A DNA stretch of 64,000 bases from an uncultured delta proteobacterium (GTDB lineage: Bacteria; Desulfobacterota; Binatia; UBA9968). A model generated the notes under the pieces. It searched no databases. It worked only from the letters and a program-made list of their open reading frames with translations, and was not told the DNA's origin. The position numbers and the translations under genes are program-made. The first letter of the stretch is position 1, and the number at the start of each line of letters is the position of its first letter. Positions 1 to 64,000 of the stretch are shown here, piece after piece. The stretch is from the NCBI GenBank assembly GCA_963804165.1, contig CAWDPO010000040.1, positions 128,001-192,000 on the forward strand. The letters are read 5' to 3'.

Positions 1-161
1 CTAATCGATCGACTTCCGAACTCGTATTCTGCCTCCTCATTGAGTTGATTGAATCGCGTCACTATCTGATCGATGCACGCGTTGGTGGGGTTGTGTGGTC
101 TGCGGGTGTGTCTGTTTCTCCGTCGGCTTGTAAAAACCTTGGCAATGAATTCAATCTGGAC

Positions 162-179
162 TGTCCGATTTACCGCACA
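162..179. promoter_or_regulatory. Candidate activator binding site TGTC-N10-CACA (1 mismatch to TGTC-N10-GACA)
   Basis: tgtccgatttaccgcaca, intergenic, upstream of the sigma54 motif at 549. Confidence 0.3.
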
Positions 180-548
180 GATAAGGGAAAAAGCCCTATA
201 AACTTCCTGGTATCGCGGTGCCAAAAAAATCACTGCATTGACTGTCGCTTCATTTGATCTGCGGCAAGGTATGAATAGCAAAATTCAAAGTTACACCACC
301 CGCCCTTTGCCAATGATATGGCCTTCGACTCCGAGCTCTTGGTTAGATGCGGTCGAATGCTTTCAAAAATACGGCACGAGACCACTCGTCTATTCAAAGA
401 CACAGTCCGTGTTAATCTACAGTTCGTAGAATATTATCTACACAAATGGGAATTGTTGTTAGACCCAAAGAGCCTACATCAAAACGTTATCCGTGTTTTT
501 GTTGCATTAAGGATGGCGTCGCCGACTTAAACATGGTTTTTCGTCGTT

Positions 549-564
549 GGGCATCAAACTTGCT
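549..564 (+). promoter_or_regulatory. Putative sigma54 -24/-12 promoter
   Basis: GGGCAT-CAAAC-TTGCT with GG-N10-GC spacing, upstream of the BON operon. Confidence 0.55.
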
Positions 565-791
565 CTACTCTTTCTTTGACGAGGCAAAGTTAGTTCCCCC
601 CTCTTAGTACTACACAGGTTTTGCTGCCGTCAGCCCCACGACTCGATAACGCACTGACCAGTCGGGCGCTCAGTCATTCGAATAAAATCTAGTCTGATCC
701 CACTTAGGGACAAAGGAGGAGGAATGCCCTAGTCCAAGAACTCTGCAGCTGCGTAAAAACGAGTAATAAAAAATTCTTAAAAGGAGATTGT

Positions 792-1181
792 ATGCGGACA
801 CGTGCTCTCGGTTTAATTCTCGCGGTTCTAATATTGGGTTGTGGCAAGAAAGATGATGTTTCTAAGAAAGATCAGCCCGCTCAAACCGCCGCAGATAATA
901 GCGGTCGCAACGTTAAAGATGCTGACGGAGCGACCAAGACTTCGGGAGATCAGTCGGAGAGCGAAGCTGATCGGACCATTACCCAGAATATTCGCCAGGC
1001 CATTGTCGCCGATGATTCTCTTTCCACTAACGGCAAGAACGTCAAGATTATTACAGTCGACGGCACGGTGACGTTACGGGGACCGGTTAAGAGCGAAAAA
1101 GAGAAAGAGGCTATTGTCGCCAAGGCCCAGCAAGTCGCAGGAGTAAAAAAAGTCGATAACCAATTGGAGATCGCCAGCTAA
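792..1181 (+). CDS. BON (OsmY-like) domain lipoprotein
   Basis: Signal peptide with lipobox LILGC; BON motif VTLRGPVKS...VAGVKKVDNQL; SD aaggag. Confidence 0.9.
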   Translation: MRTRALGLILAVLILGCGKKDDVSKKDQPAQTAADNSGRNVKDADGATKTSGDQSESEADRTITQNIRQAIVADDSLSTNGKNVKIITVDGTVTLRGPVKSEKEKEAIVAKAQQVAGVKKVDNQLEIAS

Positions 1182-1209
1182 AATTCACTAAAATTCAAAG
1201 GAGAATACC

Positions 1210-1749
1210 ATGTCAAAATCAGTTTTTGGTCTAATCGATAATGAAAGCCAAGCCGAAAGCATAGTCAGCGAACTCAAGAGTGCCGGCTTTTCCAATAACG
1301 ATATCTCGGTGCTGTTCCCCGACAAATCTGGGACCAGAGATTTTGCCCACGAACAGCACACCAAGGCCCCGGAAGGCGCCGCGACAGGAGCAGGCACGGG
1401 GGGAGTACTGGGTGGAGCTTTGGGATGGTTGATTGGAATCGGATCTTTGGCCATTCCCGGGGTCGGTCCGTTCATAGCGGCCGGACCGATCATGGCAGCT
1501 CTGGCCGGCGCAGGTGTTGGTGCGGCTGTGGGCGGGTTAAGTGGGGCGCTGGTGGGCTTGGGCATCCCCGAGTATGAGGCTAAACAGTACGAGGGGAAAA
1601 TCAAAGAGGGCAACATATTGATTTCGGTGCACTCGGAAGACAGCGATGAGGTAAAACGCGCCAAAGATATTTTTGAACGTAACGGCGCGCACGACATCTC
1701 TTCGACAGGAGAAGAAGGCGTTCCCAAGCGGGAAGAAAGGCGCGCTTAG
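1210..1749 (+). CDS. General stress protein with glycine-zipper membrane hairpin (YflT/DUF3341-like)
   Basis: GF...DISVL N-terminus, Gly-rich GIGSLAIPGVGPFIAAGP, GIPEYEAKQYE; SD aaggag; paralog at 23814. Confidence 0.85.
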   Translation: MSKSVFGLIDNESQAESIVSELKSAGFSNNDISVLFPDKSGTRDFAHEQHTKAPEGAATGAGTGGVLGGALGWLIGIGSLAIPGVGPFIAAGPIMAALAGAGVGAAVGGLSGALVGLGIPEYEAKQYEGKIKEGNILISVHSEDSDEVKRAKDIFERNGAHDISSTGEEGVPKREERRA

Positions 1750-1795
1750 CTGCGCTTGTTACGGTCCGCGGGATCGAAAATTTTTAGGAGGAATT

Positions 1796-1918
1796 ATGAA
1801 GATTTTATCGCAGCTCGTAAAAAGCGAGACGGGCGCGTTGGGTTGGGGCCTCCTTTGGCTACTAGGGATTCCCATACCTATATTAGTAGTGTTGTTCCTA
1901 ATGCGTGGTTGCACATAA
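1796..1918 (+). CDS. Small membrane protein (40 aa)
   Basis: SD aggagg then ATG; MKILSQ...GWGLLWLLGIPIPILVVLFLMRGCT, one TM helix; fills the operon gap. Confidence 0.7.
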   Translation: MKILSQLVKSETGALGWGLLWLLGIPIPILVVLFLMRGCT

Positions 1919-1992
1919 TCGGAAATTCTCGTGCGCATGACGATTTTAGCAAGAAAAATTAACCGGCTTAACTTTTTCGGGGAGAAAAACAC

Positions 1993-2433
1993 ATGAATGC
2001 TTTAGAGCTTCTTAAAACAGACCATCAGAAAGTTAAAGAACTATTTAAAAAGGCAGAAGGTGCGAACTCGGAACGCCAGAAGCAACTCTTTGAGCAAATC
2101 AAGAAAGAACTAGAAACTCACACGCATATCGAGGAGACGATTTTCTATCCGGCGGTAGGACAAACTGACGAGCTAAAGGACATGGTGCTCGAATCCCTCG
2201 AGGAGCACAAACAGGTAAAGACTCTTCTCCGAGAAATGGAGAATCTTACTTCGGACAGCGAGAAGTTTGAACCCAAACTTAAAGTGTTAATGGAAAACGT
2301 CGAACATCATGCGGAGGAGGAGGAAGAAGGAAAAATGTTTCCTAAGATACGTAAACTCATGAACACCGAGAAACTCGAGCGGTTGGGTGAAGAATTGGAG
2401 GCAGCTAAAGGAAAAGGGAGCCGGGCAGCTTGA
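1993..2433 (+). CDS. Hemerythrin/HHE cation-binding domain protein
   Basis: LLKTDH, HTHIEETIFYP, EEHKQV, HHAEEEE motifs. Confidence 0.9.
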   Translation: MNALELLKTDHQKVKELFKKAEGANSERQKQLFEQIKKELETHTHIEETIFYPAVGQTDELKDMVLESLEEHKQVKTLLREMENLTSDSEKFEPKLKVLMENVEHHAEEEEEGKMFPKIRKLMNTEKLERLGEELEAAKGKGSRAA

Positions 2434-2641
2434 AAAGCACGGAGCGCTGCCAACCGAGTCCAACGCTATTGCACGTCAATTGCCGTGCCAACTAGACGGC
2501 ACGCGCAAACTGTAAGCCGACGGTGCTGGTAACCACCATGGGCAGCGGAGATTCAGCTAATCCGCGTAGCCGAATAGCTGAGGCTTTCCGTCAAGCCGTG
2601 AATACACGCCGATAAAGCATGAAAACCCTAGGAGGTGTTCC

Positions 2642-3454
2642 GTGCAGCTTAAAGAATTTATCAATACCCGTGTCGAAACAATTCAATCCGACGATACTTT
2701 ACAACGAGCCGCCGAAAAGATGAGGGAATTGGACGTCGGATCCCTGCCCGTGTGCGAAGGCGGTCAGCTCGTGGGCATGATCACGGACCGAGACATTACA
2801 ATACGCGCGGTTGCTATAGGAAGCGATCCGGTTAGGGCGATGGTACACGAAGTGATGACGCCGGAGGTTTTGTGTTGCTTTGAAAACGAAGAAGTCGAAG
2901 AAGCCGCTCGGATCATGCAAGAAAATCAAGTGCGGCGAATTCTTGTGCTCAACGAAGCTAAGGAGTTAGTCGGCATCACCTCGCTGGGCGAGCTCGCCAC
3001 GGTGACGGGAGATCGTCTATTGGCCGGCGAGACGCTTGAATCGGTTTCAGAGGCATCCGAATCCCGGACGATCCAAGAAGAAAACGAGCTTGATGATGAG
3101 GAGTCTGACGATGACTCGAATACCGAGGGCGGCGGCGAGCTGCCACGTGAGACGAGAGTGACAGGCTTTCTCCACGATCGCGAGGCCGCCAAGAAAGCTA
3201 TCGAAGAATTAAAAGGCGCCGGCTTTACTGACAGCGCAATTTTCATCGGCATACAGGACGAATCCGAACAGCAAAGTTTTGTCGAGGAGACTCAGGCACA
3301 AGCCATAACGGGGGAGGATATTCCGAGCTTGCCGGAACTCAAATCCGGACAAGTCCTGATTATGGTCGAAGCCGAGGAACGGGCAGCCGACGCTCTGGAT
3401 ATTCTCAGCCGCAACCATGCGGTCACCGGAGGAGTTCGTATCCCGACGGCATGA
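2642..3454 (+). CDS. Tandem CBS domain protein with C-terminal stress-protein-like domain
   Basis: VGSLPV, GMITDRDI, VRRILV CBS motifs; acidic linker; SD aggagg + GTG; paralog at 18371. Confidence 0.88.
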   Translation: MQLKEFINTRVETIQSDDTLQRAAEKMRELDVGSLPVCEGGQLVGMITDRDITIRAVAIGSDPVRAMVHEVMTPEVLCCFENEEVEEAARIMQENQVRRILVLNEAKELVGITSLGELATVTGDRLLAGETLESVSEASESRTIQEENELDDEESDDDSNTEGGGELPRETRVTGFLHDREAAKKAIEELKGAGFTDSAIFIGIQDESEQQSFVEETQAQAITGEDIPSLPELKSGQVLIMVEAEERAADALDILSRNHAVTGGVRIPTA

Positions 3455-3552
3455 TCATCCTATCGACCGGACCGAAGGACTAAGCGTGTGATTCCTTCAT
3501 TATTCACCTGGCTGCCGCTATTCGGGGCTTTGCCGACTGTGCCCATGCTACG

Positions 3553-3705
3553 ATGAAGCGGTTAATCCGTCGCTGCCCTATGTGCAAAGAAGTCATGGGA
3601 ATCCTCATTGGCGAACGGGTGAAAAATGTTCGGCCTATCCGTGGGCTCTGCATGAGATGCGGTTACGGCTTTCGGTGGTCGATTATTCGATCGTGGGCGA
3701 CCTAA
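3553..3705 (+). CDS. Small zinc-ribbon-like protein (50 aa)
   Basis: Manual translation MKRLIRRCPMCKEVMGILIGERVKNVRPIRGLCMRCGYGFRWSIIRSWAT; two CxxC; no clear SD. Confidence 0.5.
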   Translation: MKRLIRRCPMCKEVMGILIGERVKNVRPIRGLCMRCGYGFRWSIIRSWAT

Positions 3706-3850
3706 GACATCGCACTCCACCATGCTATGCGTCACTTGATATCAGCTCCATGTAGCCCAAAGTCTCGCGATAGAACTTCGAAGGAGCCGCGGGGTCAACG
3801 ATCGGGTCCCGGATTTATCCGTGCGCGAAACGGCGCGTAGGAAACCTAGA

Positions 3851-4822
3851 ATGGATAATTTCGCTGACCCGGGCTGCGGCGTTCGCGCCGCGGGAAACTT
3901 CATTACTTTAAGGGCGCTGTGGTTGCTTACGCGGGATGCATTTTTTCAATGGATTGACGATAATCCTTTCCGATTAGCAGCAGCCCTGGCCTACTACACG
4001 CTGTTCTCCATGGCCCCACTTTTGTTGATCGCGGTCGCAGTCGCCGGCGTAGTATTTGGGCGAGAAGCTTCCCAAAACCAGATTATAAGCGCGGTCGGGG
4101 ATCTCGTTGGAGTTGAAAGCGCGCGAGCGATCCAGGCGATCATTGAAAGCGCTGGCCAGAAGCCCGAGTCAGGTTTTTTAGCCTCTGCTATAGGAATGAT
4201 TTTCTTGCTGCTAGGGGCGGGAGGCGTGGTAGAGCAGCTGCAAGACTCGCTTAATATAATCTGGCGTGTCGCGCCCAAAACCGGTCGCGGGATCATGGGT
4301 TTTTTTCGGGATCGCTTGGTCTCCTATTCAATGGTATTGAGCGTGGGCTTTTTGTTACTCGTCTCACTGGTCATCAGCGCAGTCTTAAATGCGGTTTCGG
4401 GAATAATAGGGGGCTTCCTACCGATCGACGTTGCAACGGCGCACGCTTTAGATCTCGTCGTCTCATTTGCGTTCATCACATTCCTCTTCGCAGTAATTTA
4501 CAAATTCGTGCCCGACGTCCAAATCTCATGGAGAGATGTATGGATCGGAGCGGCCACAACCTCATTGCTATTTTCCGTCGGAAAATTTTTAATCGGCTTT
4601 TATCTGGGCCACAGCACGGTCACATCCATCTATGGTGCAGCCGGTTCACTCGTTACGCTTTTGTTGTGGGTCTACTATTCATCTCTGATGTTTTTATTCG
4701 GCGCCGAGTTGACCCAAGTCTATGCGACCCGGTACGGATCGAGAGTCTCTGCGTCAGAAAAGTTCAAAGCCCTAACCTGGTGCGTGAGTCGTAAAAAATG
4801 CTTTCCTTATGTTGCGATATAA
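3851..4822 (+). CDS. YihY/virulence factor BrkB family membrane protein
   Basis: AAALAYYTLFSMAP, YGAAGSL..LLLWVYYS motifs; multiple TM; start uncertain (3821 GTG or 3851 ATG). Confidence 0.9.
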   Translation: MDNFADPGCGVRAAGNFITLRALWLLTRDAFFQWIDDNPFRLAAALAYYTLFSMAPLLLIAVAVAGVVFGREASQNQIISAVGDLVGVESARAIQAIIESAGQKPESGFLASAIGMIFLLLGAGGVVEQLQDSLNIIWRVAPKTGRGIMGFFRDRLVSYSMVLSVGFLLLVSLVISAVLNAVSGIIGGFLPIDVATAHALDLVVSFAFITFLFAVIYKFVPDVQISWRDVWIGAATTSLLFSVGKFLIGFYLGHSTVTSIYGAAGSLVTLLLWVYYSSLMFLFGAELTQVYATRYGSRVSASEKFKALTWCVSRKKCFPYVAI

Positions 4823-4863
4823 GTTGACTCCGCTGCTTCGTGTCTGCGTCTGAACGAGGAGCT

Positions 4864-6780
4864 ATGAAAAATCCACGAACCCATCTCCAGGGCATTGGCG
4901 ATCGCAGCACCGGAACAGTACCGCCTCTGATCGCCTTCGGAAGTTTGGTTTTGATTATCGCGTGTCTCTATTGGGCGCAAACAGTTTTGATCCCGATTGC
5001 TCTCTCGATCATGCTAACCTTTCTGCTGAGCCCGGTCGCCGGCACCTTAGAACGGATAGGTCTAAAACGACTCCCTTCAGTCCTCCTTATCGTCGTTCTC
5101 ACGTTTTCCAGCCTCGCCATGATCGGTTGGGTTGTGAGTATCGAGTTTACAAGCTTGGGCAACGAACTACCCAAATATACGGGTAATATCAGACAAAAAA
5201 TCTCCGACGTGCGCGGTGCGGGTAAGGGAGGCGCCCTGGAGAATGTGCAAAAGGCTATTAATCAGGTTAAGGAAGAGATTCAGAAAAAGCAGGAACCTGC
5301 AGAAAAACTCTCAAAGGATAAAGAAATTCCCCGTCCTGTGGTTGTGGAGGCTAAGGAATCATCCAGGTTTTGGCCCGTTCCTTTGGCCTCCACAGCGATG
5401 TTGGAACCGCTTGCCGCAATCGGCCTCGTGATCGTGCTGGTGATCTTTATGCTGATTCAGCGCGAAGACCTGCGCAACCGTTTGATCCGTCTCGTGGGTT
5501 ACGGTCGTTTGACGGTTACCACTAGGGCCCTGGAAGAAGCCGGTCAACGCATAAGCCACTACTTGCTCATGCAAACGATCATCAATTCCTCGTTCGGGGT
5601 CGCGGTCAGTGTGGCTCTTTATTTGATCGGCGTTCCATATGCCGTGCTTTGGGGCTTTTTCGCAACCGTGCTCCGTTTCATTCCCTATGTCGGACCCTTT
5701 GCGGCTGCAATCATGCCGAGCGCCCTTAGCTTGGCGGTTTTCGAAGGTTGGCTCTGGCCGGTCCTGGTTGTGGGAATTTTTGTCGCTCTGGAGCTTATCT
5801 GTAATATGGTTTTGGAGCCCTTACTCTATGCCGAGAGCGCGGGGGTTTCAGAAGTCGGACTTTTAGTCGCAGTCGCTTTCTGGACATGGCTTTGGGGGCC
5901 GGTTGGACTCGTCCTCGCGACCCCGCTCACGGTCTGTGTGGTCGTGCTTTGCAAATACGTACCCCGGATGGATTTTATCGCAGTGCTGATAAGCGATCAG
6001 CCGGCCATGGAATCAAACATAAGCTATTATCAGAGGCTGTTAGCTATGGACCAGGCCGAAGCAGCGGAAATCGTCGAAGAGCATCTTAAGACTCATCCGC
6101 AGGAACAGCTCTTCGATGAGGTACTGATTCCAGCATTGAGCCACGCCCGGAGGGATCGCGAGCTTGGCCGGCTGACGGAAGATGGCGAACAATTTGTGTT
6201 CCGAGCGACACGGGAGATTATCGAGGACCTGAACAGTTTGAAGCCCCAGAGTTCTTCGGAAGTATCAGACTCTTCACAACCAGGGACGATCGACGAAGAT
6301 GCTTCGGCTATGCTGCCGAAAGTTTCCATCTTGGGATGTTCCGCGCAAGACGAAGCGGACGAATTGGCACTTCTCATGTTTCGGCAGCTACTTGATTCCA
6401 GCAGATATGAAGTTGAAATTATCTCCAACGCGGTGCTCACTTCCGAGGTTGTTGCCCTGATCGGTGAAAAAAGTCCGGCGATGATTTGTATCGCAGCCAT
6501 AATACCCGGCGGACTTGCGCAAGCACGATATCTCTGCAAACGGTTGCGCGCACGTTTCCCCAATCTCAAGATCGTGGTAGGGAGATGGGGCACGGAAAGC
6601 GAGGATAGTAACGGTATCGTGCTCGCGGGTGCTGATAAGGTCGGGACTACCATCGTTGAGACACGCGAGCAGATAATTCAATTGTGCCAAATCAGCGTTC
6701 ATTCAGATGCTCAGTCCGTTACAACTCTCCCTCATTTTTCTCCTGCCAACGACCACCCATCCGCCGGGATTGTCACCTAG
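4864..6780 (+). CDS. AI-2E family transporter with C-terminal cytoplasmic B12-binding-like/Rossmann domain
   Basis: LRFIPYVGP, WLWGPVGLVLATPLT AI-2E motifs; YYQRLLA helical cap and alpha/beta tail; SD gagga before ATG 4864. Confidence 0.85.
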   Translation: MKNPRTHLQGIGDRSTGTVPPLIAFGSLVLIIACLYWAQTVLIPIALSIMLTFLLSPVAGTLERIGLKRLPSVLLIVVLTFSSLAMIGWVVSIEFTSLGNELPKYTGNIRQKISDVRGAGKGGALENVQKAINQVKEEIQKKQEPAEKLSKDKEIPRPVVVEAKESSRFWPVPLASTAMLEPLAAIGLVIVLVIFMLIQREDLRNRLIRLVGYGRLTVTTRALEEAGQRISHYLLMQTIINSSFGVAVSVALYLIGVPYAVLWGFFATVLRFIPYVGPFAAAIMPSALSLAVFEGWLWPVLVVGIFVALELICNMVLEPLLYAESAGVSEVGLLVAVAFWTWLWGPVGLVLATPLTVCVVVLCKYVPRMDFIAVLISDQPAMESNISYYQRLLAMDQAEAAEIVEEHLKTHPQEQLFDEVLIPALSHARRDRELGRLTEDGEQFVFRATREIIEDLNSLKPQSSSEVSDSSQPGTIDEDASAMLPKVSILGCSAQDEADELALLMFRQLLDSSRYEVEIISNAVLTSEVVALIGEKSPAMICIAAIIPGGLAQARYLCKRLRARFPNLKIVVGRWGTESEDSNGIVLAGADKVGTTIVETREQIIQLCQISVHSDAQSVTTLPHFSPANDHPSAGIVT

Positions 6781-7198
6781 TTTTGAATGAGTAGCAAACA
6801 CTTAGGAATTAGATTGCCGTCGTGAGCTGCTGCACGCCGGACGATCGTGCTTTTGCACTCGCTCAGGTAGGACTGAGAAGTGAGCGGATCGGTCACATAG
6901 ACTAGGTTTTCAAAGTCGTCGCATCGGAAACAGTGTAACAAAAGCCTATTCATTGCGGATGCGATTTACGGTGTTAAAATCGCAGATTCGCGGGATTCCA
7001 ACCGGACATTCATCCAGAGAGTCGCAACATTGTCCGCAATTTCGATGTTCACTAAGACAGCGCTCTGGATAACGCGTTTTCCTTTTTGCAAGAATATTCT
7101 GCGTATTTAACGCATCGGAGATGCACTGCTCTGACATGAGGCATCAGGATAAAATATCCTGCGTCGGGTCCTGCCAATAGGAAAACATGTAAGTCGGT

Positions 7199-10100
7199 TT
7201 ACCTTGGAGCATGAGAGTTCTCTGCGCCTAAGACAACGCGTACGCGGTGCGTCGCTCCGTCATCGGCGAGTTGGATATACATGCTGCCGCTGGCCATCCG
7301 CACGCCATCGAATTCGATAGACGACACCCCGCGCATTACCCCGTGTGGATTCTCGACCACGATTTCGTATCGCGACGATTGATAGCGAAAGGTAATCCTA
7401 AAGTTCCGCCATGCACGTTGGATACAAGGGTCGAGATGAAGCCTCGTGCCGCGCAGACGCACACCCAGGATCCACTCGATGCCCGCCCTATACATCCAAC
7501 CCGCTGATCCCGTGTACCAAGTCCAACCGCCGCGTCCGACATGCGACGGTTCTGCATAGATATCACCGGCGACGACGTACGGCTCGACTTTGTAGCGGGA
7601 AACGCCAGCGCGAGTGTTCGAGTGATTGATCGGGTTCAAGAGCGAGAAAAGTTCACCGGCCTTGTCGCCTTCGCCGAGTGCCGCGAAAGCCAGGACAGAC
7701 CAGATCGCCCCATGAGTATAGTGGCCACCGTTTTCGCGGATGCCGGGCGGGTACCCTTTGATATAACCTGGATCCGGACTCGCGTGGTCGAACGGCGGGG
7801 TGAACAAGACCGCGAGCCCCTCTGCGCGGCGAACGAGATGTTTCTCAACGGCTGCCATGGCGCGCGCTCCACGAGCCGGCTCAGCGGCACCGGAAATGAC
7901 CCCCCAGGATTGGGCGATTGAGTCGATGCGACATTCGGCGTTCTCGGTGGACCCGAGCGGCGTCCCATCGTCAAAATAAGCGCGCCGATACCATTCGCCG
8001 TCCCACGCCTCGCGTTCCAGCGATGCTTTGAGTGCACTGACATGCAGTCGCCACTTTTCGGCGCGTGGGTGCTCACCGCGTGCCTGGGCAAGGCGAGCAA
8101 ATTCCCATAGTATGGTGTGAAGAAACCAACCGAGCCAGACGCTCTCGCCACTTCCGGCAGATCCGACCCGGTTCATTCCATCGTTCCAGTCTCCCGTGCC
8201 GATCAGTGGAAGACCGTGGCGGCCGACCGCTAGACTGCGATCGAGGGCACGCGCACAATGCTCGAACAGTGTGCCGGTTTGTGCAGAAACGTGGGGCTCG
8301 AAATAGGAATCTTCCTGTCCCAAAGCGAGAACGGGACCATCGAGAAAAGGAACGATCTCGTCGAGGAGAGCGATCTCGTTTGTGACTTCCAGATATTGGA
8401 TGACTACGTACGGCAACCAGAGCAGATCATCGGAGACCCGCGTGCGCACGCCGCGGCCTGATGGGGGATGCCACCAATGCTGCACATCTCCTTCGACGAA
8501 TTGCCGCGCGGCGGCCCGCACGATTTGGGCCCGTGCAATATCTCGTTGCGCAACCGTCAGCGCGATCACGTCTTGGAGCTGATCGCGAAAACCGTACGCG
8601 CCACCCGCTTGATAAAACGCGGAGCGCGACCAAACCCGACAGGCCAGCGTTTGATAGAGCAGCCAACGATTGAGCATTAGGTTCAACGATCGATCGGGGG
8701 TTGCCACCTGGACCGTGCCAAGAATGTCATCCCAGTGCTTGATAACCGCGCGCAAAGTTTCGTCAAGGTCGACCCCACGGTAGAGCGCGACCAATTTTCG
8801 GGCTTGTTCACTGGTGGCCGCCTCGCCCAGGAAAAAAACAATTTCGGCGCGGCCTCCCGCACTTAGCTCGACCGTGGTTTGCAGAGCAGCGCACGGGTCG
8901 AGGCCAGCGCCGACCCTGCCTGAGAAACGGTCCCCTCGTTCGAGAGATGCCGGATGATCGGAAGTACCATTGCGACCGAAGAACTCCGTCCGATCACCAG
9001 TCCACGCGGTTTGTCGTCCGCTCATATCGGCAAACGCTACGCGACCGGCAAACTCGCTGTTCCAAGCGTTGCGTGCAAACATCGCCCCCGTTTCCTTGTC
9101 GATCTCGGTGATAATAAAGGGAGCAGAGCCGCTCCGGGAAACGCCCAGCACCCACTCGACATAGGCGGTCACACAAAGACGTCTGGATCGGTCTGAGCGA
9201 TTCTCAACGGTTAGGCGGGAGATCTTAATCGGGTCCGAGAGTGACACGAACTGCAAGAGGTCAAGCGCTACTCCGTGTGACGTGTGCTCGAAGCGGCTGT
9301 ATCCCTGGCCATGCCGAGCCGTATACGGCCAAGCCGCCTCACGGATCGGCAGCACTGTCGGGCTCCACAAGTCGCCAGTGTCTTCATCGCGCACGTATAT
9401 CGTCTCGCCGGAAGGGTCGGTGACGGGATCATTCGACCAAGGGGTGAGTTGGTTCTCGCGGCTGTTTAGCGACCAGGTATAACCAGAGCCCGACTCTGAT
9501 ACCTGAAAACCGAAAGAGGGGTTCGCGATAACATTGATCCATGGTGCCGGCGTCCACTGTCCCTCGCCGAGGATCGTCATATATTCTCGTCCGTCGGCAG
9601 TGAATCCGCCCAAGCCATTGAAGAACTCCAGATCCGGCCGTTCAGGCGAGACATCCGAAGATTTAGTCTCCGGCGGCCGCAATGGCGGTGGAATCGCAGG
9701 CGTTGGGGCTCGTTGTTGACGTTCCACTTGTTCAGCCAGGCTGCCGCGGCGGCTCAAGAGCACAGCCCGGGCGGCAGTCTGGAGCAATGTGCGATCCTCA
9801 GCCGAAATAAGATCTCCTCTGAGAATAAACACGCTGCCGAAGGAGTCTTGTCCCTCTTGCTGGAGGCGCGACTGGCTGGCTCTCACCTGGCTCTCCAAAG
9901 CCTCTTGGAGGTTTTGGGCGTAAGAAGAAGCCTGCTCGTTCAAGATCACGAGATCCACCGCCAATTGCTTCATTCGCCAGTATTCGTGGGCGCGAAGCAA
10001 CTGGCGCACGATATTCTGGTCTTCAGCATCATCGATGCGAATAAGCACGATTGGCAGATCGCCGGAAATCCCGTGTCGCCACAGTCCCGGAGGGCCTTGG

Positions 10101-13100
10101 TTGTTGCCCATGAGCACTGCAGATGAAGGTCGGAGCGTAGCGTCCGAGTACAAGATACAGCTGGCCAGTTCCTGAAAGAGGTAGGCCTCATCGGCGTTAA
10201 TTCCTATATGATGCAGCTGGACCTGGGCCTGTGTCCACGCTAGCGTCGCGGCTCGCTCAAATGTTGCTGAATTGTTGTATTCGTCGGCTAGGGCGATCGC
10301 TTCGTCGCGCGATGACGCGATGAGAGTCGAGAACGTGACCCGCGCGGAGTCTCCCGGCGCGAGCCGTACACGGCGCCTGAGACTCACAATCGGGTCGAGC
10401 ACCGCGCCAACCGTGTTAGAGAGTGGAAGTCCATCGATGACAGACGTCGGCGTTCGGATGCTGCGACCGTGGCCGAGAAACCGTGCGCGGTCGGTTTCGT
10501 ATTCCATCTCGCCCACGGCTTCTCCTTCGGCAACGACCACGTGCACCACCCAGACTTGGGGCTCGCCGTGAGATCTTGGCCGGCGCGTGGCGAGCAGAGC
10601 GCCGAGATCGGCGAGATATTCCGTCTGAATAAACAGATTGGAAAAAGCCGGGTGAGCCGCATCCGCTGCCGGAGGCGCCAGGACGATTTCGGCGTACGAT
10701 GTCAACTCGATCTCCCGGGTTCGTGCGCCGAGATTCGTGATCGATACCCGGCGCACTTCCGCGTCGTGCGCGGGCGGAACCACGACTTCAAGCGTGGTCC
10801 CAATTGCGCCATCGCGGCGCCGTATCTCGACGTGATCCTCGGAAAAAGTGACTTCATAGCTATCCGGCTCGACGCCGCTTGGCTGGTATGCAGCCGACCA
10901 GACCTGGCCGCTGGATCTGTCGCGCAGGAAAAAATACGTCCCCCAGACGTCACGCGTGCGGTCTTCCCGCCAACGTGTAACTGAAAGGTTGCGCCAGTGA
11001 CTGTAGCCGGAACCCGCGGTGGTGACCATCACCGAATATCGTCCGTTGGAGAGAAGGTGGATGGCGGGATTCGCGTCGTGCGGAGAGTTGAAGCGACGCA
11101 ACACCGGTGGAACAAGATCGCGAACGTTTGCAACGGCCCGCACCTCCTCGACCCTCGGCCGCGTCACCAAGACGTCACGTGGAGTGCGTTCCTGGAGCAG
11201 CAACTCAGTGGCGCGCATGCGCGGCTCGTTGTGGAAACGCGCGCGCATCACGCCGTCGTGGAGCACGTTTGCGAGTGCCACGAGCGACATCCCCTGGTGA
11301 TGCGCCATATAGGCGTGCACGACGGCAACTTCTTGGTTCTCGGGGACGCGCGTGGCGGTGTAGTCGAGCGCTTCGTAAAAACCAAAGCGGCCGCTCGCGC
11401 CAGCCTCGGCGAGACGTGCGAAATTCTGTGCCGCGGTTTTTGCGTCAATCATCGCCGCCAGCGCTGTCGCGTAGGGCGCGATGACCACATCTTCACTCAG
11501 GCCGCGTTTGAGGCCTAAGCCTGGCACGCCAAAATTCGAGTACTGGTAGGTCAGCTCCAGATCGCGCGCGTTGTAGGCCGATTCCGAGACTCCCCACGGA
11601 ACGCCACGCTCGATTCCATACTTCCTCTGACGGCGAACGACGAGAAAACAGGTTTGCCCTATTAGGCTCTCCGACGGCGAACGCATCACAAGAGCGGGCA
11701 TGAGATACTCGAACATCGAGCCCGACCAGGAAACCAGCGCAGACCCGCGATCGACGGGCGTCAAAGCGCGACCGAGGTGAAACCAATGCGCCGAAGGTAC
11801 GTCGCCCTTTGCGATGGCGATAAAGCTTGTAAGCCGCGCCTCCGAGGCAAGCAGATCGTAACAACTCGGATCGAGGCTGTTGTCGGAAACGCGATAGCCG
11901 ATCGCAAAGAGTTTTCGTGTTGGATCGAAGAGGAAACCAAAATCCATCTGGTCGAATATCGTCTGCGTGAGTTGGCCGAGAGTCGAGAGGCGGCGAACCA
12001 GCGCTTCGCAGGCTGTGGTAGAACTGGCGAGCCCCTCTATAATCACATCGATTCGCGCAAGGGCATCGCTCTGTGCGGCGCTGTCCTTTCTCAAATGTTC
12101 GCGTAGTTTAGTGAGTTCACTTATGGCGCCTTCGCAGCGGTCCGGCGCATCGGCTAAGGTAGGGACCGAGGGAAAAAAGCGCTCTACCGCTCTTGAAACC
12201 AAATCTTGTTCGGGGATCGTTACAGGATTTATGCGAGCCTTGCCAAAGACAAGCCGCGCCCAGGGGATCGCCTCGTCGATATCGCGTGCATGACTTTCAA
12301 TGGCCGCTCGCACAGCCTCCGCCCAGATGACCAATTCCCCCTCGGCGCTCTCACCTCGTTCTGTGGTCAGTGTGCGCGCAATGTCCGCCATGGTTTGAGC
12401 GCGGCTCACGAGCTCAGTAAGCCGCACGATCCAATCGCGTGGAGTCATGGGGACTGAATTCAGAGCAGTGGTTAGGGCATTGAGCGCTTCGTCCAAGTGT
12501 TTCCGTGTGACTGTTTGGGTGCGCCGGTCATCAACGATCGAGCGCAGGGATTCGCGAAGGAGGATGATGGCATCGGCGATCCCAGAGAGCGCATGCGGGC
12601 CGAGCAGCGGGCGGTCGATCATCTCTTGGCAGGCCTGTCCTAGCGTGATGAGGTGACCGGCAAGATTTCCACTATCGACCGAAGATATATATTTAGGATC
12701 GAGTGGACGGAGGTCCCGCGTATCGTACCAGTTATAGAAGTGGCCGCGGAAACGCTCGAGGTCTTTCATCGTGCCCAGCGTCGCTTCGAGCCGCTCGACT
12801 GCGGCAACCGTGCCGAGCCACCCGAAATCGTGCGCGGCAACAATGGAGAGAAGATATAGCCCGAGGTTAGTGGGTGACGTGCGATGGGCCACAACCGGCG
12901 TCGGCTGCTCCTGAAAATTATCGGGCGGAAGCGCGTGGTCCTCCGCGCCGACAAACGTCTCGAAGAATCGCCAGGTCCGCCGCGCAGTCAAGCGGAGCGT
13001 ACGCACGTCATCCTCGGCGAGGGGTTGAGCCGCAGGCGCGTGCGCCGGCAGACTAATCCAATAAGTCACCATGGGCGATAGAGCCCAGAGAAGAACGAAC

Positions 13101-16051
13101 GGCGCCACGATCGGCCAAACTTCCGGCGCATGGAACACAACAAGGATGCCTACGGTGACCGCAAGCGCTACCGTGCCGTTCATGCGCTGATAGCAGCCTG
13201 TGAGGCTGAGATCGAAAACGGATTTCGCTTGCGCTGCCGTCACCCACTCGAGGAGATTTCGGCGGGTCACATAGACGCGCGAGAGAGTCCGGACGATCGC
13301 GTCGGTCATCAACCATGCCTGATCGGCAAGTAATGTCACCGTGAGTCCGACGTGTGACGCGGCAAGCATGAGGTCCGTACCGACTGCCCGTACATGGCTG
13401 CGTTTTGAAATCCCGCGACGATGCGGGATAGCAGCAAAGAATACGTGTAAAAGGGACGGAATGGCGATACATGCGAATACGAACGTCGTCCACATCAAAG
13501 GTGAAGCGAACGGCAGCGTCCAACCGGCAATCAAGGTGACAAACGCAGCCGGGGCAAACAACGTGCGTCGAAGATTATCGAGCATTTTCCACCGGCCGAT
13601 CAGCGGAATAGAGGCACGGATTGGATCGCGGTTGGTGTCCGATGAACGTCCAATGATCCACGGCAACAACTGCCAATCACCGCGCGCCCAGCGATGCTGG
13701 CGCACCACGGCGACCTCGTAGTGTGAGGGAAACTCCTCGAAGAATTCGATATCGGTGACGAGTCCCGAGCGCGCAAAGATACCTTCATAAAGGTCATGAC
13801 TTAATAAGGAATTCTCCGGCACCCTTCCAGCAAGGGCAGCTTCGAATGCGTCGACATCGTAAACGCCTTTCCCGGTGTAAGAGCCCTCGCCGAAAAGGTC
13901 CTGGTAGACGTCGGACACAGCCGTAGCGTAAGGGTCAATGCCAGCCGGCCCCGAGGAAATCCGCTGGTAAAGAGAGCCCTCACGATCAGTTGGAAGCGTC
14001 GGCGTGACACGCGGTTGAAGCAAAGCGTAGCCCTCAATGACTCGGCCCGCACAAGGATCAAACCGAGGCCGATTAAGGGGATGTGCCATCGTACCTACCA
14101 ATCGGCAGGCGCTCCCTCTCGGCAGGCGGGTGTCAGAATCCAGTGTAATGACGTAGCGGATACTAGACGGCGCGATAGGCGCTTTATCGCCTGTTGGCAG
14201 GAAGGACGTGTCCGTGGCACCGCGCAACAAGCGATTCAGTTCATGAAGCTTACCGCGTTTGCGTTCCCAGCCGATCCACTTGCCCTCGCTTTCATTCCAT
14301 CGACGCCGGCGATGGAAAAGGAAAAATCGCTGGCCCCCATCTGGCGCTGGACCATGGCGGCGATTCAGTTGCGCGATACCATAGGCGCTCGTGGCTAAGA
14401 TCTCGTCGTCTCCCGGCATGTCTTCCTGCGGTGCATCTGTCCAGTCGGTTAGAAGCGCGAAACGAAGATCGCCATCTGAATTTGCCAGATAGTGCACTTC
14501 CAGCCGCTCGATCTGCTCCGCAATCTGAGCAGTGTCGATGAGGAGAGTCGGAACGACAACCAAGGTTCGAAGATCCGCCGGCACTCCATCACGGAGCGCG
14601 AGCCTCGGTAGCGTGCGTGGCCCGAGAAGCGAGGTGACCTCACGGTTGACTAATGCGATCGCGAGTTCCGAAGCCGGTATAAGCGCTAGAAGCCCGGCTA
14701 ATAACAGACCCGCAATTCCAACGTGCCCTGCGCCAGAATTGAACAGAAACAAAGTCAGGATGACACCGCTGACAATTGCAATGGTTGCAAGGTACCGAGA
14801 CGTCGCGTTAGTCACATAGGCGCGTCGAAGCCTAGTCTTGATCGACATGCGAAAGCCGATTTCCCGCTCGAAGGCGACACGCCCATTGGCGATGAGATAA
14901 TAGCCGGGATCCGCGCGGCGTTCCGTGTTTGGGTCGCTGACCCCTTGGGATTCACTTCTGAACTGGCTCGCTTGAAAAACCGCCCGGCGGGCAATTTCAC
15001 CCTCGTCGTGCGTTGAACGCCGCGAGAGTTCTTCAATTGCATCCCTATAACGATCTCGTGTCACGAAGTCCGGTTCGGCAAAGCCCGTATCGGTCCAAAG
15101 GATTGCGTCGACAAGACTCACGCTTTCGAAGAAATCCGCCCAGTCGAAGGCGGAGATCAGACGCATGCTGGTGATCACGTTGCGCACGGTTACGTTCATC
15201 GCAGCCTGCCGCTGATGCTCGACTCGGACAGTCTCATCAGACGTTGTGCCTTGAGCTGCCAGCTTTTCTTCTATCCAACGAAGTGCCGGTGTGACTACCG
15301 GGTCTTGGTCGCGCAGCCGCTGGACAAGTTGCACCGCAAAGGCCGTCGTTAACGAAACGCGCTCGAACGGCCGTAGAACCGTCGCCGCGGGCTCGATTGA
15401 ATTGCCGCCAAGTCCGAGGAGGCGGTCGGCCACGGCGTCGGCCGCCTGGCGCGCCGCTCTGTCATGCACCATTCGCTCCGCTAAGCGCCGTAGATTTTCA
15501 ACGAGCACCACTCTCAGATTAATCGCTACCGCCCAGAGCTCGCCAATTGTTAACGGTTGCACACGTTGGTAGGCGCGCACGAACCGACGAAGCATTTCAG
15601 GGTCGAATCGGCTGTCGGTATGGGCGACGAACGCCCACGCCAAGCCAAAGACCCGCGGATAACCTTGAAGGTGGCCCTCTGCCAGCTTAGGGAGTTCTCG
15701 GTAGTAGCCGGACGGGAGATCGTCGTGGATCTCACGCAGCTGTTCGTCGACGATGTGATAATTGTCGACCAGCCACTCTGCCGCAGGTGTGATCGCACGC
15801 TCCTCCCGAATTGCCTGCGCGATTGCGCGATATGCTTTGAGGAGCACGCGTCCGTTATCTAGCACGCGGGGCAATAATGGACGACCCTTTCGCGGAGTGG
15901 TCGTGACGCGTTGTGCGGCGGCGAGGCTCTCACCGTGCTGCTCAAGACGCTCTCCGCTGAAAAGTTCAGCCCGAATCGGTTCTTCGAGCGGCGGAAGGGC
16001 GATAGCCTCTAAATGCTTCTTGCGTAGGTTCGGAGAAAATAACGATTCCAA
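7199..16051 (-). CDS. cgs: Cyclic beta-1,2-glucan synthase (GT84 + glucoamylase-like + GH94 domains)
   Basis: 2950 aa; GWERKRGKL, LLSHDLYEG, RQHRWARGDWQ, YDLLASEARL, GFRDQLQD, GDWNDGMN, RENGGHY motifs of Cgs/NdvB/ChvB. Confidence 0.95.
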   Translation of the reverse strand: MESLFSPNLRKKHLEAIALPPLEEPIRAELFSGERLEQHGESLAAAQRVTTTPRKGRPLLPRVLDNGRVLLKAYRAIAQAIREERAITPAAEWLVDNYHIVDEQLREIHDDLPSGYYRELPKLAEGHLQGYPRVFGLAWAFVAHTDSRFDPEMLRRFVRAYQRVQPLTIGELWAVAINLRVVLVENLRRLAERMVHDRAARQAADAVADRLLGLGGNSIEPAATVLRPFERVSLTTAFAVQLVQRLRDQDPVVTPALRWIEEKLAAQGTTSDETVRVEHQRQAAMNVTVRNVITSMRLISAFDWADFFESVSLVDAILWTDTGFAEPDFVTRDRYRDAIEELSRRSTHDEGEIARRAVFQASQFRSESQGVSDPNTERRADPGYYLIANGRVAFEREIGFRMSIKTRLRRAYVTNATSRYLATIAIVSGVILTLFLFNSGAGHVGIAGLLLAGLLALIPASELAIALVNREVTSLLGPRTLPRLALRDGVPADLRTLVVVPTLLIDTAQIAEQIERLEVHYLANSDGDLRFALLTDWTDAPQEDMPGDDEILATSAYGIAQLNRRHGPAPDGGQRFFLFHRRRRWNESEGKWIGWERKRGKLHELNRLLRGATDTSFLPTGDKAPIAPSSIRYVITLDSDTRLPRGSACRLVGTMAHPLNRPRFDPCAGRVIEGYALLQPRVTPTLPTDREGSLYQRISSGPAGIDPYATAVSDVYQDLFGEGSYTGKGVYDVDAFEAALAGRVPENSLLSHDLYEGIFARSGLVTDIEFFEEFPSHYEVAVVRQHRWARGDWQLLPWIIGRSSDTNRDPIRASIPLIGRWKMLDNLRRTLFAPAAFVTLIAGWTLPFASPLMWTTFVFACIAIPSLLHVFFAAIPHRRGISKRSHVRAVGTDLMLAASHVGLTVTLLADQAWLMTDAIVRTLSRVYVTRRNLLEWVTAAQAKSVFDLSLTGCYQRMNGTVALAVTVGILVVFHAPEVWPIVAPFVLLWALSPMVTYWISLPAHAPAAQPLAEDDVRTLRLTARRTWRFFETFVGAEDHALPPDNFQEQPTPVVAHRTSPTNLGLYLLSIVAAHDFGWLGTVAAVERLEATLGTMKDLERFRGHFYNWYDTRDLRPLDPKYISSVDSGNLAGHLITLGQACQEMIDRPLLGPHALSGIADAIILLRESLRSIVDDRRTQTVTRKHLDEALNALTTALNSVPMTPRDWIVRLTELVSRAQTMADIARTLTTERGESAEGELVIWAEAVRAAIESHARDIDEAIPWARLVFGKARINPVTIPEQDLVSRAVERFFPSVPTLADAPDRCEGAISELTKLREHLRKDSAAQSDALARIDVIIEGLASSTTACEALVRRLSTLGQLTQTIFDQMDFGFLFDPTRKLFAIGYRVSDNSLDPSCYDLLASEARLTSFIAIAKGDVPSAHWFHLGRALTPVDRGSALVSWSGSMFEYLMPALVMRSPSESLIGQTCFLVVRRQRKYGIERGVPWGVSESAYNARDLELTYQYSNFGVPGLGLKRGLSEDVVIAPYATALAAMIDAKTAAQNFARLAEAGASGRFGFYEALDYTATRVPENQEVAVVHAYMAHHQGMSLVALANVLHDGVMRARFHNEPRMRATELLLQERTPRDVLVTRPRVEEVRAVANVRDLVPPVLRRFNSPHDANPAIHLLSNGRYSVMVTTAGSGYSHWRNLSVTRWREDRTRDVWGTYFFLRDRSSGQVWSAAYQPSGVEPDSYEVTFSEDHVEIRRRDGAIGTTLEVVVPPAHDAEVRRVSITNLGARTREIELTSYAEIVLAPPAADAAHPAFSNLFIQTEYLADLGALLATRRPRSHGEPQVWVVHVVVAEGEAVGEMEYETDRARFLGHGRSIRTPTSVIDGLPLSNTVGAVLDPIVSLRRRVRLAPGDSARVTFSTLIASSRDEAIALADEYNNSATFERAATLAWTQAQVQLHHIGINADEAYLFQELASCILYSDATLRPSSAVLMGNNQGPPGLWRHGISGDLPIVLIRIDDAEDQNIVRQLLRAHEYWRMKQLAVDLVILNEQASSYAQNLQEALESQVRASQSRLQQEGQDSFGSVFILRGDLISAEDRTLLQTAARAVLLSRRGSLAEQVERQQRAPTPAIPPPLRPPETKSSDVSPERPDLEFFNGLGGFTADGREYMTILGEGQWTPAPWINVIANPSFGFQVSESGSGYTWSLNSRENQLTPWSNDPVTDPSGETIYVRDEDTGDLWSPTVLPIREAAWPYTARHGQGYSRFEHTSHGVALDLLQFVSLSDPIKISRLTVENRSDRSRRLCVTAYVEWVLGVSRSGSAPFIITEIDKETGAMFARNAWNSEFAGRVAFADMSGRQTAWTGDRTEFFGRNGTSDHPASLERGDRFSGRVGAGLDPCAALQTTVELSAGGRAEIVFFLGEAATSEQARKLVALYRGVDLDETLRAVIKHWDDILGTVQVATPDRSLNLMLNRWLLYQTLACRVWSRSAFYQAGGAYGFRDQLQDVIALTVAQRDIARAQIVRAAARQFVEGDVQHWWHPPSGRGVRTRVSDDLLWLPYVVIQYLEVTNEIALLDEIVPFLDGPVLALGQEDSYFEPHVSAQTGTLFEHCARALDRSLAVGRHGLPLIGTGDWNDGMNRVGSAGSGESVWLGWFLHTILWEFARLAQARGEHPRAEKWRLHVSALKASLEREAWDGEWYRRAYFDDGTPLGSTENAECRIDSIAQSWGVISGAAEPARGARAMAAVEKHLVRRAEGLAVLFTPPFDHASPDPGYIKGYPPGIRENGGHYTHGAIWSVLAFAALGEGDKAGELFSLLNPINHSNTRAGVSRYKVEPYVVAGDIYAEPSHVGRGGWTWYTGSAGWMYRAGIEWILGVRLRGTRLHLDPCIQRAWRNFRITFRYQSSRYEIVVENPHGVMRGVSSIEFDGVRMASGSMYIQLADDGATHRVRVVLGAENSHAPR

Positions 16052-16427
16052 CCAAATACCTCAGCACGGTCCATCCCGCCGCGCGCATACCCATGCTATC
16101 GGGCTTCAGGGCCCTCGGGACCAGATCCTGCGGTGGGAAAACTAACAGCAAGTGGGTTTTCCGAAACAGAGACACATTCACGTCTCAGTCTCGCCCTAGC
16201 GGCGTCTCCTTGCTCAACCGCACCAGTCGAAGAATCTGTGCGCAAATCCTGTACCATCCTCGCAATTCTTAAACGCCACTTCTTAGTCCAAGCACCTCTA
16301 TATTTCTGTATGTCATTCACCTAATCCTGCTTTCTCTTGTAGGTCAAATCAAGTCGACTTGTTGTCGCGCGATGGCTGCCCGGCGAAAAACCTAGCGACC
16401 ACGCTGCACAGTAACGCGTGCAATCTT

Positions 16428-16443
16428 TGGCATGTTGGTTGCT
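16428..16443 (+). promoter_or_regulatory. Putative sigma54 -24/-12 promoter
   Basis: TGGCAT-GTTGG-TTGCT. Confidence 0.55.
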
Positions 16444-16897
16444 CTGCTCCTTTAGTACTTTTGATTTCTGAAACCAGCCATCTTGAAAATCTAAGTATGG
16501 TGACTTGGTCGTTATTCAGATCGCAGCGCCATTTCATTCGTCAATTTTGGTTTGTGGTCAAACTTGCTCAGTACCACGGGGTGGCGTGCTCGATCACGAG
16601 CGTGAAGCGAAACGAATTGTCGACCGTTAAGAGGGGTCCGCGGATAGATGAGCGACCGATAGACGGCAATCTATCTATATACATAGGAGGCAGCGATGAA
16701 CGACGACATTCTTACAGGGCGGTCGTCATAGCCAGCGGTTTTTTAGAGGCGGAGAAAAGAAACCCTACAGGCTTGATGAACTATTAGAGGTTTTTCGCAG
16801 CTTGTTCGACAATGAGTAGAGGGCGAATTTTCGTTCACCATGGTAACGGCTGCGGAATGTCGTTGGTAGAGACCGCTCTCGTTTCGCTGTTTGTATC

Positions 16898-17185
16898 ATG
16901 GGATACAGTATGACTAGGCTCAGAATCATGGACGAACATCTCACCATTATCATGACTCTTAACCGTTACAATCTGTTTGTGGAGAAACTAGACCCAGCGT
17001 CGCGAGCGTATGAGATCATGAAAAATGCCTCCATTGAGCGCAGTGATTCCAAAGATCACTACGTGGGCGCAATGAGGATTGCCTGCCGATCGGACGAGGC
17101 TGATATGCTTCTCAATCAGGCAAACAGAGTCTGCCCCGAGGCAGCCCCGGACATCGCGACCGCGATCGATTCCATCGACAAATAG
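16898..17185 (+). CDS. Hypothetical protein
   Basis: 95 aa ORF with plausible globular composition; start uncertain. Confidence 0.45.
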   Translation: MGYSMTRLRIMDEHLTIIMTLNRYNLFVEKLDPASRAYEIMKNASIERSDSKDHYVGAMRIACRSDEADMLLNQANRVCPEAAPDIATAIDSIDK

Positions 17186-17189
17186 GGTC

Positions 17190-17312
17190 ATTGCCGCCTT
17201 CCTCTTTTTTCTATTGCCGTCAGAGATCGAGCAGGCCGCAGTCAAAGATTTCCTGCCGAAGCCCTACAGTCTGGATAAGGTGGTCAAAACACTCCATCGT
17301 GCCAGTGGTTGA
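17190..17312 (+). pseudogene. Remnant of a receiver-domain C-terminus
   Basis: VKDFLPKPYSLDKVVKTL resembles the receiver beta5 (FLxKP) and alpha5; no N-terminal part. Confidence 0.4.
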
Positions 17313-17381
17313 CCGAGGAGTTCCACGAGAGACTTCCCTGGCGTAGTGAAGTTGCCTTGAAATCACCCAAGCCGAGGCGCG

Positions 17382-17744
17382 TTATGCGGCGAGCAGTTCA
17401 CTAAGCACATTTTTTAGTTTCGCAATATCTAGCGGTTTTTTAAGATAGTTTATCGCTCCGTATTTCATGGAGCTGTCTCTTGTGCCCATCGCGGGATAAC
17501 CCGTCATCATAATCACTTGAGTTGAAGGCGACCGCTTTTTGATTTCCACGAGCAGAGCCACACCATCGATCGGATACATATTAATATCGAGAATTGCGAC
17601 TCGAATGTCTTCTTGATCGACAAGATCTAGCGCTGCGTACGCGTTCTTTGCTGTTTTGACTTGATAGCCTTCCTTGGAAAGTATCCAATCCAGAAGCACT
17701 AACAAGTTTTCTTCGTCGTCGACGACGAGAATTGATGGGTCCGT
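17382..17744 (-). CDS. Single-domain response regulator (apparent ACG start)
   Basis: Frame extends upstream of the ORF-track start as (T)DPSILVVDDEENLL; ILDINM phospho-Asp; YLKKP; aligns with the paralog at 42530. Confidence 0.8.
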   Translation of the reverse strand, partial: TDPSILVVDDEENLLVLLDWILSKEGYQVKTAKNAYAALDLVDQEDIRVAILDINMYPIDGVALLVEIKKRSPSTQVIMMTGYPAMGTRDSSMKYGAINYLKKPLDIAKLKNVLSELLAA

Positions 17745-17797
17745 ATCTTACTTCCCTACAATCGATAGTGGCTAACGGTTTATTGGTTTCGTAATAC

Positions 17798-17813
17798 AGC
17801 AATTCAGATGCCG
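17798..17813 (-). promoter_or_regulatory. Putative sigma54 promoter of the response regulator
   Basis: Reverse strand CGGCAT-CTGAA-TTGCT, about 54 nt upstream of the start. Confidence 0.6.
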
Positions 17814-18305
17814 AACGCTAACGAGTCTGATCACTCTCGCCCTAGGTGCGAAGAATAAACTGTCGGGAATATGCTGAGTGGAATACGGTGAATACCAGAA
17901 GCAAATCGACCAGAGGTTTTTTAGCTTTTAGATTCATGGATGAAAGGTAAAGTTCAATTTAACCCCCGCTTACTAGTGGCGGGGCGATAAGTTACGTAAG
18001 ATTCTCGAGACAATTACGAAGAGGCGCGTCGATCGATCATTGCAGCGATCTGTAATATGATTTCCAGTTTTCTGAAGTAATCCACACCTAGCGACCAAAA
18101 TTAACGCTATAACACCCAACCCTCTAGAATGATCGCATGACAGTAGATGCGATGCTTACGCCACTGCACTAGCAGTCGGCAAAATTCTACAAATCGTCGG
18201 CTTTAGCTCTACATATCTCCTCTAGAGGACGATCTGCATTTTGCGGGCATGAGCTCTATCTCGATTTTTACTCGCGTTTCGTGGTGTGATCCGAAGCTTA
18301 GTTCG

Positions 18306-18321
18306 TGGCATACAGCTTGCT
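18306..18321 (+). promoter_or_regulatory. Putative sigma54 promoter of the CBS gene
   Basis: TGGCAT-ACAGC-TTGCT, about 50 nt upstream of ATG 18371. Confidence 0.7.
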
Positions 18322-18370
18322 CGATTTACCCAGTACTAAATCCGTGCGGAAGAAACTAAGGAGATGCTTT

Positions 18371-19204
18371 ATGCAGCTTAAAGATTTCGTCAACACTCGA
18401 GTAGAAACTGTTGAACCCAACGATACATTACAATGTGCTGCCGAAAAAATGAAAGAGTTGGATGTTGGGTCTTTGCCGGTCTGTGACAATGGCCATCTCG
18501 CCGGAGTGATTACGGATCGCGATATCATAGTCCGCGCGATTGCCCAAGGTAGCGATCCAGTAATCGTAATGGTGCGCGAAGTTATGACGCCCGAGGCTTT
18601 GTGGTGTTTTGAGGATGACGAGGTCGAAGAAGCCGCTCGGATCATGCAAGAGAATCAAGTGCGCCGAATAATGGTTCTCAACGATGCCAATGAGTTGGTC
18701 GGTATTACGTCGCTGGGCGAGTTAGCCACGGTCACGGGAAATCGCCTCTTAGCCGGCGAAACCCTCGAATCCGTTTCTGAGGACTCACGGGTTTCGCAAG
18801 CAGAAGACCCAGTCGAGTGGGAGTCCGAGGATAATTCGGACGTCGAAAGCGTCGGCGAATCTTCGCTGGAAACGAGAGTGACAGGCATTTTTCACGACCG
18901 CGAGTCTGCCAAAAAAACGATCGAGGAATTAAGAGACGCGGGATTTACGGATCGCGCAATTCTCATTGCGATGCACGATGAATCCGCTCAGGAAAGTTTC
19001 ATCGAGGAGACTCAAGTACAAGCCATAGCGCGCGAGGAAAATCCCAGCTTGCCCGATCTGAACTCTGGGCAGATCTTGATCGTGGTTGAAGCCGAGGAAC
19101 GCGTAGACGACGCTCTTGAAATACTCAATCGTAATCATGCGGTCACCGCTGGGGCTCGTATTCCCGCCCCATGCATGACAAAGGCGCCCTACGGGAAAAC
19201 ATGA
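18371..19204 (+). CDS. Tandem CBS domain protein (paralog of 2642..3454)
   Basis: MQLKDFVNTRVETV..., highly similar to the first copy; SD aaggag before ATG 18371. Confidence 0.88.
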   Translation: MQLKDFVNTRVETVEPNDTLQCAAEKMKELDVGSLPVCDNGHLAGVITDRDIIVRAIAQGSDPVIVMVREVMTPEALWCFEDDEVEEAARIMQENQVRRIMVLNDANELVGITSLGELATVTGNRLLAGETLESVSEDSRVSQAEDPVEWESEDNSDVESVGESSLETRVTGIFHDRESAKKTIEELRDAGFTDRAILIAMHDESAQESFIEETQVQAIAREENPSLPDLNSGQILIVVEAEERVDDALEILNRNHAVTAGARIPAPCMTKAPYGKT

Positions 19205-19270
19205 ATTGTTAGCTGGACGATGTGCGAGTAAACCCTACGTTGGGTTGCAGCTACTTCAATAAGGATTTAT

Positions 19271-21727
19271 ATGGCGAGCCGAAAAAAAACCCGTTCTACT
19301 CGTTCCACTAAAAACACAAAAACAAGGTCCACCGTCGGTCCCTCGAATAGAAAAACAAACAGCGACGTTGGAGACGCCCATTTGCGTTCGACCGTTGGCG
19401 GCCCTGCACGCGCTGGCGGTTCCGCCGAGGATGCGCTGTCTGTTAAGTTCCAGGCGACCCAGAAGCTCGTCGCAGACATGCCATACAACTCGAACAAAGC
19501 GCTCGAGCACGGCGAACTTTCTTCGCAGCCTCAAGAGGGGCAGAGAGTCACTCCCACCGATCCGTCAGCGACCGGCAGCACGTTGACCGAAACCAATCCA
19601 TCCGATAAGACAGGCGCCGGCAAGCCGCAGCTGGGGACCAATCCAGGCAGTCTTCCACTCGACCGGGTCCGTGTCGATTCGAGCGGGCAGACGCTCACCA
19701 CTAACCAGGGCGTTCCCATCGCCGACAATCAGAATTCGCTCAAAGCGGGGTATCGCGGACCTGCACTGCTGCAAGATTTTATTCTGCGCGAGAAGATCAC
19801 TCATTTTGACCACGAGCGCATACCGGAGCGCATTGTCCACGCCCGGGGTTCGGCGGCACATGGGTATTTCGAATGCTACGAATCGCTTAAAAAATATACG
19901 GCTGCGTCGCTGTTCGCCGAGGGCGGGAAGAGGACACCGGTCTTCGTCCGCTTCTCGACCGTCATTGGCGAACGGGGCTCTGCCGACACGGTGCGGGATG
20001 TGCGAGGTTTTGCTGTCAAGTTCTACACCGACCAAGGCAATTGGGACCTGGTCGGCAACAACATTCCCGTCTTCTTCATTCAGGACGCGATGAAATTTCC
20101 GGATCTGGTTCATGCAGCCAAGCCCGAGCCTCATTTCGCCGTACCGCAAGCGTCAACGGCCCACGATACTTTCTGGGACTTTATTTCCCTGATGCCGGAA
20201 TCGACGCACATGATGTTGTGGGTGATGTCGGACCGCGCCATTCCTCGCAGCTATCGCATGATGCAGGGCTTCGGTGTGCATACCTTTCGGTTAGTGAATG
20301 ACGACGGCGAGTCTCGTTTCGTAAAATTTCACTGGCGCCCGATGGCCGGAACCCACTCGCTCGATTGGGACGAGGCAGTCAAAATCGCAGGGGCTGATGC
20401 CGACTTTCACCGCCGCGACTTGTGGGAGGCGATCGAATCCGGCGCCTATCCGGAGTACGAGTTCGGCATGCAGATCTTCACTGAAGAGCAGGCCGAAAAG
20501 TTCAGCTTCGACGTATTAGACGCCACTAAAATCGTGCCGGAGGAACTCGTGCCTTTGACGCCTGTCGGGAAAATGGTTCTTAATCGCAACCCGGATAATT
20601 TCTTTGCGGAAACCGAGCAGGTTGCCTTCTGCGCCGCGCACATTGTTCCCGGATTGGACTTTTCTAACGATCCGCTACTGGCCGGTCGCATTCACTCATA
20701 TCAAGACACGCAGATATCGCGGCTCGGCGGCGCCAACTTTCATGAAATTCCCATTAACGCGCCGGTGGCGCCGCCGCACAACAACCAGCGTGATGGAATG
20801 CATCGTCAGGCGATCAATCGGGGCCGCGTCGCATACGAACCGAACTCGCTCGCAGGCGGCTGTCCTTTCCAGGCCGGCGCGGCTGGTTTTACTTCTTTTC
20901 CAGAGCCTCTAGTCGGGGACCAGGTGCGCGGTAAGCCTGAGCGCTTCGCGGATCATTACACGCAGGCGACGCTGTTCTGGAACAGCCAGACGGATGTTGA
21001 GAAGGCGCATATCATTCGGGGTTTTCGCTTCGAGCTGTCCCGCGCACAGATCCCAGCAGTGCGGACACGTGTCGTCGCCATGCTTGCCAACGTCGCAGAG
21101 GATCTTGCCGCCAGCGTCGCCCAAGGGCTTGGCATGGCTATGCCGGCGGCTTTGCCGAAGGTCATGGAAAAACCAACCGCGCCCGAAGTCGAGGCATCGC
21201 CTGCGCTGTCGCTGTTCGCCCGCCCCGGCGACGGCAGCATACGCACCCGGAGGATTGCAATTTTAGTCGCCGACGGGGTGGCTGGCGCGGATCTGAAGGC
21301 GCTGCACGACGGTCTCGTCGCACAGGGAGCGGTACCGCGCTATGTCGGAGCTCGCCTCGGCAGCGTTGAAAGCGCAGATGGAGATCCGATCGAAATAGAT
21401 ACGACTCTGGAGGCGGTTCCCGCCGTGCTCTATGACGCACTCGTAGTGCCTAGTGGCCGCGAAGCCGTAAAAACGCTCGGCAACCTGGGCCAGGCGGCGG
21501 AGTTCGTTAAGGAACAGTATCGCCATTGCAAACCGATTTTGGTGCTCGGCGCGGGCAGAGACTTGGTAGAAAATGCGGGAGTGCCGTTAACCCTATCAAA
21601 CGGCGAACGCGATCCTGGGCTACTGCAATTCCCGGATGAACACGTCGAGGCAGCTCTCGAACACTTTATAGCGGCGATTGCAAAGCACCGCCATTTTGCA
21701 AGGGAAATTGATCCTCCGCCGGTTTAA
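19271..21727 (+). CDS. katE: Large-subunit catalase HPII with C-terminal DJ-1/GATase-like domain
   Basis: [37 protein letters not shown] heme-ligand region; YRHCKPI C-terminal domain. Confidence 0.96.
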
Positions 21728-21879
21728 CCCACCCACGCAACCCGCCAACCGAGCTTCAGTCTCTTAAACTTCACGGGTCAGTCCGGATCCGAGCGACAGC
21801 GTTAAATCAAGCAACTCACAACCGCTCGCCGTCTTTCCCTGCACGCCCACATGACGGTGACCAGCCAGCCAGCGCACCG

Positions 21880-22545
21880 TTATCCGCGGCCGGTCATGGA
21901 GTGAGGCGCATCTACCGGTTTAGACTCCGGCGATCCCTTCTCGCGCAACACGATGCTGAGAACAATCATCACGGCGATGGAAAAAAACTCGCTCTGCCAA
22001 TTTTGCAGTGACTCGAACCAGAATTGGGCCGTGGCGAGATACTCGATCATGCTGACCGCGTGACCGCCGTGCGCGACTTCCCGCATGCTGTGTATCCTCG
22101 CGCCGCTCACGGCGTGCCACGCGAAAGCGATACCAAATAATAAAAGCAAGGCGAGGCTCAACGAATGACTGTAAAGGGTCAGGCTCAACCCACCCCGGCG
22201 TACGGGCCACGGCGTATCCTGCTTTAATCGCGCCACCCGCGGATCACGATCCACGGCTTCATTGCCATCAAGGGATTTGGATTCCGCCGAGCCTTTCTGA
22301 AACAGGAACGTCGTGAGCACGACGTAGGCGAACATCTGCAGAAATTCACTTTCCCAGTTTTCCATTGTCGCTTCGATAAAAGCATCACTGACCAGGTACT
22401 CCGCGAAGGTGATCGGCGCGAGGCGATGGTCGATACGCTCTTGATTATGCTGGCGCTGCCCGACAACGCTCAAGCCGATTTCAAAAATCGCGAATAAGGC
22501 AAAGAGTACGATCGATAGTCCGTTATTGTGGAGTACGCGCTTCAT
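21880..22545 (-). CDS. DUF6766-like membrane protein (internal duplication)
   Basis: Repeated ENWESEFLQ / QNWQSEFFS and KGSAESK / KGSPESK motifs. Confidence 0.8.
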   Translation of the reverse strand: MKRVLHNNGLSIVLFALFAIFEIGLSVVGQRQHNQERIDHRLAPITFAEYLVSDAFIEATMENWESEFLQMFAYVVLTTFLFQKGSAESKSLDGNEAVDRDPRVARLKQDTPWPVRRGGLSLTLYSHSLSLALLLLFGIAFAWHAVSGARIHSMREVAHGGHAVSMIEYLATAQFWFESLQNWQSEFFSIAVMIVLSIVLREKGSPESKPVDAPHSMTGRG

Positions 22546-22744
22546 TAGTTACGCCCCGACCAAATTCCCTGTGAACTCGACGAAGCAAATTTCGGTCCTC
22601 GAATGAGAGGTCAGGGAAGAAGCAACAAGCTCACGCCATCGCTTTGCGCTGCAGATTGTCCGCGTCGTTCCTACTGCATGTGAGGAAATCCCCTGCGAAA
22701 GTGATTCCAGATACGCTTGAGGCGAGAATGAGCGATATCGCAGG

Positions 22745-22762
22745 TGTCCGAAGTTTGCGACA
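22745..22762. promoter_or_regulatory. Candidate activator binding site TGTC-N10-GACA (exact)
   Basis: tgtccgaagtttgcgaca, about 210 nt upstream of the sigma54 motif; an N11 variant lies at 22902-22920. Confidence 0.45.
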
Positions 22763-22971
22763 GTGGTTTTAAGCAAAGAGGAAGTAATTCGGCGAACGAA
22801 CGAAGACGCGGCAAGTCATCTGGATTGCGGATTGAAAAGGATTTCGAGTTGGAGTTTTGTCCACGATCTCAGCGCTCGCGTGCGTATTGAAAAATCCGTA
22901 TTGTCCGAATTTTTGAGACAGTTTTCAGCGGACTGCGCCGAGAAAGCGCTGATATATCTTCGTCGATCTGC

Positions 22972-22987
22972 TGGCATACTAGTTGCG
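22972..22987 (+). promoter_or_regulatory. Putative sigma54 promoter
   Basis: TGGCAT-ACTAG-TTGCG upstream of the ferritin-like gene. Confidence 0.65.
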
Positions 22988-23063
22988 CCTTAGAGTGAAA
23001 AGGATCGCTGGAATTCCCAAAGCGACCATTTAACTAACCTATCGCAGCTTTAAAGGAGAAAAA

Positions 23064-23657
23064 ATGAAAAACGAACAATTCAACCAGCTACTGTACGAAG
23101 CGTTGGAAACCGAAATAGGCGGTGTCCAGGTTTATGAAAACGCCATTCAATGCGCGGTCAACGATGACCTCAAAGAAGAGTGGCAGGAGTATCTCGAACA
23201 AACCCAAAAGCATGAACAGATCGTGCGCGGCCTATTTGAAAAATTCGGCCTGGATCCCGAAGCGGAGACGCCGGGACGCAAGGTGGTTCGGCACATCGGT
23301 GAATCGCTGGTCAAAGCGATGCAGATGGCGCGCGAAACCGGCGAACCGGACGCCGCGCAAATCGTCGCCGCTGAATGCGTCGTCGAAGCGGAAACGAAGG
23401 ATCATCTCAACTGGGAGCTCTTGGCGCAGGTGGCGGAAAAAAGCAAAGGCGACGACCGAAAGATCCTGCGCGACGCTCTTGACCAAGTTGAGGATGAAGA
23501 AGACGAGCACCTTTACCATACCACGGGATGGAGTCGCGAGTTGTGGATCCAGTCGCTGGGATTGCCGGCGGTGATACCGCCACCGGAAGAAGAAAAAGAC
23601 GTGAAGACGGCGATCGGCGCGGCACGTGCTAAGCAAAGCCGTAAAGAAATGCTTTAG
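23064..23657 (+). CDS. Ferritin-like stress protein (DUF892/YciF-related)
   Basis: EALETEIGG, EAETKDH, EDEEDEHL four-helix-bundle ligands; SD aaggag. Confidence 0.8.
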   Translation: MKNEQFNQLLYEALETEIGGVQVYENAIQCAVNDDLKEEWQEYLEQTQKHEQIVRGLFEKFGLDPEAETPGRKVVRHIGESLVKAMQMARETGEPDAAQIVAAECVVEAETKDHLNWELLAQVAEKSKGDDRKILRDALDQVEDEEDEHLYHTTGWSRELWIQSLGLPAVIPPPEEEKDVKTAIGAARAKQSRKEML

Positions 23658-23813
23658 GCCGCTGGGCCTGAGAGTCGATTGTTTTCCTGCTGCGAGTTTC
23701 ACAGCCTCAGCAGGAATCATGATTGGAATCTTCGAGGAAAAAACGATCGAAGAGATAGCTGTCATGCCAGGTAAAACTGTCGTTTTGGCATCAAACACAG
23801 AAAGGAGATAGAT

Positions 23814-24380
23814 ATGGCGGGTAAAAACACAGCTGCGTTCGGGATTTATCCCAACGAGGCAAGTCTGAGGATTGGCATCGAAGCGCTGCAGAGAGATGGC
23901 TTTCGAGTTGAGGACATCTCGGTGCTCTTTCCGGGAAACAGGGGCACCAAGGATTTTGCTCATGAGAAAGGAACTAAAGCACCGGAAGGCGCTGCCACAG
24001 GCGGTGGCTCCGGCGCTGTAGTGGGTGGGGTTCTGGGTTGGCTGGTGGGAATAGGCAGCATTGCGATTCCCGGCGTGGGCCCATTTATCGCCGCGGGTCC
24101 GATCATGGCAGCGTTGGCGGGCGCCGGGGTGGGTGGCGCGGTCGGCGGCTTGACGGGAGCGCTCATCGGCGCCGGAATTCCCGAGTACGAAGCGAAAAGA
24201 TACGAAGGTCTGGTAAAAAATGGCGGCATCCTGGTTTCCGTCCATTGCGATAACTCGGAGTGGACTGCAAAGGCGAAGGATATTCTGGAAAGAACCGGAG
24301 CTGACGATATCTCCTCCGCAGGGGAAGCGAGCGCGGACTTTGCAGAGACCGACAAACCGAAACCTCGTACTCACGTGTAG
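23814..24380 (+). CDS. General stress glycine-zipper protein (paralog of 1210..1749)
   Basis: DFAHEKGTKAPEGAATG...GPFIAAGP...GIPEYEAKRYEG; SD aaggag. Confidence 0.85.
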   Translation: MAGKNTAAFGIYPNEASLRIGIEALQRDGFRVEDISVLFPGNRGTKDFAHEKGTKAPEGAATGGGSGAVVGGVLGWLVGIGSIAIPGVGPFIAAGPIMAALAGAGVGGAVGGLTGALIGAGIPEYEAKRYEGLVKNGGILVSVHCDNSEWTAKAKDILERTGADDISSAGEASADFAETDKPKPRTHV

Positions 24381-24444
24381 ATGGATTCGCGGCCGGTGTT
24401 GGATGGTCAAGGAAAAGCTCACCGACGGAAGGAGGTGAACTCGA

Positions 24445-24603
24445 ATGGCCGACCAGAATTGTGCTCACACCGGGTGCAACTGTAAAGTCGAACAGGGTAA
24501 AGGCGTTTCCAAAGGCGGCAATACTTACTGCAGCGATCATTGCGGGAACGCCGGCTCGTCTGCTTCGAGCAAGTGCCAATGCAGACACCCAGGTTGCCAG
24601 TAG
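24445..24603 (+). CDS. Bacterial metallothionein (BmtA/SmtA-like, 52 aa)
   Basis: SD aaggaggt; MADQNCAHTGCNCKVEQGKGVSKGGNTYCSDHCGNAGSSASSKCQCRHPGCQ; CAHxxCxC, YCSxxC, CxCxHxGC. Confidence 0.85.
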   Translation: MADQNCAHTGCNCKVEQGKGVSKGGNTYCSDHCGNAGSSASSKCQCRHPGCQ

Positions 24604-24733
24604 AGTTCTAAGACGGATGGCGGTTATTGCAGCCGCCATCCGTCCTTTCAAGGCGATGATTTCATCACCTACGCGGGTCTCATTCAACTCGGGCGGTTCA
24701 CCTGGGTCGTGTTCATAAACGGGCAAAAATGAA

Positions 24734-25852
24734 ATGACTACTTCGAAACATCAGCGGCAAATCCGTTATGCGGTGGTCGGCTTGGGACATATCGCTCAAG
24801 TGGCCGTGCTCCCAGCGTTCGCGCATGCGCGGGAGAATTCGCAACTGACGGCGTTGGTGTCCGATGATCCGAAAAAACTAAAAACCCTGGGGCGCCGTTA
24901 TCACGTCGATCATCTCTTTTCTTACCGCGAATATGACGATTGCTTACGCAGCGGCATGGTGGACGCGGTTTATATTGCTTTGCCGAACCATCTGCATGCG
25001 GATTACAGCATACGCGCCGCGCGGGCCGGGATTCACGTTTTGTGCGAAAAACCCATGGCTGTTACCGAAAAGGAGTGTTGGGCGATGCTTCGCGCCGGGG
25101 AGCGTGCCGGCACTAAATTGATGATCGCCTATCGGCTTCATTTTGAAGAAGCTAATATGACGGCCGTAAGGATCGTACGCTCGGGAAAACTCGGCAATCC
25201 GCGCTTCTTCACGTCGGCGTTTTCGATGCAGGTGCGCCCGGACAATATTCGCACCGATCGAGAAAAAGGCGGTGGTACGCTTTACGACATCGGCATTTAT
25301 TGCATCAATGCCGCGCGCTATCTCTTCGGCGCAGAGCCCACGGAGGTGGTCGCATTCAGCAGCGCTAACAAAAAGGACCCGCGCTTCAAAGAAATCGACG
25401 AAACGACCAGCGCGCTTTTGCGCTTTCCGGACGATCGTCTGGCGGTCTTCACTTCGAGCTTTGGCGCGGCCGACGTGGCCAGTTACCGTCTGGTCGGCAC
25501 GAAAGGCGACGTGCGACTCGAGCAGGCTTACGAGTACGTTTATCCGATCGATCTATTCGTCACGGTCAAGGGCAAAAGCCGGAAGCAAACCTTTCGCAAA
25601 CGAGATCAGTTTGCGCCCGAGCTGATTTATTTCTCCAATTGTATTTTGAATAACAAGCGTCCCGAGCCCTCCGGGGCGGAGGGACTCGCGGACGTGCGTA
25701 TTATCGAGGCGCTCTATCGTTCGGCAAAACGACGGAGGCCGGTGAAAATCGAAGCCGTGCGCCAACGGCAAAGGCCGTCGATCAAACAAACAATACATCG
25801 CCCGGCTGTCGACAAGCCCGCACTTGTGCACACCGAGAGCGCTGCGTTGTAA
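24734..25852 (+). CDS. Gfo/Idh/MocA family oxidoreductase
   Basis: GLGHIA Rossmann motif, HVLCEKP, GGGTLYDIGIY. Confidence 0.92.
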   Translation: MTTSKHQRQIRYAVVGLGHIAQVAVLPAFAHARENSQLTALVSDDPKKLKTLGRRYHVDHLFSYREYDDCLRSGMVDAVYIALPNHLHADYSIRAARAGIHVLCEKPMAVTEKECWAMLRAGERAGTKLMIAYRLHFEEANMTAVRIVRSGKLGNPRFFTSAFSMQVRPDNIRTDREKGGGTLYDIGIYCINAARYLFGAEPTEVVAFSSANKKDPRFKEIDETTSALLRFPDDRLAVFTSSFGAADVASYRLVGTKGDVRLEQAYEYVYPIDLFVTVKGKSRKQTFRKRDQFAPELIYFSNCILNNKRPEPSGAEGLADVRIIEALYRSAKRRRPVKIEAVRQRQRPSIKQTIHRPAVDKPALVHTESAAL

Positions 25853-25947
25853 CGCGAAATTCCTGATCAGGGAAAGTTTTACCATTGCCTTCGCGATCGA
25901 TAGGGAATAGCCGCAGCGTCTAGTCCTAGAGAAAGGGGAGAATCGCT

Positions 25948-26022
25948 ATGAATAATATCTTCTACATCATTGGCGTCATTGTAGTGGTGCTTTTCATTCT
26001 TGGTTACTTGGGCCTGCGGTAG
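25948..26022 (+). CDS. Small single-TM peptide (24 aa)
   Basis: SD aaggggag; MNNIFYIIGVIVVVLFILGYLGLR. Confidence 0.65.
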   Translation: MNNIFYIIGVIVVVLFILGYLGLR

Positions 26023-26048
26023 TGTCATCACTTCGCTACTCGAAAGGT

Positions 26049-26200
26049 TAGTGTCCTGGCCCAGAAGTTCATTGAATAATCATTTGGCTTTGACCGTCAT
26101 GCCGGTGAAGACCGGCATCCAGAACTCTTTGAAAAATCCTGGATTCCGGGTCGCGCTAGCTATTTCCAACTTGCCCGGAATGACGATTGAATTATGCGAG
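26049..26200. repeat. MITE/REP-like element, copy A
   Basis: Starts tagtgtcctggcccagaagttc (shared with 27591); internal gtcatgccggtgaagaccggcatccag...ctggattccggg...cccggaatgac palindromes. Confidence 0.6.
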
Positions 26201-26227
26201 CGTCCTGAAGTTGAGTTGAGAACAGCG

Positions 26228-26389
26228 ATGTTAGGGCTGATAGGTTTTACAGGGATCAAGAGAAAAGAACCGCCGAATCCTAAGAATCCGCCCATAAAAG
26301 AGCCCAAGACTCGGAAGAAACCCATCGGAGATCCTCCACCCAAGAGACGGCCAAAACGAGTTGCGCCTTTGGAGAACTTAACGGCGTGA
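26228..26389 (+). CDS. Small Pro/Lys-rich hypothetical protein
   Basis: KEPPNPKNPPIKEPKTRKKPIGDPPPKRRP; weak start signal. Confidence 0.35.
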   Translation: MLGLIGFTGIKRKEPPNPKNPPIKEPKTRKKPIGDPPPKRRPKRVAPLENLTA

Positions 26390-26591
26390 CGCGAAATGGC
26401 CAAGTATTTTGCCGCTCATGCCCAGGCAGAGGCGTCTCAGTTTTGGCGGTGCGCGGCGCTTCATTCCAATTCACAGCGCTCGTGAACGAGCTGTCCTCTT
26501 TGAAGCCGGCCATCCGACTTACCCGTTGATTGCATCGCCACCGCGTTGGCGGTTTTATAATGGAGAGGCTGACGGAAAGGCGGTTTGATCT

Positions 26592-27551
26592 ATGGCATTT
26601 TGCTTGCTGCCGGACGAATCGGTGGAAGATGGAATCAAGCGGGTTGTCAGCGAAGAAATCAGCCAAGCGATCAAAGAAATTGATAACCCCAGATTGAAGC
26701 GCAGCGAAGCCATCCACGAAGTCCGCAAACACTGCAAGAAGATCCGCGGGCTGCTCCGACTCGTCAGACGAGAGTTCGAAGAGACTTATCAGTTTGAAAA
26801 CGGCTGGTTTCGCGATGCGGCGAAAGGGCTTGCCGAGCTGCGCGACGCCGAAGCCATAATCGAGACCTACGATAGCCTGATGGATAAATTCAGCGATCAA
26901 GTCGACCGGCGCGCCTTTGCGCCGATGCGCCGGGCATTGACCCTGCGACGGAAAAAGATCATGGAAGAGACCGGAGACTTGAGTCAGAAACTCAAACAGC
27001 TTCGCACCCACATGGAGAAAGCCGCCCGACGGGTCGCGGCTTGGAAACTAAAGGTGAAAGAATTCGACGGTATCGAAGGGGGACTCGTCGCCACCTATCG
27101 ACGAGCGCGCAAGACCCTGGTCACCGCCTACGACGAGCCGAGCGCGGAGAATTTTCACGAATGGCGAAAGCAGGCCAAGTATCACGATTATCATATGAGA
27201 TTGTTACGCGAACTGTGGAAACCGGTTATGCGCTCGCTGTCGAAGCAGACCGACGATCTGTCGGATCTACTGGGTGACGATCATAACCTCGACGTCCTTC
27301 ACAAGATGTTGCTCAAATCTCCTAAAAAATACGGCAAGAAACGGGATATCCAGGTGCTCCTGGGTTTGATCGACCGGAGCAGCGCCGAGCTAAGGATGGA
27401 AGCCCACTCCGTCGGCGCAAGAATCTTTGCGGAAAAGCCAAAGACTTTCGGCCGCCGCTTCAGCGATTATTGGGAAGCATGGCGGTCCGAGGCCGAGCTT
27501 CCCTCGAAAAAACTCAGCGAAGAGCCCGCCGTCGTCACTGTGGCCGCATGA
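26592..27551 (+). CDS. CHAD domain protein
   Basis: IHEVRKHCKKIR, LRDAE, FHEWRKQAK, LGDDHNL. Confidence 0.9.
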   Translation: MAFCLLPDESVEDGIKRVVSEEISQAIKEIDNPRLKRSEAIHEVRKHCKKIRGLLRLVRREFEETYQFENGWFRDAAKGLAELRDAEAIIETYDSLMDKFSDQVDRRAFAPMRRALTLRRKKIMEETGDLSQKLKQLRTHMEKAARRVAAWKLKVKEFDGIEGGLVATYRRARKTLVTAYDEPSAENFHEWRKQAKYHDYHMRLLRELWKPVMRSLSKQTDDLSDLLGDDHNLDVLHKMLLKSPKKYGKKRDIQVLLGLIDRSSAELRMEAHSVGARIFAEKPKTFGRRFSDYWEAWRSEAELPSKKLSEEPAVVTVAA

Positions 27552-27590
27552 CTTCCTCATTCGGCGCGCCTTTTTGGGCCAGGCTCTAGC

Positions 27591-27701
27591 CTAGTATCCT
27601 GTCCCAGAAGTTCGCGACATAATTCTCGCGTCATTCCGTCGGAAAATCTCCCCTTCCCCTCTTTGGCAAAGAGGGGTGAGAATCGCACGGCGCCACACTA
27701 G
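27591..27701. repeat. MITE-like element, copy B
   Basis: ctagtatcctgtcccagaagttc...cccctctttggcaaagagggg hairpin...ccacactag; CTAG at both ends. Confidence 0.6.
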
Positions 27702-27984
27702 ATTATTGGCCCGCGTAAACGGGTGTTCTCGATCCTTCGCCTTCGGTGCCCGGCCAAGGCGTAGCCAATTGATCCGGACTCGATTCCATTTTCAATTGCC
27801 GGTGTTGCAAACGCCCGGAGCCTTTATCGTCTCTAAGTATCGCTCGCCGATTTTTCGCTAGCGCACCTCCGCTCCTGTGACACCGATCGCGAGGTAACCT
27901 TGGACGATATTTTGTGAAGCGCATTAGTTGCTAAGCTAACCAAACGGTCCTTCGTGTCAGTCTTTGCAGCTTCGGATATGGCAG

Positions 27985-28959
27985 CTATTTACGAACGCGC
28001 TCCGCTGCGACCGACTCACCTTGCGATTGCCGCTTTGTCCTGCGAGGGGTGAGAAACACGACGGCATGAGAGCCGACCTTAATGTCAATCTCTTTCTGTC
28101 GAGCCGATTTCCGATCTTTGCCGGTTGGCCAAGACTTGTCGTCGATATGAACGGGAAAGTCGTCCCATCTAAGTTGTAGATGTCGCCCCTGACGAACCGG
28201 AAGATTCGCATTCGCGAGGCCGCCCGCTAAGGTTTTCGTCAGATAGGTGCGCAACTTGCCTTGCTCACGACGGGACAGCAAAACCACGTCGAGAAGTCCA
28301 TCGTTGGTATCCGCGCCGGGAACCAGATCGAGGTTGGGACCGACGTACCGGATATTCAATGCTTCCAGCATAATATATTCACCCGACAGATCTTGGTCAT
28401 CCAGGCGAATCTTCAATTTCTTTGGACGATGTTTGTGGATCTCGTCTTTCAAGATACGCAGGACCGACTTGATCTCCGCCTTGCGGCCGACCTCCTCCGG
28501 AGGATCAACATTTTTCTGGACTTCCAGTCTGGCGACCGTCGTGGCAAATAGTCCGACTCCGAAGCCCTCGATGAAGTAATTTGAGCCCCATGGACCCTTG
28601 GCACGGCCAATGTCAAAATTGATGCGCCGCGCCGACTTCCATCCCCGGACCAGCTGTTTCAGCGGCCTACCCGTCAGGCCGAGCGAGTGAGCGATGTTGT
28701 TGGCCGTTCCCACGGGTAAAATGGCTATAGGGGTGCGGTTGCCAACCATTCTCCGGGCGACCTTGCCGACGGTGCCGTCGCCGCCTGCGACCGCAATGAT
28801 GTCGCAGGATTTCTTCTTGATCGCCTTTTTCCATTTATTCTGTTTCGCAGATTGATAGTTGACTTTGTGTCCGGCGGCACGAATCATAGCGACAATCTGC
28901 TTACCCGACAGCTGCGAGTCGTCACCGGCGGATGGATTATGAATGAGCGTAATTTTAAT
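27985..28959 (-). CDS. Diacylglycerol/lipid kinase family protein (apparent ATT start)
   Basis: AGGDGT, PVGTANN, DGLLD, HIDD motifs; the N-terminal (I)KITLIHNPSAG motif lies upstream of the ORF-track ATG, after SD aaggaggt. Confidence 0.85.
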   Translation of the reverse strand: MKITLIHNPSAGDDSQLSGKQIVAMIRAAGHKVNYQSAKQNKWKKAIKKKSCDIIAVAGGDGTVGKVARRMVGNRTPIAILPVGTANNIAHSLGLTGRPLKQLVRGWKSARRINFDIGRAKGPWGSNYFIEGFGVGLFATTVARLEVQKNVDPPEEVGRKAEIKSVLRILKDEIHKHRPKKLKIRLDDQDLSGEYIMLEALNIRYVGPNLDLVPGADTNDGLLDVVLLSRREQGKLRTYLTKTLAGGLANANLPVRQGRHLQLRWDDFPVHIDDKSWPTGKDRKSARQKEIDIKVGSHAVVFLTPRRTKRQSQGESVAAERVRK

Positions 28960-29005
28960 GGGTCTACCTCCTTAGACCGGCACTCTCACGGGCCAATGCT
29001 CGGTG

Positions 29006-29476
29006 TCAGGCGCGATGACTGGACCGTCGGATTCGGGTATACAAACCCAATTGCCGCAGTTTTTCGCTGCTAAATATCATACAGTCGCTTTGTCCGTCGA
29101 AGCCTCGGCAATCGACGGAAACGGAATCAGACATCCAGGAAATATGAAAAGCGCTTACCCCGTTCCGGTCGAGCAGATCCCCCAGAGTACGTAATAGTCG
29201 AGACAGGTTGCATGGCGTCTGCAAACGCGCAAGAGAATAATTCCGTCTCTGTTTATGTCCTTGGGCGTCAAGCCGTGAAATATAGGATGGATTGAAACGC
29301 AATGACCGGATTGCGGCACACCGGCCGCCAGGCTCAAAAGAATCGCTCTTATTGAGATCTGTGAGCGAATCACTGCGCACGATATAACCGTCACCGTCAT
29401 TCTCCAGCTCAAAAACCGCCACCCGCGCGGCCTCCAGCGACTGTCCGATCACTCTTAACGATTTAGCATGAGTCAT
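29006..29476 (-). CDS. Hypothetical protein with internal repeat
   Basis: SLRVIGQSLE..AVFEL and LLRTLGDLLD..SAFHI look like duplicated units. Confidence 0.55.
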   Translation of the reverse strand: MTHAKSLRVIGQSLEAARVAVFELENDGDGYIVRSDSLTDLNKSDSFEPGGRCAAIRSLRFNPSYISRLDAQGHKQRRNYSLARLQTPCNLSRLLRTLGDLLDRNGVSAFHISWMSDSVSVDCRGFDGQSDCMIFSSEKLRQLGLYTRIRRSSHRA

Positions 29477-29763
29477 TGGATATTGGTTTTCATCTTATTA
29501 ATGCGCCAGCTGCCAACATAGCCGGGAGAAATGTTTTTAATGTCCCTTTCGGGGATGGTTGAAATTCAGGCCGGCGCAGGGCGGCCTCGACGTTCGATCT
29601 CGGTTCAAGTTCAAAAAACCGCCTGGATTCCGGCTTCCGCCGGACCGACGGAAACAAGAGTCGACTTCCAGTCGACAATTCTTTTAAAACCCTTCGGCTT
29701 GGAGTCACGGCTCGTTGAGTTTTTGATCGATGAACATCCCTTCCGATATTGAGACCAGGACTG

Positions 29764-29779
29764 AGCAATGGATATGCCA
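29764..29779 (-). promoter_or_regulatory. Putative sigma54 promoter
   Basis: Reverse strand TGGCAT-ATCCA-TTGCT, co-oriented with 29006..29476 and the DAGK gene. Confidence 0.6.
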
Positions 29780-29946
29780 GTGCAAACCCCTTAAAAGTAA
29801 AGGCGGTTGTAGGTGAGAGTATGCGGAAACCGGACAAGCTGAAGGAAATCAACTTATGCGGAGGAATTTATCGTTCAAGTGAGTTTGCAACGACCCAGGT
29901 ATGGCGGGAAGCCAGCGATGACTCTTGCCCGCGAGCTTTTTTGTTG

Positions 29947-32900
29947 TCACGCCGTCTCGGCAGCGAACTTGGTGGGGAGATAAATCGTAAACGTCGTGCC
30001 TTTTCCCGGCTGGCTTTTAACCTCGATGCGCCCGCCGTGGTTCTTGACGATACGCTCGCAGATCGGCAGTCCTAAGCCCAGACCGGTTACTTTCCTCGCT
30101 GTATAAAACGGCTGAAAAATTTTCGGCAGGTCTTTCTCATCGATGCCTAAACCCGTGTCAGCGACGGTGATCACGACATTCTGGTTCGCCTCGATATCTT
30201 GGAGCGTGGCGCCGATTGTGAGTGTGCCGCCGCCAGGCATGGCGTCCAGCGCATTCAGATATAGATTGATCAGCACCTGTTCGAGCTGCTGCGCATCGCC
30301 ATGAATGTTGGGCAGGTGGTCGGCTGGTATTTGCCGCACCGCTTCCACTTTTTGTCTATGCAGACGACTGTTGATCATCTGCAGGCTCGTCTCGATGAGC
30401 GATGCGACATTGACCGCCTGAGGATGGGTCTCGCCCGGTCGGCTGTATTGCATCAGGCTTTGAATTAGCTTTTGACAGCGCTTGGTTTCGTCATCGATGA
30501 TCGTCAATGCCTGATGGCGTGGGTCCGAGGGATCGGTCTCGCTCAATAGATCTTCGGCAAACCCCATAATGATGCCGAGGGGATTATTAAATTCATGCGC
30601 CATCGAAGCAGTGATCTCACCGAGCGCCACCAGCCGGCCGGAGGCGATCAGTTGCTGTTCCAGCGCGCGGTTGTGTTGCCGTAGCTGCTCTTCGCTGGCG
30701 ATCAGTTCCTGCATCCGCCTGCGTTCGGTGATGTCGTCGATGGCCAGCAAGATCAGTTGATTTTGGCCGCTTTCCCGCTCGATGCGTCTGGCGTTGAGCA
30801 GCATCCTGCGCTGGCCGATGGTGGGAAATTCGTGCTCGATTTCGAAATCACTGAACCCCAGGTTCTTGGCTATGATCTGCTCGAGCAATCCGCGCAGCTT
30901 CGGGATGTTCCATTGGCCGTTGCCGAGCTCGAAGATGGAGCGGTTTTGCGTATCCGCCGGATTTGCCTGAAACGCTTGGTAAAAAGTCCGATTGGCCGAG
31001 ACTACGCGCAGGTCCTTGTCGAGGACCAGGAGCGGTTCGCGCACGGTCTCGACGATCCCTTCGGCGAAATTGCGCGCTTCCCGCATGGCGATTTCCGATT
31101 GTTTCAGCGGGCTGACGTCGTTGAAGGTCAAAACCACGCCATCGATTTTGTTGTCCGTCGTGCGATACGGCAGGCAGGTCATGGTGAACCAGCGGCCGTC
31201 GGATGCGCGCACTTCCTTCCTTAATACGGCAAGACTCCGGAGCACGTGTTTGGCATCCGCGACGAGGTCTACTCCGGCAAAGTGATGGGTCATGTTGTCA
31301 ATCGGCCGGCCCACGTCCGAAGCGATCAGGCTCATGAGGCTCGTTGCCGATGGGGTGAAGCGCTTGATGCGAAACTCGCTGTCGAGAAATATCGTCGCCA
31401 CTTCCGAAGAATTCAAAAAATTCACCAGGTCGTTATTGACTGCGGTGAGCTCTTCGACCTTCAGATTGAGCTGGCTGTTGACGGTGTTCAGTTCCTCGTT
31501 GACCGCCTGGATCTCTTCCTTGGAGGTCTCCAACTCCTCGTTGGTCGACTGCAGCTCTTCGTTGATCGAGAGAATCTCTTCGTTGGCAGCCTTGAGCTCT
31601 TCGGCCGAGGTTTCGTATTCGTCGATGGTGATCTGAAATTCGCTCTTTAAGGACTTCAATTCGGCTTCGAGTTGAGCCACCAGGGACTCATCTTCGCCAT
31701 GCTGGGTAACGCTATCGCGGCTCGGCAGCGCGCGCGGCTCTTCGCGCACATCCTCGAAGATCACCGCGTAGATCCGGTCGCCCTGTAAACGGCCGATCAC
31801 CGGCCGGATCGTGATGTTGACGGACAAGGTCGAGGCGCCGCGCTTGAGCGGGATGCGCTCCAACGTGACCGGTTCGTTATCGCTGACGATCTTGCGCAGA
31901 GCGACACGGAACTTCGCCGAAAGCATGTTTTCGAACATGTCGAGCAGATTGAGATTGGCATCGCCCGTCGGATGTTCGAGATACTTGCCGGTGGAACCGA
32001 AGAAGTGCAGTATCGCGCCATGTTCGTCGATCAGAACCATGCTCGCGTCGAAATGCTTGAGCAGCGCCTGCTGGTTCAATTCTGATAGATTGGCGTACGC
32101 GGGGGTCTGCCGTTCGCGCAGCAGAGGGCGTCCCCAAATTCTGCCGCCGAATGAAAGGGAGAAATCCGGTATGCCGGAGGCGATGGCGTTGTTGCGCCGG
32201 TAGATGCGCCATTTGGCGGCGATCGGCAGGAAAAGCGAGTTCTGCGAGGCCGTTCCATCCGATTTGCCCAAAAATAAATATCCTCCCGGGCCGAGGGCAA
32301 AGGCGAACAAGGAAATCAGTCTCCTTTGCACGGTCGGCTCGATATAGATCAAAAGGTTGCGGCAACTAATCAAATCGAGCTTCGAGAACGGCGCTTCCGT
32401 GAGCAGATTTTGCATCGAGAAGATGACCGATTCGCGGAGCCGTTTACTGACCTGGTAAGTCGAGTCTTGCTTGGTGAAAAACCGATTCATGCGCGGCTCC
32501 GAGACGTCGGCCGCGATACTGTGCGGATAAGTTCCTTCCCGGGCGAACTTCAGTGCCTCGCCGTCGACATCCGAAGCGAAAATTTGCAGCGGGCAATTCT
32601 TGTTTGCCGCTTCGAGCTGTTCCAATAGCAAGATCGCGATCGAATACGCTTCCTCGCCGGTCGAGCAACCGGGAATCCAGGCGCGGATCGAGCTGCCGTC
32701 GGCTCGTTCCTGAACCAGCGGCGCAATGACGGCGCGCCGCAGCTCCTCGAAGGCCTCAGGGTCGCGGAAAAAACTGCTGACGCCGATCAGCATGTCCTTT
32801 GCCAGATCGTCGACTTCCGCCGGGTTGGCTTGCAGAAAGCGTAGATAGTCGGAGAGCGAAGTGAGATTATTGATGCCCATGCGCCGCTCAGCGCGGCGCA

Positions 32901-33591
32901 GCAGCGTGGTTTTCTTGTAGGCGCTTAAATCGTTGGCGCTTCGCATGGCCAACACATCAAGGATGGCATCGAGCAGCTCGAGCTTTTCGCGATCGTCGGA
33001 GGTGTCGATGGCGCGGCCTTGCGGCGTGTACCGTTGAATGGCCTCAGGAATCTCGCGCAATGGCAGGACGCAATCGACCATCCCGGTGGCGATGGCGCTC
33101 TTGACCATGGCATCAAATTGAGCCGTCTCGGGTTGTTGCACGATGGTCAGGCCGCCGGCGGCTCGGACCTCGCGCAGGCCCAACGTGCCGTCGGATCCAC
33201 TGCCGGAAAAAATCACGCAGACCGCTCTTTCGCGCTGATCCTCTGCCAAAGAGCGGAAAAAAAAGTCGATCGGCATGCGCATGCCGTCGCGCCGCTCCAA
33301 TTCGGTGAGATAGAGGCGGCCGTTGTGGATCTTGAGAAACTTATTCGGCGGGATCGTATAGACGCAATCGGCGGCGAGCGTCACGCCATCCTTGGCCTGG
33401 ATGACTTTCATCACGGTGTGCTTGGCCAGGATATCGGCCATGTAGCTTGCGTGATGCGGGTCCAGGTGTTGGATCACCACGAAAGCATGGCCGCCGTCTG
33501 CGGGCATGGTCGTGAAAAACTCTTTCAAGGCATCCAGACCACCCGCGGATGCGCCGATGCCGACGACGATCAAATTCGAATCACTCGCCAC
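29947..33591 (-). CDS. CheB-CheR-PAS-histidine kinase fusion
   Basis: CheB GASAGG/QHL/GSDG; CheR GCSTGEE and ISCRNLLIY; EELQSTNEEL coiled coil; PAS; AHEFNNPL and HATPase boxes. Confidence 0.93.
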   Translation of the reverse strand: MASDSNLIVVGIGASAGGLDALKEFFTTMPADGGHAFVVIQHLDPHHASYMADILAKHTVMKVIQAKDGVTLAADCVYTIPPNKFLKIHNGRLYLTELERRDGMRMPIDFFFRSLAEDQRERAVCVIFSGSGSDGTLGLREVRAAGGLTIVQQPETAQFDAMVKSAIATGMVDCVLPLREIPEAIQRYTPQGRAIDTSDDREKLELLDAILDVLAMRSANDLSAYKKTTLLRRAERRMGINNLTSLSDYLRFLQANPAEVDDLAKDMLIGVSSFFRDPEAFEELRRAVIAPLVQERADGSSIRAWIPGCSTGEEAYSIAILLLEQLEAANKNCPLQIFASDVDGEALKFAREGTYPHSIAADVSEPRMNRFFTKQDSTYQVSKRLRESVIFSMQNLLTEAPFSKLDLISCRNLLIYIEPTVQRRLISLFAFALGPGGYLFLGKSDGTASQNSLFLPIAAKWRIYRRNNAIASGIPDFSLSFGGRIWGRPLLRERQTPAYANLSELNQQALLKHFDASMVLIDEHGAILHFFGSTGKYLEHPTGDANLNLLDMFENMLSAKFRVALRKIVSDNEPVTLERIPLKRGASTLSVNITIRPVIGRLQGDRIYAVIFEDVREEPRALPSRDSVTQHGEDESLVAQLEAELKSLKSEFQITIDEYETSAEELKAANEEILSINEELQSTNEELETSKEEIQAVNEELNTVNSQLNLKVEELTAVNNDLVNFLNSSEVATIFLDSEFRIKRFTPSATSLMSLIASDVGRPIDNMTHHFAGVDLVADAKHVLRSLAVLRKEVRASDGRWFTMTCLPYRTTDNKIDGVVLTFNDVSPLKQSEIAMREARNFAEGIVETVREPLLVLDKDLRVVSANRTFYQAFQANPADTQNRSIFELGNGQWNIPKLRGLLEQIIAKNLGFSDFEIEHEFPTIGQRRMLLNARRIERESGQNQLILLAIDDITERRRMQELIASEEQLRQHNRALEQQLIASGRLVALGEITASMAHEFNNPLGIIMGFAEDLLSETDPSDPRHQALTIIDDETKRCQKLIQSLMQYSRPGETHPQAVNVASLIETSLQMINSRLHRQKVEAVRQIPADHLPNIHGDAQQLEQVLINLYLNALDAMPGGGTLTIGATLQDIEANQNVVITVADTGLGIDEKDLPKIFQPFYTARKVTGLGLGLPICERIVKNHGGRIEVKSQPGKGTTFTIYLPTKFAAETA

Positions 33592-33652
33592 GTCTCACTC
33601 CAAGCAAAGTGCCGCTAGAAGCTGTAGCCGAAGTCCCCGCCCTCCCAATTGC

Positions 33653-35491
33653 TCACTTTACTTGCGCACCGTCAATCACTCCTTCCCCCGGGTTAGGCGC
33701 CGCCGGGAGATGGATTTCAAAGGTCGTTCCCAGGCCCGGCCGGCTTTGGATTTTGATCTCGCCGCCGTGATTTTTGACGATGCGTTCGCAGATCGGTAGC
33801 CCCAAGCCCAAGCCGCGGCGTTTCTTGGCGGTATAGAACGGCTGAAAAATTTTGCCCATTGCGGATTTCTCGATGCCGACGCCGGTATCGCTCACCGAGA
33901 TGATCAGCGCTCGATCAGTGGTTTCGGCCGTCCGCGCCGAGACGCTGAGCTTGCCGCCGTCGGGCATGGCATCGATGGCGTTTAAGTAGAGATTCACCAT
34001 GACTTGCGTCAGCTGTTGGGAGTCGGCATGGATCGGCGGCAGGAGTGGATCGGCGTCCTTCACGACCTCCACCTTTTGCTTGTAACAGTGGGCCTCGACG
34101 AGCTCCAAAGTCTTTTCGATCATGCTCGGGACGTCGATCATGGACTTAGCCACGTTTCGCGGCCGGGAATATTCCAGCAGGTCTTCGACGATTTTTTTGC
34201 AGCGCTTGGACTCCTCATTGATGATCTGCAGCGAGCGGTATTCCGTATTGGCCGGGTTGGTGTTGGCGAGCATGTCCTCGACAAAACCGATGATGATGCC
34301 GATCGGATTGTTAAACTCGTGCGCCATCGACGCGGTCACTTCACCGAGTGAAACCAGCCGTCCTGAGGCGATCAGCTGTTGCTCCAGCTCGTTGGCCTGA
34401 TTGCGCAGCCTCTGCTCGCTCTCGCGCAAATCCTCCTGGATTCTTGCCGCCTCGATCGTTTCCGCGGCATAGCGGGCGCATAGATCAGCGACCTGCAACT
34501 CGCGCGGGCCCGGACGTCGCGGTCTCTTAAAATAAACCGAGATGACGCCGAGCGCATCGCCGCTCCGAGTGAGTATGGGTACGCTATGCACAGCGCGGAA
34601 ACCACTGGCTCGTCCGGTTTCGAGAAAGTCTTCAAAGCGCGGGTCCGACTCGAGATCCTCAACGACTGCGCGCGTGCGTGTTGCAAACGCGTAGCTCGAC
34701 ACACTGACGTTCGGCTGGGCTATCATCCGGCTGAGATTTGACTTTGCGTCTTTGTTGAAACTCACGCTGGCGATAATGCCAAGAGATCCGGAATTCCGGT
34801 CGTACAGCGAGATCAGCCCGTATTGAGCGTCGTGAATTTCTACCAATGCTTCGAGAATGGCCTGGAGCCCGGCGTTAAGCTCGAGCGGTCCGGCGAGCGA
34901 TAACGCCAGTTGGTGCAGGCGGGTCAGCGCTTCGACCTGCAGGGTCAAATCATTCTTGGTTTCGGCAAGCTCGCTCTCGGCCTGCTTACGGTCGGTGATG
35001 TCGACCAACATGTTGATCGCGCCGATGATGGCGCCGGAAGCGTCGCGCAACAGGCGCGGATGGGCGAGAATATTGCGCCGGGAGCCGTCCTCGCCCTCGA
35101 CCAGGATTTCTGCGCCGTTGATTACTCTGCCTTCTTTGAGCGCCAGCGCCATGGGACATTGGTCATGCGGCAGAAACGTGCCGTCGGGCCGATAGATGCG
35201 GTACGAGCCGCACCATTGGTCCTCGCCGATTTTCGGCGCGCGGCCCCATAAGTCGGCGGCCGCGGCGTTGAATAGCGTGATGCGTCCCTCAGCGTCGGTG
35301 GTGTAGATCGCCGCCGGCAGCTCGTGCACGAGTTGACGGTAACGCTTGGCGCTCTCGCTCATTTCCTGGTTGGCTTCGCTGGTGAGCCCGACGTTGTCGA
35401 TGGCGAGCGCCGCATCGCCGTCGAGTTCCCTCGGAAAAAAAGTTTCCTGGGGTGTCGCTATTTCGGGCCACTGGGCCTCTGGGTTCCTCAT
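33653..35491 (-). CDS. PAS-GAF histidine kinase
   Basis: PAS (YTTDAEGRI, DITDRK), GAF, AHEFNNPI, NAIDAM, GLGLGL; start at ATG 35491 after gaagga. Confidence 0.92.
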   Translation of the reverse strand: MRNPEAQWPEIATPQETFFPRELDGDAALAIDNVGLTSEANQEMSESAKRYRQLVHELPAAIYTTDAEGRITLFNAAAADLWGRAPKIGEDQWCGSYRIYRPDGTFLPHDQCPMALALKEGRVINGAEILVEGEDGSRRNILAHPRLLRDASGAIIGAINMLVDITDRKQAESELAETKNDLTLQVEALTRLHQLALSLAGPLELNAGLQAILEALVEIHDAQYGLISLYDRNSGSLGIIASVSFNKDAKSNLSRMIAQPNVSVSSYAFATRTRAVVEDLESDPRFEDFLETGRASGFRAVHSVPILTRSGDALGVISVYFKRPRRPGPRELQVADLCARYAAETIEAARIQEDLRESEQRLRNQANELEQQLIASGRLVSLGEVTASMAHEFNNPIGIIIGFVEDMLANTNPANTEYRSLQIINEESKRCKKIVEDLLEYSRPRNVAKSMIDVPSMIEKTLELVEAHCYKQKVEVVKDADPLLPPIHADSQQLTQVMVNLYLNAIDAMPDGGKLSVSARTAETTDRALIISVSDTGVGIEKSAMGKIFQPFYTAKKRRGLGLGLPICERIVKNHGGEIKIQSRPGLGTTFEIHLPAAPNPGEGVIDGAQVK

Positions 35492-35501
35492 GATGGTCCT
35501 T

Positions 35502-37970
35502 CTAACCTTTCGCCGTGTCGGACGCTCTCCGTTCATCACGCGAGCGACGATTTACAGGTAAGTGAATTTCGAAGGTGGTTCCTTGGCCCGGCCGGCTCGC
35601 CACTTTGATTTCGCCGCCGTGGTTCTTGACGATCCGTTCGCAAATGGGCAGTCCAAGGCCCAAACCGCGGCGTTTCTTGGCGGTGTAAAACGGCTGAAAA
35701 ATTTTATCTATTTCCACCTTGTCGATACCCACGCCGGTATCGGCGACAGCAATGATCACCGTCGATTTGTCCTGATCGGCGGCTCTCGCACCGACGCGCA
35801 GCGTGCCGCCGCTAGGCATGGCGTCGATGGCGTTTAAGTGCAGATTGACCAAAACTTGCGCCAACTGCTGGGAGTCGGCGTAAATCCTTGGCAGCGGAGC
35901 CGCCGTTTCGTTCACGGTTTCGATTTTTTGCTTATAGAGATGAGTCTCGACCAATTTTAGCGCCCTTTCAATAACACCCTGAACATCGATCATGGACATT
36001 TCCGCGCTTCGCGGCCGGGCGTATTCCATCAGATCCTCGACGATTTTTTTGCAACGCTGCGCTTCGTCGTTAATGATCTTCAAACCCCGATGCTCGGGAT
36101 CGGAAGGCTTGGCATTACCGAGCATATCCTCGACAAAGCCGATGATGATGCCCAGCGGATTGTTGAATTCGTGCGCCATCGACGCGGTCACCTGGCCGAG
36201 CGAAACCAACCGCCCCGACGCGATCAGCTGCTGCTCGAGTTCCATGGCTTGATCGCGCAGCTTCTGCTCGTTTTCGCGCAGCGCCATTTCCGCGCGCTTG
36301 CGGTCGGTGATGTCATGGTTGGTTTCAATGATGATCGGCGGCTTGTCTTGTGGGCGCCACAGCAACATGCGGCTCTCGACGAATATTTCCTTGCCATCCT
36401 TGGTGCGATGGCGCAGCTCGCCGTTCCAGACGGTGCCGTCTTGCAGAACACGTTTCACCGCCTCGATTCCGCCGGGACATTCGGTTTGCAATAAGATCGG
36501 CGGTACTTGACCCATGGCTTCCTCGCGGGTAAAGCCGTAGAGCCGTTCGGCGCCCCGGTTCCAATTCAGGATGCCGCCATCGAACTCCCATTGGATGATG
36601 GCATCATGGGTTTCTTCGAGCATCTGCGCCTGCTGGCGGGCGAGCTGGCGAATGCGCACGCGATTGCCGATGTCGAGATTGATGCCGACCCACGCGGTAA
36701 TTTTCCCGGCTTGGTCCTTGATCGGCACGCCGCGCACCAAGATCGGATGCCACTCGCCGTCGACCCCCTTGATCCGGTGCTCGCGCTCGAAAAAAGTGCC
36801 GGCGCGCAGGCATTCTTGCCATCGGGTCCTCGTCTCGGCGGCGTCATCCGGATGGAGCACATCGGTCCAACCGAGCTCGGAGTACTGCGCTAGAGTTAAA
36901 CCGGTCAGGGCCAGAAACGAGTCGCTGGCGTAAGTGTCGCGGCCCTCGGCGTCCGCGATCCAGATCCCATAGGGAATCGAATCGCCGATCGCGCGATAAA
37001 ACTCGCCGGTTTGACGCAAGGCTTCCTCGGCTGCTTTGCGATCGGTGATGTCGATGATCATGCCGGCGGTGTACTTAATCGCGCCCTGTTGATCGCGAAG
37101 GTGAGTACCGAGCAGTTTTGCCCACACCACCGAGCCGTCCTTGTGCTGGTAGCGCTTCTCCGACGCATAAAAAGGCGCGTTCTGATCGCGCGCGCCGCGT
37201 GCCAGGGCGAGTATCGCTTCGGTGTTTTCATCGGGAGGGGTAATGTCTTTCCAGGTTTTTTGCAGCAGTTCTTCGGCAGGGTAGCCGGTGATGTCGCAAT
37301 ACGCGCCGTTGACGCTCACGAAACGGCCGTCTTGCGGATCGCAGAGCGCGACCCCCACGGCCGCTTGCTCGAAAATCGCGCGAAAACGTTCTTCGCTCTC
37401 GCGCAGCTTTTCCTCGGCGCGGATCCGTTCAAGAGCGTCGTTAGCGTGGACAAGATAGAGATCGAGCGTGCTGAGCACGTGTCCGCTTGGCTGGTGCGGC
37501 TCGCGAAAGTACGTCGACACGACGCCCAACAGCCCGCCGCTGCGGCTCACCAGGGCAACTGATTGCATGGCGCGAAAGCCAACCGATTTCGCAAAGGCGC
37601 GATCGTACGCAAATTCTGGATCGAGATCCACGTCTTCGATGATGACTCTCCCGCCGGCCAAGGCGCGCGTGCAAGCCGAGCTGTCGTGCACCGACACGGC
37701 TTGGAAGTGATCGAGAGACGCTTGGTCAAAGCCGCGTTGGGAAGCGACCGCCAGCACTTTACGCGCGTCGTCATAGATTTGCACCATACCCATTGGCGCT
37801 CCGACGATCTCCATGCACCCGTCGAGAATCTGCTCGAATGCGGTGTGCAGATCGGTCAGCCGTAAAAGCTGCGTGCTGAGCCGATACAAGTTGTTGATCG
37901 CGCTCATCTCGGCAGCGAGATCTCCTTCTCGCTGGGCCATTCGCTCATGGTGTCGATTTCGGTCGTTCAC
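35502..37970 (-). CDS. GAF-PAS-PAS-PAS histidine kinase
   Basis: N-terminal GAF, three PAS/PAC units (DITDRK, HPDD), AHEFNNPL, HATPase. Confidence 0.93.
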   Translation of the reverse strand: MNDRNRHHERMAQREGDLAAEMSAINNLYRLSTQLLRLTDLHTAFEQILDGCMEIVGAPMGMVQIYDDARKVLAVASQRGFDQASLDHFQAVSVHDSSACTRALAGGRVIIEDVDLDPEFAYDRAFAKSVGFRAMQSVALVSRSGGLLGVVSTYFREPHQPSGHVLSTLDLYLVHANDALERIRAEEKLRESEERFRAIFEQAAVGVALCDPQDGRFVSVNGAYCDITGYPAEELLQKTWKDITPPDENTEAILALARGARDQNAPFYASEKRYQHKDGSVVWAKLLGTHLRDQQGAIKYTAGMIIDITDRKAAEEALRQTGEFYRAIGDSIPYGIWIADAEGRDTYASDSFLALTGLTLAQYSELGWTDVLHPDDAAETRTRWQECLRAGTFFEREHRIKGVDGEWHPILVRGVPIKDQAGKITAWVGINLDIGNRVRIRQLARQQAQMLEETHDAIIQWEFDGGILNWNRGAERLYGFTREEAMGQVPPILLQTECPGGIEAVKRVLQDGTVWNGELRHRTKDGKEIFVESRMLLWRPQDKPPIIIETNHDITDRKRAEMALRENEQKLRDQAMELEQQLIASGRLVSLGQVTASMAHEFNNPLGIIIGFVEDMLGNAKPSDPEHRGLKIINDEAQRCKKIVEDLMEYARPRSAEMSMIDVQGVIERALKLVETHLYKQKIETVNETAAPLPRIYADSQQLAQVLVNLHLNAIDAMPSGGTLRVGARAADQDKSTVIIAVADTGVGIDKVEIDKIFQPFYTAKKRRGLGLGLPICERIVKNHGGEIKVASRPGQGTTFEIHLPVNRRSRDERRASDTAKG

Positions 37971-38143
37971 GGCTTCAGCTCTCCCCGGCGCAACGGCGAT
38001 TCAGTTGGTCCAACAATAGGCGACAAATTGTTTGCACTCGGGTTTTCATCTTGCGGTCGGTGGTTAATCGCGTGATGAGTTGCGGCGCCGGATGCGGCAG
38101 GAGAGGATTCCCGGCATTCGGTGCCGTGAGAGCGCGGTAAGCT

Positions 38144-39802
38144 TCATGCCGAGCGATAATTTATCGGCAGCAGGATGCGAAAGATCGTCCCCTGGTTGAG
38201 CTGGCTCTCCACCTCGATCCTGCCGCCGTGATTTTTGATAATGCGATCGCTGATGGAAAGTCCCAAGCCGAGTCCGGCTTTCTTGCGCGCGGTAAAGAAG
38301 GGCTGAAAGATCTTTTGCAAGTCGTTGGGCTCGATGCCCATGCCGGTGTCGGCGATGGTCATCATGATCATCGGTTCCGGATTGCCCGCCTTCAGCGCCG
38401 CCGCCACCATGAGATTGCCGCCGCCGAGCATGGCGTCGAGAGCGTTTAAATAGAGATTGACCAGCACTTGCTCCAGTTGTTGAGAATCGACGTGAATCTG
38501 CGGCAAGTCCGGCGCGATCGCTTTCGTCACCGCGACCTTCTGCTTATACAAACGGGTGTCGATCATTTGCAGGGTTTTGGCGATAAGACTGCCGATGTCG
38601 GTCAAGCGCGGGCTGGTATTGACGGGCCGGGCGAACTCCATCAGATCTTGGATAATCTTCTGGCAACGTTTGGATTCCTCGTCGATGATCTGCAGCGATT
38701 GATACTCCGGGTTCGCCGGATCCGCGTTGCTCAGCATGTCTTCGACAAAGCCCATGATAATGCCCAGGGGATTATTGAACTCGTGCGCCATGGAAGCAGT
38801 GATTTCGCCGAGCGAGACCAAGCGTCCCGAGGCGATCAGCTGCTGCTCCAGCTGCTGCGCTTGGTCGCGTAGTCTTTGTTCATTGGCGCGCAGCGTCTCT
38901 TCGGCCTCTTTGAGCTTGCTGATGTCGCTGAAGACAAAAACGCACCCCAACACGCCGCCCTGAAAATCATGCAGCGAGCTGGCGCTCATGAGGAAGTCGC
39001 ACGCTTTGCCGTTCTGCCGGCGCAAGCGGACTTCGATCCCGTGGACCTTTTTGCCGCCGAGGCAAGTGCTCAGGTGCGATGATCCATCGGCACTCTCATC
39101 CCGGGAACAACTCGCGCTCGTACCATTGGCTCGAATGATCGGAAAGGCTTCATCCACCTGCTCGCGCAGCACGTTTCGGCCTAGGAACTCATGGGTCGCT
39201 CGGCTCGCTTCGATGATAGTCCCGGAGTCGTCGCAGACGACGATGATTTCGCCCGCCTGCTCGAGAATCGAATGAGCCAACGTGCCCGAGGCCAGGATTT
39301 CTTCATTGCGCTTCTGTTCGGTCAAGTCCGTAACCACGACGCACAGACATGGGGTTTGCTCGATATGGAGCGGATTTACCGAGTAGTAGGTCGGCACCAG
39401 GGTACCGTCGGCCGCGGAGAGGCTGATCTCACCTTTGGCGCCGCCCTCCTGCGCCTGGCGGAGCAGGGCTTGAAACGCCTCCTGATTTCCCGGCGTGACA
39501 AATTTATCGAATGGCATGCCGATGATTTGTTCATGCGGCAATTTCACCAATGCGGCAAAGCGTTTATTGCAATAAAGAATCGGTCCGTCGGGCAGAAGCG
39601 TGAGCGCGCCTTCGTTCATCTCCTGGAGCAGCACGCGGGACGGATAATCGGCCCCCTGCAGAGTATAAATCTGCTCGGTGTCGGATTCGGTGATCACCAG
39701 CGCGTCGACTTCGCCGCGGCGAATGGCATCTAGTGTTGCCTCCGCCTCGCTTAGCCGGGCGCGCAGCTCGGCCACTTCCGATTGCCGTTCGAGTTTACTC
39801 AT
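38144..39802 (-). CDS. KaiB-linked PAS-PAS histidine kinase
   Basis: N-terminal LRARLSEAEATLDAIRRGEVDALV coiled coil, MNEGALTL PAS, AHEFNNPL; directly downstream of kaiB. Confidence 0.92.
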   Translation of the reverse strand: MSKLERQSEVAELRARLSEAEATLDAIRRGEVDALVITESDTEQIYTLQGADYPSRVLLQEMNEGALTLLPDGPILYCNKRFAALVKLPHEQIIGMPFDKFVTPGNQEAFQALLRQAQEGGAKGEISLSAADGTLVPTYYSVNPLHIEQTPCLCVVVTDLTEQKRNEEILASGTLAHSILEQAGEIIVVCDDSGTIIEASRATHEFLGRNVLREQVDEAFPIIRANGTSASCSRDESADGSSHLSTCLGGKKVHGIEVRLRRQNGKACDFLMSASSLHDFQGGVLGCVFVFSDISKLKEAEETLRANEQRLRDQAQQLEQQLIASGRLVSLGEITASMAHEFNNPLGIIMGFVEDMLSNADPANPEYQSLQIIDEESKRCQKIIQDLMEFARPVNTSPRLTDIGSLIAKTLQMIDTRLYKQKVAVTKAIAPDLPQIHVDSQQLEQVLVNLYLNALDAMLGGGNLMVAAALKAGNPEPMIMMTIADTGMGIEPNDLQKIFQPFFTARKKAGLGLGLSISDRIIKNHGGRIEVESQLNQGTIFRILLPINYRSA

Positions 39803-39812
39803 CGCGCGTTCT

Positions 39813-40163
39813 CTAGGCCGCCGGCTCGCTGGGAGCGATCTCCATGCCGACGATCACCCGCTCGGTGTCCGATAAATCGCCGATGAATCGGCGCAAAGGC
39901 AGCGGCAACTTTTTGACCAGCGTCGGCGCCGCGACAATCTGCTCGCCCTTGGCGAGCGCCGGGTTCTGGTAGATATCGATGACCTCCAGATCATAGCGGC
40001 CGTTCAAGTTATGCTCGCAAATCTGTTTGATATTGGCGACGGCGCGGCTCGAACGTGGCGTCATTCCGGCGATATACAAGCGCAGAACGAATTTTTCCTT
40101 CGACTGGTTTTCCAGACGCGACTCGAGTCTCACTACCGTCGAGCCTTTCATTTGTTTGGTCAT
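39813..40163 (-). CDS. kaiB: KaiB family protein
   Basis: LRLYIAGMTPRS, VIDI, IVAAPTLVKKLPLPLRRFIGDLS. Confidence 0.95.
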   Translation of the reverse strand: MTKQMKGSTVVRLESRLENQSKEKFVLRLYIAGMTPRSSRAVANIKQICEHNLNGRYDLEVIDIYQNPALAKGEQIVAAPTLVKKLPLPLRRFIGDLSDTERVIVGMEIAPSEPAA

Positions 40164-40184
40164 TGGCTTTCCTTGTGGTATTTC

Positions 40185-40502
40185 CTAGGTTCGGCCGCGT
40201 AAATCCAGGCCGACCAAAACTTTTTCGGTGTTGGACAGATCGCCGATAATCTTGCGCATGGGCGCGGGCAGATTTCTCACCAGCGTCGGCACCGCGAGAA
40301 TCTGGTCGCCGCGGGCGAGCTGGGGATTTTCCAGCAAATCAATGACGTCGATGCGATATTTATTGCGCAAATGTTCGGCACAGATCTTCTTGAGATTCGA
40401 GAATGCGGTGAGCGACTTGGGCGTCTGGCCGGCCACATACAAGCGCAATACCCATTGATCATCTTGAGCTTCGGAAGGCTTAACGGTCTTTGCCAGAACC
40501 AT
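40185..40502 (-). CDS. kaiB: KaiB family protein
   Basis: [35 protein letters not shown]. Confidence 0.95.
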
Positions 40503-42273
40503 GACTGCTTCCTTTCATGTCGCGGCTGCCTGCCCGTTGTGAGCTCGCGCCGTTGCTGCCGCGCAGCTTCGCCATTTGGGCACGATTGTTCTCTAGCAGC
40601 TGCTCACGTTGTTTCTGCCGGGTGATTTCTTTCTCGATTTCCCGGGTCTCGGAGTCAAATTGCGCCCGGAGCGCGGAGATTTGCGCTTCCAGCGCTTTGC
40701 GCTTGCGCTCGAGCTCACGCTGCGCCCGTTCGGTATCTTGTTGCCGGCTCCGAGCCTCAGCCTTTTCTTTCGCTTCCTGCGTCATCCGCGCGCTGCCCGT
40801 TACCACGCCTTCCGGTCCGAGGTAAACGTTCACTAGGTCGATGCCGTGGTCGGTCAGGACAAACTCGCGAACCTGATTGGAGTGCGCGATGCCGCGAGCC
40901 TTGAGCACGTACAGCACCCGGTTGCGCTCGCCGTTGGTTTCGATATTGCGCAGCAGGATCCAGGTGTCCATCAGAGAAGAGACGCCCATTTCAGTCTGTT
41001 CTTGATCGACTCCGGCTTCGGTCAGGCTGTTGAAGATCGCCGTGATGTGACGAGTTTTTAGAAAATCGATCAGACGGGTCAACATCGATCGGGTCTCCAA
41101 CTTGTCCCCGAGCGACAGAAACGTCGTCAGCGGGTCGAAGACCACCACTTTCGGTTTCAGCTCTTCAATCAGTTTATGGACTTTCACAAGATGCATTTCC
41201 AATCCATGCAACGAAGGGCGCGCCGCTTCGAAGTGCAGCAAACCGTTTTTGCTCCACGCGCCGAGGTCGAGGCCGACGGAGCGCATGTTGCGAACAATTT
41301 GCCCCGGACTTTCTTCGCTGGCAAAAAAGACGCAGCGCTCGCCGCGCCCGCAAGCGGCGTGGACAAAGTGCGCCGCCAGGCTGGTTTTGCCCGTGCCCGC
41401 GGTGCCGGACACCAGGATGCTCGAGCCGCGATAATAGCCCTTGCCGCCTAGCATCTGATCGAGGCTGGGGATACCGCTCGAAATCCGCTCCGCCGCGACC
41501 GTATGGTCGAGTCCGAGCGAAGTGATCGGCAGCACCGAGATCCCATTCTCATCGATCAAAAACGGATACTCGTTGGTGCCGTGAGTCGAGCCGCGATATT
41601 TGACGACGCGCAGGCGACGAGTGGAGGTTTGCTCTTTGACTCGATGGTCGAGCAGGATCACGCAATCGGAAACATATTCTTCGAGGCCGTGGCGGGTGAG
41701 GCTGCCGTCGCCGCGCTCAGCGGTAATGATCGCGGTTACGCCTTTGTCTTTCAGCCAGCGGAAGAGCCGGCGTAATTCGGCGCGCAAGATATTGCTGTCG
41801 GACAGACCCGCAAAAATCGCTTCAATGGTGTCGAGCACGACGCGCTTGGCGCCGATGGAGTCGATGGCGTGCGCCAGGCGAATGAACAGACCTTCGAGAT
41901 TGTACTCGCCGGTTTCCTCGATCTCGCTGCGTTCGATGCGCACGTAGTCGATGAACAGTTTCTTGCGCCGGATGAGATCTGTCAGGTCGTAGCCGAGGGA
42001 AGCGACGTTTTTGGTCAGATCCTCCTCGGTCTCTTCAAAGGCCATAAAGACTCCGGGCTCGTCATACTGCATCACGCCGCGAACCAAGAACTCTATGGCG
42101 AACAACGTTTTGCCGCAACCGGCCTGGCCGCAAACCAGCGTCGGGCGGCCGCGCGGCAACCCGCCGAGTGTGATCTCATCGAGTCCGCTTATACCGGTGG
42201 GCGCCTTGGCCAATGCTGGGCGCTCATGATTATTCAGTGCGCGATTCGTCGCGGCGGTTGTTTTTGGCTTCAT
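40480..42273 (-). CDS. kaiC: Double-domain KaiC (KaiC2-like) with C-terminal coiled coil
   Basis: Two Walker A motifs ([16 protein letters not shown]), FEE/SEE catalytic glutamates, VSSLMDTW phosphosite region. Confidence 0.96.
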
Positions 42274-42529
42274 AGGGTTTTCTTTGGCGACAAAAATTTA
42301 AGATCGGCGCTGATTGAACGCAAGCCCCCGTCTAAAATGTTTCTCGTGAACTGCCTGCCGGACACAAAGTTCGATGCTGTCTATGCGACACTCGGGTACG
42401 ACGGGCCGTCCTCGCGATATCACAAGCGCTCACTGATCACCCGCGCACCTCCTCCACGACTACCAACCTTCAACCGGAAAATTCTAAAATCTGATGGGAC
42501 TCAAGACGCAAAAGACGTCTGTCCCACTT

Positions 42530-42889
42530 TCAACTCGTCAGCTCGCGCACGATGCCCTTTAATTTTTGAATGTCCAGGGGTTTGGTCAGATACTCTTTCG
42601 CCCCTTTGCGAAAACACTCTTCGCGAGTGTCCGCCGTGGGGTAGGCGGTGATCATGACGACTTGCGTCGACGGCGCGCGCTGCTTGATTTCCGCGAGCAG
42701 CGCGACGCCGTCGACGGGAAACATTTTGATGTCGAGAATAGCGGCGCAATACTCGTTGTTTTGAATGAAATTCAGGGCTTGATGGCTGCCATGCGCGACG
42801 CTGACCGCGTAACCTTCCTTGCTGAAGATGCGCTCTAGAAGGATCAGCAGATTCTCTTCATCATCGACAATTAAAATAGAACTTGCCAT
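42530..42889 (-). CDS. Single-domain response regulator
   Basis: ILIVDDE, ILDIKM, ITAYP, YLTKP; upstream of kaiC. Confidence 0.9.
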   Translation of the reverse strand: MASSILIVDDEENLLILLERIFSKEGYAVSVAHGSHQALNFIQNNEYCAAILDIKMFPVDGVALLAEIKQRAPSTQVVMITAYPTADTREECFRKGAKEYLTKPLDIQKLKGIVRELTS

Positions 42890-43233
42890 CGTTGCTTCCA
42901 GCATACTCCCTGTCATGGACTGCATTCCCCATCCCCCGCTCTCGTCACATTGCCGCGCGCTAAGTTATACCCAGCCGCTTCAAATGAAGAGTCCTCACCG
43001 TTTTTGCCGCGATCCATCCGCAGAACAGCAAATGGCCGTGGTTTGATGAGACTCGGTCTACGACCTCAAAGCTTCTATCACTACTCGTTTTGGCACCGCA
43101 ACGGTTATGTCGTCGCGCTGATAACCGCCTGGAACCAAAAAACACTGCGGCGGCACTCGGGCAGAATGGCTTCCCGAGTGCCGCCCCGCTCGGGATCCTT
43201 GATCCCTGGTAGCCAACAACAACGAGCCGGGTG

Positions 43234-43569
43234 CTATTTTTTACTTTGCACCTGAAGATTGTTCTGCACGCGTTTGACGCCTTTGACTTGCATCGCCAAT
43301 TGCTCGGCGCGCTGCTTTTGATCGGGCGACTCGACGATGCCGGTGAGCGAAACCACTTGTTTGGCGGTGTCGACATCGACCCGGGTCAAATTCGAGGCCT
43401 TTTCAGCGACGAGCTTAGATTTTACGGTCGCCGTAATCGTCGAGTCATCGACGTATTCACCGGCGGTTTCGCCGGTCATCGATGTGCATCCGCTGGTCGA
43501 TAGAAAAATCGCCAGTAACCCGGACGCGACCGGCAGCCAAAAAGAAGAATAGGTTTTTCGTAACGACAT
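43234..43569 (-). CDS. BON domain lipoprotein
   Basis: Lipobox TSGC; DDSTITATVKSKL, VSLTG, VKGVKRVQNNL. Confidence 0.9.
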   Translation of the reverse strand: MSLRKTYSSFWLPVASGLLAIFLSTSGCTSMTGETAGEYVDDSTITATVKSKLVAEKASNLTRVDVDTAKQVVSLTGIVESPDQKQRAEQLAMQVKGVKRVQNNLQVQSKK

Positions 43570-43619
43570 GGAACCTCCAAAATTTTAAACTTCCGAAAAG
43601 TCAGTCCGCTCCTTGCTGC

Positions 43620-43772
43620 TTAGATCCCTCCCGTGAGCAATAGGATGATGATAATCAGCAGCACCAAACCCAGACCGCCGCTCGGGTAGTATCCCCAGCC
43701 GGAACTGTAAGGCCAGGTCGGCAGAGCGCCGATTAACAGCAGAATGAGGATAATCAGCAAAATGGTTCCCAT
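43620..43772 (-). CDS. DUF3309 family small membrane protein
   Basis: MGTILLIILILLLIGALPTWPYSSGWGYYPSGGLG signature; SD gaggggg. Confidence 0.88.
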   Translation of the reverse strand: MGTILLIILILLLIGALPTWPYSSGWGYYPSGGLGLVLLIIIILLLTGGI

Positions 43773-43838
43773 TTGGATTCCCCCTCTCAGTGTTAGATGC
43801 CTGATCCTGACTGCCAAAAAGAGCGCACGCTATTTTCG

Positions 43839-44993
43839 TCAAGTCGGCAGACGCGATTCATTGCAAGGGACACTCCGAAACGCCATTGTCTCTGCGTCTT
43901 GCTTCGCCGCCCGACCTTTTCGCGCTTGGGTGAGCACGGGTCGGGACTCGAACGCAGCGAGCTCGAGGCCGACTACGCGCGGCCGCTTCGGCGCCTTGGT
44001 CAGACCATTGAGGCGCGACTCATAACCGGTCTTTCTTAAAACCTCCATGACCCGACTCTCCGAGCCCCAGTCGCTCCAGAAAACATTGCGGACGGGCAGC
44101 GTGACGAGCCTCGACGCGTGATCGCGCGCCAGTCGCTCCAAAATTTCTTTGGAAAAATTGATCGGCGACAAATCCTGATAGATTTCCTCCACCACGCCCT
44201 CCTCATCGGCCGTGCCGATGGCGTCATAAACGGCCCGATACATGCAGGACAATGCCGGGGAGAGATCGATCATCAGCTCCATCAGCGTGCTGGTTTTGAA
44301 GACCATCATCATGGTGTTCCACAACGCGCCGTCGCGTGTCAGCTTTTGCGCGCTTTCGTAGTCTGGTTTCTCGACAAACGACGAGATCCGGAATAGCGGG
44401 TTAGGGCCTCGTTTGAGTCTGCAGCCAGGCAGGATATAGCCGTACTCGGACTCTTCCCGGTCGGGCTCGATGCCCATCAGGACGACGCGCGATGGATCGC
44501 GCTTGACCAAAAGTTGAGCGAATTTCAGGTGGCGCGCCAGCTCGTCTGCTTCAAGGATGAAATGGTCCGACGGCATGACGGTGACAACGGAGTTCGGATA
44601 ACGCTTGGCGATGTGGAGAAGGGAAAGAAAGATCCCCGGCGCCGTCTCCTTGTTTTCGGGCTGCACGATCACCGTATTGGGGCTTCGATTCACCAGCTGG
44701 CACCGCACGTCCGGAAAGGCAAGGTGGCTCTTGTTGATGACCGTAAACACGCGGTTTGCCGCAGCTAACTTACCCGCCCGCTCGAAGGTGTGTTCGAGCA
44801 TGGAGCGGCGACCGATAAAACTAACGTACTGCTTGGGCAGCAAGTCGCCGCGTAAAAGGTGGACGAACGGGCGCAGCCGTTTCCCTTCCCCGCCGGCGAG
44901 TACGAGCGCGCAGGGCAGCGAATCTTTCTGAGCGAGCTCGATTGGATTCTCTATACGAGCTTGGTGATTACTGCTGGCGTGAGATTGTCCCAT
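43839..44993 (-). CDS. Sugar-phosphate nucleotidyltransferase (mannose-1-P guanylyltransferase-like)
   Basis: LAGGEGKRL, PKQY, NKETAP, PSDH, YGYI, FVEKP, WSDWG. Confidence 0.88.
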   Translation of the reverse strand: MGQSHASSNHQARIENPIELAQKDSLPCALVLAGGEGKRLRPFVHLLRGDLLPKQYVSFIGRRSMLEHTFERAGKLAAANRVFTVINKSHLAFPDVRCQLVNRSPNTVIVQPENKETAPGIFLSLLHIAKRYPNSVVTVMPSDHFILEADELARHLKFAQLLVKRDPSRVVLMGIEPDREESEYGYILPGCRLKRGPNPLFRISSFVEKPDYESAQKLTRDGALWNTMMMVFKTSTLMELMIDLSPALSCMYRAVYDAIGTADEEGVVEEIYQDLSPINFSKEILERLARDHASRLVTLPVRNVFWSDWGSESRVMEVLRKTGYESRLNGLTKAPKRPRVVGLELAAFESRPVLTQARKGRAAKQDAETMAFRSVPCNESRLPT

Positions 44994-45040
44994 TGGTTCT
45001 CCTTGTCTATCGGTGAATATCTCCCTACAAATCCGCCAAT

Positions 45041-45374
45041 CTATCCGGCCGGTCTAAGCGCGATCCGATTATTAATAACCAGCGCCGAGTGCACGGACTT
45101 TGGCAAGCTCGACTGCCTTGTCGCGGAAAGCTTTTGAAGCGACTGCGCCGGACAAAGTGACTTCGTTTTTAGCCGCTTCGGCGGTCACGTCGATGACAGC
45201 CTTTAGTTGCTCGTCGGTTTCCAGTTTCGCGCGGATGAGTCTTTCCAGTTCCAAGTCGTACATCATGAATGCCCGGGAGTCCCACGCGGTCCACCGTTCA
45301 TCGGGGCTCTCACCGGGCATAAAAAGTAGCGCGCAAATCAAAATGACAGGGATGATCCAACCTAGTTGCGTCAT
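45041..45374 (-). pseudogene. BON domain protein with a 1-nt frameshift near 45100 (or sequencing error)
   Basis: Removing one A from gccaaagtcc restores AKSVHSALVINNRIALRPAG*, a normal BON C-terminus. Confidence 0.7.
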
Positions 45375-45414
45375 GCGAACACTCGCCTACGATTCCGACT
45401 CGTTGGGGCATCGA

Positions 45415-45430
45415 CACAAAGAATGTGCCA
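45415..45430 (-). promoter_or_regulatory. Imperfect sigma54 promoter
   Basis: Reverse strand TGGCAC-ATTCT-TTGTG (-12 GT instead of GC); TGTA-N10-GACA at 45490-45507. Confidence 0.4.
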
Positions 45431-46349
45431 AACAGTTAGATCACTTATTGTGTGATAATTAACCGAATTTTCTCACATGGTCCGCCGTCTGTAAGTTTTT
45501 AAAGACAAGTTGAGCTGAAATTGCTTACAGCAAATTATTTGACTATTGGGCTGTGCGAGTTGATCGGCCAGTGGCGCGCCGCTGAAAAATACGCTCCGTG
45601 AGAGCCATAGCAACTGCGCAGGCCGCGGGAACTGCAAGGCTCTAAAGGTCAAATCTTTAACCGCAGGACGAATTGAACTTGCAAGTCCGAGCTAGCGATG
45701 AGAATTGACTTTCGAGGACGGCACCTTTGAATGTCTGGATCAGAGGATCACTCCAGACTCGCTCAGATTTACACCATCTGGGCCGCCGATCGTCTCGTCA
45801 TGTCGTGGAAGATCGACATGGAAGCCATGACATCCAGGGGACGTGCCGAGGAAACTGATCCGGCGGCTAGTGGATTGGCGCGACAGCATCGCGCGGTGGA
45901 ACAAGGAAAAGTGCAACTGGGCTGAGAGACAGTAAGACCGCCTAGGTAGATTTAACACGCCATTTTATTTTATTCTTCTAGCTTCAATGACTTTCATGTA
46001 GATTGCGCTCATCGTGTGGCATCGCTCGGACCAAATAATTTCAAAGATTTGCGCTGCGGCGCCATAAAATTCTCTCAAGTACGGGCCAATCCGACAATCT
46101 TGGTGAGGATATTGCAGTTGATGCAATAAAAGCTTACTAAGGCGGTAAAAGAGCCTCAACTGTGTGGATCTTTTCCGACAAATAGTAGGAAATAACGTAC
46201 GCGCAACTGCTGACAATCAACACGCTGCACATCAATAAGACTTTTGGCGCGACGCGAAATGAGTAAATCTTACCGCCGAATAAAGTGCACATAAGAAAAT
46301 GCACATAAGTTCGGCGAGCTTTAAAGTTAAGTTACTGGGGTGACAGAAC

Positions 46350-47774
46350 ATGTCCGCGGGCAATCTCTTGATCGTCGACGACGATCAAAACCTAATGGAG
46401 CTGGTCCAATCGAAATTGCGGGCCGCCGGTTATGAAGCCACGTCGGCACCAACCGGACGGGACGCCTTGCAATTGGTCAAAGAGGGGATTTTCGATCTGT
46501 GCATCGTTGATCTGAGACTCGCCGATCTGGACGGCATATCGCTGATGCGTGAGTTGCACCAGGTCAACCCGGGCATGCGCGTGATCATTCTCACCGGCTA
46601 CGGTAGCGTTGAGAGCGCCGTGGCGGCAATGCAAGAAGGCGCTTATAGCTACCTGACTAAACCGTTCAACACCCAGGAACTGCTGCTGCAAATCTCCAGG
46701 GCGTTGGAGAATCGCAGGCTTAATTCCGAGATCGAGCGGTTGAGGGGCCTTCTGGAAGAAACCTACGACTTTCCCAACATCGTCGCCAAGAGCGCGAAGA
46801 TGCGCAGCGTGCTGGATTTCGTTTCGCGGATTGCCGGCACCGAGTCGACCGTTTATCTGCACGGCGAGAGCGGCACCGGAAAGGAAATCATCGCCAAGGC
46901 GATTTATTTAGCCAGCGGCCGAAAAGATAAGCCGTTTGTCGCCATCAACTGCGCAGCTTTGCCCGAGCCCTTGCTCGAGAGCGAGCTGTTCGGTCATGAG
47001 AGGGGATCGTTTACCGGTGCGGAAAAAACCACCCGAGGCTTGCTGAGCCAAGCCCACACCGGCACTTTCTTCCTGGACGAAATCGGCGACATGCCGTTGT
47101 CGATTCAAGCTAAATTGCTGCGCGCCCTGCAGGACCGCCAGTTTTATCCGGTTGGCAGCGAAAAGCCGGTGCAGGTGAACGTCAGAATCATCGTCGCGAC
47201 CAATAAGAACTTAGAAGAGGAAGTGGCAAAGGGAAATTTCCGCATGGATCTTTTCTATCGGTTGCATGTGATTCCGATTCATTTGCCAACGCTGAGAGAG
47301 AGGAAAGAAGATATACCGCTGCTGGCCGACCGGTTCCTGAAGCAGATTTCCCAGCAGATGAAGAAAAAAATTAAGGGCATCACGCCGGAAGCCATGCGTA
47401 AGCTAATGCTCTACGACTGGCCAGGCAACGTCCGCGAACTGGAAAACACGCTGGAATACGCCGTGGCGATGACCCGCCATGACATGATCACCGAGGACGC
47501 CATTCTGCACACGAAAAACATCGCCATGAGGGGGGCGCGCTCTGACGATATAGGTCAATTCGTGAACGGCGGGACTTCGCCGATCAAGTCCTACAAAAAT
47601 GCCAAGTATGAATTTGAAAAAAGCTATCTGACTTACTTGCTCAAGCTTTGCGGCGGCAGAGCCAGCGAGGCGGCGAAACTGGCGGCAAAATCCCGCACCG
47701 ATTTTTATGAATTGCTGAGAAAACACGAAATCAGGATAGACGACTTCAAGCGCCCCGAAATGAGCCAAAGCTAG
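46350..47774 (+). CDS. Sigma54-dependent response regulator/enhancer-binding protein (NtrC family, GlrR-like)
   Basis: Receiver domain; GESGTGKE, ESELFGHERGSFTGA, FLDEIG, WPGNVRELEN; HTH AAKLAAKSRTDFYELL resembles the GlrR tail. Confidence 0.94.
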   Translation: MSAGNLLIVDDDQNLMELVQSKLRAAGYEATSAPTGRDALQLVKEGIFDLCIVDLRLADLDGISLMRELHQVNPGMRVIILTGYGSVESAVAAMQEGAYSYLTKPFNTQELLLQISRALENRRLNSEIERLRGLLEETYDFPNIVAKSAKMRSVLDFVSRIAGTESTVYLHGESGTGKEIIAKAIYLASGRKDKPFVAINCAALPEPLLESELFGHERGSFTGAEKTTRGLLSQAHTGTFFLDEIGDMPLSIQAKLLRALQDRQFYPVGSEKPVQVNVRIIVATNKNLEEEVAKGNFRMDLFYRLHVIPIHLPTLRERKEDIPLLADRFLKQISQQMKKKIKGITPEAMRKLMLYDWPGNVRELENTLEYAVAMTRHDMITEDAILHTKNIAMRGARSDDIGQFVNGGTSPIKSYKNAKYEFEKSYLTYLLKLCGGRASEAAKLAAKSRTDFYELLRKHEIRIDDFKRPEMSQS

Positions 47775-47930
47775 TTTCGCCATGCGCAGTGGCTGAAAGT
47801 TTTTCCCGTCCTAATCACACCGGAAAAAGACATACGGATCTGTAGGTGAATCTCCGCGCGTCAGACGGCGCGCGTTCGCCACGCCGTCATAAACATACGA
47901 CAACTGAATAGTTAGCGCGATTCATCGCAG

Positions 47931-47946
47931 TGGCACAGCCGTTGCT
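47931..47946 (+). promoter_or_regulatory. Consensus sigma54 promoter
   Basis: TGGCAC-AGCCG-TTGCT. Confidence 0.75.
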
Positions 47947-48011
47947 CGTTAGCCTTCTGTGACCGCAGCCGAAGATTACTGCGCCGTCGTTCGTAATAGA
48001 AAAGAGGGAAC

Positions 48012-48161
48012 ATGGAGAAAGATGGGTCAGATATCAAAAGCCTCGTGAAGCCGTCCTCGGCGTTCGAATGCGACGGGTGCGGCGAGTGTTTCGGGTCCTG
48101 GGAGCGTCTCCGGCAGCATCAGGTCGATTGCAAAAGCGATGAATCAGAGGAGTGGTTGTAA
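48012..48161 (+). CDS. Small C2HC zinc-finger protein (49 aa)
   Basis: SD gaggg; MEKDGSDIKSLVKPSSAFECDGCGECFGSWERLRQHQVDCKSDESEEWL. Confidence 0.7.
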   Translation: MEKDGSDIKSLVKPSSAFECDGCGECFGSWERLRQHQVDCKSDESEEWL

Positions 48162-48463
48162 CGGGATACCGCTTCGCTCTCCGATTATGAACTCGCTCAG
48201 TCGCGCCAATCTGGAAAGCGCGGATTTCGCCTGCTAAGTACGGCGGAGCTTTTTATCTGGCGCGGGCTGTCTGAGCCTTCCAGCTGATCACAAGCGGGCA
48301 ATTCGACAGTTTCGGGTCACGCGGATTTCGCTCGGCGCCTCAGAACCGCCGATCGAGCGGTATCTCTGTAGCCGTTCGCTCGTGATGGCAACCCGTCACG
48401 CCGATGTGTGGTCGGTAGACAGCCGCAATCAGCAACAAAGCCGTGAAACGGAATAATATCAAT

Positions 48464-49981
48464 ATGACGATTAAGGCGCGGCGATGCTTATGCGCCCTCA
48501 TCATTCTCATTGGATTGTTTTTCGGTCCTCTGCCCGCGTCGGCTGCAGCCGCCGGCCCGTTTGGTTTTGACGACGTCAGCGAGCTCGCCAAGAAAGCCTC
48601 CGGCGAAGCGTTTCGCGCGCCGCCGTCCATCCCTGATTTTTTGACGACATTGTCCTATGACCAATATCGCGACATTCGCTTCGACGTTAAGCGCTCGTTA
48701 TGGCGTGACCGCGGCAATTTTCAATTGCAGTTGATTCACCCCGGCTTTCTTTACGGCTACCCCGTACGGCTGAACACCATCGAGGCGGGTGCGGTGAAGC
48801 GGGTCAACTTTGATCCGACTCTGTTCACCTATGGCAGGAACAAATTCGCCGACAAGATCCCGGCCGATCTCGGCTTCGCCGGCTTTCGCGTCGCATATCC
48901 CCTAAATCAACAGGATGAATTCAATCACGTGGCGGTATTTGCCGGCGCCAGCTATTTCAGAGCGGTGGCGAAGGGTGAGGTGTTCGGCCTGTCCGCGCGC
49001 GGCTTGGCGATCGATACGGGCTTGCCGAGCGGTGAAGAGTTTCCGATGTTTACTGAGTTCTGGCTGGTGCGTCCGGCCCCCGACGCTCGTCAAATGACAT
49101 TATACGCGCTGCTCGACAGCCCGAGCCTGACCGGTGCCTATGCCTTTGAGGTGCAGCCGGGCCAGCGTACGGTTATGCAGGTACGGGCGCGATTGTTCAT
49201 GCGCAAAGCGGTGAGGGAGCTAGGCATCGCGCCGCTCACCAGCATGTACCTCTACGGCGAAGATAAGCCCCGGCCGCCCGACGATTGGCGCCCCGAAGTG
49301 CACGATTCCGACGGATTGCTGATGCGGTCGAGCGGTGGCGAGTGGATGTGGCGTCCGCTTGGCAATCCGGAAAAATTGCGGGTGAGCTATTTTGAATTTG
49401 ATAACCCCCGCGGTTTTGGACTTTTGCAACGGGACCGCCGCTTTCAAAACTACGAGGATTTGGAAACGCGCCATGAGTTGCGGCCCAATGCCTGGATCAC
49501 CCCGATTGGCCAGTGGGGTAGGGGATACATCAAGCTGGTGGAAATTCCGAGTCAAAAGGAAACCAACGACAACATGGTCGCCTACTGGCTGCCACGCAGC
49601 CTGCCGGCGCCCGGCCAACCGCTCGAGATCGCCTATCAGATTGGCTTTGAATCGAATGATCCGATGGGTTCGGCATTGGCGCGAGTGGTGGCGACGCGCT
49701 TCGGCAACGGCGATAAAGAGGACTGGCAGAGAATTGTGATCGACTTCGAAGGCGAAAAAATAAAGTCGCTGCCGGTTTCGGCCGGGGTCAAGGCCTACAT
49801 CGCGGTGGGTCAAGAAGCGCAGCTCGTGCAACAGAGTCTGGTGCGTAATGCCGTGACCGGCGGCTGGCGCCTGGCATTTCAGATCAAGCGCGCGCGCGGA
49901 AAACCCTTAGAGCTGCGCGCCTATTTGCAAGACGGCAAGGCTGTGCTCACGGAAACGTGGAGCTATCAATTAGAATCATGA
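48464..49981 (+). CDS. opgG: Periplasmic glucan biosynthesis protein G
   Basis: Signal peptide; YDQYRDIRF, GASYFRA, GLSARGLAIDT, APLTSM, RPEVHDSDG, ETWSYQ. Confidence 0.94.
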   Translation: MTIKARRCLCALIILIGLFFGPLPASAAAAGPFGFDDVSELAKKASGEAFRAPPSIPDFLTTLSYDQYRDIRFDVKRSLWRDRGNFQLQLIHPGFLYGYPVRLNTIEAGAVKRVNFDPTLFTYGRNKFADKIPADLGFAGFRVAYPLNQQDEFNHVAVFAGASYFRAVAKGEVFGLSARGLAIDTGLPSGEEFPMFTEFWLVRPAPDARQMTLYALLDSPSLTGAYAFEVQPGQRTVMQVRARLFMRKAVRELGIAPLTSMYLYGEDKPRPPDDWRPEVHDSDGLLMRSSGGEWMWRPLGNPEKLRVSYFEFDNPRGFGLLQRDRRFQNYEDLETRHELRPNAWITPIGQWGRGYIKLVEIPSQKETNDNMVAYWLPRSLPAPGQPLEIAYQIGFESNDPMGSALARVVATRFGNGDKEDWQRIVIDFEGEKIKSLPVSAGVKAYIAVGQEAQLVQQSLVRNAVTGGWRLAFQIKRARGKPLELRAYLQDGKAVLTETWSYQLES

Positions 49982-52173
49982 ACGACACCGATAATAATCC
50001 GACCCCGATGACCACCACGGGAGCCAGTCACGCCTGGAACGGCATGCGCGACCGGGCGAAGCTCACCGGCAAAAATACGCGACGACCGGCGCATCCGGAT
50101 CACGTGGGGTCGACGCGAACATCCCTCGCTACCCTCGACGCGTTTCAGTCTTTGAGTCCTGGTGAAATTCGCGACGCGCGGGTACTCTCGATGCCGCAGA
50201 TCCGGCGTACCTCCATCGCGCCTAGTGAGATCGATCGTCGTCCCCTGCGCCGCTCTGTGGCGCAACTTTGCAACGACGAAGCGCGGCGCAGCCGAGCTTG
50301 AGACGCAAACCGACAGTTACGACGGCAGCACAGCTGAAACCGCCTGGCGCAAAGTGGCGAAGCGCCGCCGGATTTTCTTGGCGCTGCTGGTCGTGGCGCA
50401 GACCGGACTTGCCAGCTGGTCACTGGCGCGCACCTTTTCCACGGCGCAGCTGAGCTACCTCGAAGCCGCCGTGGTGGCGATCTTTGCTGTGTTGTTTTCG
50501 TGGATCTCGTTTTCGTTTTTGACCAATGTCGCCGGCTTTTGGACGCTTTGGCGCAAGCAGAAGATCTACTCGCTGCCGGCGATTAGCGACGAAGCCGCGC
50601 GGCAGCCGCTGGGCTCTCGCACTGCGGTGTTGATGCCGATCTGTAATGAAGAAGTGTCGCGTTGTTTTGCCGGGATTGCAGCGATCTATCAATCGCTGGC
50701 GGACACCGGCCAGCTGGAGAAATTCGACTTCTACGTCCTCAGCGATACTGCCGATGCCGCCCGCCAATTCGAAGAGCAGATTTCATGGGAAAGAACCTGC
50801 CGCGCGCTAAACGGCTTTGAGCGGATTTTTTACCGCCACCGGCGCAACAACATCAAGCGCAAGAGCGGTAATATCGCCGACTTTTTACGGCGCTGGTCAC
50901 GCAACTACGACTTCATGATCGTATTGGACGCGGACAGTCTGATGTCCGGCGAAGTCATGGTGCGTCTGGCGCGGACAATGGAGCTTTCGCCTCAAGCAGG
51001 AATCATTCAGACCGCACCCATCATCGTCAACCGCGAATCGCTATTCGCGCGGGTGCAGCAGTTCGCCAGCCGGGTCTATGGACCGTTGTTCAGCGCCAGC
51101 CTGGCTTTTTGGCAGCTTGGCGAGAGTTATTATTGGGGCCACAACGCGATCATTCGCATCGCGCCCTTTGTCAAGCACTGCGGTCTGGCGCGGTTGCCGG
51201 GGGAGCCGCCTTTAGGCGGAGAAGTTCTCAGCCATGATTTTGTCGAAGCCGCGCTGATGGGGCGCACCGGACTGGAAGTGTGGCTGGTGCACGATCTCAC
51301 GGGCAGCTACGAGGAGTCACCGCCGAATATATTGGACGAGCTCAAGCGCGACCGGCGCTGGTGTCAGGGCAATCTGCAGCATCTGCGCTTGCTTTTCGGC
51401 GACGGCATCCGTTTCGGCCATCGGGCGATCATGGCCATGGGTGTGATGGCCTACGCGCCGCGTTCCTGTGGGCGATATTCCTGGTTCTCAGCAGCGCGGA
51501 GGTCGTCATGCAGACTTTGACGCCACCGGCTTATTTTCCTTCAGGGCCAAGCTTGTTTCCGCGCTGGCCGATCTGGCGTCCGGAGCTGACGATCGCGCTC
51601 TTGACGACCACGGGTGTGCTTTTGGTTCTGCCTAAATTTCTCAGCTTTGCTCTTATCCTCAGGAATCGCCAGGCGGCCGGTTTCGGTGGCGCATTGCGAT
51701 TGGCCGCCGGCATCGTCCTGGAAATCATTTTTTCGACGCTCGTGGCGCCGTTGCGCATGTGGTTTCACAGCAAATTTGTTTTGCTGACGTTGTTGGGCCG
51801 ACAAATAAAGTGGAGCTCGCAGCGACGCAACGACAGCGAGACGGACTGGGGCGAGGCCGTTCGCCAGCATGGTATCTCATCACTCATCGCGCTGATCTGG
51901 ATGGCCGGCGCGCTTTATTGGAATACCACATTGGCGTGGTGGCTGTTACCGATATCCATTTCCCTGCTGCTGGCGGTACCGCTCTCGGTGTATTCGAGTC
52001 GCGTCGGGCTCGGCCGCGCCATTAAACGCTGGCACCTGTTCGGTATCCCCGAAGAAAGGTGTCCACCACCGGTGGTTCAGGGTTTGGAGAAAATGCTGGC
52101 GAAAGACAACCTGGAGACACAACGTCGGCTGCAGAGGCCCGCTGAGCTTGGGCTAACGATGGTCGAACGATAA
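49978..52173 (+). pseudogene. opgH: Glucan biosynthesis glucosyltransferase H split by two frameshifts (about 50253 and 51456)
   Basis: ATGA overlap with the opgG stop; N-part SMPQIRRTSIAP; middle MPICNE, KSGNIADF, LDADS, LSHDFVEA, RDRRWCQGN; C-part LPKFLS, APLRMWFHS, W.SQRRND. Confidence 0.88.
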
Positions 52174-52324
52174 ATCAAACGGAACGCTGATGATTTTGGT
52201 CGTGAGTTTTGGCCAAATCGACAGGTATTAGTTAACTAACTTGCTTCCGCCACGAACAATGAATATCCGATTCAATCGGCTGCGGAAATGATGAAGAATC
52301 CAAGTCGAACAGAAAGATCAGGAC

Positions 52325-52340
52325 GGGCACGTAACTTGCG
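52325..52340 (+). promoter_or_regulatory. Putative sigma54 promoter
   Basis: GGGCAC-GTAAC-TTGCG, about 53 nt upstream of the DUF883 gene. Confidence 0.55.
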
Positions 52341-52392
52341 TTTAAGTAAGGATACGAGCAAAAACAGAAAATCTTGAACAAGGGGAAAATCT

Positions 52393-52722
52393 ATGAGCAG
52401 GGCAGAAATCGCGCGTGAAAGACTGTTTGGCAATCTGACGGCGCTGATGGAAGACGTCGAAGAGCTGGTGAAAGCGACGGCGGAACAAACCGACGACGGT
52501 GTGTCATCGTTGCGCGAGCGTGTTTTCCGCACATTGGAGTCGGCTAAAGGCACACTGTCGCAAGGTAAGAACATGTTAAATACCTCGAGGCAGGGTGCCG
52601 AGGCGGCGATTTCCTACGCCCGAGACAATCCTTGGGCTATGGCGGGCGTGGCGGTGGGTGCCACCATGGCGCTCGCGTGTCTAATTTGGAGTACGTGCAC
52701 GCGACAGGACGGAGATCGCTAA
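52393..52722 (+). CDS. DUF883 (ElaB/YqjD) family tail-anchored protein
   Basis: DVEELVKATA, YARDNPWAMAGVA with C-terminal TM. Confidence 0.85.
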   Translation: MSRAEIARERLFGNLTALMEDVEELVKATAEQTDDGVSSLRERVFRTLESAKGTLSQGKNMLNTSRQGAEAAISYARDNPWAMAGVAVGATMALACLIWSTCTRQDGDR

Positions 52723-52764
52723 CTTCGGTGAAATCGTAGTTCCGTTAAAAAGGAGGATACACTC

Positions 52765-53076
52765 GTGTTTTTATCACGACTGACGTTTCATACATTGCCG
52801 GGCAAGACGGACGCCGTGGAAAACAAACTCATGACGTTGGCGCGTTGGGTGGATCAAGCGGGCGGCGCGAATCCAAGAGTTATGCGAACTCATTACAGTT
52901 CCCTCGGGGCTCCGGATTTGCTCTTCGAGCAGGAAGTGCAGGATCCCGGCGCGCTCGAGCAGCAGATCAAAACCGTCACGGCGAATAAAGAATTTCACGA
53001 ATGGGCGCAGCAGGTTGCGCCGCTCTTGGAACGTTCGTCCAAGCGCGAGCTTTTTAAGATCATCGACTCGCATTGA
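52765..53076 (+). CDS. Hypothetical protein, possible dimeric alpha/beta barrel
   Basis: SD aaggagg + GTG; 103 aa. Confidence 0.65.
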   Translation: MFLSRLTFHTLPGKTDAVENKLMTLARWVDQAGGANPRVMRTHYSSLGAPDLLFEQEVQDPGALEQQIKTVTANKEFHEWAQQVAPLLERSSKRELFKIIDSH

Positions 53077-53205
53077 TCCGGGCGCAGACGATTATCGTAG
53101 CGGGCCGGCAGGAAATTCGGGGACCGATTCGCTTGCGGGCGTAATCGGAAACAAGCGACGAACCCCGCTCCGCTCCGCAAAAACGACTTATCTTTGGAGG
53201 AGATC

Positions 53206-53406
53206 ATGCCAAGCGATGAAACACGCCGGCTGCTGAAACTTTTCGGTGTCGCCGTGACGGCTTTCGAAGATGCGGTCGAACAGGGCGCGTCGGCGGAAGA
53301 AGTCGCCCGAGCGGAGGCCGAAGTTGATATTCGTCTTCAAGAGATCGCTGGATTGATCGATCGATGGCGAGCGACTATGCCTCGGCGCGACGTGGCTTCT
53401 CATTAG
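53206..53406 (+). CDS. Small hypothetical helical protein
   Basis: SD ggagg; MPSDETRRLLKLFGVAVT. Confidence 0.6.
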   Translation: MPSDETRRLLKLFGVAVTAFEDAVEQGASAEEVARAEAEVDIRLQEIAGLIDRWRATMPRRDVASH

Positions 53407-53551
53407 CGCTGGCGGCATGATCCGGCGGAGGCCGCTATCGACCCGTCTCCGAGAGTTTCGAGCGCATATGCGCCATTCTAATACCTAACGCAATGTACCG
53501 CTCGGGCATTTGGAAAATCCTTCCGGGCGTCGATGCAACTCACCCGATTTG

Positions 53552-54040
53552 CTAAGTCTTGGCACTGCGATTCTTCCGCGGCTCGATTTCTTCGGCGGCG
53601 GAATTTGGATCGCTTGGCCTGATGTAGTGTAGGGAAATGACTAACGCCACGATCAGCACCGTGAGCAGCGCCAGCTCCAGCATGGCGTTGTGAAAAACTG
53701 TTTGGTTTTCTTTCACCATCTTGGGCAATTCCGCCGTTATCACGAGAATGCGTCTGGTTACGGCGATGAGCCCGACAACCAGGAACGGCCCGGGTTGTAG
53801 AATATGTTGGCGAAACGAGACTTGGACGGTATACAAAACTTCGACGAAAATAATGATCACGAGAATGCGATCGAGCAGCTGTACGATGTTGTCCGATAAA
53901 ACTCCCGCCAAAAGATACTGAAAGAAGTAGACGATCTCCGAGATCAGCAGAGCGGCGGCAACGCCGGCTAGAAGCACGCCGAGGCCGACATAAATGGTAT
54001 CCTCGATTCCGGTGAAACTTTGCGATAACCAGCGGCGCAT
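53552..54040 (-). CDS. Phosphate-starvation-inducible PsiE family membrane protein
   Basis: Four TM; LLDRIL..IFVEVLYTV, PFLVVGLIAVTRRILV. Confidence 0.8.
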   Translation of the reverse strand: MRRWLSQSFTGIEDTIYVGLGVLLAGVAAALLISEIVYFFQYLLAGVLSDNIVQLLDRILVIIIFVEVLYTVQVSFRQHILQPGPFLVVGLIAVTRRILVITAELPKMVKENQTVFHNAMLELALLTVLIVALVISLHYIRPSDPNSAAEEIEPRKNRSAKT

Positions 54041-54118
54041 GTCGAGTTTGTGTGCGATGGTGTTTAGCCTTTTGCTTCGAAATTGTCAGACGACAAATTT
54101 GGCTGCAGGCAGAAACGA

Positions 54119-54134
54119 CGCAAGGTATGTGCCA
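54119..54134 (-). promoter_or_regulatory. Putative sigma54 promoter (PsiE-like gene)
   Basis: Reverse strand TGGCAC-ATACC-TTGCG. Confidence 0.65.
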
Positions 54135-54249
54135 AGTCGTGTGTCGATTACGATTGACTATCTGCAGTGAGTTTGGAAACTTCTCAATTCTGGAGCAGGC
54201 CGCGCCTCGAGTTGTTCCATTTTTGAAACACCCTCCAGGAGTTGGCCGC

Positions 54250-54265
54250 TGGTATCATCCTTGCA
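54250..54265 (+). promoter_or_regulatory. Putative sigma54 promoter (SOD)
   Basis: TGGTAT-CATCC-TTGCA; TGTC-N10-GACT at 54142-54159 between the divergent promoters. Confidence 0.6.
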
Positions 54266-54300
54266 CTAACTAATAAACATCAATCATCGAAAGGAGCGTG

Positions 54301-54924
54301 ATGATGGCGCAATCACCTTACAAAGCGAAACAGTTTAAACTTGCAGGTTTGCAAGGAATCTCAGACGAGACCCTCCAGATGCATTTTGGTCTCTACGAGG
54401 GCTACGTAAAGAATACCAATTTGCTGATGGAGCAAATATTGGCGATCACTCGAAAGAAACAAGCATCCGGGCAGGATCCAGCTTACGCGGAATTGACTCG
54501 GCGCTTGGGTTTCGAGTTTGGTGGAATGGTATTGCACGAATACTACTTCGAAAATTTAGCGGCGAAAGGAAAGGGCAGTCCGTCGGCCGACTTCAAGCGC
54601 GCTCTCGAGCACAGCTTTGATGGTTTTGAAAATTGGCAGCGCGCCTTTGCCGCCGTCGGTGAAATGCGCGGCGTCGGTTGGGCAATATTATATCAAGACC
54701 CGGTCACCGAGCGGCTTTCTAATCACTGGATCGCTTTACATCAGGACGGAGTTCCATCCGGATTTAAACCGATCTTAGTCATGGATGTATGGGAACACGC
54801 TTTTCTTCTCGACTATAAACCCGCAGAGCGGGGAAAGTATATCGAAGCGTTTTTCCAAAACGTCGATTGGGAAGCGGTGCAACGTCGATTGGCGACTCCG
54901 GCGGCCGTCCGCGCGGTTGCATAG
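54301..54924 (+). CDS. Fe/Mn superoxide dismutase family protein (atypical subfamily)
   Basis: MHFGLYEGYV, LHEYYF, GVGW, MDVWEHAF. Confidence 0.9.
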   Translation: MMAQSPYKAKQFKLAGLQGISDETLQMHFGLYEGYVKNTNLLMEQILAITRKKQASGQDPAYAELTRRLGFEFGGMVLHEYYFENLAAKGKGSPSADFKRALEHSFDGFENWQRAFAAVGEMRGVGWAILYQDPVTERLSNHWIALHQDGVPSGFKPILVMDVWEHAFLLDYKPAERGKYIEAFFQNVDWEAVQRRLATPAAVRAVA

Positions 54925-55252
54925 TTGCTGAAAACCCGCCACCGGTCGTGACATCGGTTATGGCCGGTGGCGTTTCTCGCGTTGTATCACGCGCGGTCGG
55001 ACCCGCTGAAAAAAGCGTGGCAACGGGGTTCATCTTACTTAACGGATGGTTCGCTTCACTCGCAAGCAAGTCTGAGCTCCGGTTAGCTGCACCAGCGCAA
55101 AGACGCTTTTCCTGCTTCTCTAATTCTAGTAAATGGTTAGCTCGCGCCGATTCTGGCCCGACGCAAGGGCTGAGTCATCGGTCCTCCCTTACCCAAATTC
55201 ATTTTGACTGCATAGTCCTCAGATCGATTGTCGTCTAGAGGACTGTCTTCGA

Positions 55253-55281
55253 TATCATAGGTGACTATCATAGGTGACTAT
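55253..55281. repeat. 13-bp tandem duplication TATCATAGGTGAC x2
   Basis: Read directly from the sequence. Confidence 0.8.
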
Positions 55282-55478
55282 ATCGTCTGACCGTAAGGAT
55301 ATTCCCTTCTTATGCCAAAGAGCGATGATTTCGACAGCTTCTGCAAACCCACCTTGATTTGGGCTCGGTGGTGTACCAAGATTGAGACTAGGGGAATAGT
55401 TAATTTCTTGAGACTCGTAGCGGTCTCGACTTAAGGGCACAATCTTCTTTCGAAATCTTCACTTGGAGCCGTGCTGCT

Positions 55479-57119
55479 GTGGAACGAGAAGTATCATCGA
55501 TTCCGACCCCGAAAACGGTCACTCCGCCGCCGCTCGATGAGCGTTTCCTGGGCGTTCTTTATAAGGGACTCATCGAAGCTGTAGTGGTCGTCGAGGCTAG
55601 TTCGCGCTCCGTGGTGTATTGGAACGAGGTTTCCGAAGCGCTGTTTAAGTTTCCCCAAAAAGAAATCCTTCATCAGTCAATGGAGCGATTATTTTCAGAT
55701 TCCGCGACGGCCAAGCGAAGCTTCACTGCCGCGTTAGCGGAAATCGAGGAAAAAGGCTTTTGGCGCGGCGAATGCGAATACCGCCGCCGGGATGGTTCGA
55801 CATTCATCGCGGCGACGACTCAATCGCTGCTCAACGCGGATGGCGGTGTTTATGTCGTGGTGACCGTGCGCGACATCAGCGAAGGCAAGGAACGCGATCA
55901 AATCATTCATTGGTTGAATCAACAATTGGCCCGGCGCTTTAATGAACGTGCCTCTGAATTGATTGCCAAAGGGAATGAACTCGCAAAGGCTGAAAGCCAG
56001 CGCCGGCATACGGAGCGGTTGCTGGAAATATTGATGCGCAATTTGACCAATAACGCGATACTTTTTCTCAGCACGGCGGGTTGCATTAACCACTCCAATA
56101 GCGGAACGGAGCAGCTGTTGGGTTATGCCGCAGAGGAGCTTGAGGGAATGCACCTGTCAAAGCTCTTCAAGACCACTTCGGCTAATAATGATGGGGACAA
56201 GTGGGTGACAATATTTGCCCAGGCAGCGCGACAAAACGGTGTGAGAAATTATGACCGGTTGCTGCGGAAAGATGGCTCGCATTTTTACGTGCGATTGGAA
56301 GTTCTGCCGTTGCGCGGGGAGGCCGATCTCGTCGACGGCTATTTAGTGCTCCTGCGCGATGATACCGAGCAAAGGAAAATACGCGAACAACTGAGAGAAA
56401 AGGAGCACCTGGCGACCATCGGAACGGCCACCGCCATGCTGGCTCATGAGATTAGGAACCCTCTCAACGGAATGTCGACGTCGGTGCAATACCTCGAACG
56501 GTCGTTGCACAATAGCTTCGAACCCACCAAAGAGATCGTTTTCGGCACGGTTCAAGACCTCAAAAATGAAATCGCCAGGCTGCAAACGCTGCTCGGTGAC
56601 TTTCACGTCATCTCACATCCACAACAGGTTATCACTCGCTCGGTAGATCTAGCCGAAGTTATCCGCGGTCTGATATCTCTGGTTATGCCGGAGTCTCTCA
56701 AAGAGAAAATAACAATCATCGAACAGCTCGACTCTGACCTGCCCTCGATCCGGGGCGACCCCGACAAACTCAAGCAAGTATTTCTCAATCTGATCAAGAA
56801 TGCCTTTGAAGCCATGACCCATGGCGGAACGTTGACGGCGAAGGTGTATGCGCGGGGCGACGGTGTCTGTGTCGAAATAACGGATACCGGGGTGGGAATT
56901 CCGGATGGTCTCGACGTATTTGATTTGTTTCGTTCGACCAAGGCGCACGGAACCGGTTTAGGTCTTCCGATCGCTCGGCAGATCGTTTTGGCGCACAATG
57001 GTTTCATCGATTACACGAGCCAGTTGGGGGTGGCGACCACATTCCGCGTGTTCCTGCCGATCAGCGCGGCGACCGCAATGACTTCGGAAGGCGCGGCCTC
57101 TCGATTTGAAGAACGCTAA
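55479..57119 (+). CDS. PAS-PAS histidine kinase
   Basis: Two PAS domains (RRRDGS, RKDGS), AHEIRNPL, NAFEAM, GTGLGL. Confidence 0.92.
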   Translation: MEREVSSIPTPKTVTPPPLDERFLGVLYKGLIEAVVVVEASSRSVVYWNEVSEALFKFPQKEILHQSMERLFSDSATAKRSFTAALAEIEEKGFWRGECEYRRRDGSTFIAATTQSLLNADGGVYVVVTVRDISEGKERDQIIHWLNQQLARRFNERASELIAKGNELAKAESQRRHTERLLEILMRNLTNNAILFLSTAGCINHSNSGTEQLLGYAAEELEGMHLSKLFKTTSANNDGDKWVTIFAQAARQNGVRNYDRLLRKDGSHFYVRLEVLPLRGEADLVDGYLVLLRDDTEQRKIREQLREKEHLATIGTATAMLAHEIRNPLNGMSTSVQYLERSLHNSFEPTKEIVFGTVQDLKNEIARLQTLLGDFHVISHPQQVITRSVDLAEVIRGLISLVMPESLKEKITIIEQLDSDLPSIRGDPDKLKQVFLNLIKNAFEAMTHGGTLTAKVYARGDGVCVEITDTGVGIPDGLDVFDLFRSTKAHGTGLGLPIARQIVLAHNGFIDYTSQLGVATTFRVFLPISAATAMTSEGAASRFEER

Positions 57120-57300
57120 GCTGCGTGATTCTCCCTCCGGCCACGCAGGGAAGATTTTCGTACGACATCCTCCTCGAGGTGGCCTTGTAGTGCAAATCGG
57201 CTTTCGCCGCAAGACGAAAACGCCATTTTCAATCTCGTGCCAGCAGGAAATGGCATCTCGCTCGATTTTGTAACGGTAATAGAACGAATTCTTCAGCGCG

Positions 57301-57318
57301 TGTCGCAATAAGGGGACA
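57301..57318. promoter_or_regulatory. Candidate activator binding site TGTC-N10-GACA (exact)
   Basis: tgtcgcaataaggggaca upstream of the ahpC sigma54 motif. Confidence 0.4.
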
Positions 57319-57350
57319 ATTCACGAACAAAAATGCAAGAAATTTTACGT

Positions 57351-57366
57351 TGGTATGAGCATTGCT
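57351..57366 (+). promoter_or_regulatory. Putative sigma54 promoter (ahpC)
   Basis: TGGTAT-GAGCA-TTGCT. Confidence 0.6.
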
Positions 57367-57444
57367 GAATTATTTTACTATTATTCAACCAACGTTTCGC
57401 AGAAACAGGCAATCGAATCGAGAAACCGAGGGGAGAAGACGAAA

Positions 57445-58008
57445 ATGGTACAGGTGGGGCATAAGATCAGTGATTTCGAGTGCGATGCGTGTCAAGGCGA
57501 CGAGATCAAGAAACTACGCCTGTCATTCTATGAAGGCAAATGGGTGGTTCTTTTGTTCTATCCAGCGGATTTTACTTTCATCTGTCCAACCGAATTGGAA
57601 GACGCCGCAGAGCACTACGAAGAGTTCAAAAAGCTCGGCGCGGAAATACTCAGCGTCAGCACGGACACCGCGTTTGTCCACAAAGCATGGCACGATCAAT
57701 CGCCATCGATCAAGAAAATTCAGTATCCCATGATTGCGGACCCGACGGGAAAGTTGTGTCGCTATTTTGGCACATACATCGAGGAGTCCGGCCTATCTCT
57801 GCGGGCAAGTTTTATCATTGACCCCGATGGTGTTCTCAGGGCTTGCGAATTTCATGACAACAGCATCGGACGCAGCGCCGACGAGATTCTGCGCAAACTT
57901 CAGGCCGCGATCTTCGTACGCGGACACGAAGGAGAAGTGTGCCCGGCAAATTGGCGTCCAGGAAAAAAGACCTTGCGGACGGGAATCGACCTGGTGGGGA
58001 AAATTTAG
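57445..58008 (+). CDS. ahpC: 2-Cys peroxiredoxin AhpC
   Basis: FYPADFTFICPTE, GEVCPANW; SD ggggag before ATG 57445. Confidence 0.93.
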   Translation: MVQVGHKISDFECDACQGDEIKKLRLSFYEGKWVVLLFYPADFTFICPTELEDAAEHYEEFKKLGAEILSVSTDTAFVHKAWHDQSPSIKKIQYPMIADPTGKLCRYFGTYIEESGLSLRASFIIDPDGVLRACEFHDNSIGRSADEILRKLQAAIFVRGHEGEVCPANWRPGKKTLRTGIDLVGKI

Positions 58009-58071
58009 AGTGCGCTGGCTTGCGACGGGAGCCAGCGACGGAATTGAACAAAATGGCCCGGAAGGAAAGCG

Positions 58072-58797
58072 GTGAAACAAATGTTTGAAGAAAAAGTAGA
58101 GCGCGGAGACTTGGAAAAGATGCCGTCCGAATATCGGGATCTCTTGGAGCGGGTTCTTACGATCCAGGCCGATTGCGAGATCGGCGGGCCGCATCTTTAC
58201 GTAAAGGACATACTGCTGACAGCGCCGAGCAAAGTAAATCAGTTGATCGTTGCGCGGACCGCCGCCGAAGAAATGGATCATTACCGGAAATTTGCCCGGC
58301 TCGCCGGCGAAATGGGCACGGACACTTCGTTTCTGTTGAGTGTTCCGAACCAGCAACGCTACCTGGAAGCGTTTCGCGGCGTGATCAAGACGTGGGAAGA
58401 TTTTTCGGTGTTTGGTTTTCTAATCGATCGGGTCGGCCGCTACCAGCTCGAAGAGTTCCTAGACTGCAGCTATTTGCCGCTACAGCGAATTTTGCCGGAG
58501 ATCTTGAAGGAAGAGATGGGACATATCGGTTTCGGTACGAATCAGACCGGTGAAATCGCTGCTAAAGGCGACGAGTCGCGACAGCGAGTGCAGCAGAGTG
58601 TCGATTTCTGGTACACAAAAGCCTTGGATATGTTTGGACGGACCGACTCGGAACGATCCAATCGGTTTTGTCATTGGGGCCTGAAGCGGCGCAGCAATAG
58701 CCAAGCACGATGGGAATTCATTCGGGAAGTGGATCCACTAATACTTGGCATGGGTCTAACGGTTCCTGACCCGGTCAGCGGGCGAAAATTTCTCTAG
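58072..58797 (+). CDS. PaaA/PaaC-like ferritin-fold di-iron protein
   Basis: QADCE, EEMDH, SYLPL, KEEMGH, ALDMFG, WGLKRRSN resemble PaaA. Confidence 0.78.
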   Translation: MKQMFEEKVERGDLEKMPSEYRDLLERVLTIQADCEIGGPHLYVKDILLTAPSKVNQLIVARTAAEEMDHYRKFARLAGEMGTDTSFLLSVPNQQRYLEAFRGVIKTWEDFSVFGFLIDRVGRYQLEEFLDCSYLPLQRILPEILKEEMGHIGFGTNQTGEIAAKGDESRQRVQQSVDFWYTKALDMFGRTDSERSNRFCHWGLKRRSNSQARWEFIREVDPLILGMGLTVPDPVSGRKFL

Positions 58798-58852
58798 ATC
58801 GGCGTGCTTCGCGTCTGTCCATTCGAAACCCCTTCGACGCGTACTAAGGAAA

Positions 58853-58889
58853 GACCGTTCGTGGCGAAGCTTGCGAACCATGAACGGTC
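58853..58889. repeat. REP-like palindrome / possible bidirectional terminator
   Basis: gaccgttcgtgg...ccatgaacggtc stem between convergent genes. Confidence 0.55.
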
Positions 58890-58915
58890 CACTAGCCTAT
58901 TTGATTCCAGACTTC

Positions 58916-59353
58916 TTATGGCTTGAGATCGATTAGTGCCAGGCCGGTTTCTTCATCCGTCTTGCGACATAAATGGCGTGGCGATTCGGACAAGACGACC
59001 TCGAGCGTCGGCCAAACATGCGCCGCGAGGATGTGGCCGCCGTGGGCCGTTCCGTCCGACCTACCGACGACGACGTGGGCATGAACATTCGGCGTGCCGT
59101 CTTTGAGCGCGATATCGCCGACAAGGGAGAGCACCTCCACTTGCTCCTCGATGGGGATTTTCTTGTAGTCTTTTTTCTGCCGATCAAAATAGCCGAGGGT
59201 CACGTCGCGAAATGCGCCGATGGCGGTAAAATGACTGCCGGCAAGTTTGCTATTCTTCGCGAAGTTGGTGAGCTCGCTCATAAACTCATCACCCTTTTCA
59301 AATACCAAAACGAACGTGTTCTCTTTGTTTGAGCCTAGCTTTTCAGATTTCAT
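58916..59353 (-). CDS. PPC domain (DUF296) protein
   Basis: AIGA, EVLSLVG, HAHVVVG, GGH, PTLEV. Confidence 0.9.
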   Translation of the reverse strand: MKSEKLGSNKENTFVLVFEKGDEFMSELTNFAKNSKLAGSHFTAIGAFRDVTLGYFDRQKKDYKKIPIEEQVEVLSLVGDIALKDGTPNVHAHVVVGRSDGTAHGGHILAAHVWPTLEVVLSESPRHLCRKTDEETGLALIDLKP

Positions 59354-59440
59354 AAACACCTTCCATTATTGCGCCCCGGTGTCTGCCTTAGCTTTCAACC
59401 TTTGTGAATGTGAAAAAAGTTACCGTCGTTTAGTAAATCG

Positions 59441-59456
59441 AGCAATCGACGTGCCA
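59441..59456 (-). promoter_or_regulatory. Consensus sigma54 promoter
   Basis: Reverse strand TGGCAC-GTCGA-TTGCT. Confidence 0.75.
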
Positions 59457-60266
59457 CTGTCCTTGCCGGCGAAGTTTCCAACGAACTAGCGAGCGCGATA
59501 TCGACGCCCGCGCGCCGGGGAAATTAATCTGACTCTACCAAGGAGCGGCACGTAGAGATTGCTGTTCTGGATTGATTCAGTTCAGCCATTTCGCTTTCGA
59601 CCTCGCCCGCTCGTAGTCTCGTGTCTTCCGCGGTCGGAGCTTGCCGGGCTCATGGGGTCGCAGCCAACGGTCAGAGTTGCGGTGAAAAGTGCCGACGGCA
59701 GTGACCACAGACGACGGAAAGTGTTGTCGAAAGATAAACGCTTCGAAGCCTGTGCGAAAAATCAATACATCGTCCAGGTAAAAGCCGACACTCGTTAGCT
59801 CAAGTCGCGACAGGCTCGCACTGTATTTCGTCTGAATACAAATACTTATTGGCGCGCCAATCGGTGGCGTGATGTTTGCTCCATGGCCACTTGCAAATCA
59901 ATAATTTAACGACAGTCAAAGTAAAGCCCGGCGACACTGTAGAGGGTGGCTCGGTGCTCGTTATCGTCGAGTAATGAGTTTTTAACCAATTTTTGTTGGT
60001 CACTTAGATTCATTCGTGTTATAGCAGCCAAAAATGATTCCCGCTGTCGGTGACAGAGGATGTTCTTTGTATCACATCTGGAATGGGACATCGCATTTTT
60101 GCAAACGCTTAGCTCTGCGCGATGGCGAAAAAATAATTTCCAGAGGAGGGGGATGCACATGAGTTCGGACGAATCCTCATGATCGGGGGAAGCAATCGGT
60201 TAAGGCCGCAGATTCAACCAAAACGCGCAAGATTTATAACTCTAACTGAAATCGAGAGGTTCCTAC

Positions 60267-60830
60267 ATGAAAAGTAAATTCGGGTTTTACTTCATTATTG
60301 CTGCCTGCGCCATTTCTCTTGTGGTATTCGGCGTCAATCCGGTTTCTGCCCTGCCGCTTGACGGTGACAGCGAGATCCAAATATCTGGCGGCTTTTCTCA
60401 CGCCCAAGGCAGTGATACCGGCAATTTCAATGGGGAATTTAATTACGGATACTATTTAAGCCCCGGGTGGGAGCTCGGCTTCCGTCAAGGTGTTGATTAT
60501 AATTTCGTTGATGACGGGTCCGATGCTTGGCATGCGACAACTACTCCTTTCATTCACTACAATTTCAGAGTTACGGACGTTCTCGTACCCTATCTCGGGA
60601 TATTCGGTGGAGTGGTTTGGAACGACCGAGACGTTACTGGAACCACCGGACCCGCTGCAGGGTTAAAGCTTTTTGTCGCGGAGCAAACGTTTCTCAATAT
60701 CGGATACCGCTATGAGTGGTTTTTCAAATCCTTCGAAGCCGCGAGGGACAATCGGACTCATGGCAATCATGTGGCGAATATTGGTTTAGGATATGTCTGG
60801 GGAGGCTCTGGAGACAGGAAGACCAGGTGA
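60267..60830 (+). CDS. Outer-membrane beta-barrel protein
   Basis: Signal peptide; alternating aromatic/Gly strands; VPYLG, NIGLGYVW. Confidence 0.8.
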   Translation: MKSKFGFYFIIAACAISLVVFGVNPVSALPLDGDSEIQISGGFSHAQGSDTGNFNGEFNYGYYLSPGWELGFRQGVDYNFVDDGSDAWHATTTPFIHYNFRVTDVLVPYLGIFGGVVWNDRDVTGTTGPAAGLKLFVAEQTFLNIGYRYEWFFKSFEAARDNRTHGNHVANIGLGYVWGGSGDRKTR

Positions 60831-61073
60831 AGCGACGAGTGTGCGTTCTTGCTTGAGTTCCGTCATGGCGGGTCATGCTACCTTGCGACTCTGAATTGAC
60901 GACTTCGGCGCGACTGACGCAAACCGAGCTGCGACAGGGTAACCTGCGACTAAGAGGGCAACCGAGTCGGTTGCCCTCTATATTTGTTTCTCGATCCGAG
61001 GGTGCTGACTTATGGCCTAGCTGCGGGACACATCGAAAGTCGAAATTGACTAAATTGTGGATAGGGAAAGCCG

Positions 61074-61205
61074 ATGTATTTACCCATACGGTGTGTCACT
61101 TGCAGCGGTAAGGGATACAAAAGAAAGTGGGTGTTTAGAAAAATACGATGCACAAAGTGCAAAGGACGAGGTCAATGCATGATCTTGGCTGTCAGACATC
61201 ACTAG
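61074..61205 (+). CDS. Small DnaJ-type zinc-finger protein (43 aa)
   Basis: MYLPIRCVTCSGKGYKRKWVFRKIRCTKCKGRGQCMILAVRHH; two CxxCxGxG; SD aggga. Confidence 0.6.
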   Translation: MYLPIRCVTCSGKGYKRKWVFRKIRCTKCKGRGQCMILAVRHH

Positions 61206-61331
61206 CCTGCGAGATCGCCAAACAGTCACTCACGCCGCGGCCAATTATTTTGATCTCATTGATCTAAGGCGAAAACGATAACGACCAAGCGATATGAAGT
61301 TGCTGCTTCCATCTCTTCAGGAGACGGGTAG

Positions 61332-61761
61332 ATGATGAACACAGATTATCAGAGCAGCGAGGGGAAATGACCGGGGCGAATCGATTAGGGAATTAATGCG
61401 CGGCATTTTACATGACGCCCGCACGCTTTCGAGCAAGGAATTCACCGCCGCCAAGCTCGAGATTCGCGAGGAAGTCCGCAATGCGGTGCGTTCAAGTATT
61501 TTCCTGGGTGTCGGCCTATTTAGCTTGGCCACCGGCATTGTCTTTCTTTCCGTTGTACTCGCGTTAGTTCTCGCCCTCTATTTGGCCCTGCCGATATGGG
61601 CAAGTCTTGGCATCGTCGGTGCCGTGTACACGATTTTGGGATCGATCATAACTCTTGTCGGCCAGCGGAAGATGCGAAGAGCCACAGCGATTCCACACGA
61701 CACTTTACACAGCACCAAAGAAGACGCGCAGTACATCCGTGAAAAGGCAATGGGCCACTGA
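61332..61761 (+). CDS. Phage-holin-like (DUF1469) membrane protein; probable 1-nt frameshift in a G4 run near 61362
   Basis: SIRELMRGILHD...KEFTAAKLEIREE plus 2 TM and P..T; SD caggag + ATG 61332 joins the frame if one G is removed; in-frame ATG at 61396. Confidence 0.75.
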
Positions 61762-61776
61762 AGCGGAGGATCTTCG

Positions 61777-62109
61777 ATGAACGAGACCCTGGAGGACGTT
61801 CGGCGCGATATCAAAAATACGCGCGTGGCGCTCGGCGAGAAACTCAGCCGGCTTGAAAACAAAATCGAAACCACGGCAACGACCACGTTGAATCCCGCCT
61901 ACTATGTGAGAACTCGCCCATGGCCGACACTTGGAATCGTTACCGTGATGGGCTGGATCGTCGGTCGTTCATTACAGCCGAGGCAAAAAGGGTCTACGAC
62001 TAAGTCGAACATCCTGGTTGGGAGCTTCGCTTCCGCCGCCGCCAGCATGACGGGCGCAATCGCGGCGGAACTGTTCCGCGACTTTCTCAGAAGGCGCAAA
62101 ACAGAATGA
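61777..62109 (+). CDS. DUF3618-like protein
   Basis: VRRDIKNTRVALGEKLSRLE, PW + TM; typical partner of DUF1469; SD ggagga. Confidence 0.75.
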   Translation: MNETLEDVRRDIKNTRVALGEKLSRLENKIETTATTTLNPAYYVRTRPWPTLGIVTVMGWIVGRSLQPRQKGSTTKSNILVGSFASAAASMTGAIAAELFRDFLRRRKTE

Positions 62110-62188
62110 TCCTGAATCCCGTCTCCTAAACAATTTGAGCGTCTTGAACGATTCGAACCTTTTGAACGGTTTTAATTCCAGGTGGAAC

Positions 62189-64000
62189 TCAAAGCCGTTT
62201 CATCATCTTCTCCGTGATTGCCCTTCGGGCTGCTTCAAAGTCGTCCCACGGATCTTTCTTCAATCGCTCCAGCCGCTTTGGCACTGTGTGCAGGGTAAAT
62301 TGTGTACGCACGTCGTCTTTCAGTTCCTGCCATCTTAGCGGCAGCGAAACCGGCGCGCCCGCTCGCGCCCGCGTGGAATAAGCGCATACCGCAGTGGCCG
62401 TTTTGGCGTTGCGCAGGTAATCGATAAAAACCTTATCCTTTCGCTTTGCTTTGGACATGGTCGCTGTGTACCGGTCGGGTCTCTCATGAACGATGCTTTG
62501 AGCGACGGCTTTGGCAAATTCCTTGACAAACGTCCAATCTTTTGTCGGCTTGACAGGAACGACGACGTGCAGCCCTTTGCCTCCGGTGCTCTTGAGAAAG
62601 GCGCTTAGACCGAGATCGGATATGCGCTTTTTGAGCGTCATCGCGGCGTCTTTTAGCGCGGTCCATGATAGAGTCACGTCCGGATCGAGATCGAAAACCA
62701 ACTGATCGGGCTGCTCGATATGTTCCGCGCGCGCTCCCCAGGTGTGGATTTCCAAGACGCCCATTTGTACGAGTGCGATCAGGCCGGAGAGGGAATCGAT
62801 CGAAACGTAGGAAGCGATAGATTTGTTGTCTTTAACGCGGATGGCGCCAATCGCCGGGTCGAGCGATTCGTTGGTGTGGCGCTGGTAGAAGCACTGCTTG
62901 GCGTATCCTCCGGGGCAACGCACTAACGTGAGCGGACGGCCCGCGACGTGTGGCAGCATCCAGTCGGCGACGCTAGCGTAGTAGTGCGCGAGATCGAGCT
63001 TGGTAATTCCCTGTTCGGGATAGAGCACGCGGTCGGGATGGGTCAGTTGGATTCCAGCGATCTCGCGAGCTGCGCCGTTACCCTTGTTTGACGTAACGAC
63101 TTTGGCGGTGGAAGCCGCTTCTTCACGCTGAATTTCATCCACCGGTTTGTCTTCTCTCAGATCTTTAAAGGAAGGGTGGCGGAGCAGTTTGTCATTGGTC
63201 CATGCGGTAAATGCCACTTCAGCGACGAGCTTGGGTTTTATCCAGTGGACGCCTTTCGCTTGTCGGCGCGGTGGAGGATTGGCAAAGGGAGATGACTTGA
63301 TCGCGAGCTTGTTCATACGAGCGCGGAGATCGCGCAAAGTCGTTTCGGTAAACCCGGTGCCGACCCGTCCCGCATAGCGCAGGGAGTGGTTATCATCATA
63401 AAATCCGAGCAATAGCGCGCCGAATGCGGTGCGCGAACCGGCAGGATCGGTGAATCCGCCGATGACAAACTCTTGGCTATGCACACATTTGATCTTCAGC
63501 CAATCACGGCTGCGGGTGGGACGATAAGGCTGATCCGCTCTTTTCGAGACAATCCCTTCGAGCCCTGCTTTGCACGCCTTTTCGAAAAGTTCATCGCCCT
63601 GCGCGATCCAATGGTCGCTGTAACGTATCAACTCAGGGGTGGCGGCTTTCGTCTTTGGTTTGAGGAAGCTTTCCAGGGTTTCTTTGCGCGCCGAGAGAGG
63701 CGCGGCAGTAAAATCCCGCCCGTTCAAATAAAGCAGGTCGAAGACAAAATAACTTAGATTGACCGGCGCGTGTTCCCTCAGGGAGTTTTGTAAAAGCTGA
63801 AAATCGCTAGTGCCGTCTTCCTTGAGGGCGACGATCTCACCATCGAGAAACGCCTGGCGCGCGGGGAAATTCTTCAGCGCATCCGCGATCACGCTAAAGC
63901 GCTTGGTCCAATCATGCGCTTCGCGGGTCAGTAATGTGACTCGCCCTTTATCGATCCGAGAGAGAATGCGATAACCGTCGAACTTTAGTTCGTGCAGCCA
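62189..64000 (-). CDS. ligD: NHEJ DNA ligase D (ligase + polymerase domains), 5' end beyond the window
   Basis: Frame open to the window edge: WLHELKFDGYR (motif I), LDGEI, FDLL, EGIVSK, WLKIK; Pol domain FDLDP, GGKGLHV, FIDYLRN. Confidence 0.95.
   Translation of the reverse strand, partial: WLHELKFDGYRILSRIDKGRVTLLTREAHDWTKRFSVIADALKNFPARQAFLDGEIVALKEDGTSDFQLLQNSLREHAPVNLSYFVFDLLYLNGRDFTAAPLSARKETLESFLKPKTKAATPELIRYSDHWIAQGDELFEKACKAGLEGIVSKRADQPYRPTRSRDWLKIKCVHSQEFVIGGFTDPAGSRTAFGALLLGFYDDNHSLRYAGRVGTGFTETTLRDLRARMNKLAIKSSPFANPPPRRQAKGVHWIKPKLVAEVAFTAWTNDKLLRHPSFKDLREDKPVDEIQREEAASTAKVVTSNKGNGAAREIAGIQLTHPDRVLYPEQGITKLDLAHYYASVADWMLPHVAGRPLTLVRCPGGYAKQCFYQRHTNESLDPAIGAIRVKDNKSIASYVSIDSLSGLIALVQMGVLEIHTWGARAEHIEQPDQLVFDLDPDVTLSWTALKDAAMTLKKRISDLGLSAFLKSTGGKGLHVVVPVKPTKDWTFVKEFAKAVAQSIVHERPDRYTATMSKAKRKDKVFIDYLRNAKTATAVCAYSTRARAGAPVSLPLRWQELKDDVRTQFTLHTVPKRLERLKKDPWDDFEAARRAITEKMMKRL

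Follow-up and report, generated by a model that had tools for sequence, protein, structure and literature searches.

A Kai timer in a signalling module beside a sigma-54 activator suggests a new general-stress-response switch

In the stretch of DNA analysed here (64,000 nucleotides, called the window), a Kai timer is placed in a signalling module beside a sigma-54 activator and within a stress island, which suggests a new switch for a general stress response. Our best explanation as a whole, for which we consider the case for and against to be evenly balanced, is that a lineage-specific module has acquired a Kai cassette that would feed the sigma-54 activator. The DNA is from an uncultured soil bacterium, the genome of which is 81% complete.

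The Kai cassette and the kinases

The genes of this block all lie on the minus strand, in the order RR1, KaiC, KaiB, KaiB and then four kinases, and the Pfam matches confirm that the co-oriented genes described in the initial annotation are real. The single-domain response regulator RR1 (42530–42925, Pfam Response_reg) is followed by KaiC (40480–42273), which has two KaiC/RecA domains and matches Pfam KaiC with 384 bits in two stretches. Next come two KaiB types, KaiB1 (40185–40502, Pfam KaiB 92 bits) and KaiB2 (39813–40163, 90 bits). The best solved match of both is the R. sphaeroides KaiB 8FWJ, and their order is constant, with KaiB1 first and KaiB2 second in 43 of 43 loci.

Judged by its sequence, the KaiC is of the KaiC2 or Rhodobacter 'hourglass' type, with a C-terminal coiled-coil extension and a Ser-Ser site. 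The closest solved structure is the R. sphaeroides KaiC 8DBA (692 bits, residues 21–572 aligned), and both halves of the protein contain a P-loop (GCGKT and GTGKT). The coiled-coil extension has the length of about 50 residues or more that is expected for this type, with the 8DBA alignment reaching residue 572 of 597, and it is conserved across the 38-sequence alignment A4. A Ser-Ser pair is found in place of Ser-Thr, GVSSLMD here being aligned to GLSSLMD in 8DBA, and in A4 S432 is invariant and S433 nearly invariant. As in KaiBC hourglasses, KaiB is present, here as two genes, and no member of the KaiA family turned up in the 81% complete genome, in agreement with the lack of kaiA noted before. 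In the Rhodobacter homologue, the phosphorylation state of KaiC is ATP/ADP-dependent.

The first kinase, HK1 (38144–39802; PAS-PAS-HisKA-HATPase in Pfam), is a domain chimera, in which an N-terminus that travels with Kai sits on a local kinase core. It is built of a Kai-associated N-terminal coiled coil and PAS (residues 1–170), a second PAS and a local-type core. In 67 of 80 KaiC loci, spread over many phyla, the open reading frame that immediately follows kaiB matches the first ~170 residues, with an identity to HK1 of 27–65% in the N-terminus and only 23–34% in the core. The core is instead 57–58% identical to the kinases of the Kai-less relatives G160 and G165, which are themselves without the HK1 N-terminus. 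With the Kai-associated coiled-coil/PAS domain directly after kaiB, the layout is that of a kaiC-kaiB-PAS/HK operon, and the same domain takes this position in five of six class-level Kai loci. That this domain accompanies kaiC-kaiB(-kaiB) in 67/80 loci bears out the previously suggested coupling of Kai to a kinase. In 63 proteins, an HK1-type N-terminus is joined to varied outputs, namely HATPase_c (46), HisKA (31), HisKA_3 (15), REC (20), GGDEF/EAL (2) and Sigma54_activat (1). One independent fusion of a Kai-type PAS to a sigma-54 activator is found in L054, and the fusion protein matches HTH_8.

The other three kinases differ in their Pfam sensor domains: HK2 (35502–37970) is GAF-3xPAS, HK3 (33653–35539) PAS-GAF and HK4 (29947–33591) CheB-CheR-PAS_10-PAS. 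The four, putatively of the NtrB type, share helix 1 of the DHp domain around the His (ASGRLVSLGEVTASMAHEFNNPLGII.GF). The near-identity claimed earlier for the DHp helices thus holds for this helix, while the kinases are 60–78% identical over 68 DHp residues, 50–67% in the ATPase domain and at most 32% in the last sensor domain. Since HK1–4 have one DHp type, which is found in only six kinases of the genome, common receivers are argued for.

The activator and its module in relatives

The sigma-54 activator (bEBP; 46350–47774, plus strand) is a REC-AAA+ protein located 3.4 kb from RR1, close to the 3.5 kb originally estimated. It consists of REC, AAA+, lid (AAA_lid) and a C-terminal helix-turn-helix-like tail, the last being visible in the sequence, with no HTH_8 match at E ≤ 0.001. 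The Pfam matches are Sigma54_activat (231 bits, 1–168 of 168) and Response_reg (98 bits). The acidic, phospho-Asp, Thr and Lys positions of the receiver pocket are visible as VDDD, VDLRL, LTGY and TKPF, and the AAA+ loop is GSFTGA, of the GAFTGA type. As expected for an NtrC-type protein, rpoN is present in the genome (Sigma54_DBD 210 bits) and −24/−12 promoters are nearby. The genome encodes ~30 sigma-54 activators, and this is the single such gene within the window.

Divergent from the activator there is a sigma-54-type promoter, TGGCACATTCTTTGTG (45415–45430, minus strand, GT at −12), the core of which is kept in 4/4 orthologous intergenic regions with unalignable flanks. According to Pfam and sequence reading, the operon behind it (43234–45374, minus strand) contains a BON-like gene (45072–45374), a nucleotidyl transferase (NTP transferase, 43839–44993), a small membrane protein (about 43620–43771) and a BON lipoprotein (43234–43569); the second and third of these are syntenic in L010, G159 and G176. 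An inverted repeat, TGTAAG-N28-CTTACA (45490–45529), is found at −99/−65 of the promoter and is a candidate enhancer site. Its half-sites are partly conserved in 4/4 orthologous regions. The pair occurs once in the window and three times in the genome, this copy being the sole one beside a sigma-54 motif, and it is absent from the other 14 island promoters. After the operon, a hairpin with a T-run near 43150–43210, seen by eye and not called by the hairpin scan, lies between the upstream operon and RR1 in this genome.

In every one of the six genus contigs long enough to judge (G000, G159, L010, G176, G160 and G165), the activator and the RR1-kinase block are linked. Kai is present in three of these and absent from G176, G160 and G165, which retain activator, RR1 and kinase together with SOD/PsiE or peroxiredoxin (Prx) promoters. 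In G176, no KaiC was found at all, and in G165 a KaiC of 63% is located on another contig, with none in the module. Because the module is kept without Kai in half of the contigs, Kai is an added input and not the core. RR1 is likewise part of the local module and not of the Kai cassette, with an identity of 76% in L010/G159, 67% in G176 and 56–57% in G160/G165, in which the kinase directly follows it. The activator orthologs have identities of 84% (G159 and G164), 81% (G176) and 69% (G165 and G160). Four kinases are seen only in this genome, the close relatives L010 and G159 having three.

A paralogous operon is found in G156 and G163, where a co-directional RR...HK-activator cluster has the same DHp type beside a 63–65% identical activator. 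Synteny in the six contigs and in this cluster favours the HK1–4 type as the candidate cognate kinase of the activator. A further candidate is HK5 (55479–57119, within the island, with a classical HEIRNPL H-box), which could instead be the kinase of the activator. Its synteny with Prx is kept in G159 and G176, and no HK5 ortholog was found in G160 or G165, both of which retain the activator. Regarding linkage, which had been raised as a question, the bond between activator and RR1-kinase thus holds throughout the genus contigs, while that to Kai does not: across phyla, KaiC has an activator nearby in only 3 of 80 loci, and none of the six class-level Kai loci has one.

Sigma-54 promoters of the island

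The sigma-54 promoters before the stress genes are real and conserved in relatives. The strict motif TGGYRYN5TTGCW has nine matches in the window compared to 0.51 expected, a number reached by none of 100 shuffles. Genome-wide there are 117 matches, or 1.0 per 64 kb, and the window is the top bin of the genome, the next one having four. Upon site-by-site reading, 15 motifs were accepted as intergenic and aimed at a gene, so the earlier count of 12 was a fair one. Two were rejected, at 43771 (inside the ORF of the small membrane protein) and at 26593 (overlapping the CHAD start codon). The motifs are 30–90 nt before start codons with ribosome-binding sites.

On the plus strand, they are found at 549 before BON/YflT, at 16428, at 18306 before CBS-YflT and then the KatE catalase, and at 22972 before a 197-aa ORF (23064–23657). 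On the minus strand, they precede a 2950-aa cyclic glucan synthase-like gene (16256) and small ORFs after HK4 (29779). Another one, CGGCATCTGAATTGCT, stands before RR2 (17382–17813, minus strand), a paralog of RR1 (57%) whose full receiver reads without a canonical start codon; RR1-like regulators exist in 4–5 copies, some of them behind sigma-54 motifs. Beyond the activator, the promoter TGGCACAGCCGTTGCT is followed by a 49-aa Cys/His-rich ORF and MdoG-like and GT2 (OPG-type) genes (47931–51520, plus strand). Of six further promoters in the range 52325–59880, five precede DUF883 (52325, plus), PsiE (54134, minus), Fe/Mn SOD (54250, plus), the 1-Cys peroxiredoxin Prx (57351, plus) and PCC/DUF296 (59456, minus), the sixth being at 59865 (plus). 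By sequence reading, there is no sigma-54 motif directly before RR1 or kaiC.

The SOD/PsiE promoter pair is kept in 2/2 orthologous regions (G176 and G160) and the Prx core in 2/3 (G176 and G159); upstream of Prx and SOD there is no conservation beyond the −24/−12 core. No upstream site common to the island promoters was found: k-mer and Gibbs searches scarcely exceeded shuffles, if at all, and their best candidate shows no enrichment (7 vs 4.3 per 64 kb), although enhancer sites tend to be degenerate, and 12–15 sequences may be too few to reveal them. With no enhancer site common to the island and ~30 activators in the genome, one master regulon is unproven. Of the proposal that the island is switched on through sigma-54, the promoters stand, while nothing ties the roughly 14 others besides the divergent one to the 46350 activator.

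In a search with the RpoS model, the best match has 294 bits, below the cut-off of 378.7 bits that no protein reaches. The effector genes carry sigma-54 motifs and, on this RpoS search, are not assigned to a dedicated sigma-70-family factor, as they would be in a response under RpoS, SigB or EcfG. The system may function as a general stress response, yet it is not a member of that class.

Proposed mechanism, alternatives and related systems

In the mechanism that we propose, a lineage-specific two-component module, comprising the divergent sigma-54 activator, RR1 and one to four kinases with one DHp helix type, would have taken up a KaiC2-KaiB-KaiB 'hourglass' cassette, inserted between RR1 and the kinases. 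With it would have come a reader of its own, the coiled-coil/PAS domain, now heading HK1 on the local-type core. The KaiBs and the N-terminal domain of HK1 would read the phosphorylation state of KaiC and set the activity of HK1, while HK2–4 would add PAS, GAF and CheB/CheR inputs. Phosphate would then pass from HK1–4 to common receivers, namely RR1/RR2 (as sink or shuttle) and the receiver domain of the activator. The phosphorylated activator would open the conserved divergent promoter ahead of the operon of BON, nucleotidyl transferase, small membrane protein and BON genes, and transcription from there may read through into RR1, kai and the kinases. Other sigma-54 promoters in the stress island around it may be further targets of the activator. 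We infer from the sequences the contact between Kai and HK1, the phosphotransfer from HK1–4 to the activator and the choice of promoters that the activator serves. What is observed of the convergence on one phosphorelay that the initial annotation claimed is the shared DHp type and the 6/6 activator linkage; the phosphotransfer would be its predicted part.

One alternative is that two separate systems are neighbours here. Kai-HK1 and the other kinases would signal via RR1/RR2 alone, with these single-domain regulators serving as phosphate sinks or working on some target through protein contacts, and the activator would be served by HK5 or an orphan kinase. The Pseudomonas KaiC does work with a kinase and a single-domain regulator, the available text of the report knowing no DNA-binding partner (bioRxiv 10.1101/2022.01.26.477890), and this explanation would also fit the several RR1-like copies, some of them behind sigma-54 motifs, the nearby HK5 with its conserved Prx, and the 77/80 loci and 6/6 class-level loci with no activator near Kai. 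We consider it unlikely, given that the activator adjoins RR1-kinase in all judged genus contigs across 69–84% activator identity, that the same DHp type recurs next to the paralogous activator, and that the two relatives in which no HK5 ortholog was found retain the activator.

Another alternative concerns the output and is a real possibility. There may be no single regulon, the island promoters being split among several of the ~30 activators, one stress each, and the 46350 activator would then control the divergent operon only, as part of a classical local NtrC-type pair. The number of activators, the conserved inverted repeat confined to the divergent promoter, the failure to find a common upstream motif and the unconserved regions upstream of Prx/SOD are in line with this; the one activator gene in the bin where sigma-54 motifs are densest genome-wide, and the ease with which degenerate sites could escape so few sequences, argue against it. 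It is highly improbable that the motifs are merely chance matches in AT-richer intergenic DNA. Two strict or loose matches are inside coding sequence (26593 and 43771), and chance could account for about half of the 117 matches in the genome, provided that the shuffle rate of the window applies throughout, but the excess over the shuffles, the spacing to start codons with ribosome-binding sites and the cores conserved between diverged flanks all speak for promoters.

Our preferred mechanism shares features with several known systems. According to the available text of two reports (PMC4794148; bioRxiv 10.1101/2022.11.28.518275), the kaiC-kaiB-PAS/HK operon of Rhodopseudomonas palustris and Rhodobacter sphaeroides resembles the present one in lacking KaiA, in a KaiC of the KaiC2 type that has the C-terminal coiled coil and the Ser-Ser pair, in its KaiB and in the PAS kinase immediately downstream, and that text names no transcription-factor output for KaiBC. 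Unlike that operon, the present one has two KaiB paralogs, an upstream RR from the local module, a local-type kinase core common to three more kinases, and a sigma-54 activator conserved alongside. In the Pseudomonas network, too, KaiC has a kinase and a single-domain RR as neighbours; as far as the available text goes, KaiC binds the kinase via its N-terminal PAS domain, there is a stress phenotype, and a DNA-binding regulator is postulated but not identified (bioRxiv 10.1101/2022.01.26.477890). The same text describes the P. putida system as one without KaiB involvement, whereas here there is a KaiB pair and a syntenic candidate DNA-binding output, the activator.

For Myxococcus xanthus, the available part of a report describes PexR, which activates ahpC and katB with sigma-54 and senses H2O2 itself through GAF (PMC12754779); there too, genes for peroxiredoxin and catalase depend on sigma-54 promoters and an enhancer-binding protein. 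The present island is much broader than the regulon given there, with SOD, BON, YflT, DUF883, PsiE and glucan genes, and the activator has a receiver domain where PexR has a GAF N-terminus. Having this domain, it needs a kinase, unlike PexR.

The alphaproteobacterial general stress response works through PhyR-NepR-EcfG. Several sensor kinases, similar in their phospho-acceptor domains, and single-domain regulators act there on a single master regulator with a receiver domain, which governs genes of the KatE/BON/DUF883 type, and the output is an ECF sigma partner switch. The likeness to the present case would be this convergence, while the output here would be an AAA+ activator of sigma-54. A phosphorylation-switched receiver-AAA+ activator that drives sigma-54 promoters, and that may autoregulate the operon with its own signalling genes, would be shared with NtrB-NtrC/glnAp2 and Borrelia Rrp2-RpoN-RpoS, as seen from the available text (PMC1976401, PMC4014564). 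Compared to those accounts, the present system would have several kinases, an input from Kai and, as its direct targets, stress effectors, and neither nitrogen control nor a second-sigma-factor cascade.

A further-reaching version of our mechanism is doubtful. In this Binatia-type lineage, the sigma-54 activator, with a set of kinases feeding it, would replace RpoS, SigB or EcfG as the stress master switch, and some strains would have grafted onto it a KaiC2-KaiB-KaiB energy/time hourglass via the chimeric kinase. The regulon would in that case include catalase, SOD, peroxiredoxin, BON, YflT, DUF883, PsiE and periplasmic glucans, the activator would be the first transcription factor to be named below a Kai system outside the cyanobacteria, and the pathway would be a two-step counterpart of a direct fusion between a Kai sensor and a sigma-54 activator.

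KaiA-less KaiBC systems are widespread and their outputs are poorly known, and literature searches on KaiC with sigma-54 and on Binatia with sigma-54 gave no paper on such a link. The locus offers a concrete candidate chain, from the Kai cassette via the chimeric kinase and the receiver-type sigma-54 activator to a conserved promoter, and natural Kai-plus and Kai-less forms of the same module are available for comparison in one genus. It also has dense sigma-54 promoters before genes that textbooks assign to RpoS, SigB or EcfG. Considered alongside PexR in Myxococcus, these promoters suggest an ability of sigma-54 to carry regulons for stress protection in lineages rich in enhancer-binding proteins.

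A local signalling module with and without Kai

All the genes that the initial annotation had listed here, that is, a response regulator, kaiC, two kaiB, four kinases and a sigma-54 activator, were confirmed by Pfam. On the minus strand, the single-domain response regulator RR1 (42530-42925) is followed by KaiC (40480-42273), the two KaiBs (40185-40502 and 39813-40163, called KaiB1 and KaiB2) and four HisKA/HATPase kinases, HK1-4. The sensor ends of the latter differ, being PAS-PAS in HK1, GAF and three PAS domains in HK2, PAS-GAF in HK3 and CheB-CheR-PAS_10-PAS in HK4. The activator (46350-47774, plus strand) is of the REC-AAA+ type. The window covers positions 128001-192000 of contig C40 in a genome (G000; 7.5 Mb, 46 contigs) that encodes rpoN and ca 30 sigma-54 activators. 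A search of this 81% complete assembly found no KaiA, and none of its sigma factors reached the RpoS model cut-off (best 294 vs. 378.7 bits). At the end of the island (61396-63892) there are a YqjE/holin-X-like membrane protein and LigD (ligase plus primase-polymerase), with functions typical of stationary phase.

The closest solved relative of KaiC is the Rhodobacter sphaeroides protein (8DBA, 692 bits), with an alignment that reaches into the C-terminal coiled coil and with the Ser-Ser pair present. Since these two features mark the KaiC2 subgroup, KaiC is assigned to it; in the accessible parts of the reports on that subgroup, phosphorylation is KaiA-independent and tracks the ATP/ADP ratio (bioRxiv 10.1101/2022.11.28.518275; PMC11372060). 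The R. sphaeroides KaiB is the best match for both KaiBs. In the KaiC loci set (L010-L089), every one of the 43 two-KaiB loci has the order KaiC, KaiB1, KaiB2, and KaiB1 is the more conserved of the two (mean column identity 59% vs. 44%). We found no mention of such a two-KaiB cassette in the accessible text of the literature on KaiC systems.

We now turn to the relatives, the nearest named one at this locus being a 'Candidatus Binatia' MAG (L010). Orthologs of the activator are present in the genomes G159 and G164 (84%), G176 (81%), and G165 and G160 (69%). In G159 and L010, the activator is divergent from an NTP transferase, a small protein, RR1, KaiC, KaiB, KaiB, HK1, HK2 and HK4. The corresponding operon of G176 is Kai-less and consists of the NTP transferase, RR1 and two kinases, both of the DHp type of HK1-4, while in G160 and G165, also Kai-less, it reads BON, YtxH, RR1 and a PAS kinase. 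No KaiC was found in the 93% complete G176 genome; the only relative elsewhere in G160 is at 31%, and a different contig of G165 encodes a 63% KaiC. The genomes G156 and G163 have a one-strand cluster, in which an RR1-like gene and a kinase with the same DHp are followed by a paralogous activator (63-65%).

The activator, RR1 and a kinase are kept together in all six contigs long enough to judge, but the Kai cassette (KaiC-KaiB-KaiB) lies exactly between RR1 and the kinases in three of them and is missing from the other three, and an activator is found within the fetched flanks of KaiC in only 3 of 80 loci across phyla. KaiC of this type is patchy in the class (8 of 151 genomes), and among six class-level Kai loci the cassette is accompanied by a PAS kinase in five and by an activator in none. 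To us these arrangements suggest that a mobile Kai cassette was inserted into a local module of RR, kinase and activator. The alternative is that Kai was lost from the three Kai-less contigs rather than inserted in the others.

Two further loci can be mentioned here. At L097, SOD/NTP homologs are found next to a paralogous activator, the SOD without a preceding sigma-54 motif. At L115, from the same class (G103:C1:755000-774999), homologs of hemerythrin, BON and YflT (44-73%) precede a KaiC-KaiB-KaiB-PAS kinase cassette by ca 5 kb. Kai cassettes may lie repeatedly near stress genes.

A chimeric kinase behind the kai genes

The sequence around the phospho-accepting His is ASGRLV.LGE.TASMAHEFNNP.GII.GF in all of HK1-4. 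The four kinases are 60-78% identical in the DHp and 50-67% in the ATPase domain, and at most 32% in the last sensor domain. Only six kinases of the genome have this local DHp type, namely HK1-4, one on contig C46 and one on C24.

The main new result concerns HK1. Its residues 1 to ca 170 form a coiled coil and then a PAS domain with the consensus AIR.GEVDALVV..G..VYTL.GAD.PYR, and the ORF directly 3' of kaiB contains a match to this stretch, at 27-65% identity, in 67 of the 80 KaiC loci, which come from Acidobacteriota, Bacteroidota, Planctomycetota, Verrucomicrobiota, Proteobacteria, an archaeon and others. The kinase core of HK1, on the other hand, is only 23-34% identical to those post-kaiB proteins. 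The kinases after RR1 in the Kai-less G160 and G165 match this core at 57-58%, but do not match the N-terminus. As judged from these alignments, HK1 is a chimera of a Kai-associated N-terminal domain and a kinase core of the local type.

The outputs joined to the Kai-associated domain in 63 proteins are HATPase_c (46), HisKA (31), HisKA_3 (15) and REC (20), and more rarely GGDEF/EAL (2), HD (1) and Sigma54_activat (1); ca 16 are short PAS-only proteins. Recurring after kaiB with such varied outputs, the domain therefore behaves as a reader of Kai proteins, and its co-inheritance makes it quite likely that HK1 reads the Kai state. A complex prediction with KaiC 1-510, KaiB1, KaiB2 and HK1 1-175 (own alignments) gave scores of 0.01 and 0.00, which is no evidence either way. 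As far as the accessible text goes, kaiC-kaiB-PAS/HK operons have already been described (PMC4794148).

The single Sigma54_activat case is found in a MAG labelled delta proteobacterium (L054:12446-14611), where a PAS-PAS-AAA+-HTH_8 sigma-54 activator comes directly after KaiC-KaiB-KaiB. A motif pattern scan of its flanks revealed no clear stress-gene sigma-54 promoters. Compared with this direct fusion of Kai sensor and activator, the locus in the window would be a two-step version, in which a kinase has the Kai-type sensor and the activator has a receiver.

Sigma-54 promoters of the island

The motif TGGYRYN5TTGCW occurs 9 times in the window, compared to 0.51 expected, and none of 100 shuffles reached at least 9. 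Genome-wide there are 117 matches, and the window is the richest 64-kb bin, the next one having 4. After judging all 20 looser matches in context and adding a -12 GT variant, we accepted 15 promoters. On the plus strand these are 549 (BON/YflT), 16428 (an ORF of no family within the 16359-16787 frame), 18306 (CBS-YflT, then KatE), 22972 (a 197-aa ORF), 47931 (a 49-aa Cys/His-rich ORF, then MdoG-like and GT2 genes), 52325 (DUF883), 54250 (SOD), 57351 (1-Cys peroxiredoxin) and 59865 (no clear downstream gene). The minus-strand promoters are 16256 (a 2950-aa GT/GH94 cyclic-glucan-synthase-like gene), 17813 (the response regulator RR2), 29779 (small ORFs after HK4), 45430 (the BON-like, NTP transferase operon), 54134 (PsiE) and 59456 (PCC). 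Two candidates were rejected: 43771, considered for RR1-kaiC, falls within the ORF of a small membrane protein, and 26593 runs into the start codon of CHAD.

Conservation supports that these promoters are functional. The peroxiredoxin motif is at equal distance in G176 and G159 and is missing from a partial match in G154 (two of three), both G176 and G160 retain the divergent PsiE/SOD pair, and TTTGGCA(C/T)AT(T/A)CTTTGTG, 5' of the operon divergent from the activator, is kept in all four orthologous regions; the flanks of these cores are unalignable in each case. Because the modules of G176 and G160 are without Kai, these promoters do not require its presence. Upstream of peroxiredoxin and SOD, footprinting found nothing alignable besides the -24/-12 core and the ribosome-binding site, and no CBS-YflT orthologs were found in five relatives. 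A sigma-70/terminator consensus scan of 29400-46400 did no better than shuffles. A sequencing-run search matched no RNA run; three DNA runs, from soil or other sources, had small shares of at most 0.11.

Several of the genes and motifs deserve a comment. The 2950-aa protein (7199-16051, minus strand) combines GT, glucoamylase and GH94 parts and resembles cyclic beta-1,2-glucan synthase; as the MdoG-like and GT2 genes (48443-51520, plus strand) are also behind a sigma-54 motif, periplasmic glucan synthesis seems to be in the same promoter class. The 49-aa ORF (48012-48161, plus strand), of no family, has a C-x2-C ... H-x4-C pattern and starts 65 nt past the perfect-consensus promoter. Since the 197-aa ORF (23064-23657, plus strand) has a ribosome-binding site 76 nt past its motif, the overlapping 396-aa ORF (23232-24422, minus strand), of no family, is probably spurious. 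RR2 (17382-17813, minus strand) is without an ATG, GTG or TTG start that would take in the acidic pocket. Upstream, in the same frame, there is ILVVDDEEN, and ATT is the sole in-frame start candidate; RR2 may have a rare start codon or a shortened N-terminus. Outside the window, a motif identical to that at 16428 is found 8 kb before it (C40:120396), the neighbours of an RR1 paralog (53%) are a sigma-54 motif and a BON gene with 69% identity to that of the window (C40:83094-84300), and a second small cluster has three sigma-54 motifs with PaaA-like and CBS paralogs (C43:37409-40390).

Possible targets and partners of the activator

In the initial annotation, a phosphorelay that includes the activator switches on the island through sigma-54. 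This is the weakest part of that reading: proximity is the sole argument for one master regulon, and no shared upstream motif was found. Across 14 upstream regions, k-mers were shared about as often as in shuffles. When a palindromic Gibbs sampler was run on 12 regions, the IC was 7.85-8.35 vs. 6.5-7.7 in shuffles, a comparison biased towards the real set because the shuffles had fewer restarts. Its best motif, TTGTCG-N2-CGACAA, was rejected as evidence for an island enhancer, as the window has 7 copies vs. 4.3 per 64 kb genome-wide with up to 2 mismatches and 37 vs. 39 with up to 3, and hence no enrichment.

In the intergenic region of the activator, footprinting identified the inverted repeat TGTAAG-N28-CTTACA, which lies at -99/-65 relative to the 45430 promoter and has half-sites recognisable in all four orthologs. 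It is the sole such pair in the window and one of 3 in the genome, the sole one beside a sigma-54 motif, and it was not found at the other 14 accepted promoters. Because this conserved repeat is found only there, the divergent operon (BON-like, nucleotidyl transferase, small membrane protein and BON lipoprotein) is the best-supported candidate for a direct target. We consider it less likely than not that most of the island is under the activator. In L010 and G159, RR1 and the kai genes follow this operon after short gaps, and a loop by which the activator would boost its own signalling genes is plausible. In G000, a hairpin and T-run, seen by eye and not called by the terminator scan, follow the BON lipoprotein.

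On the input side, HK1-4 probably share receivers, and the synteny in two module types gives a roughly even chance, or slightly better, that the activator is one of these. Among the receivers of 12 activator paralogs, helix 1 differs too little for specificity to be read from it. HK5 (55479-57119), a PAS-PAS kinase with a HEIRNPL H-box and a DHp of another type, could instead be the kinase that serves an activator; it adjoins the sigma-54-driven peroxiredoxin here (55479-58008), in G159 (contig C509) and in G176 (contig C30). RR1, RR2 and two further paralogs, two of these regulators being behind sigma-54 motifs, would act as phosphate sinks or shuttles. Such a role has been proposed for the Pseudomonas system, for which the accessible text reports KaiC-kinase-RR contacts and stress phenotypes (bioRxiv 10.1101/2022.01.26.477890).

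As to precedents, PexR of Myxococcus, according to the accessible text, activates ahpC and katB with sigma-54 (PMC12754779). No link between KaiC and sigma-54 was found in the literature by title and abstract start, and nothing was found on Binatia with sigma-54. Of the Kai-coupled kinase pathway driving a sigma-54 stress regulon, as first proposed, the observation stands and the interpretation is partly supported. As one module exists in forms with and without Kai, and as HK1 is chimeric, the coupling can be tested directly.
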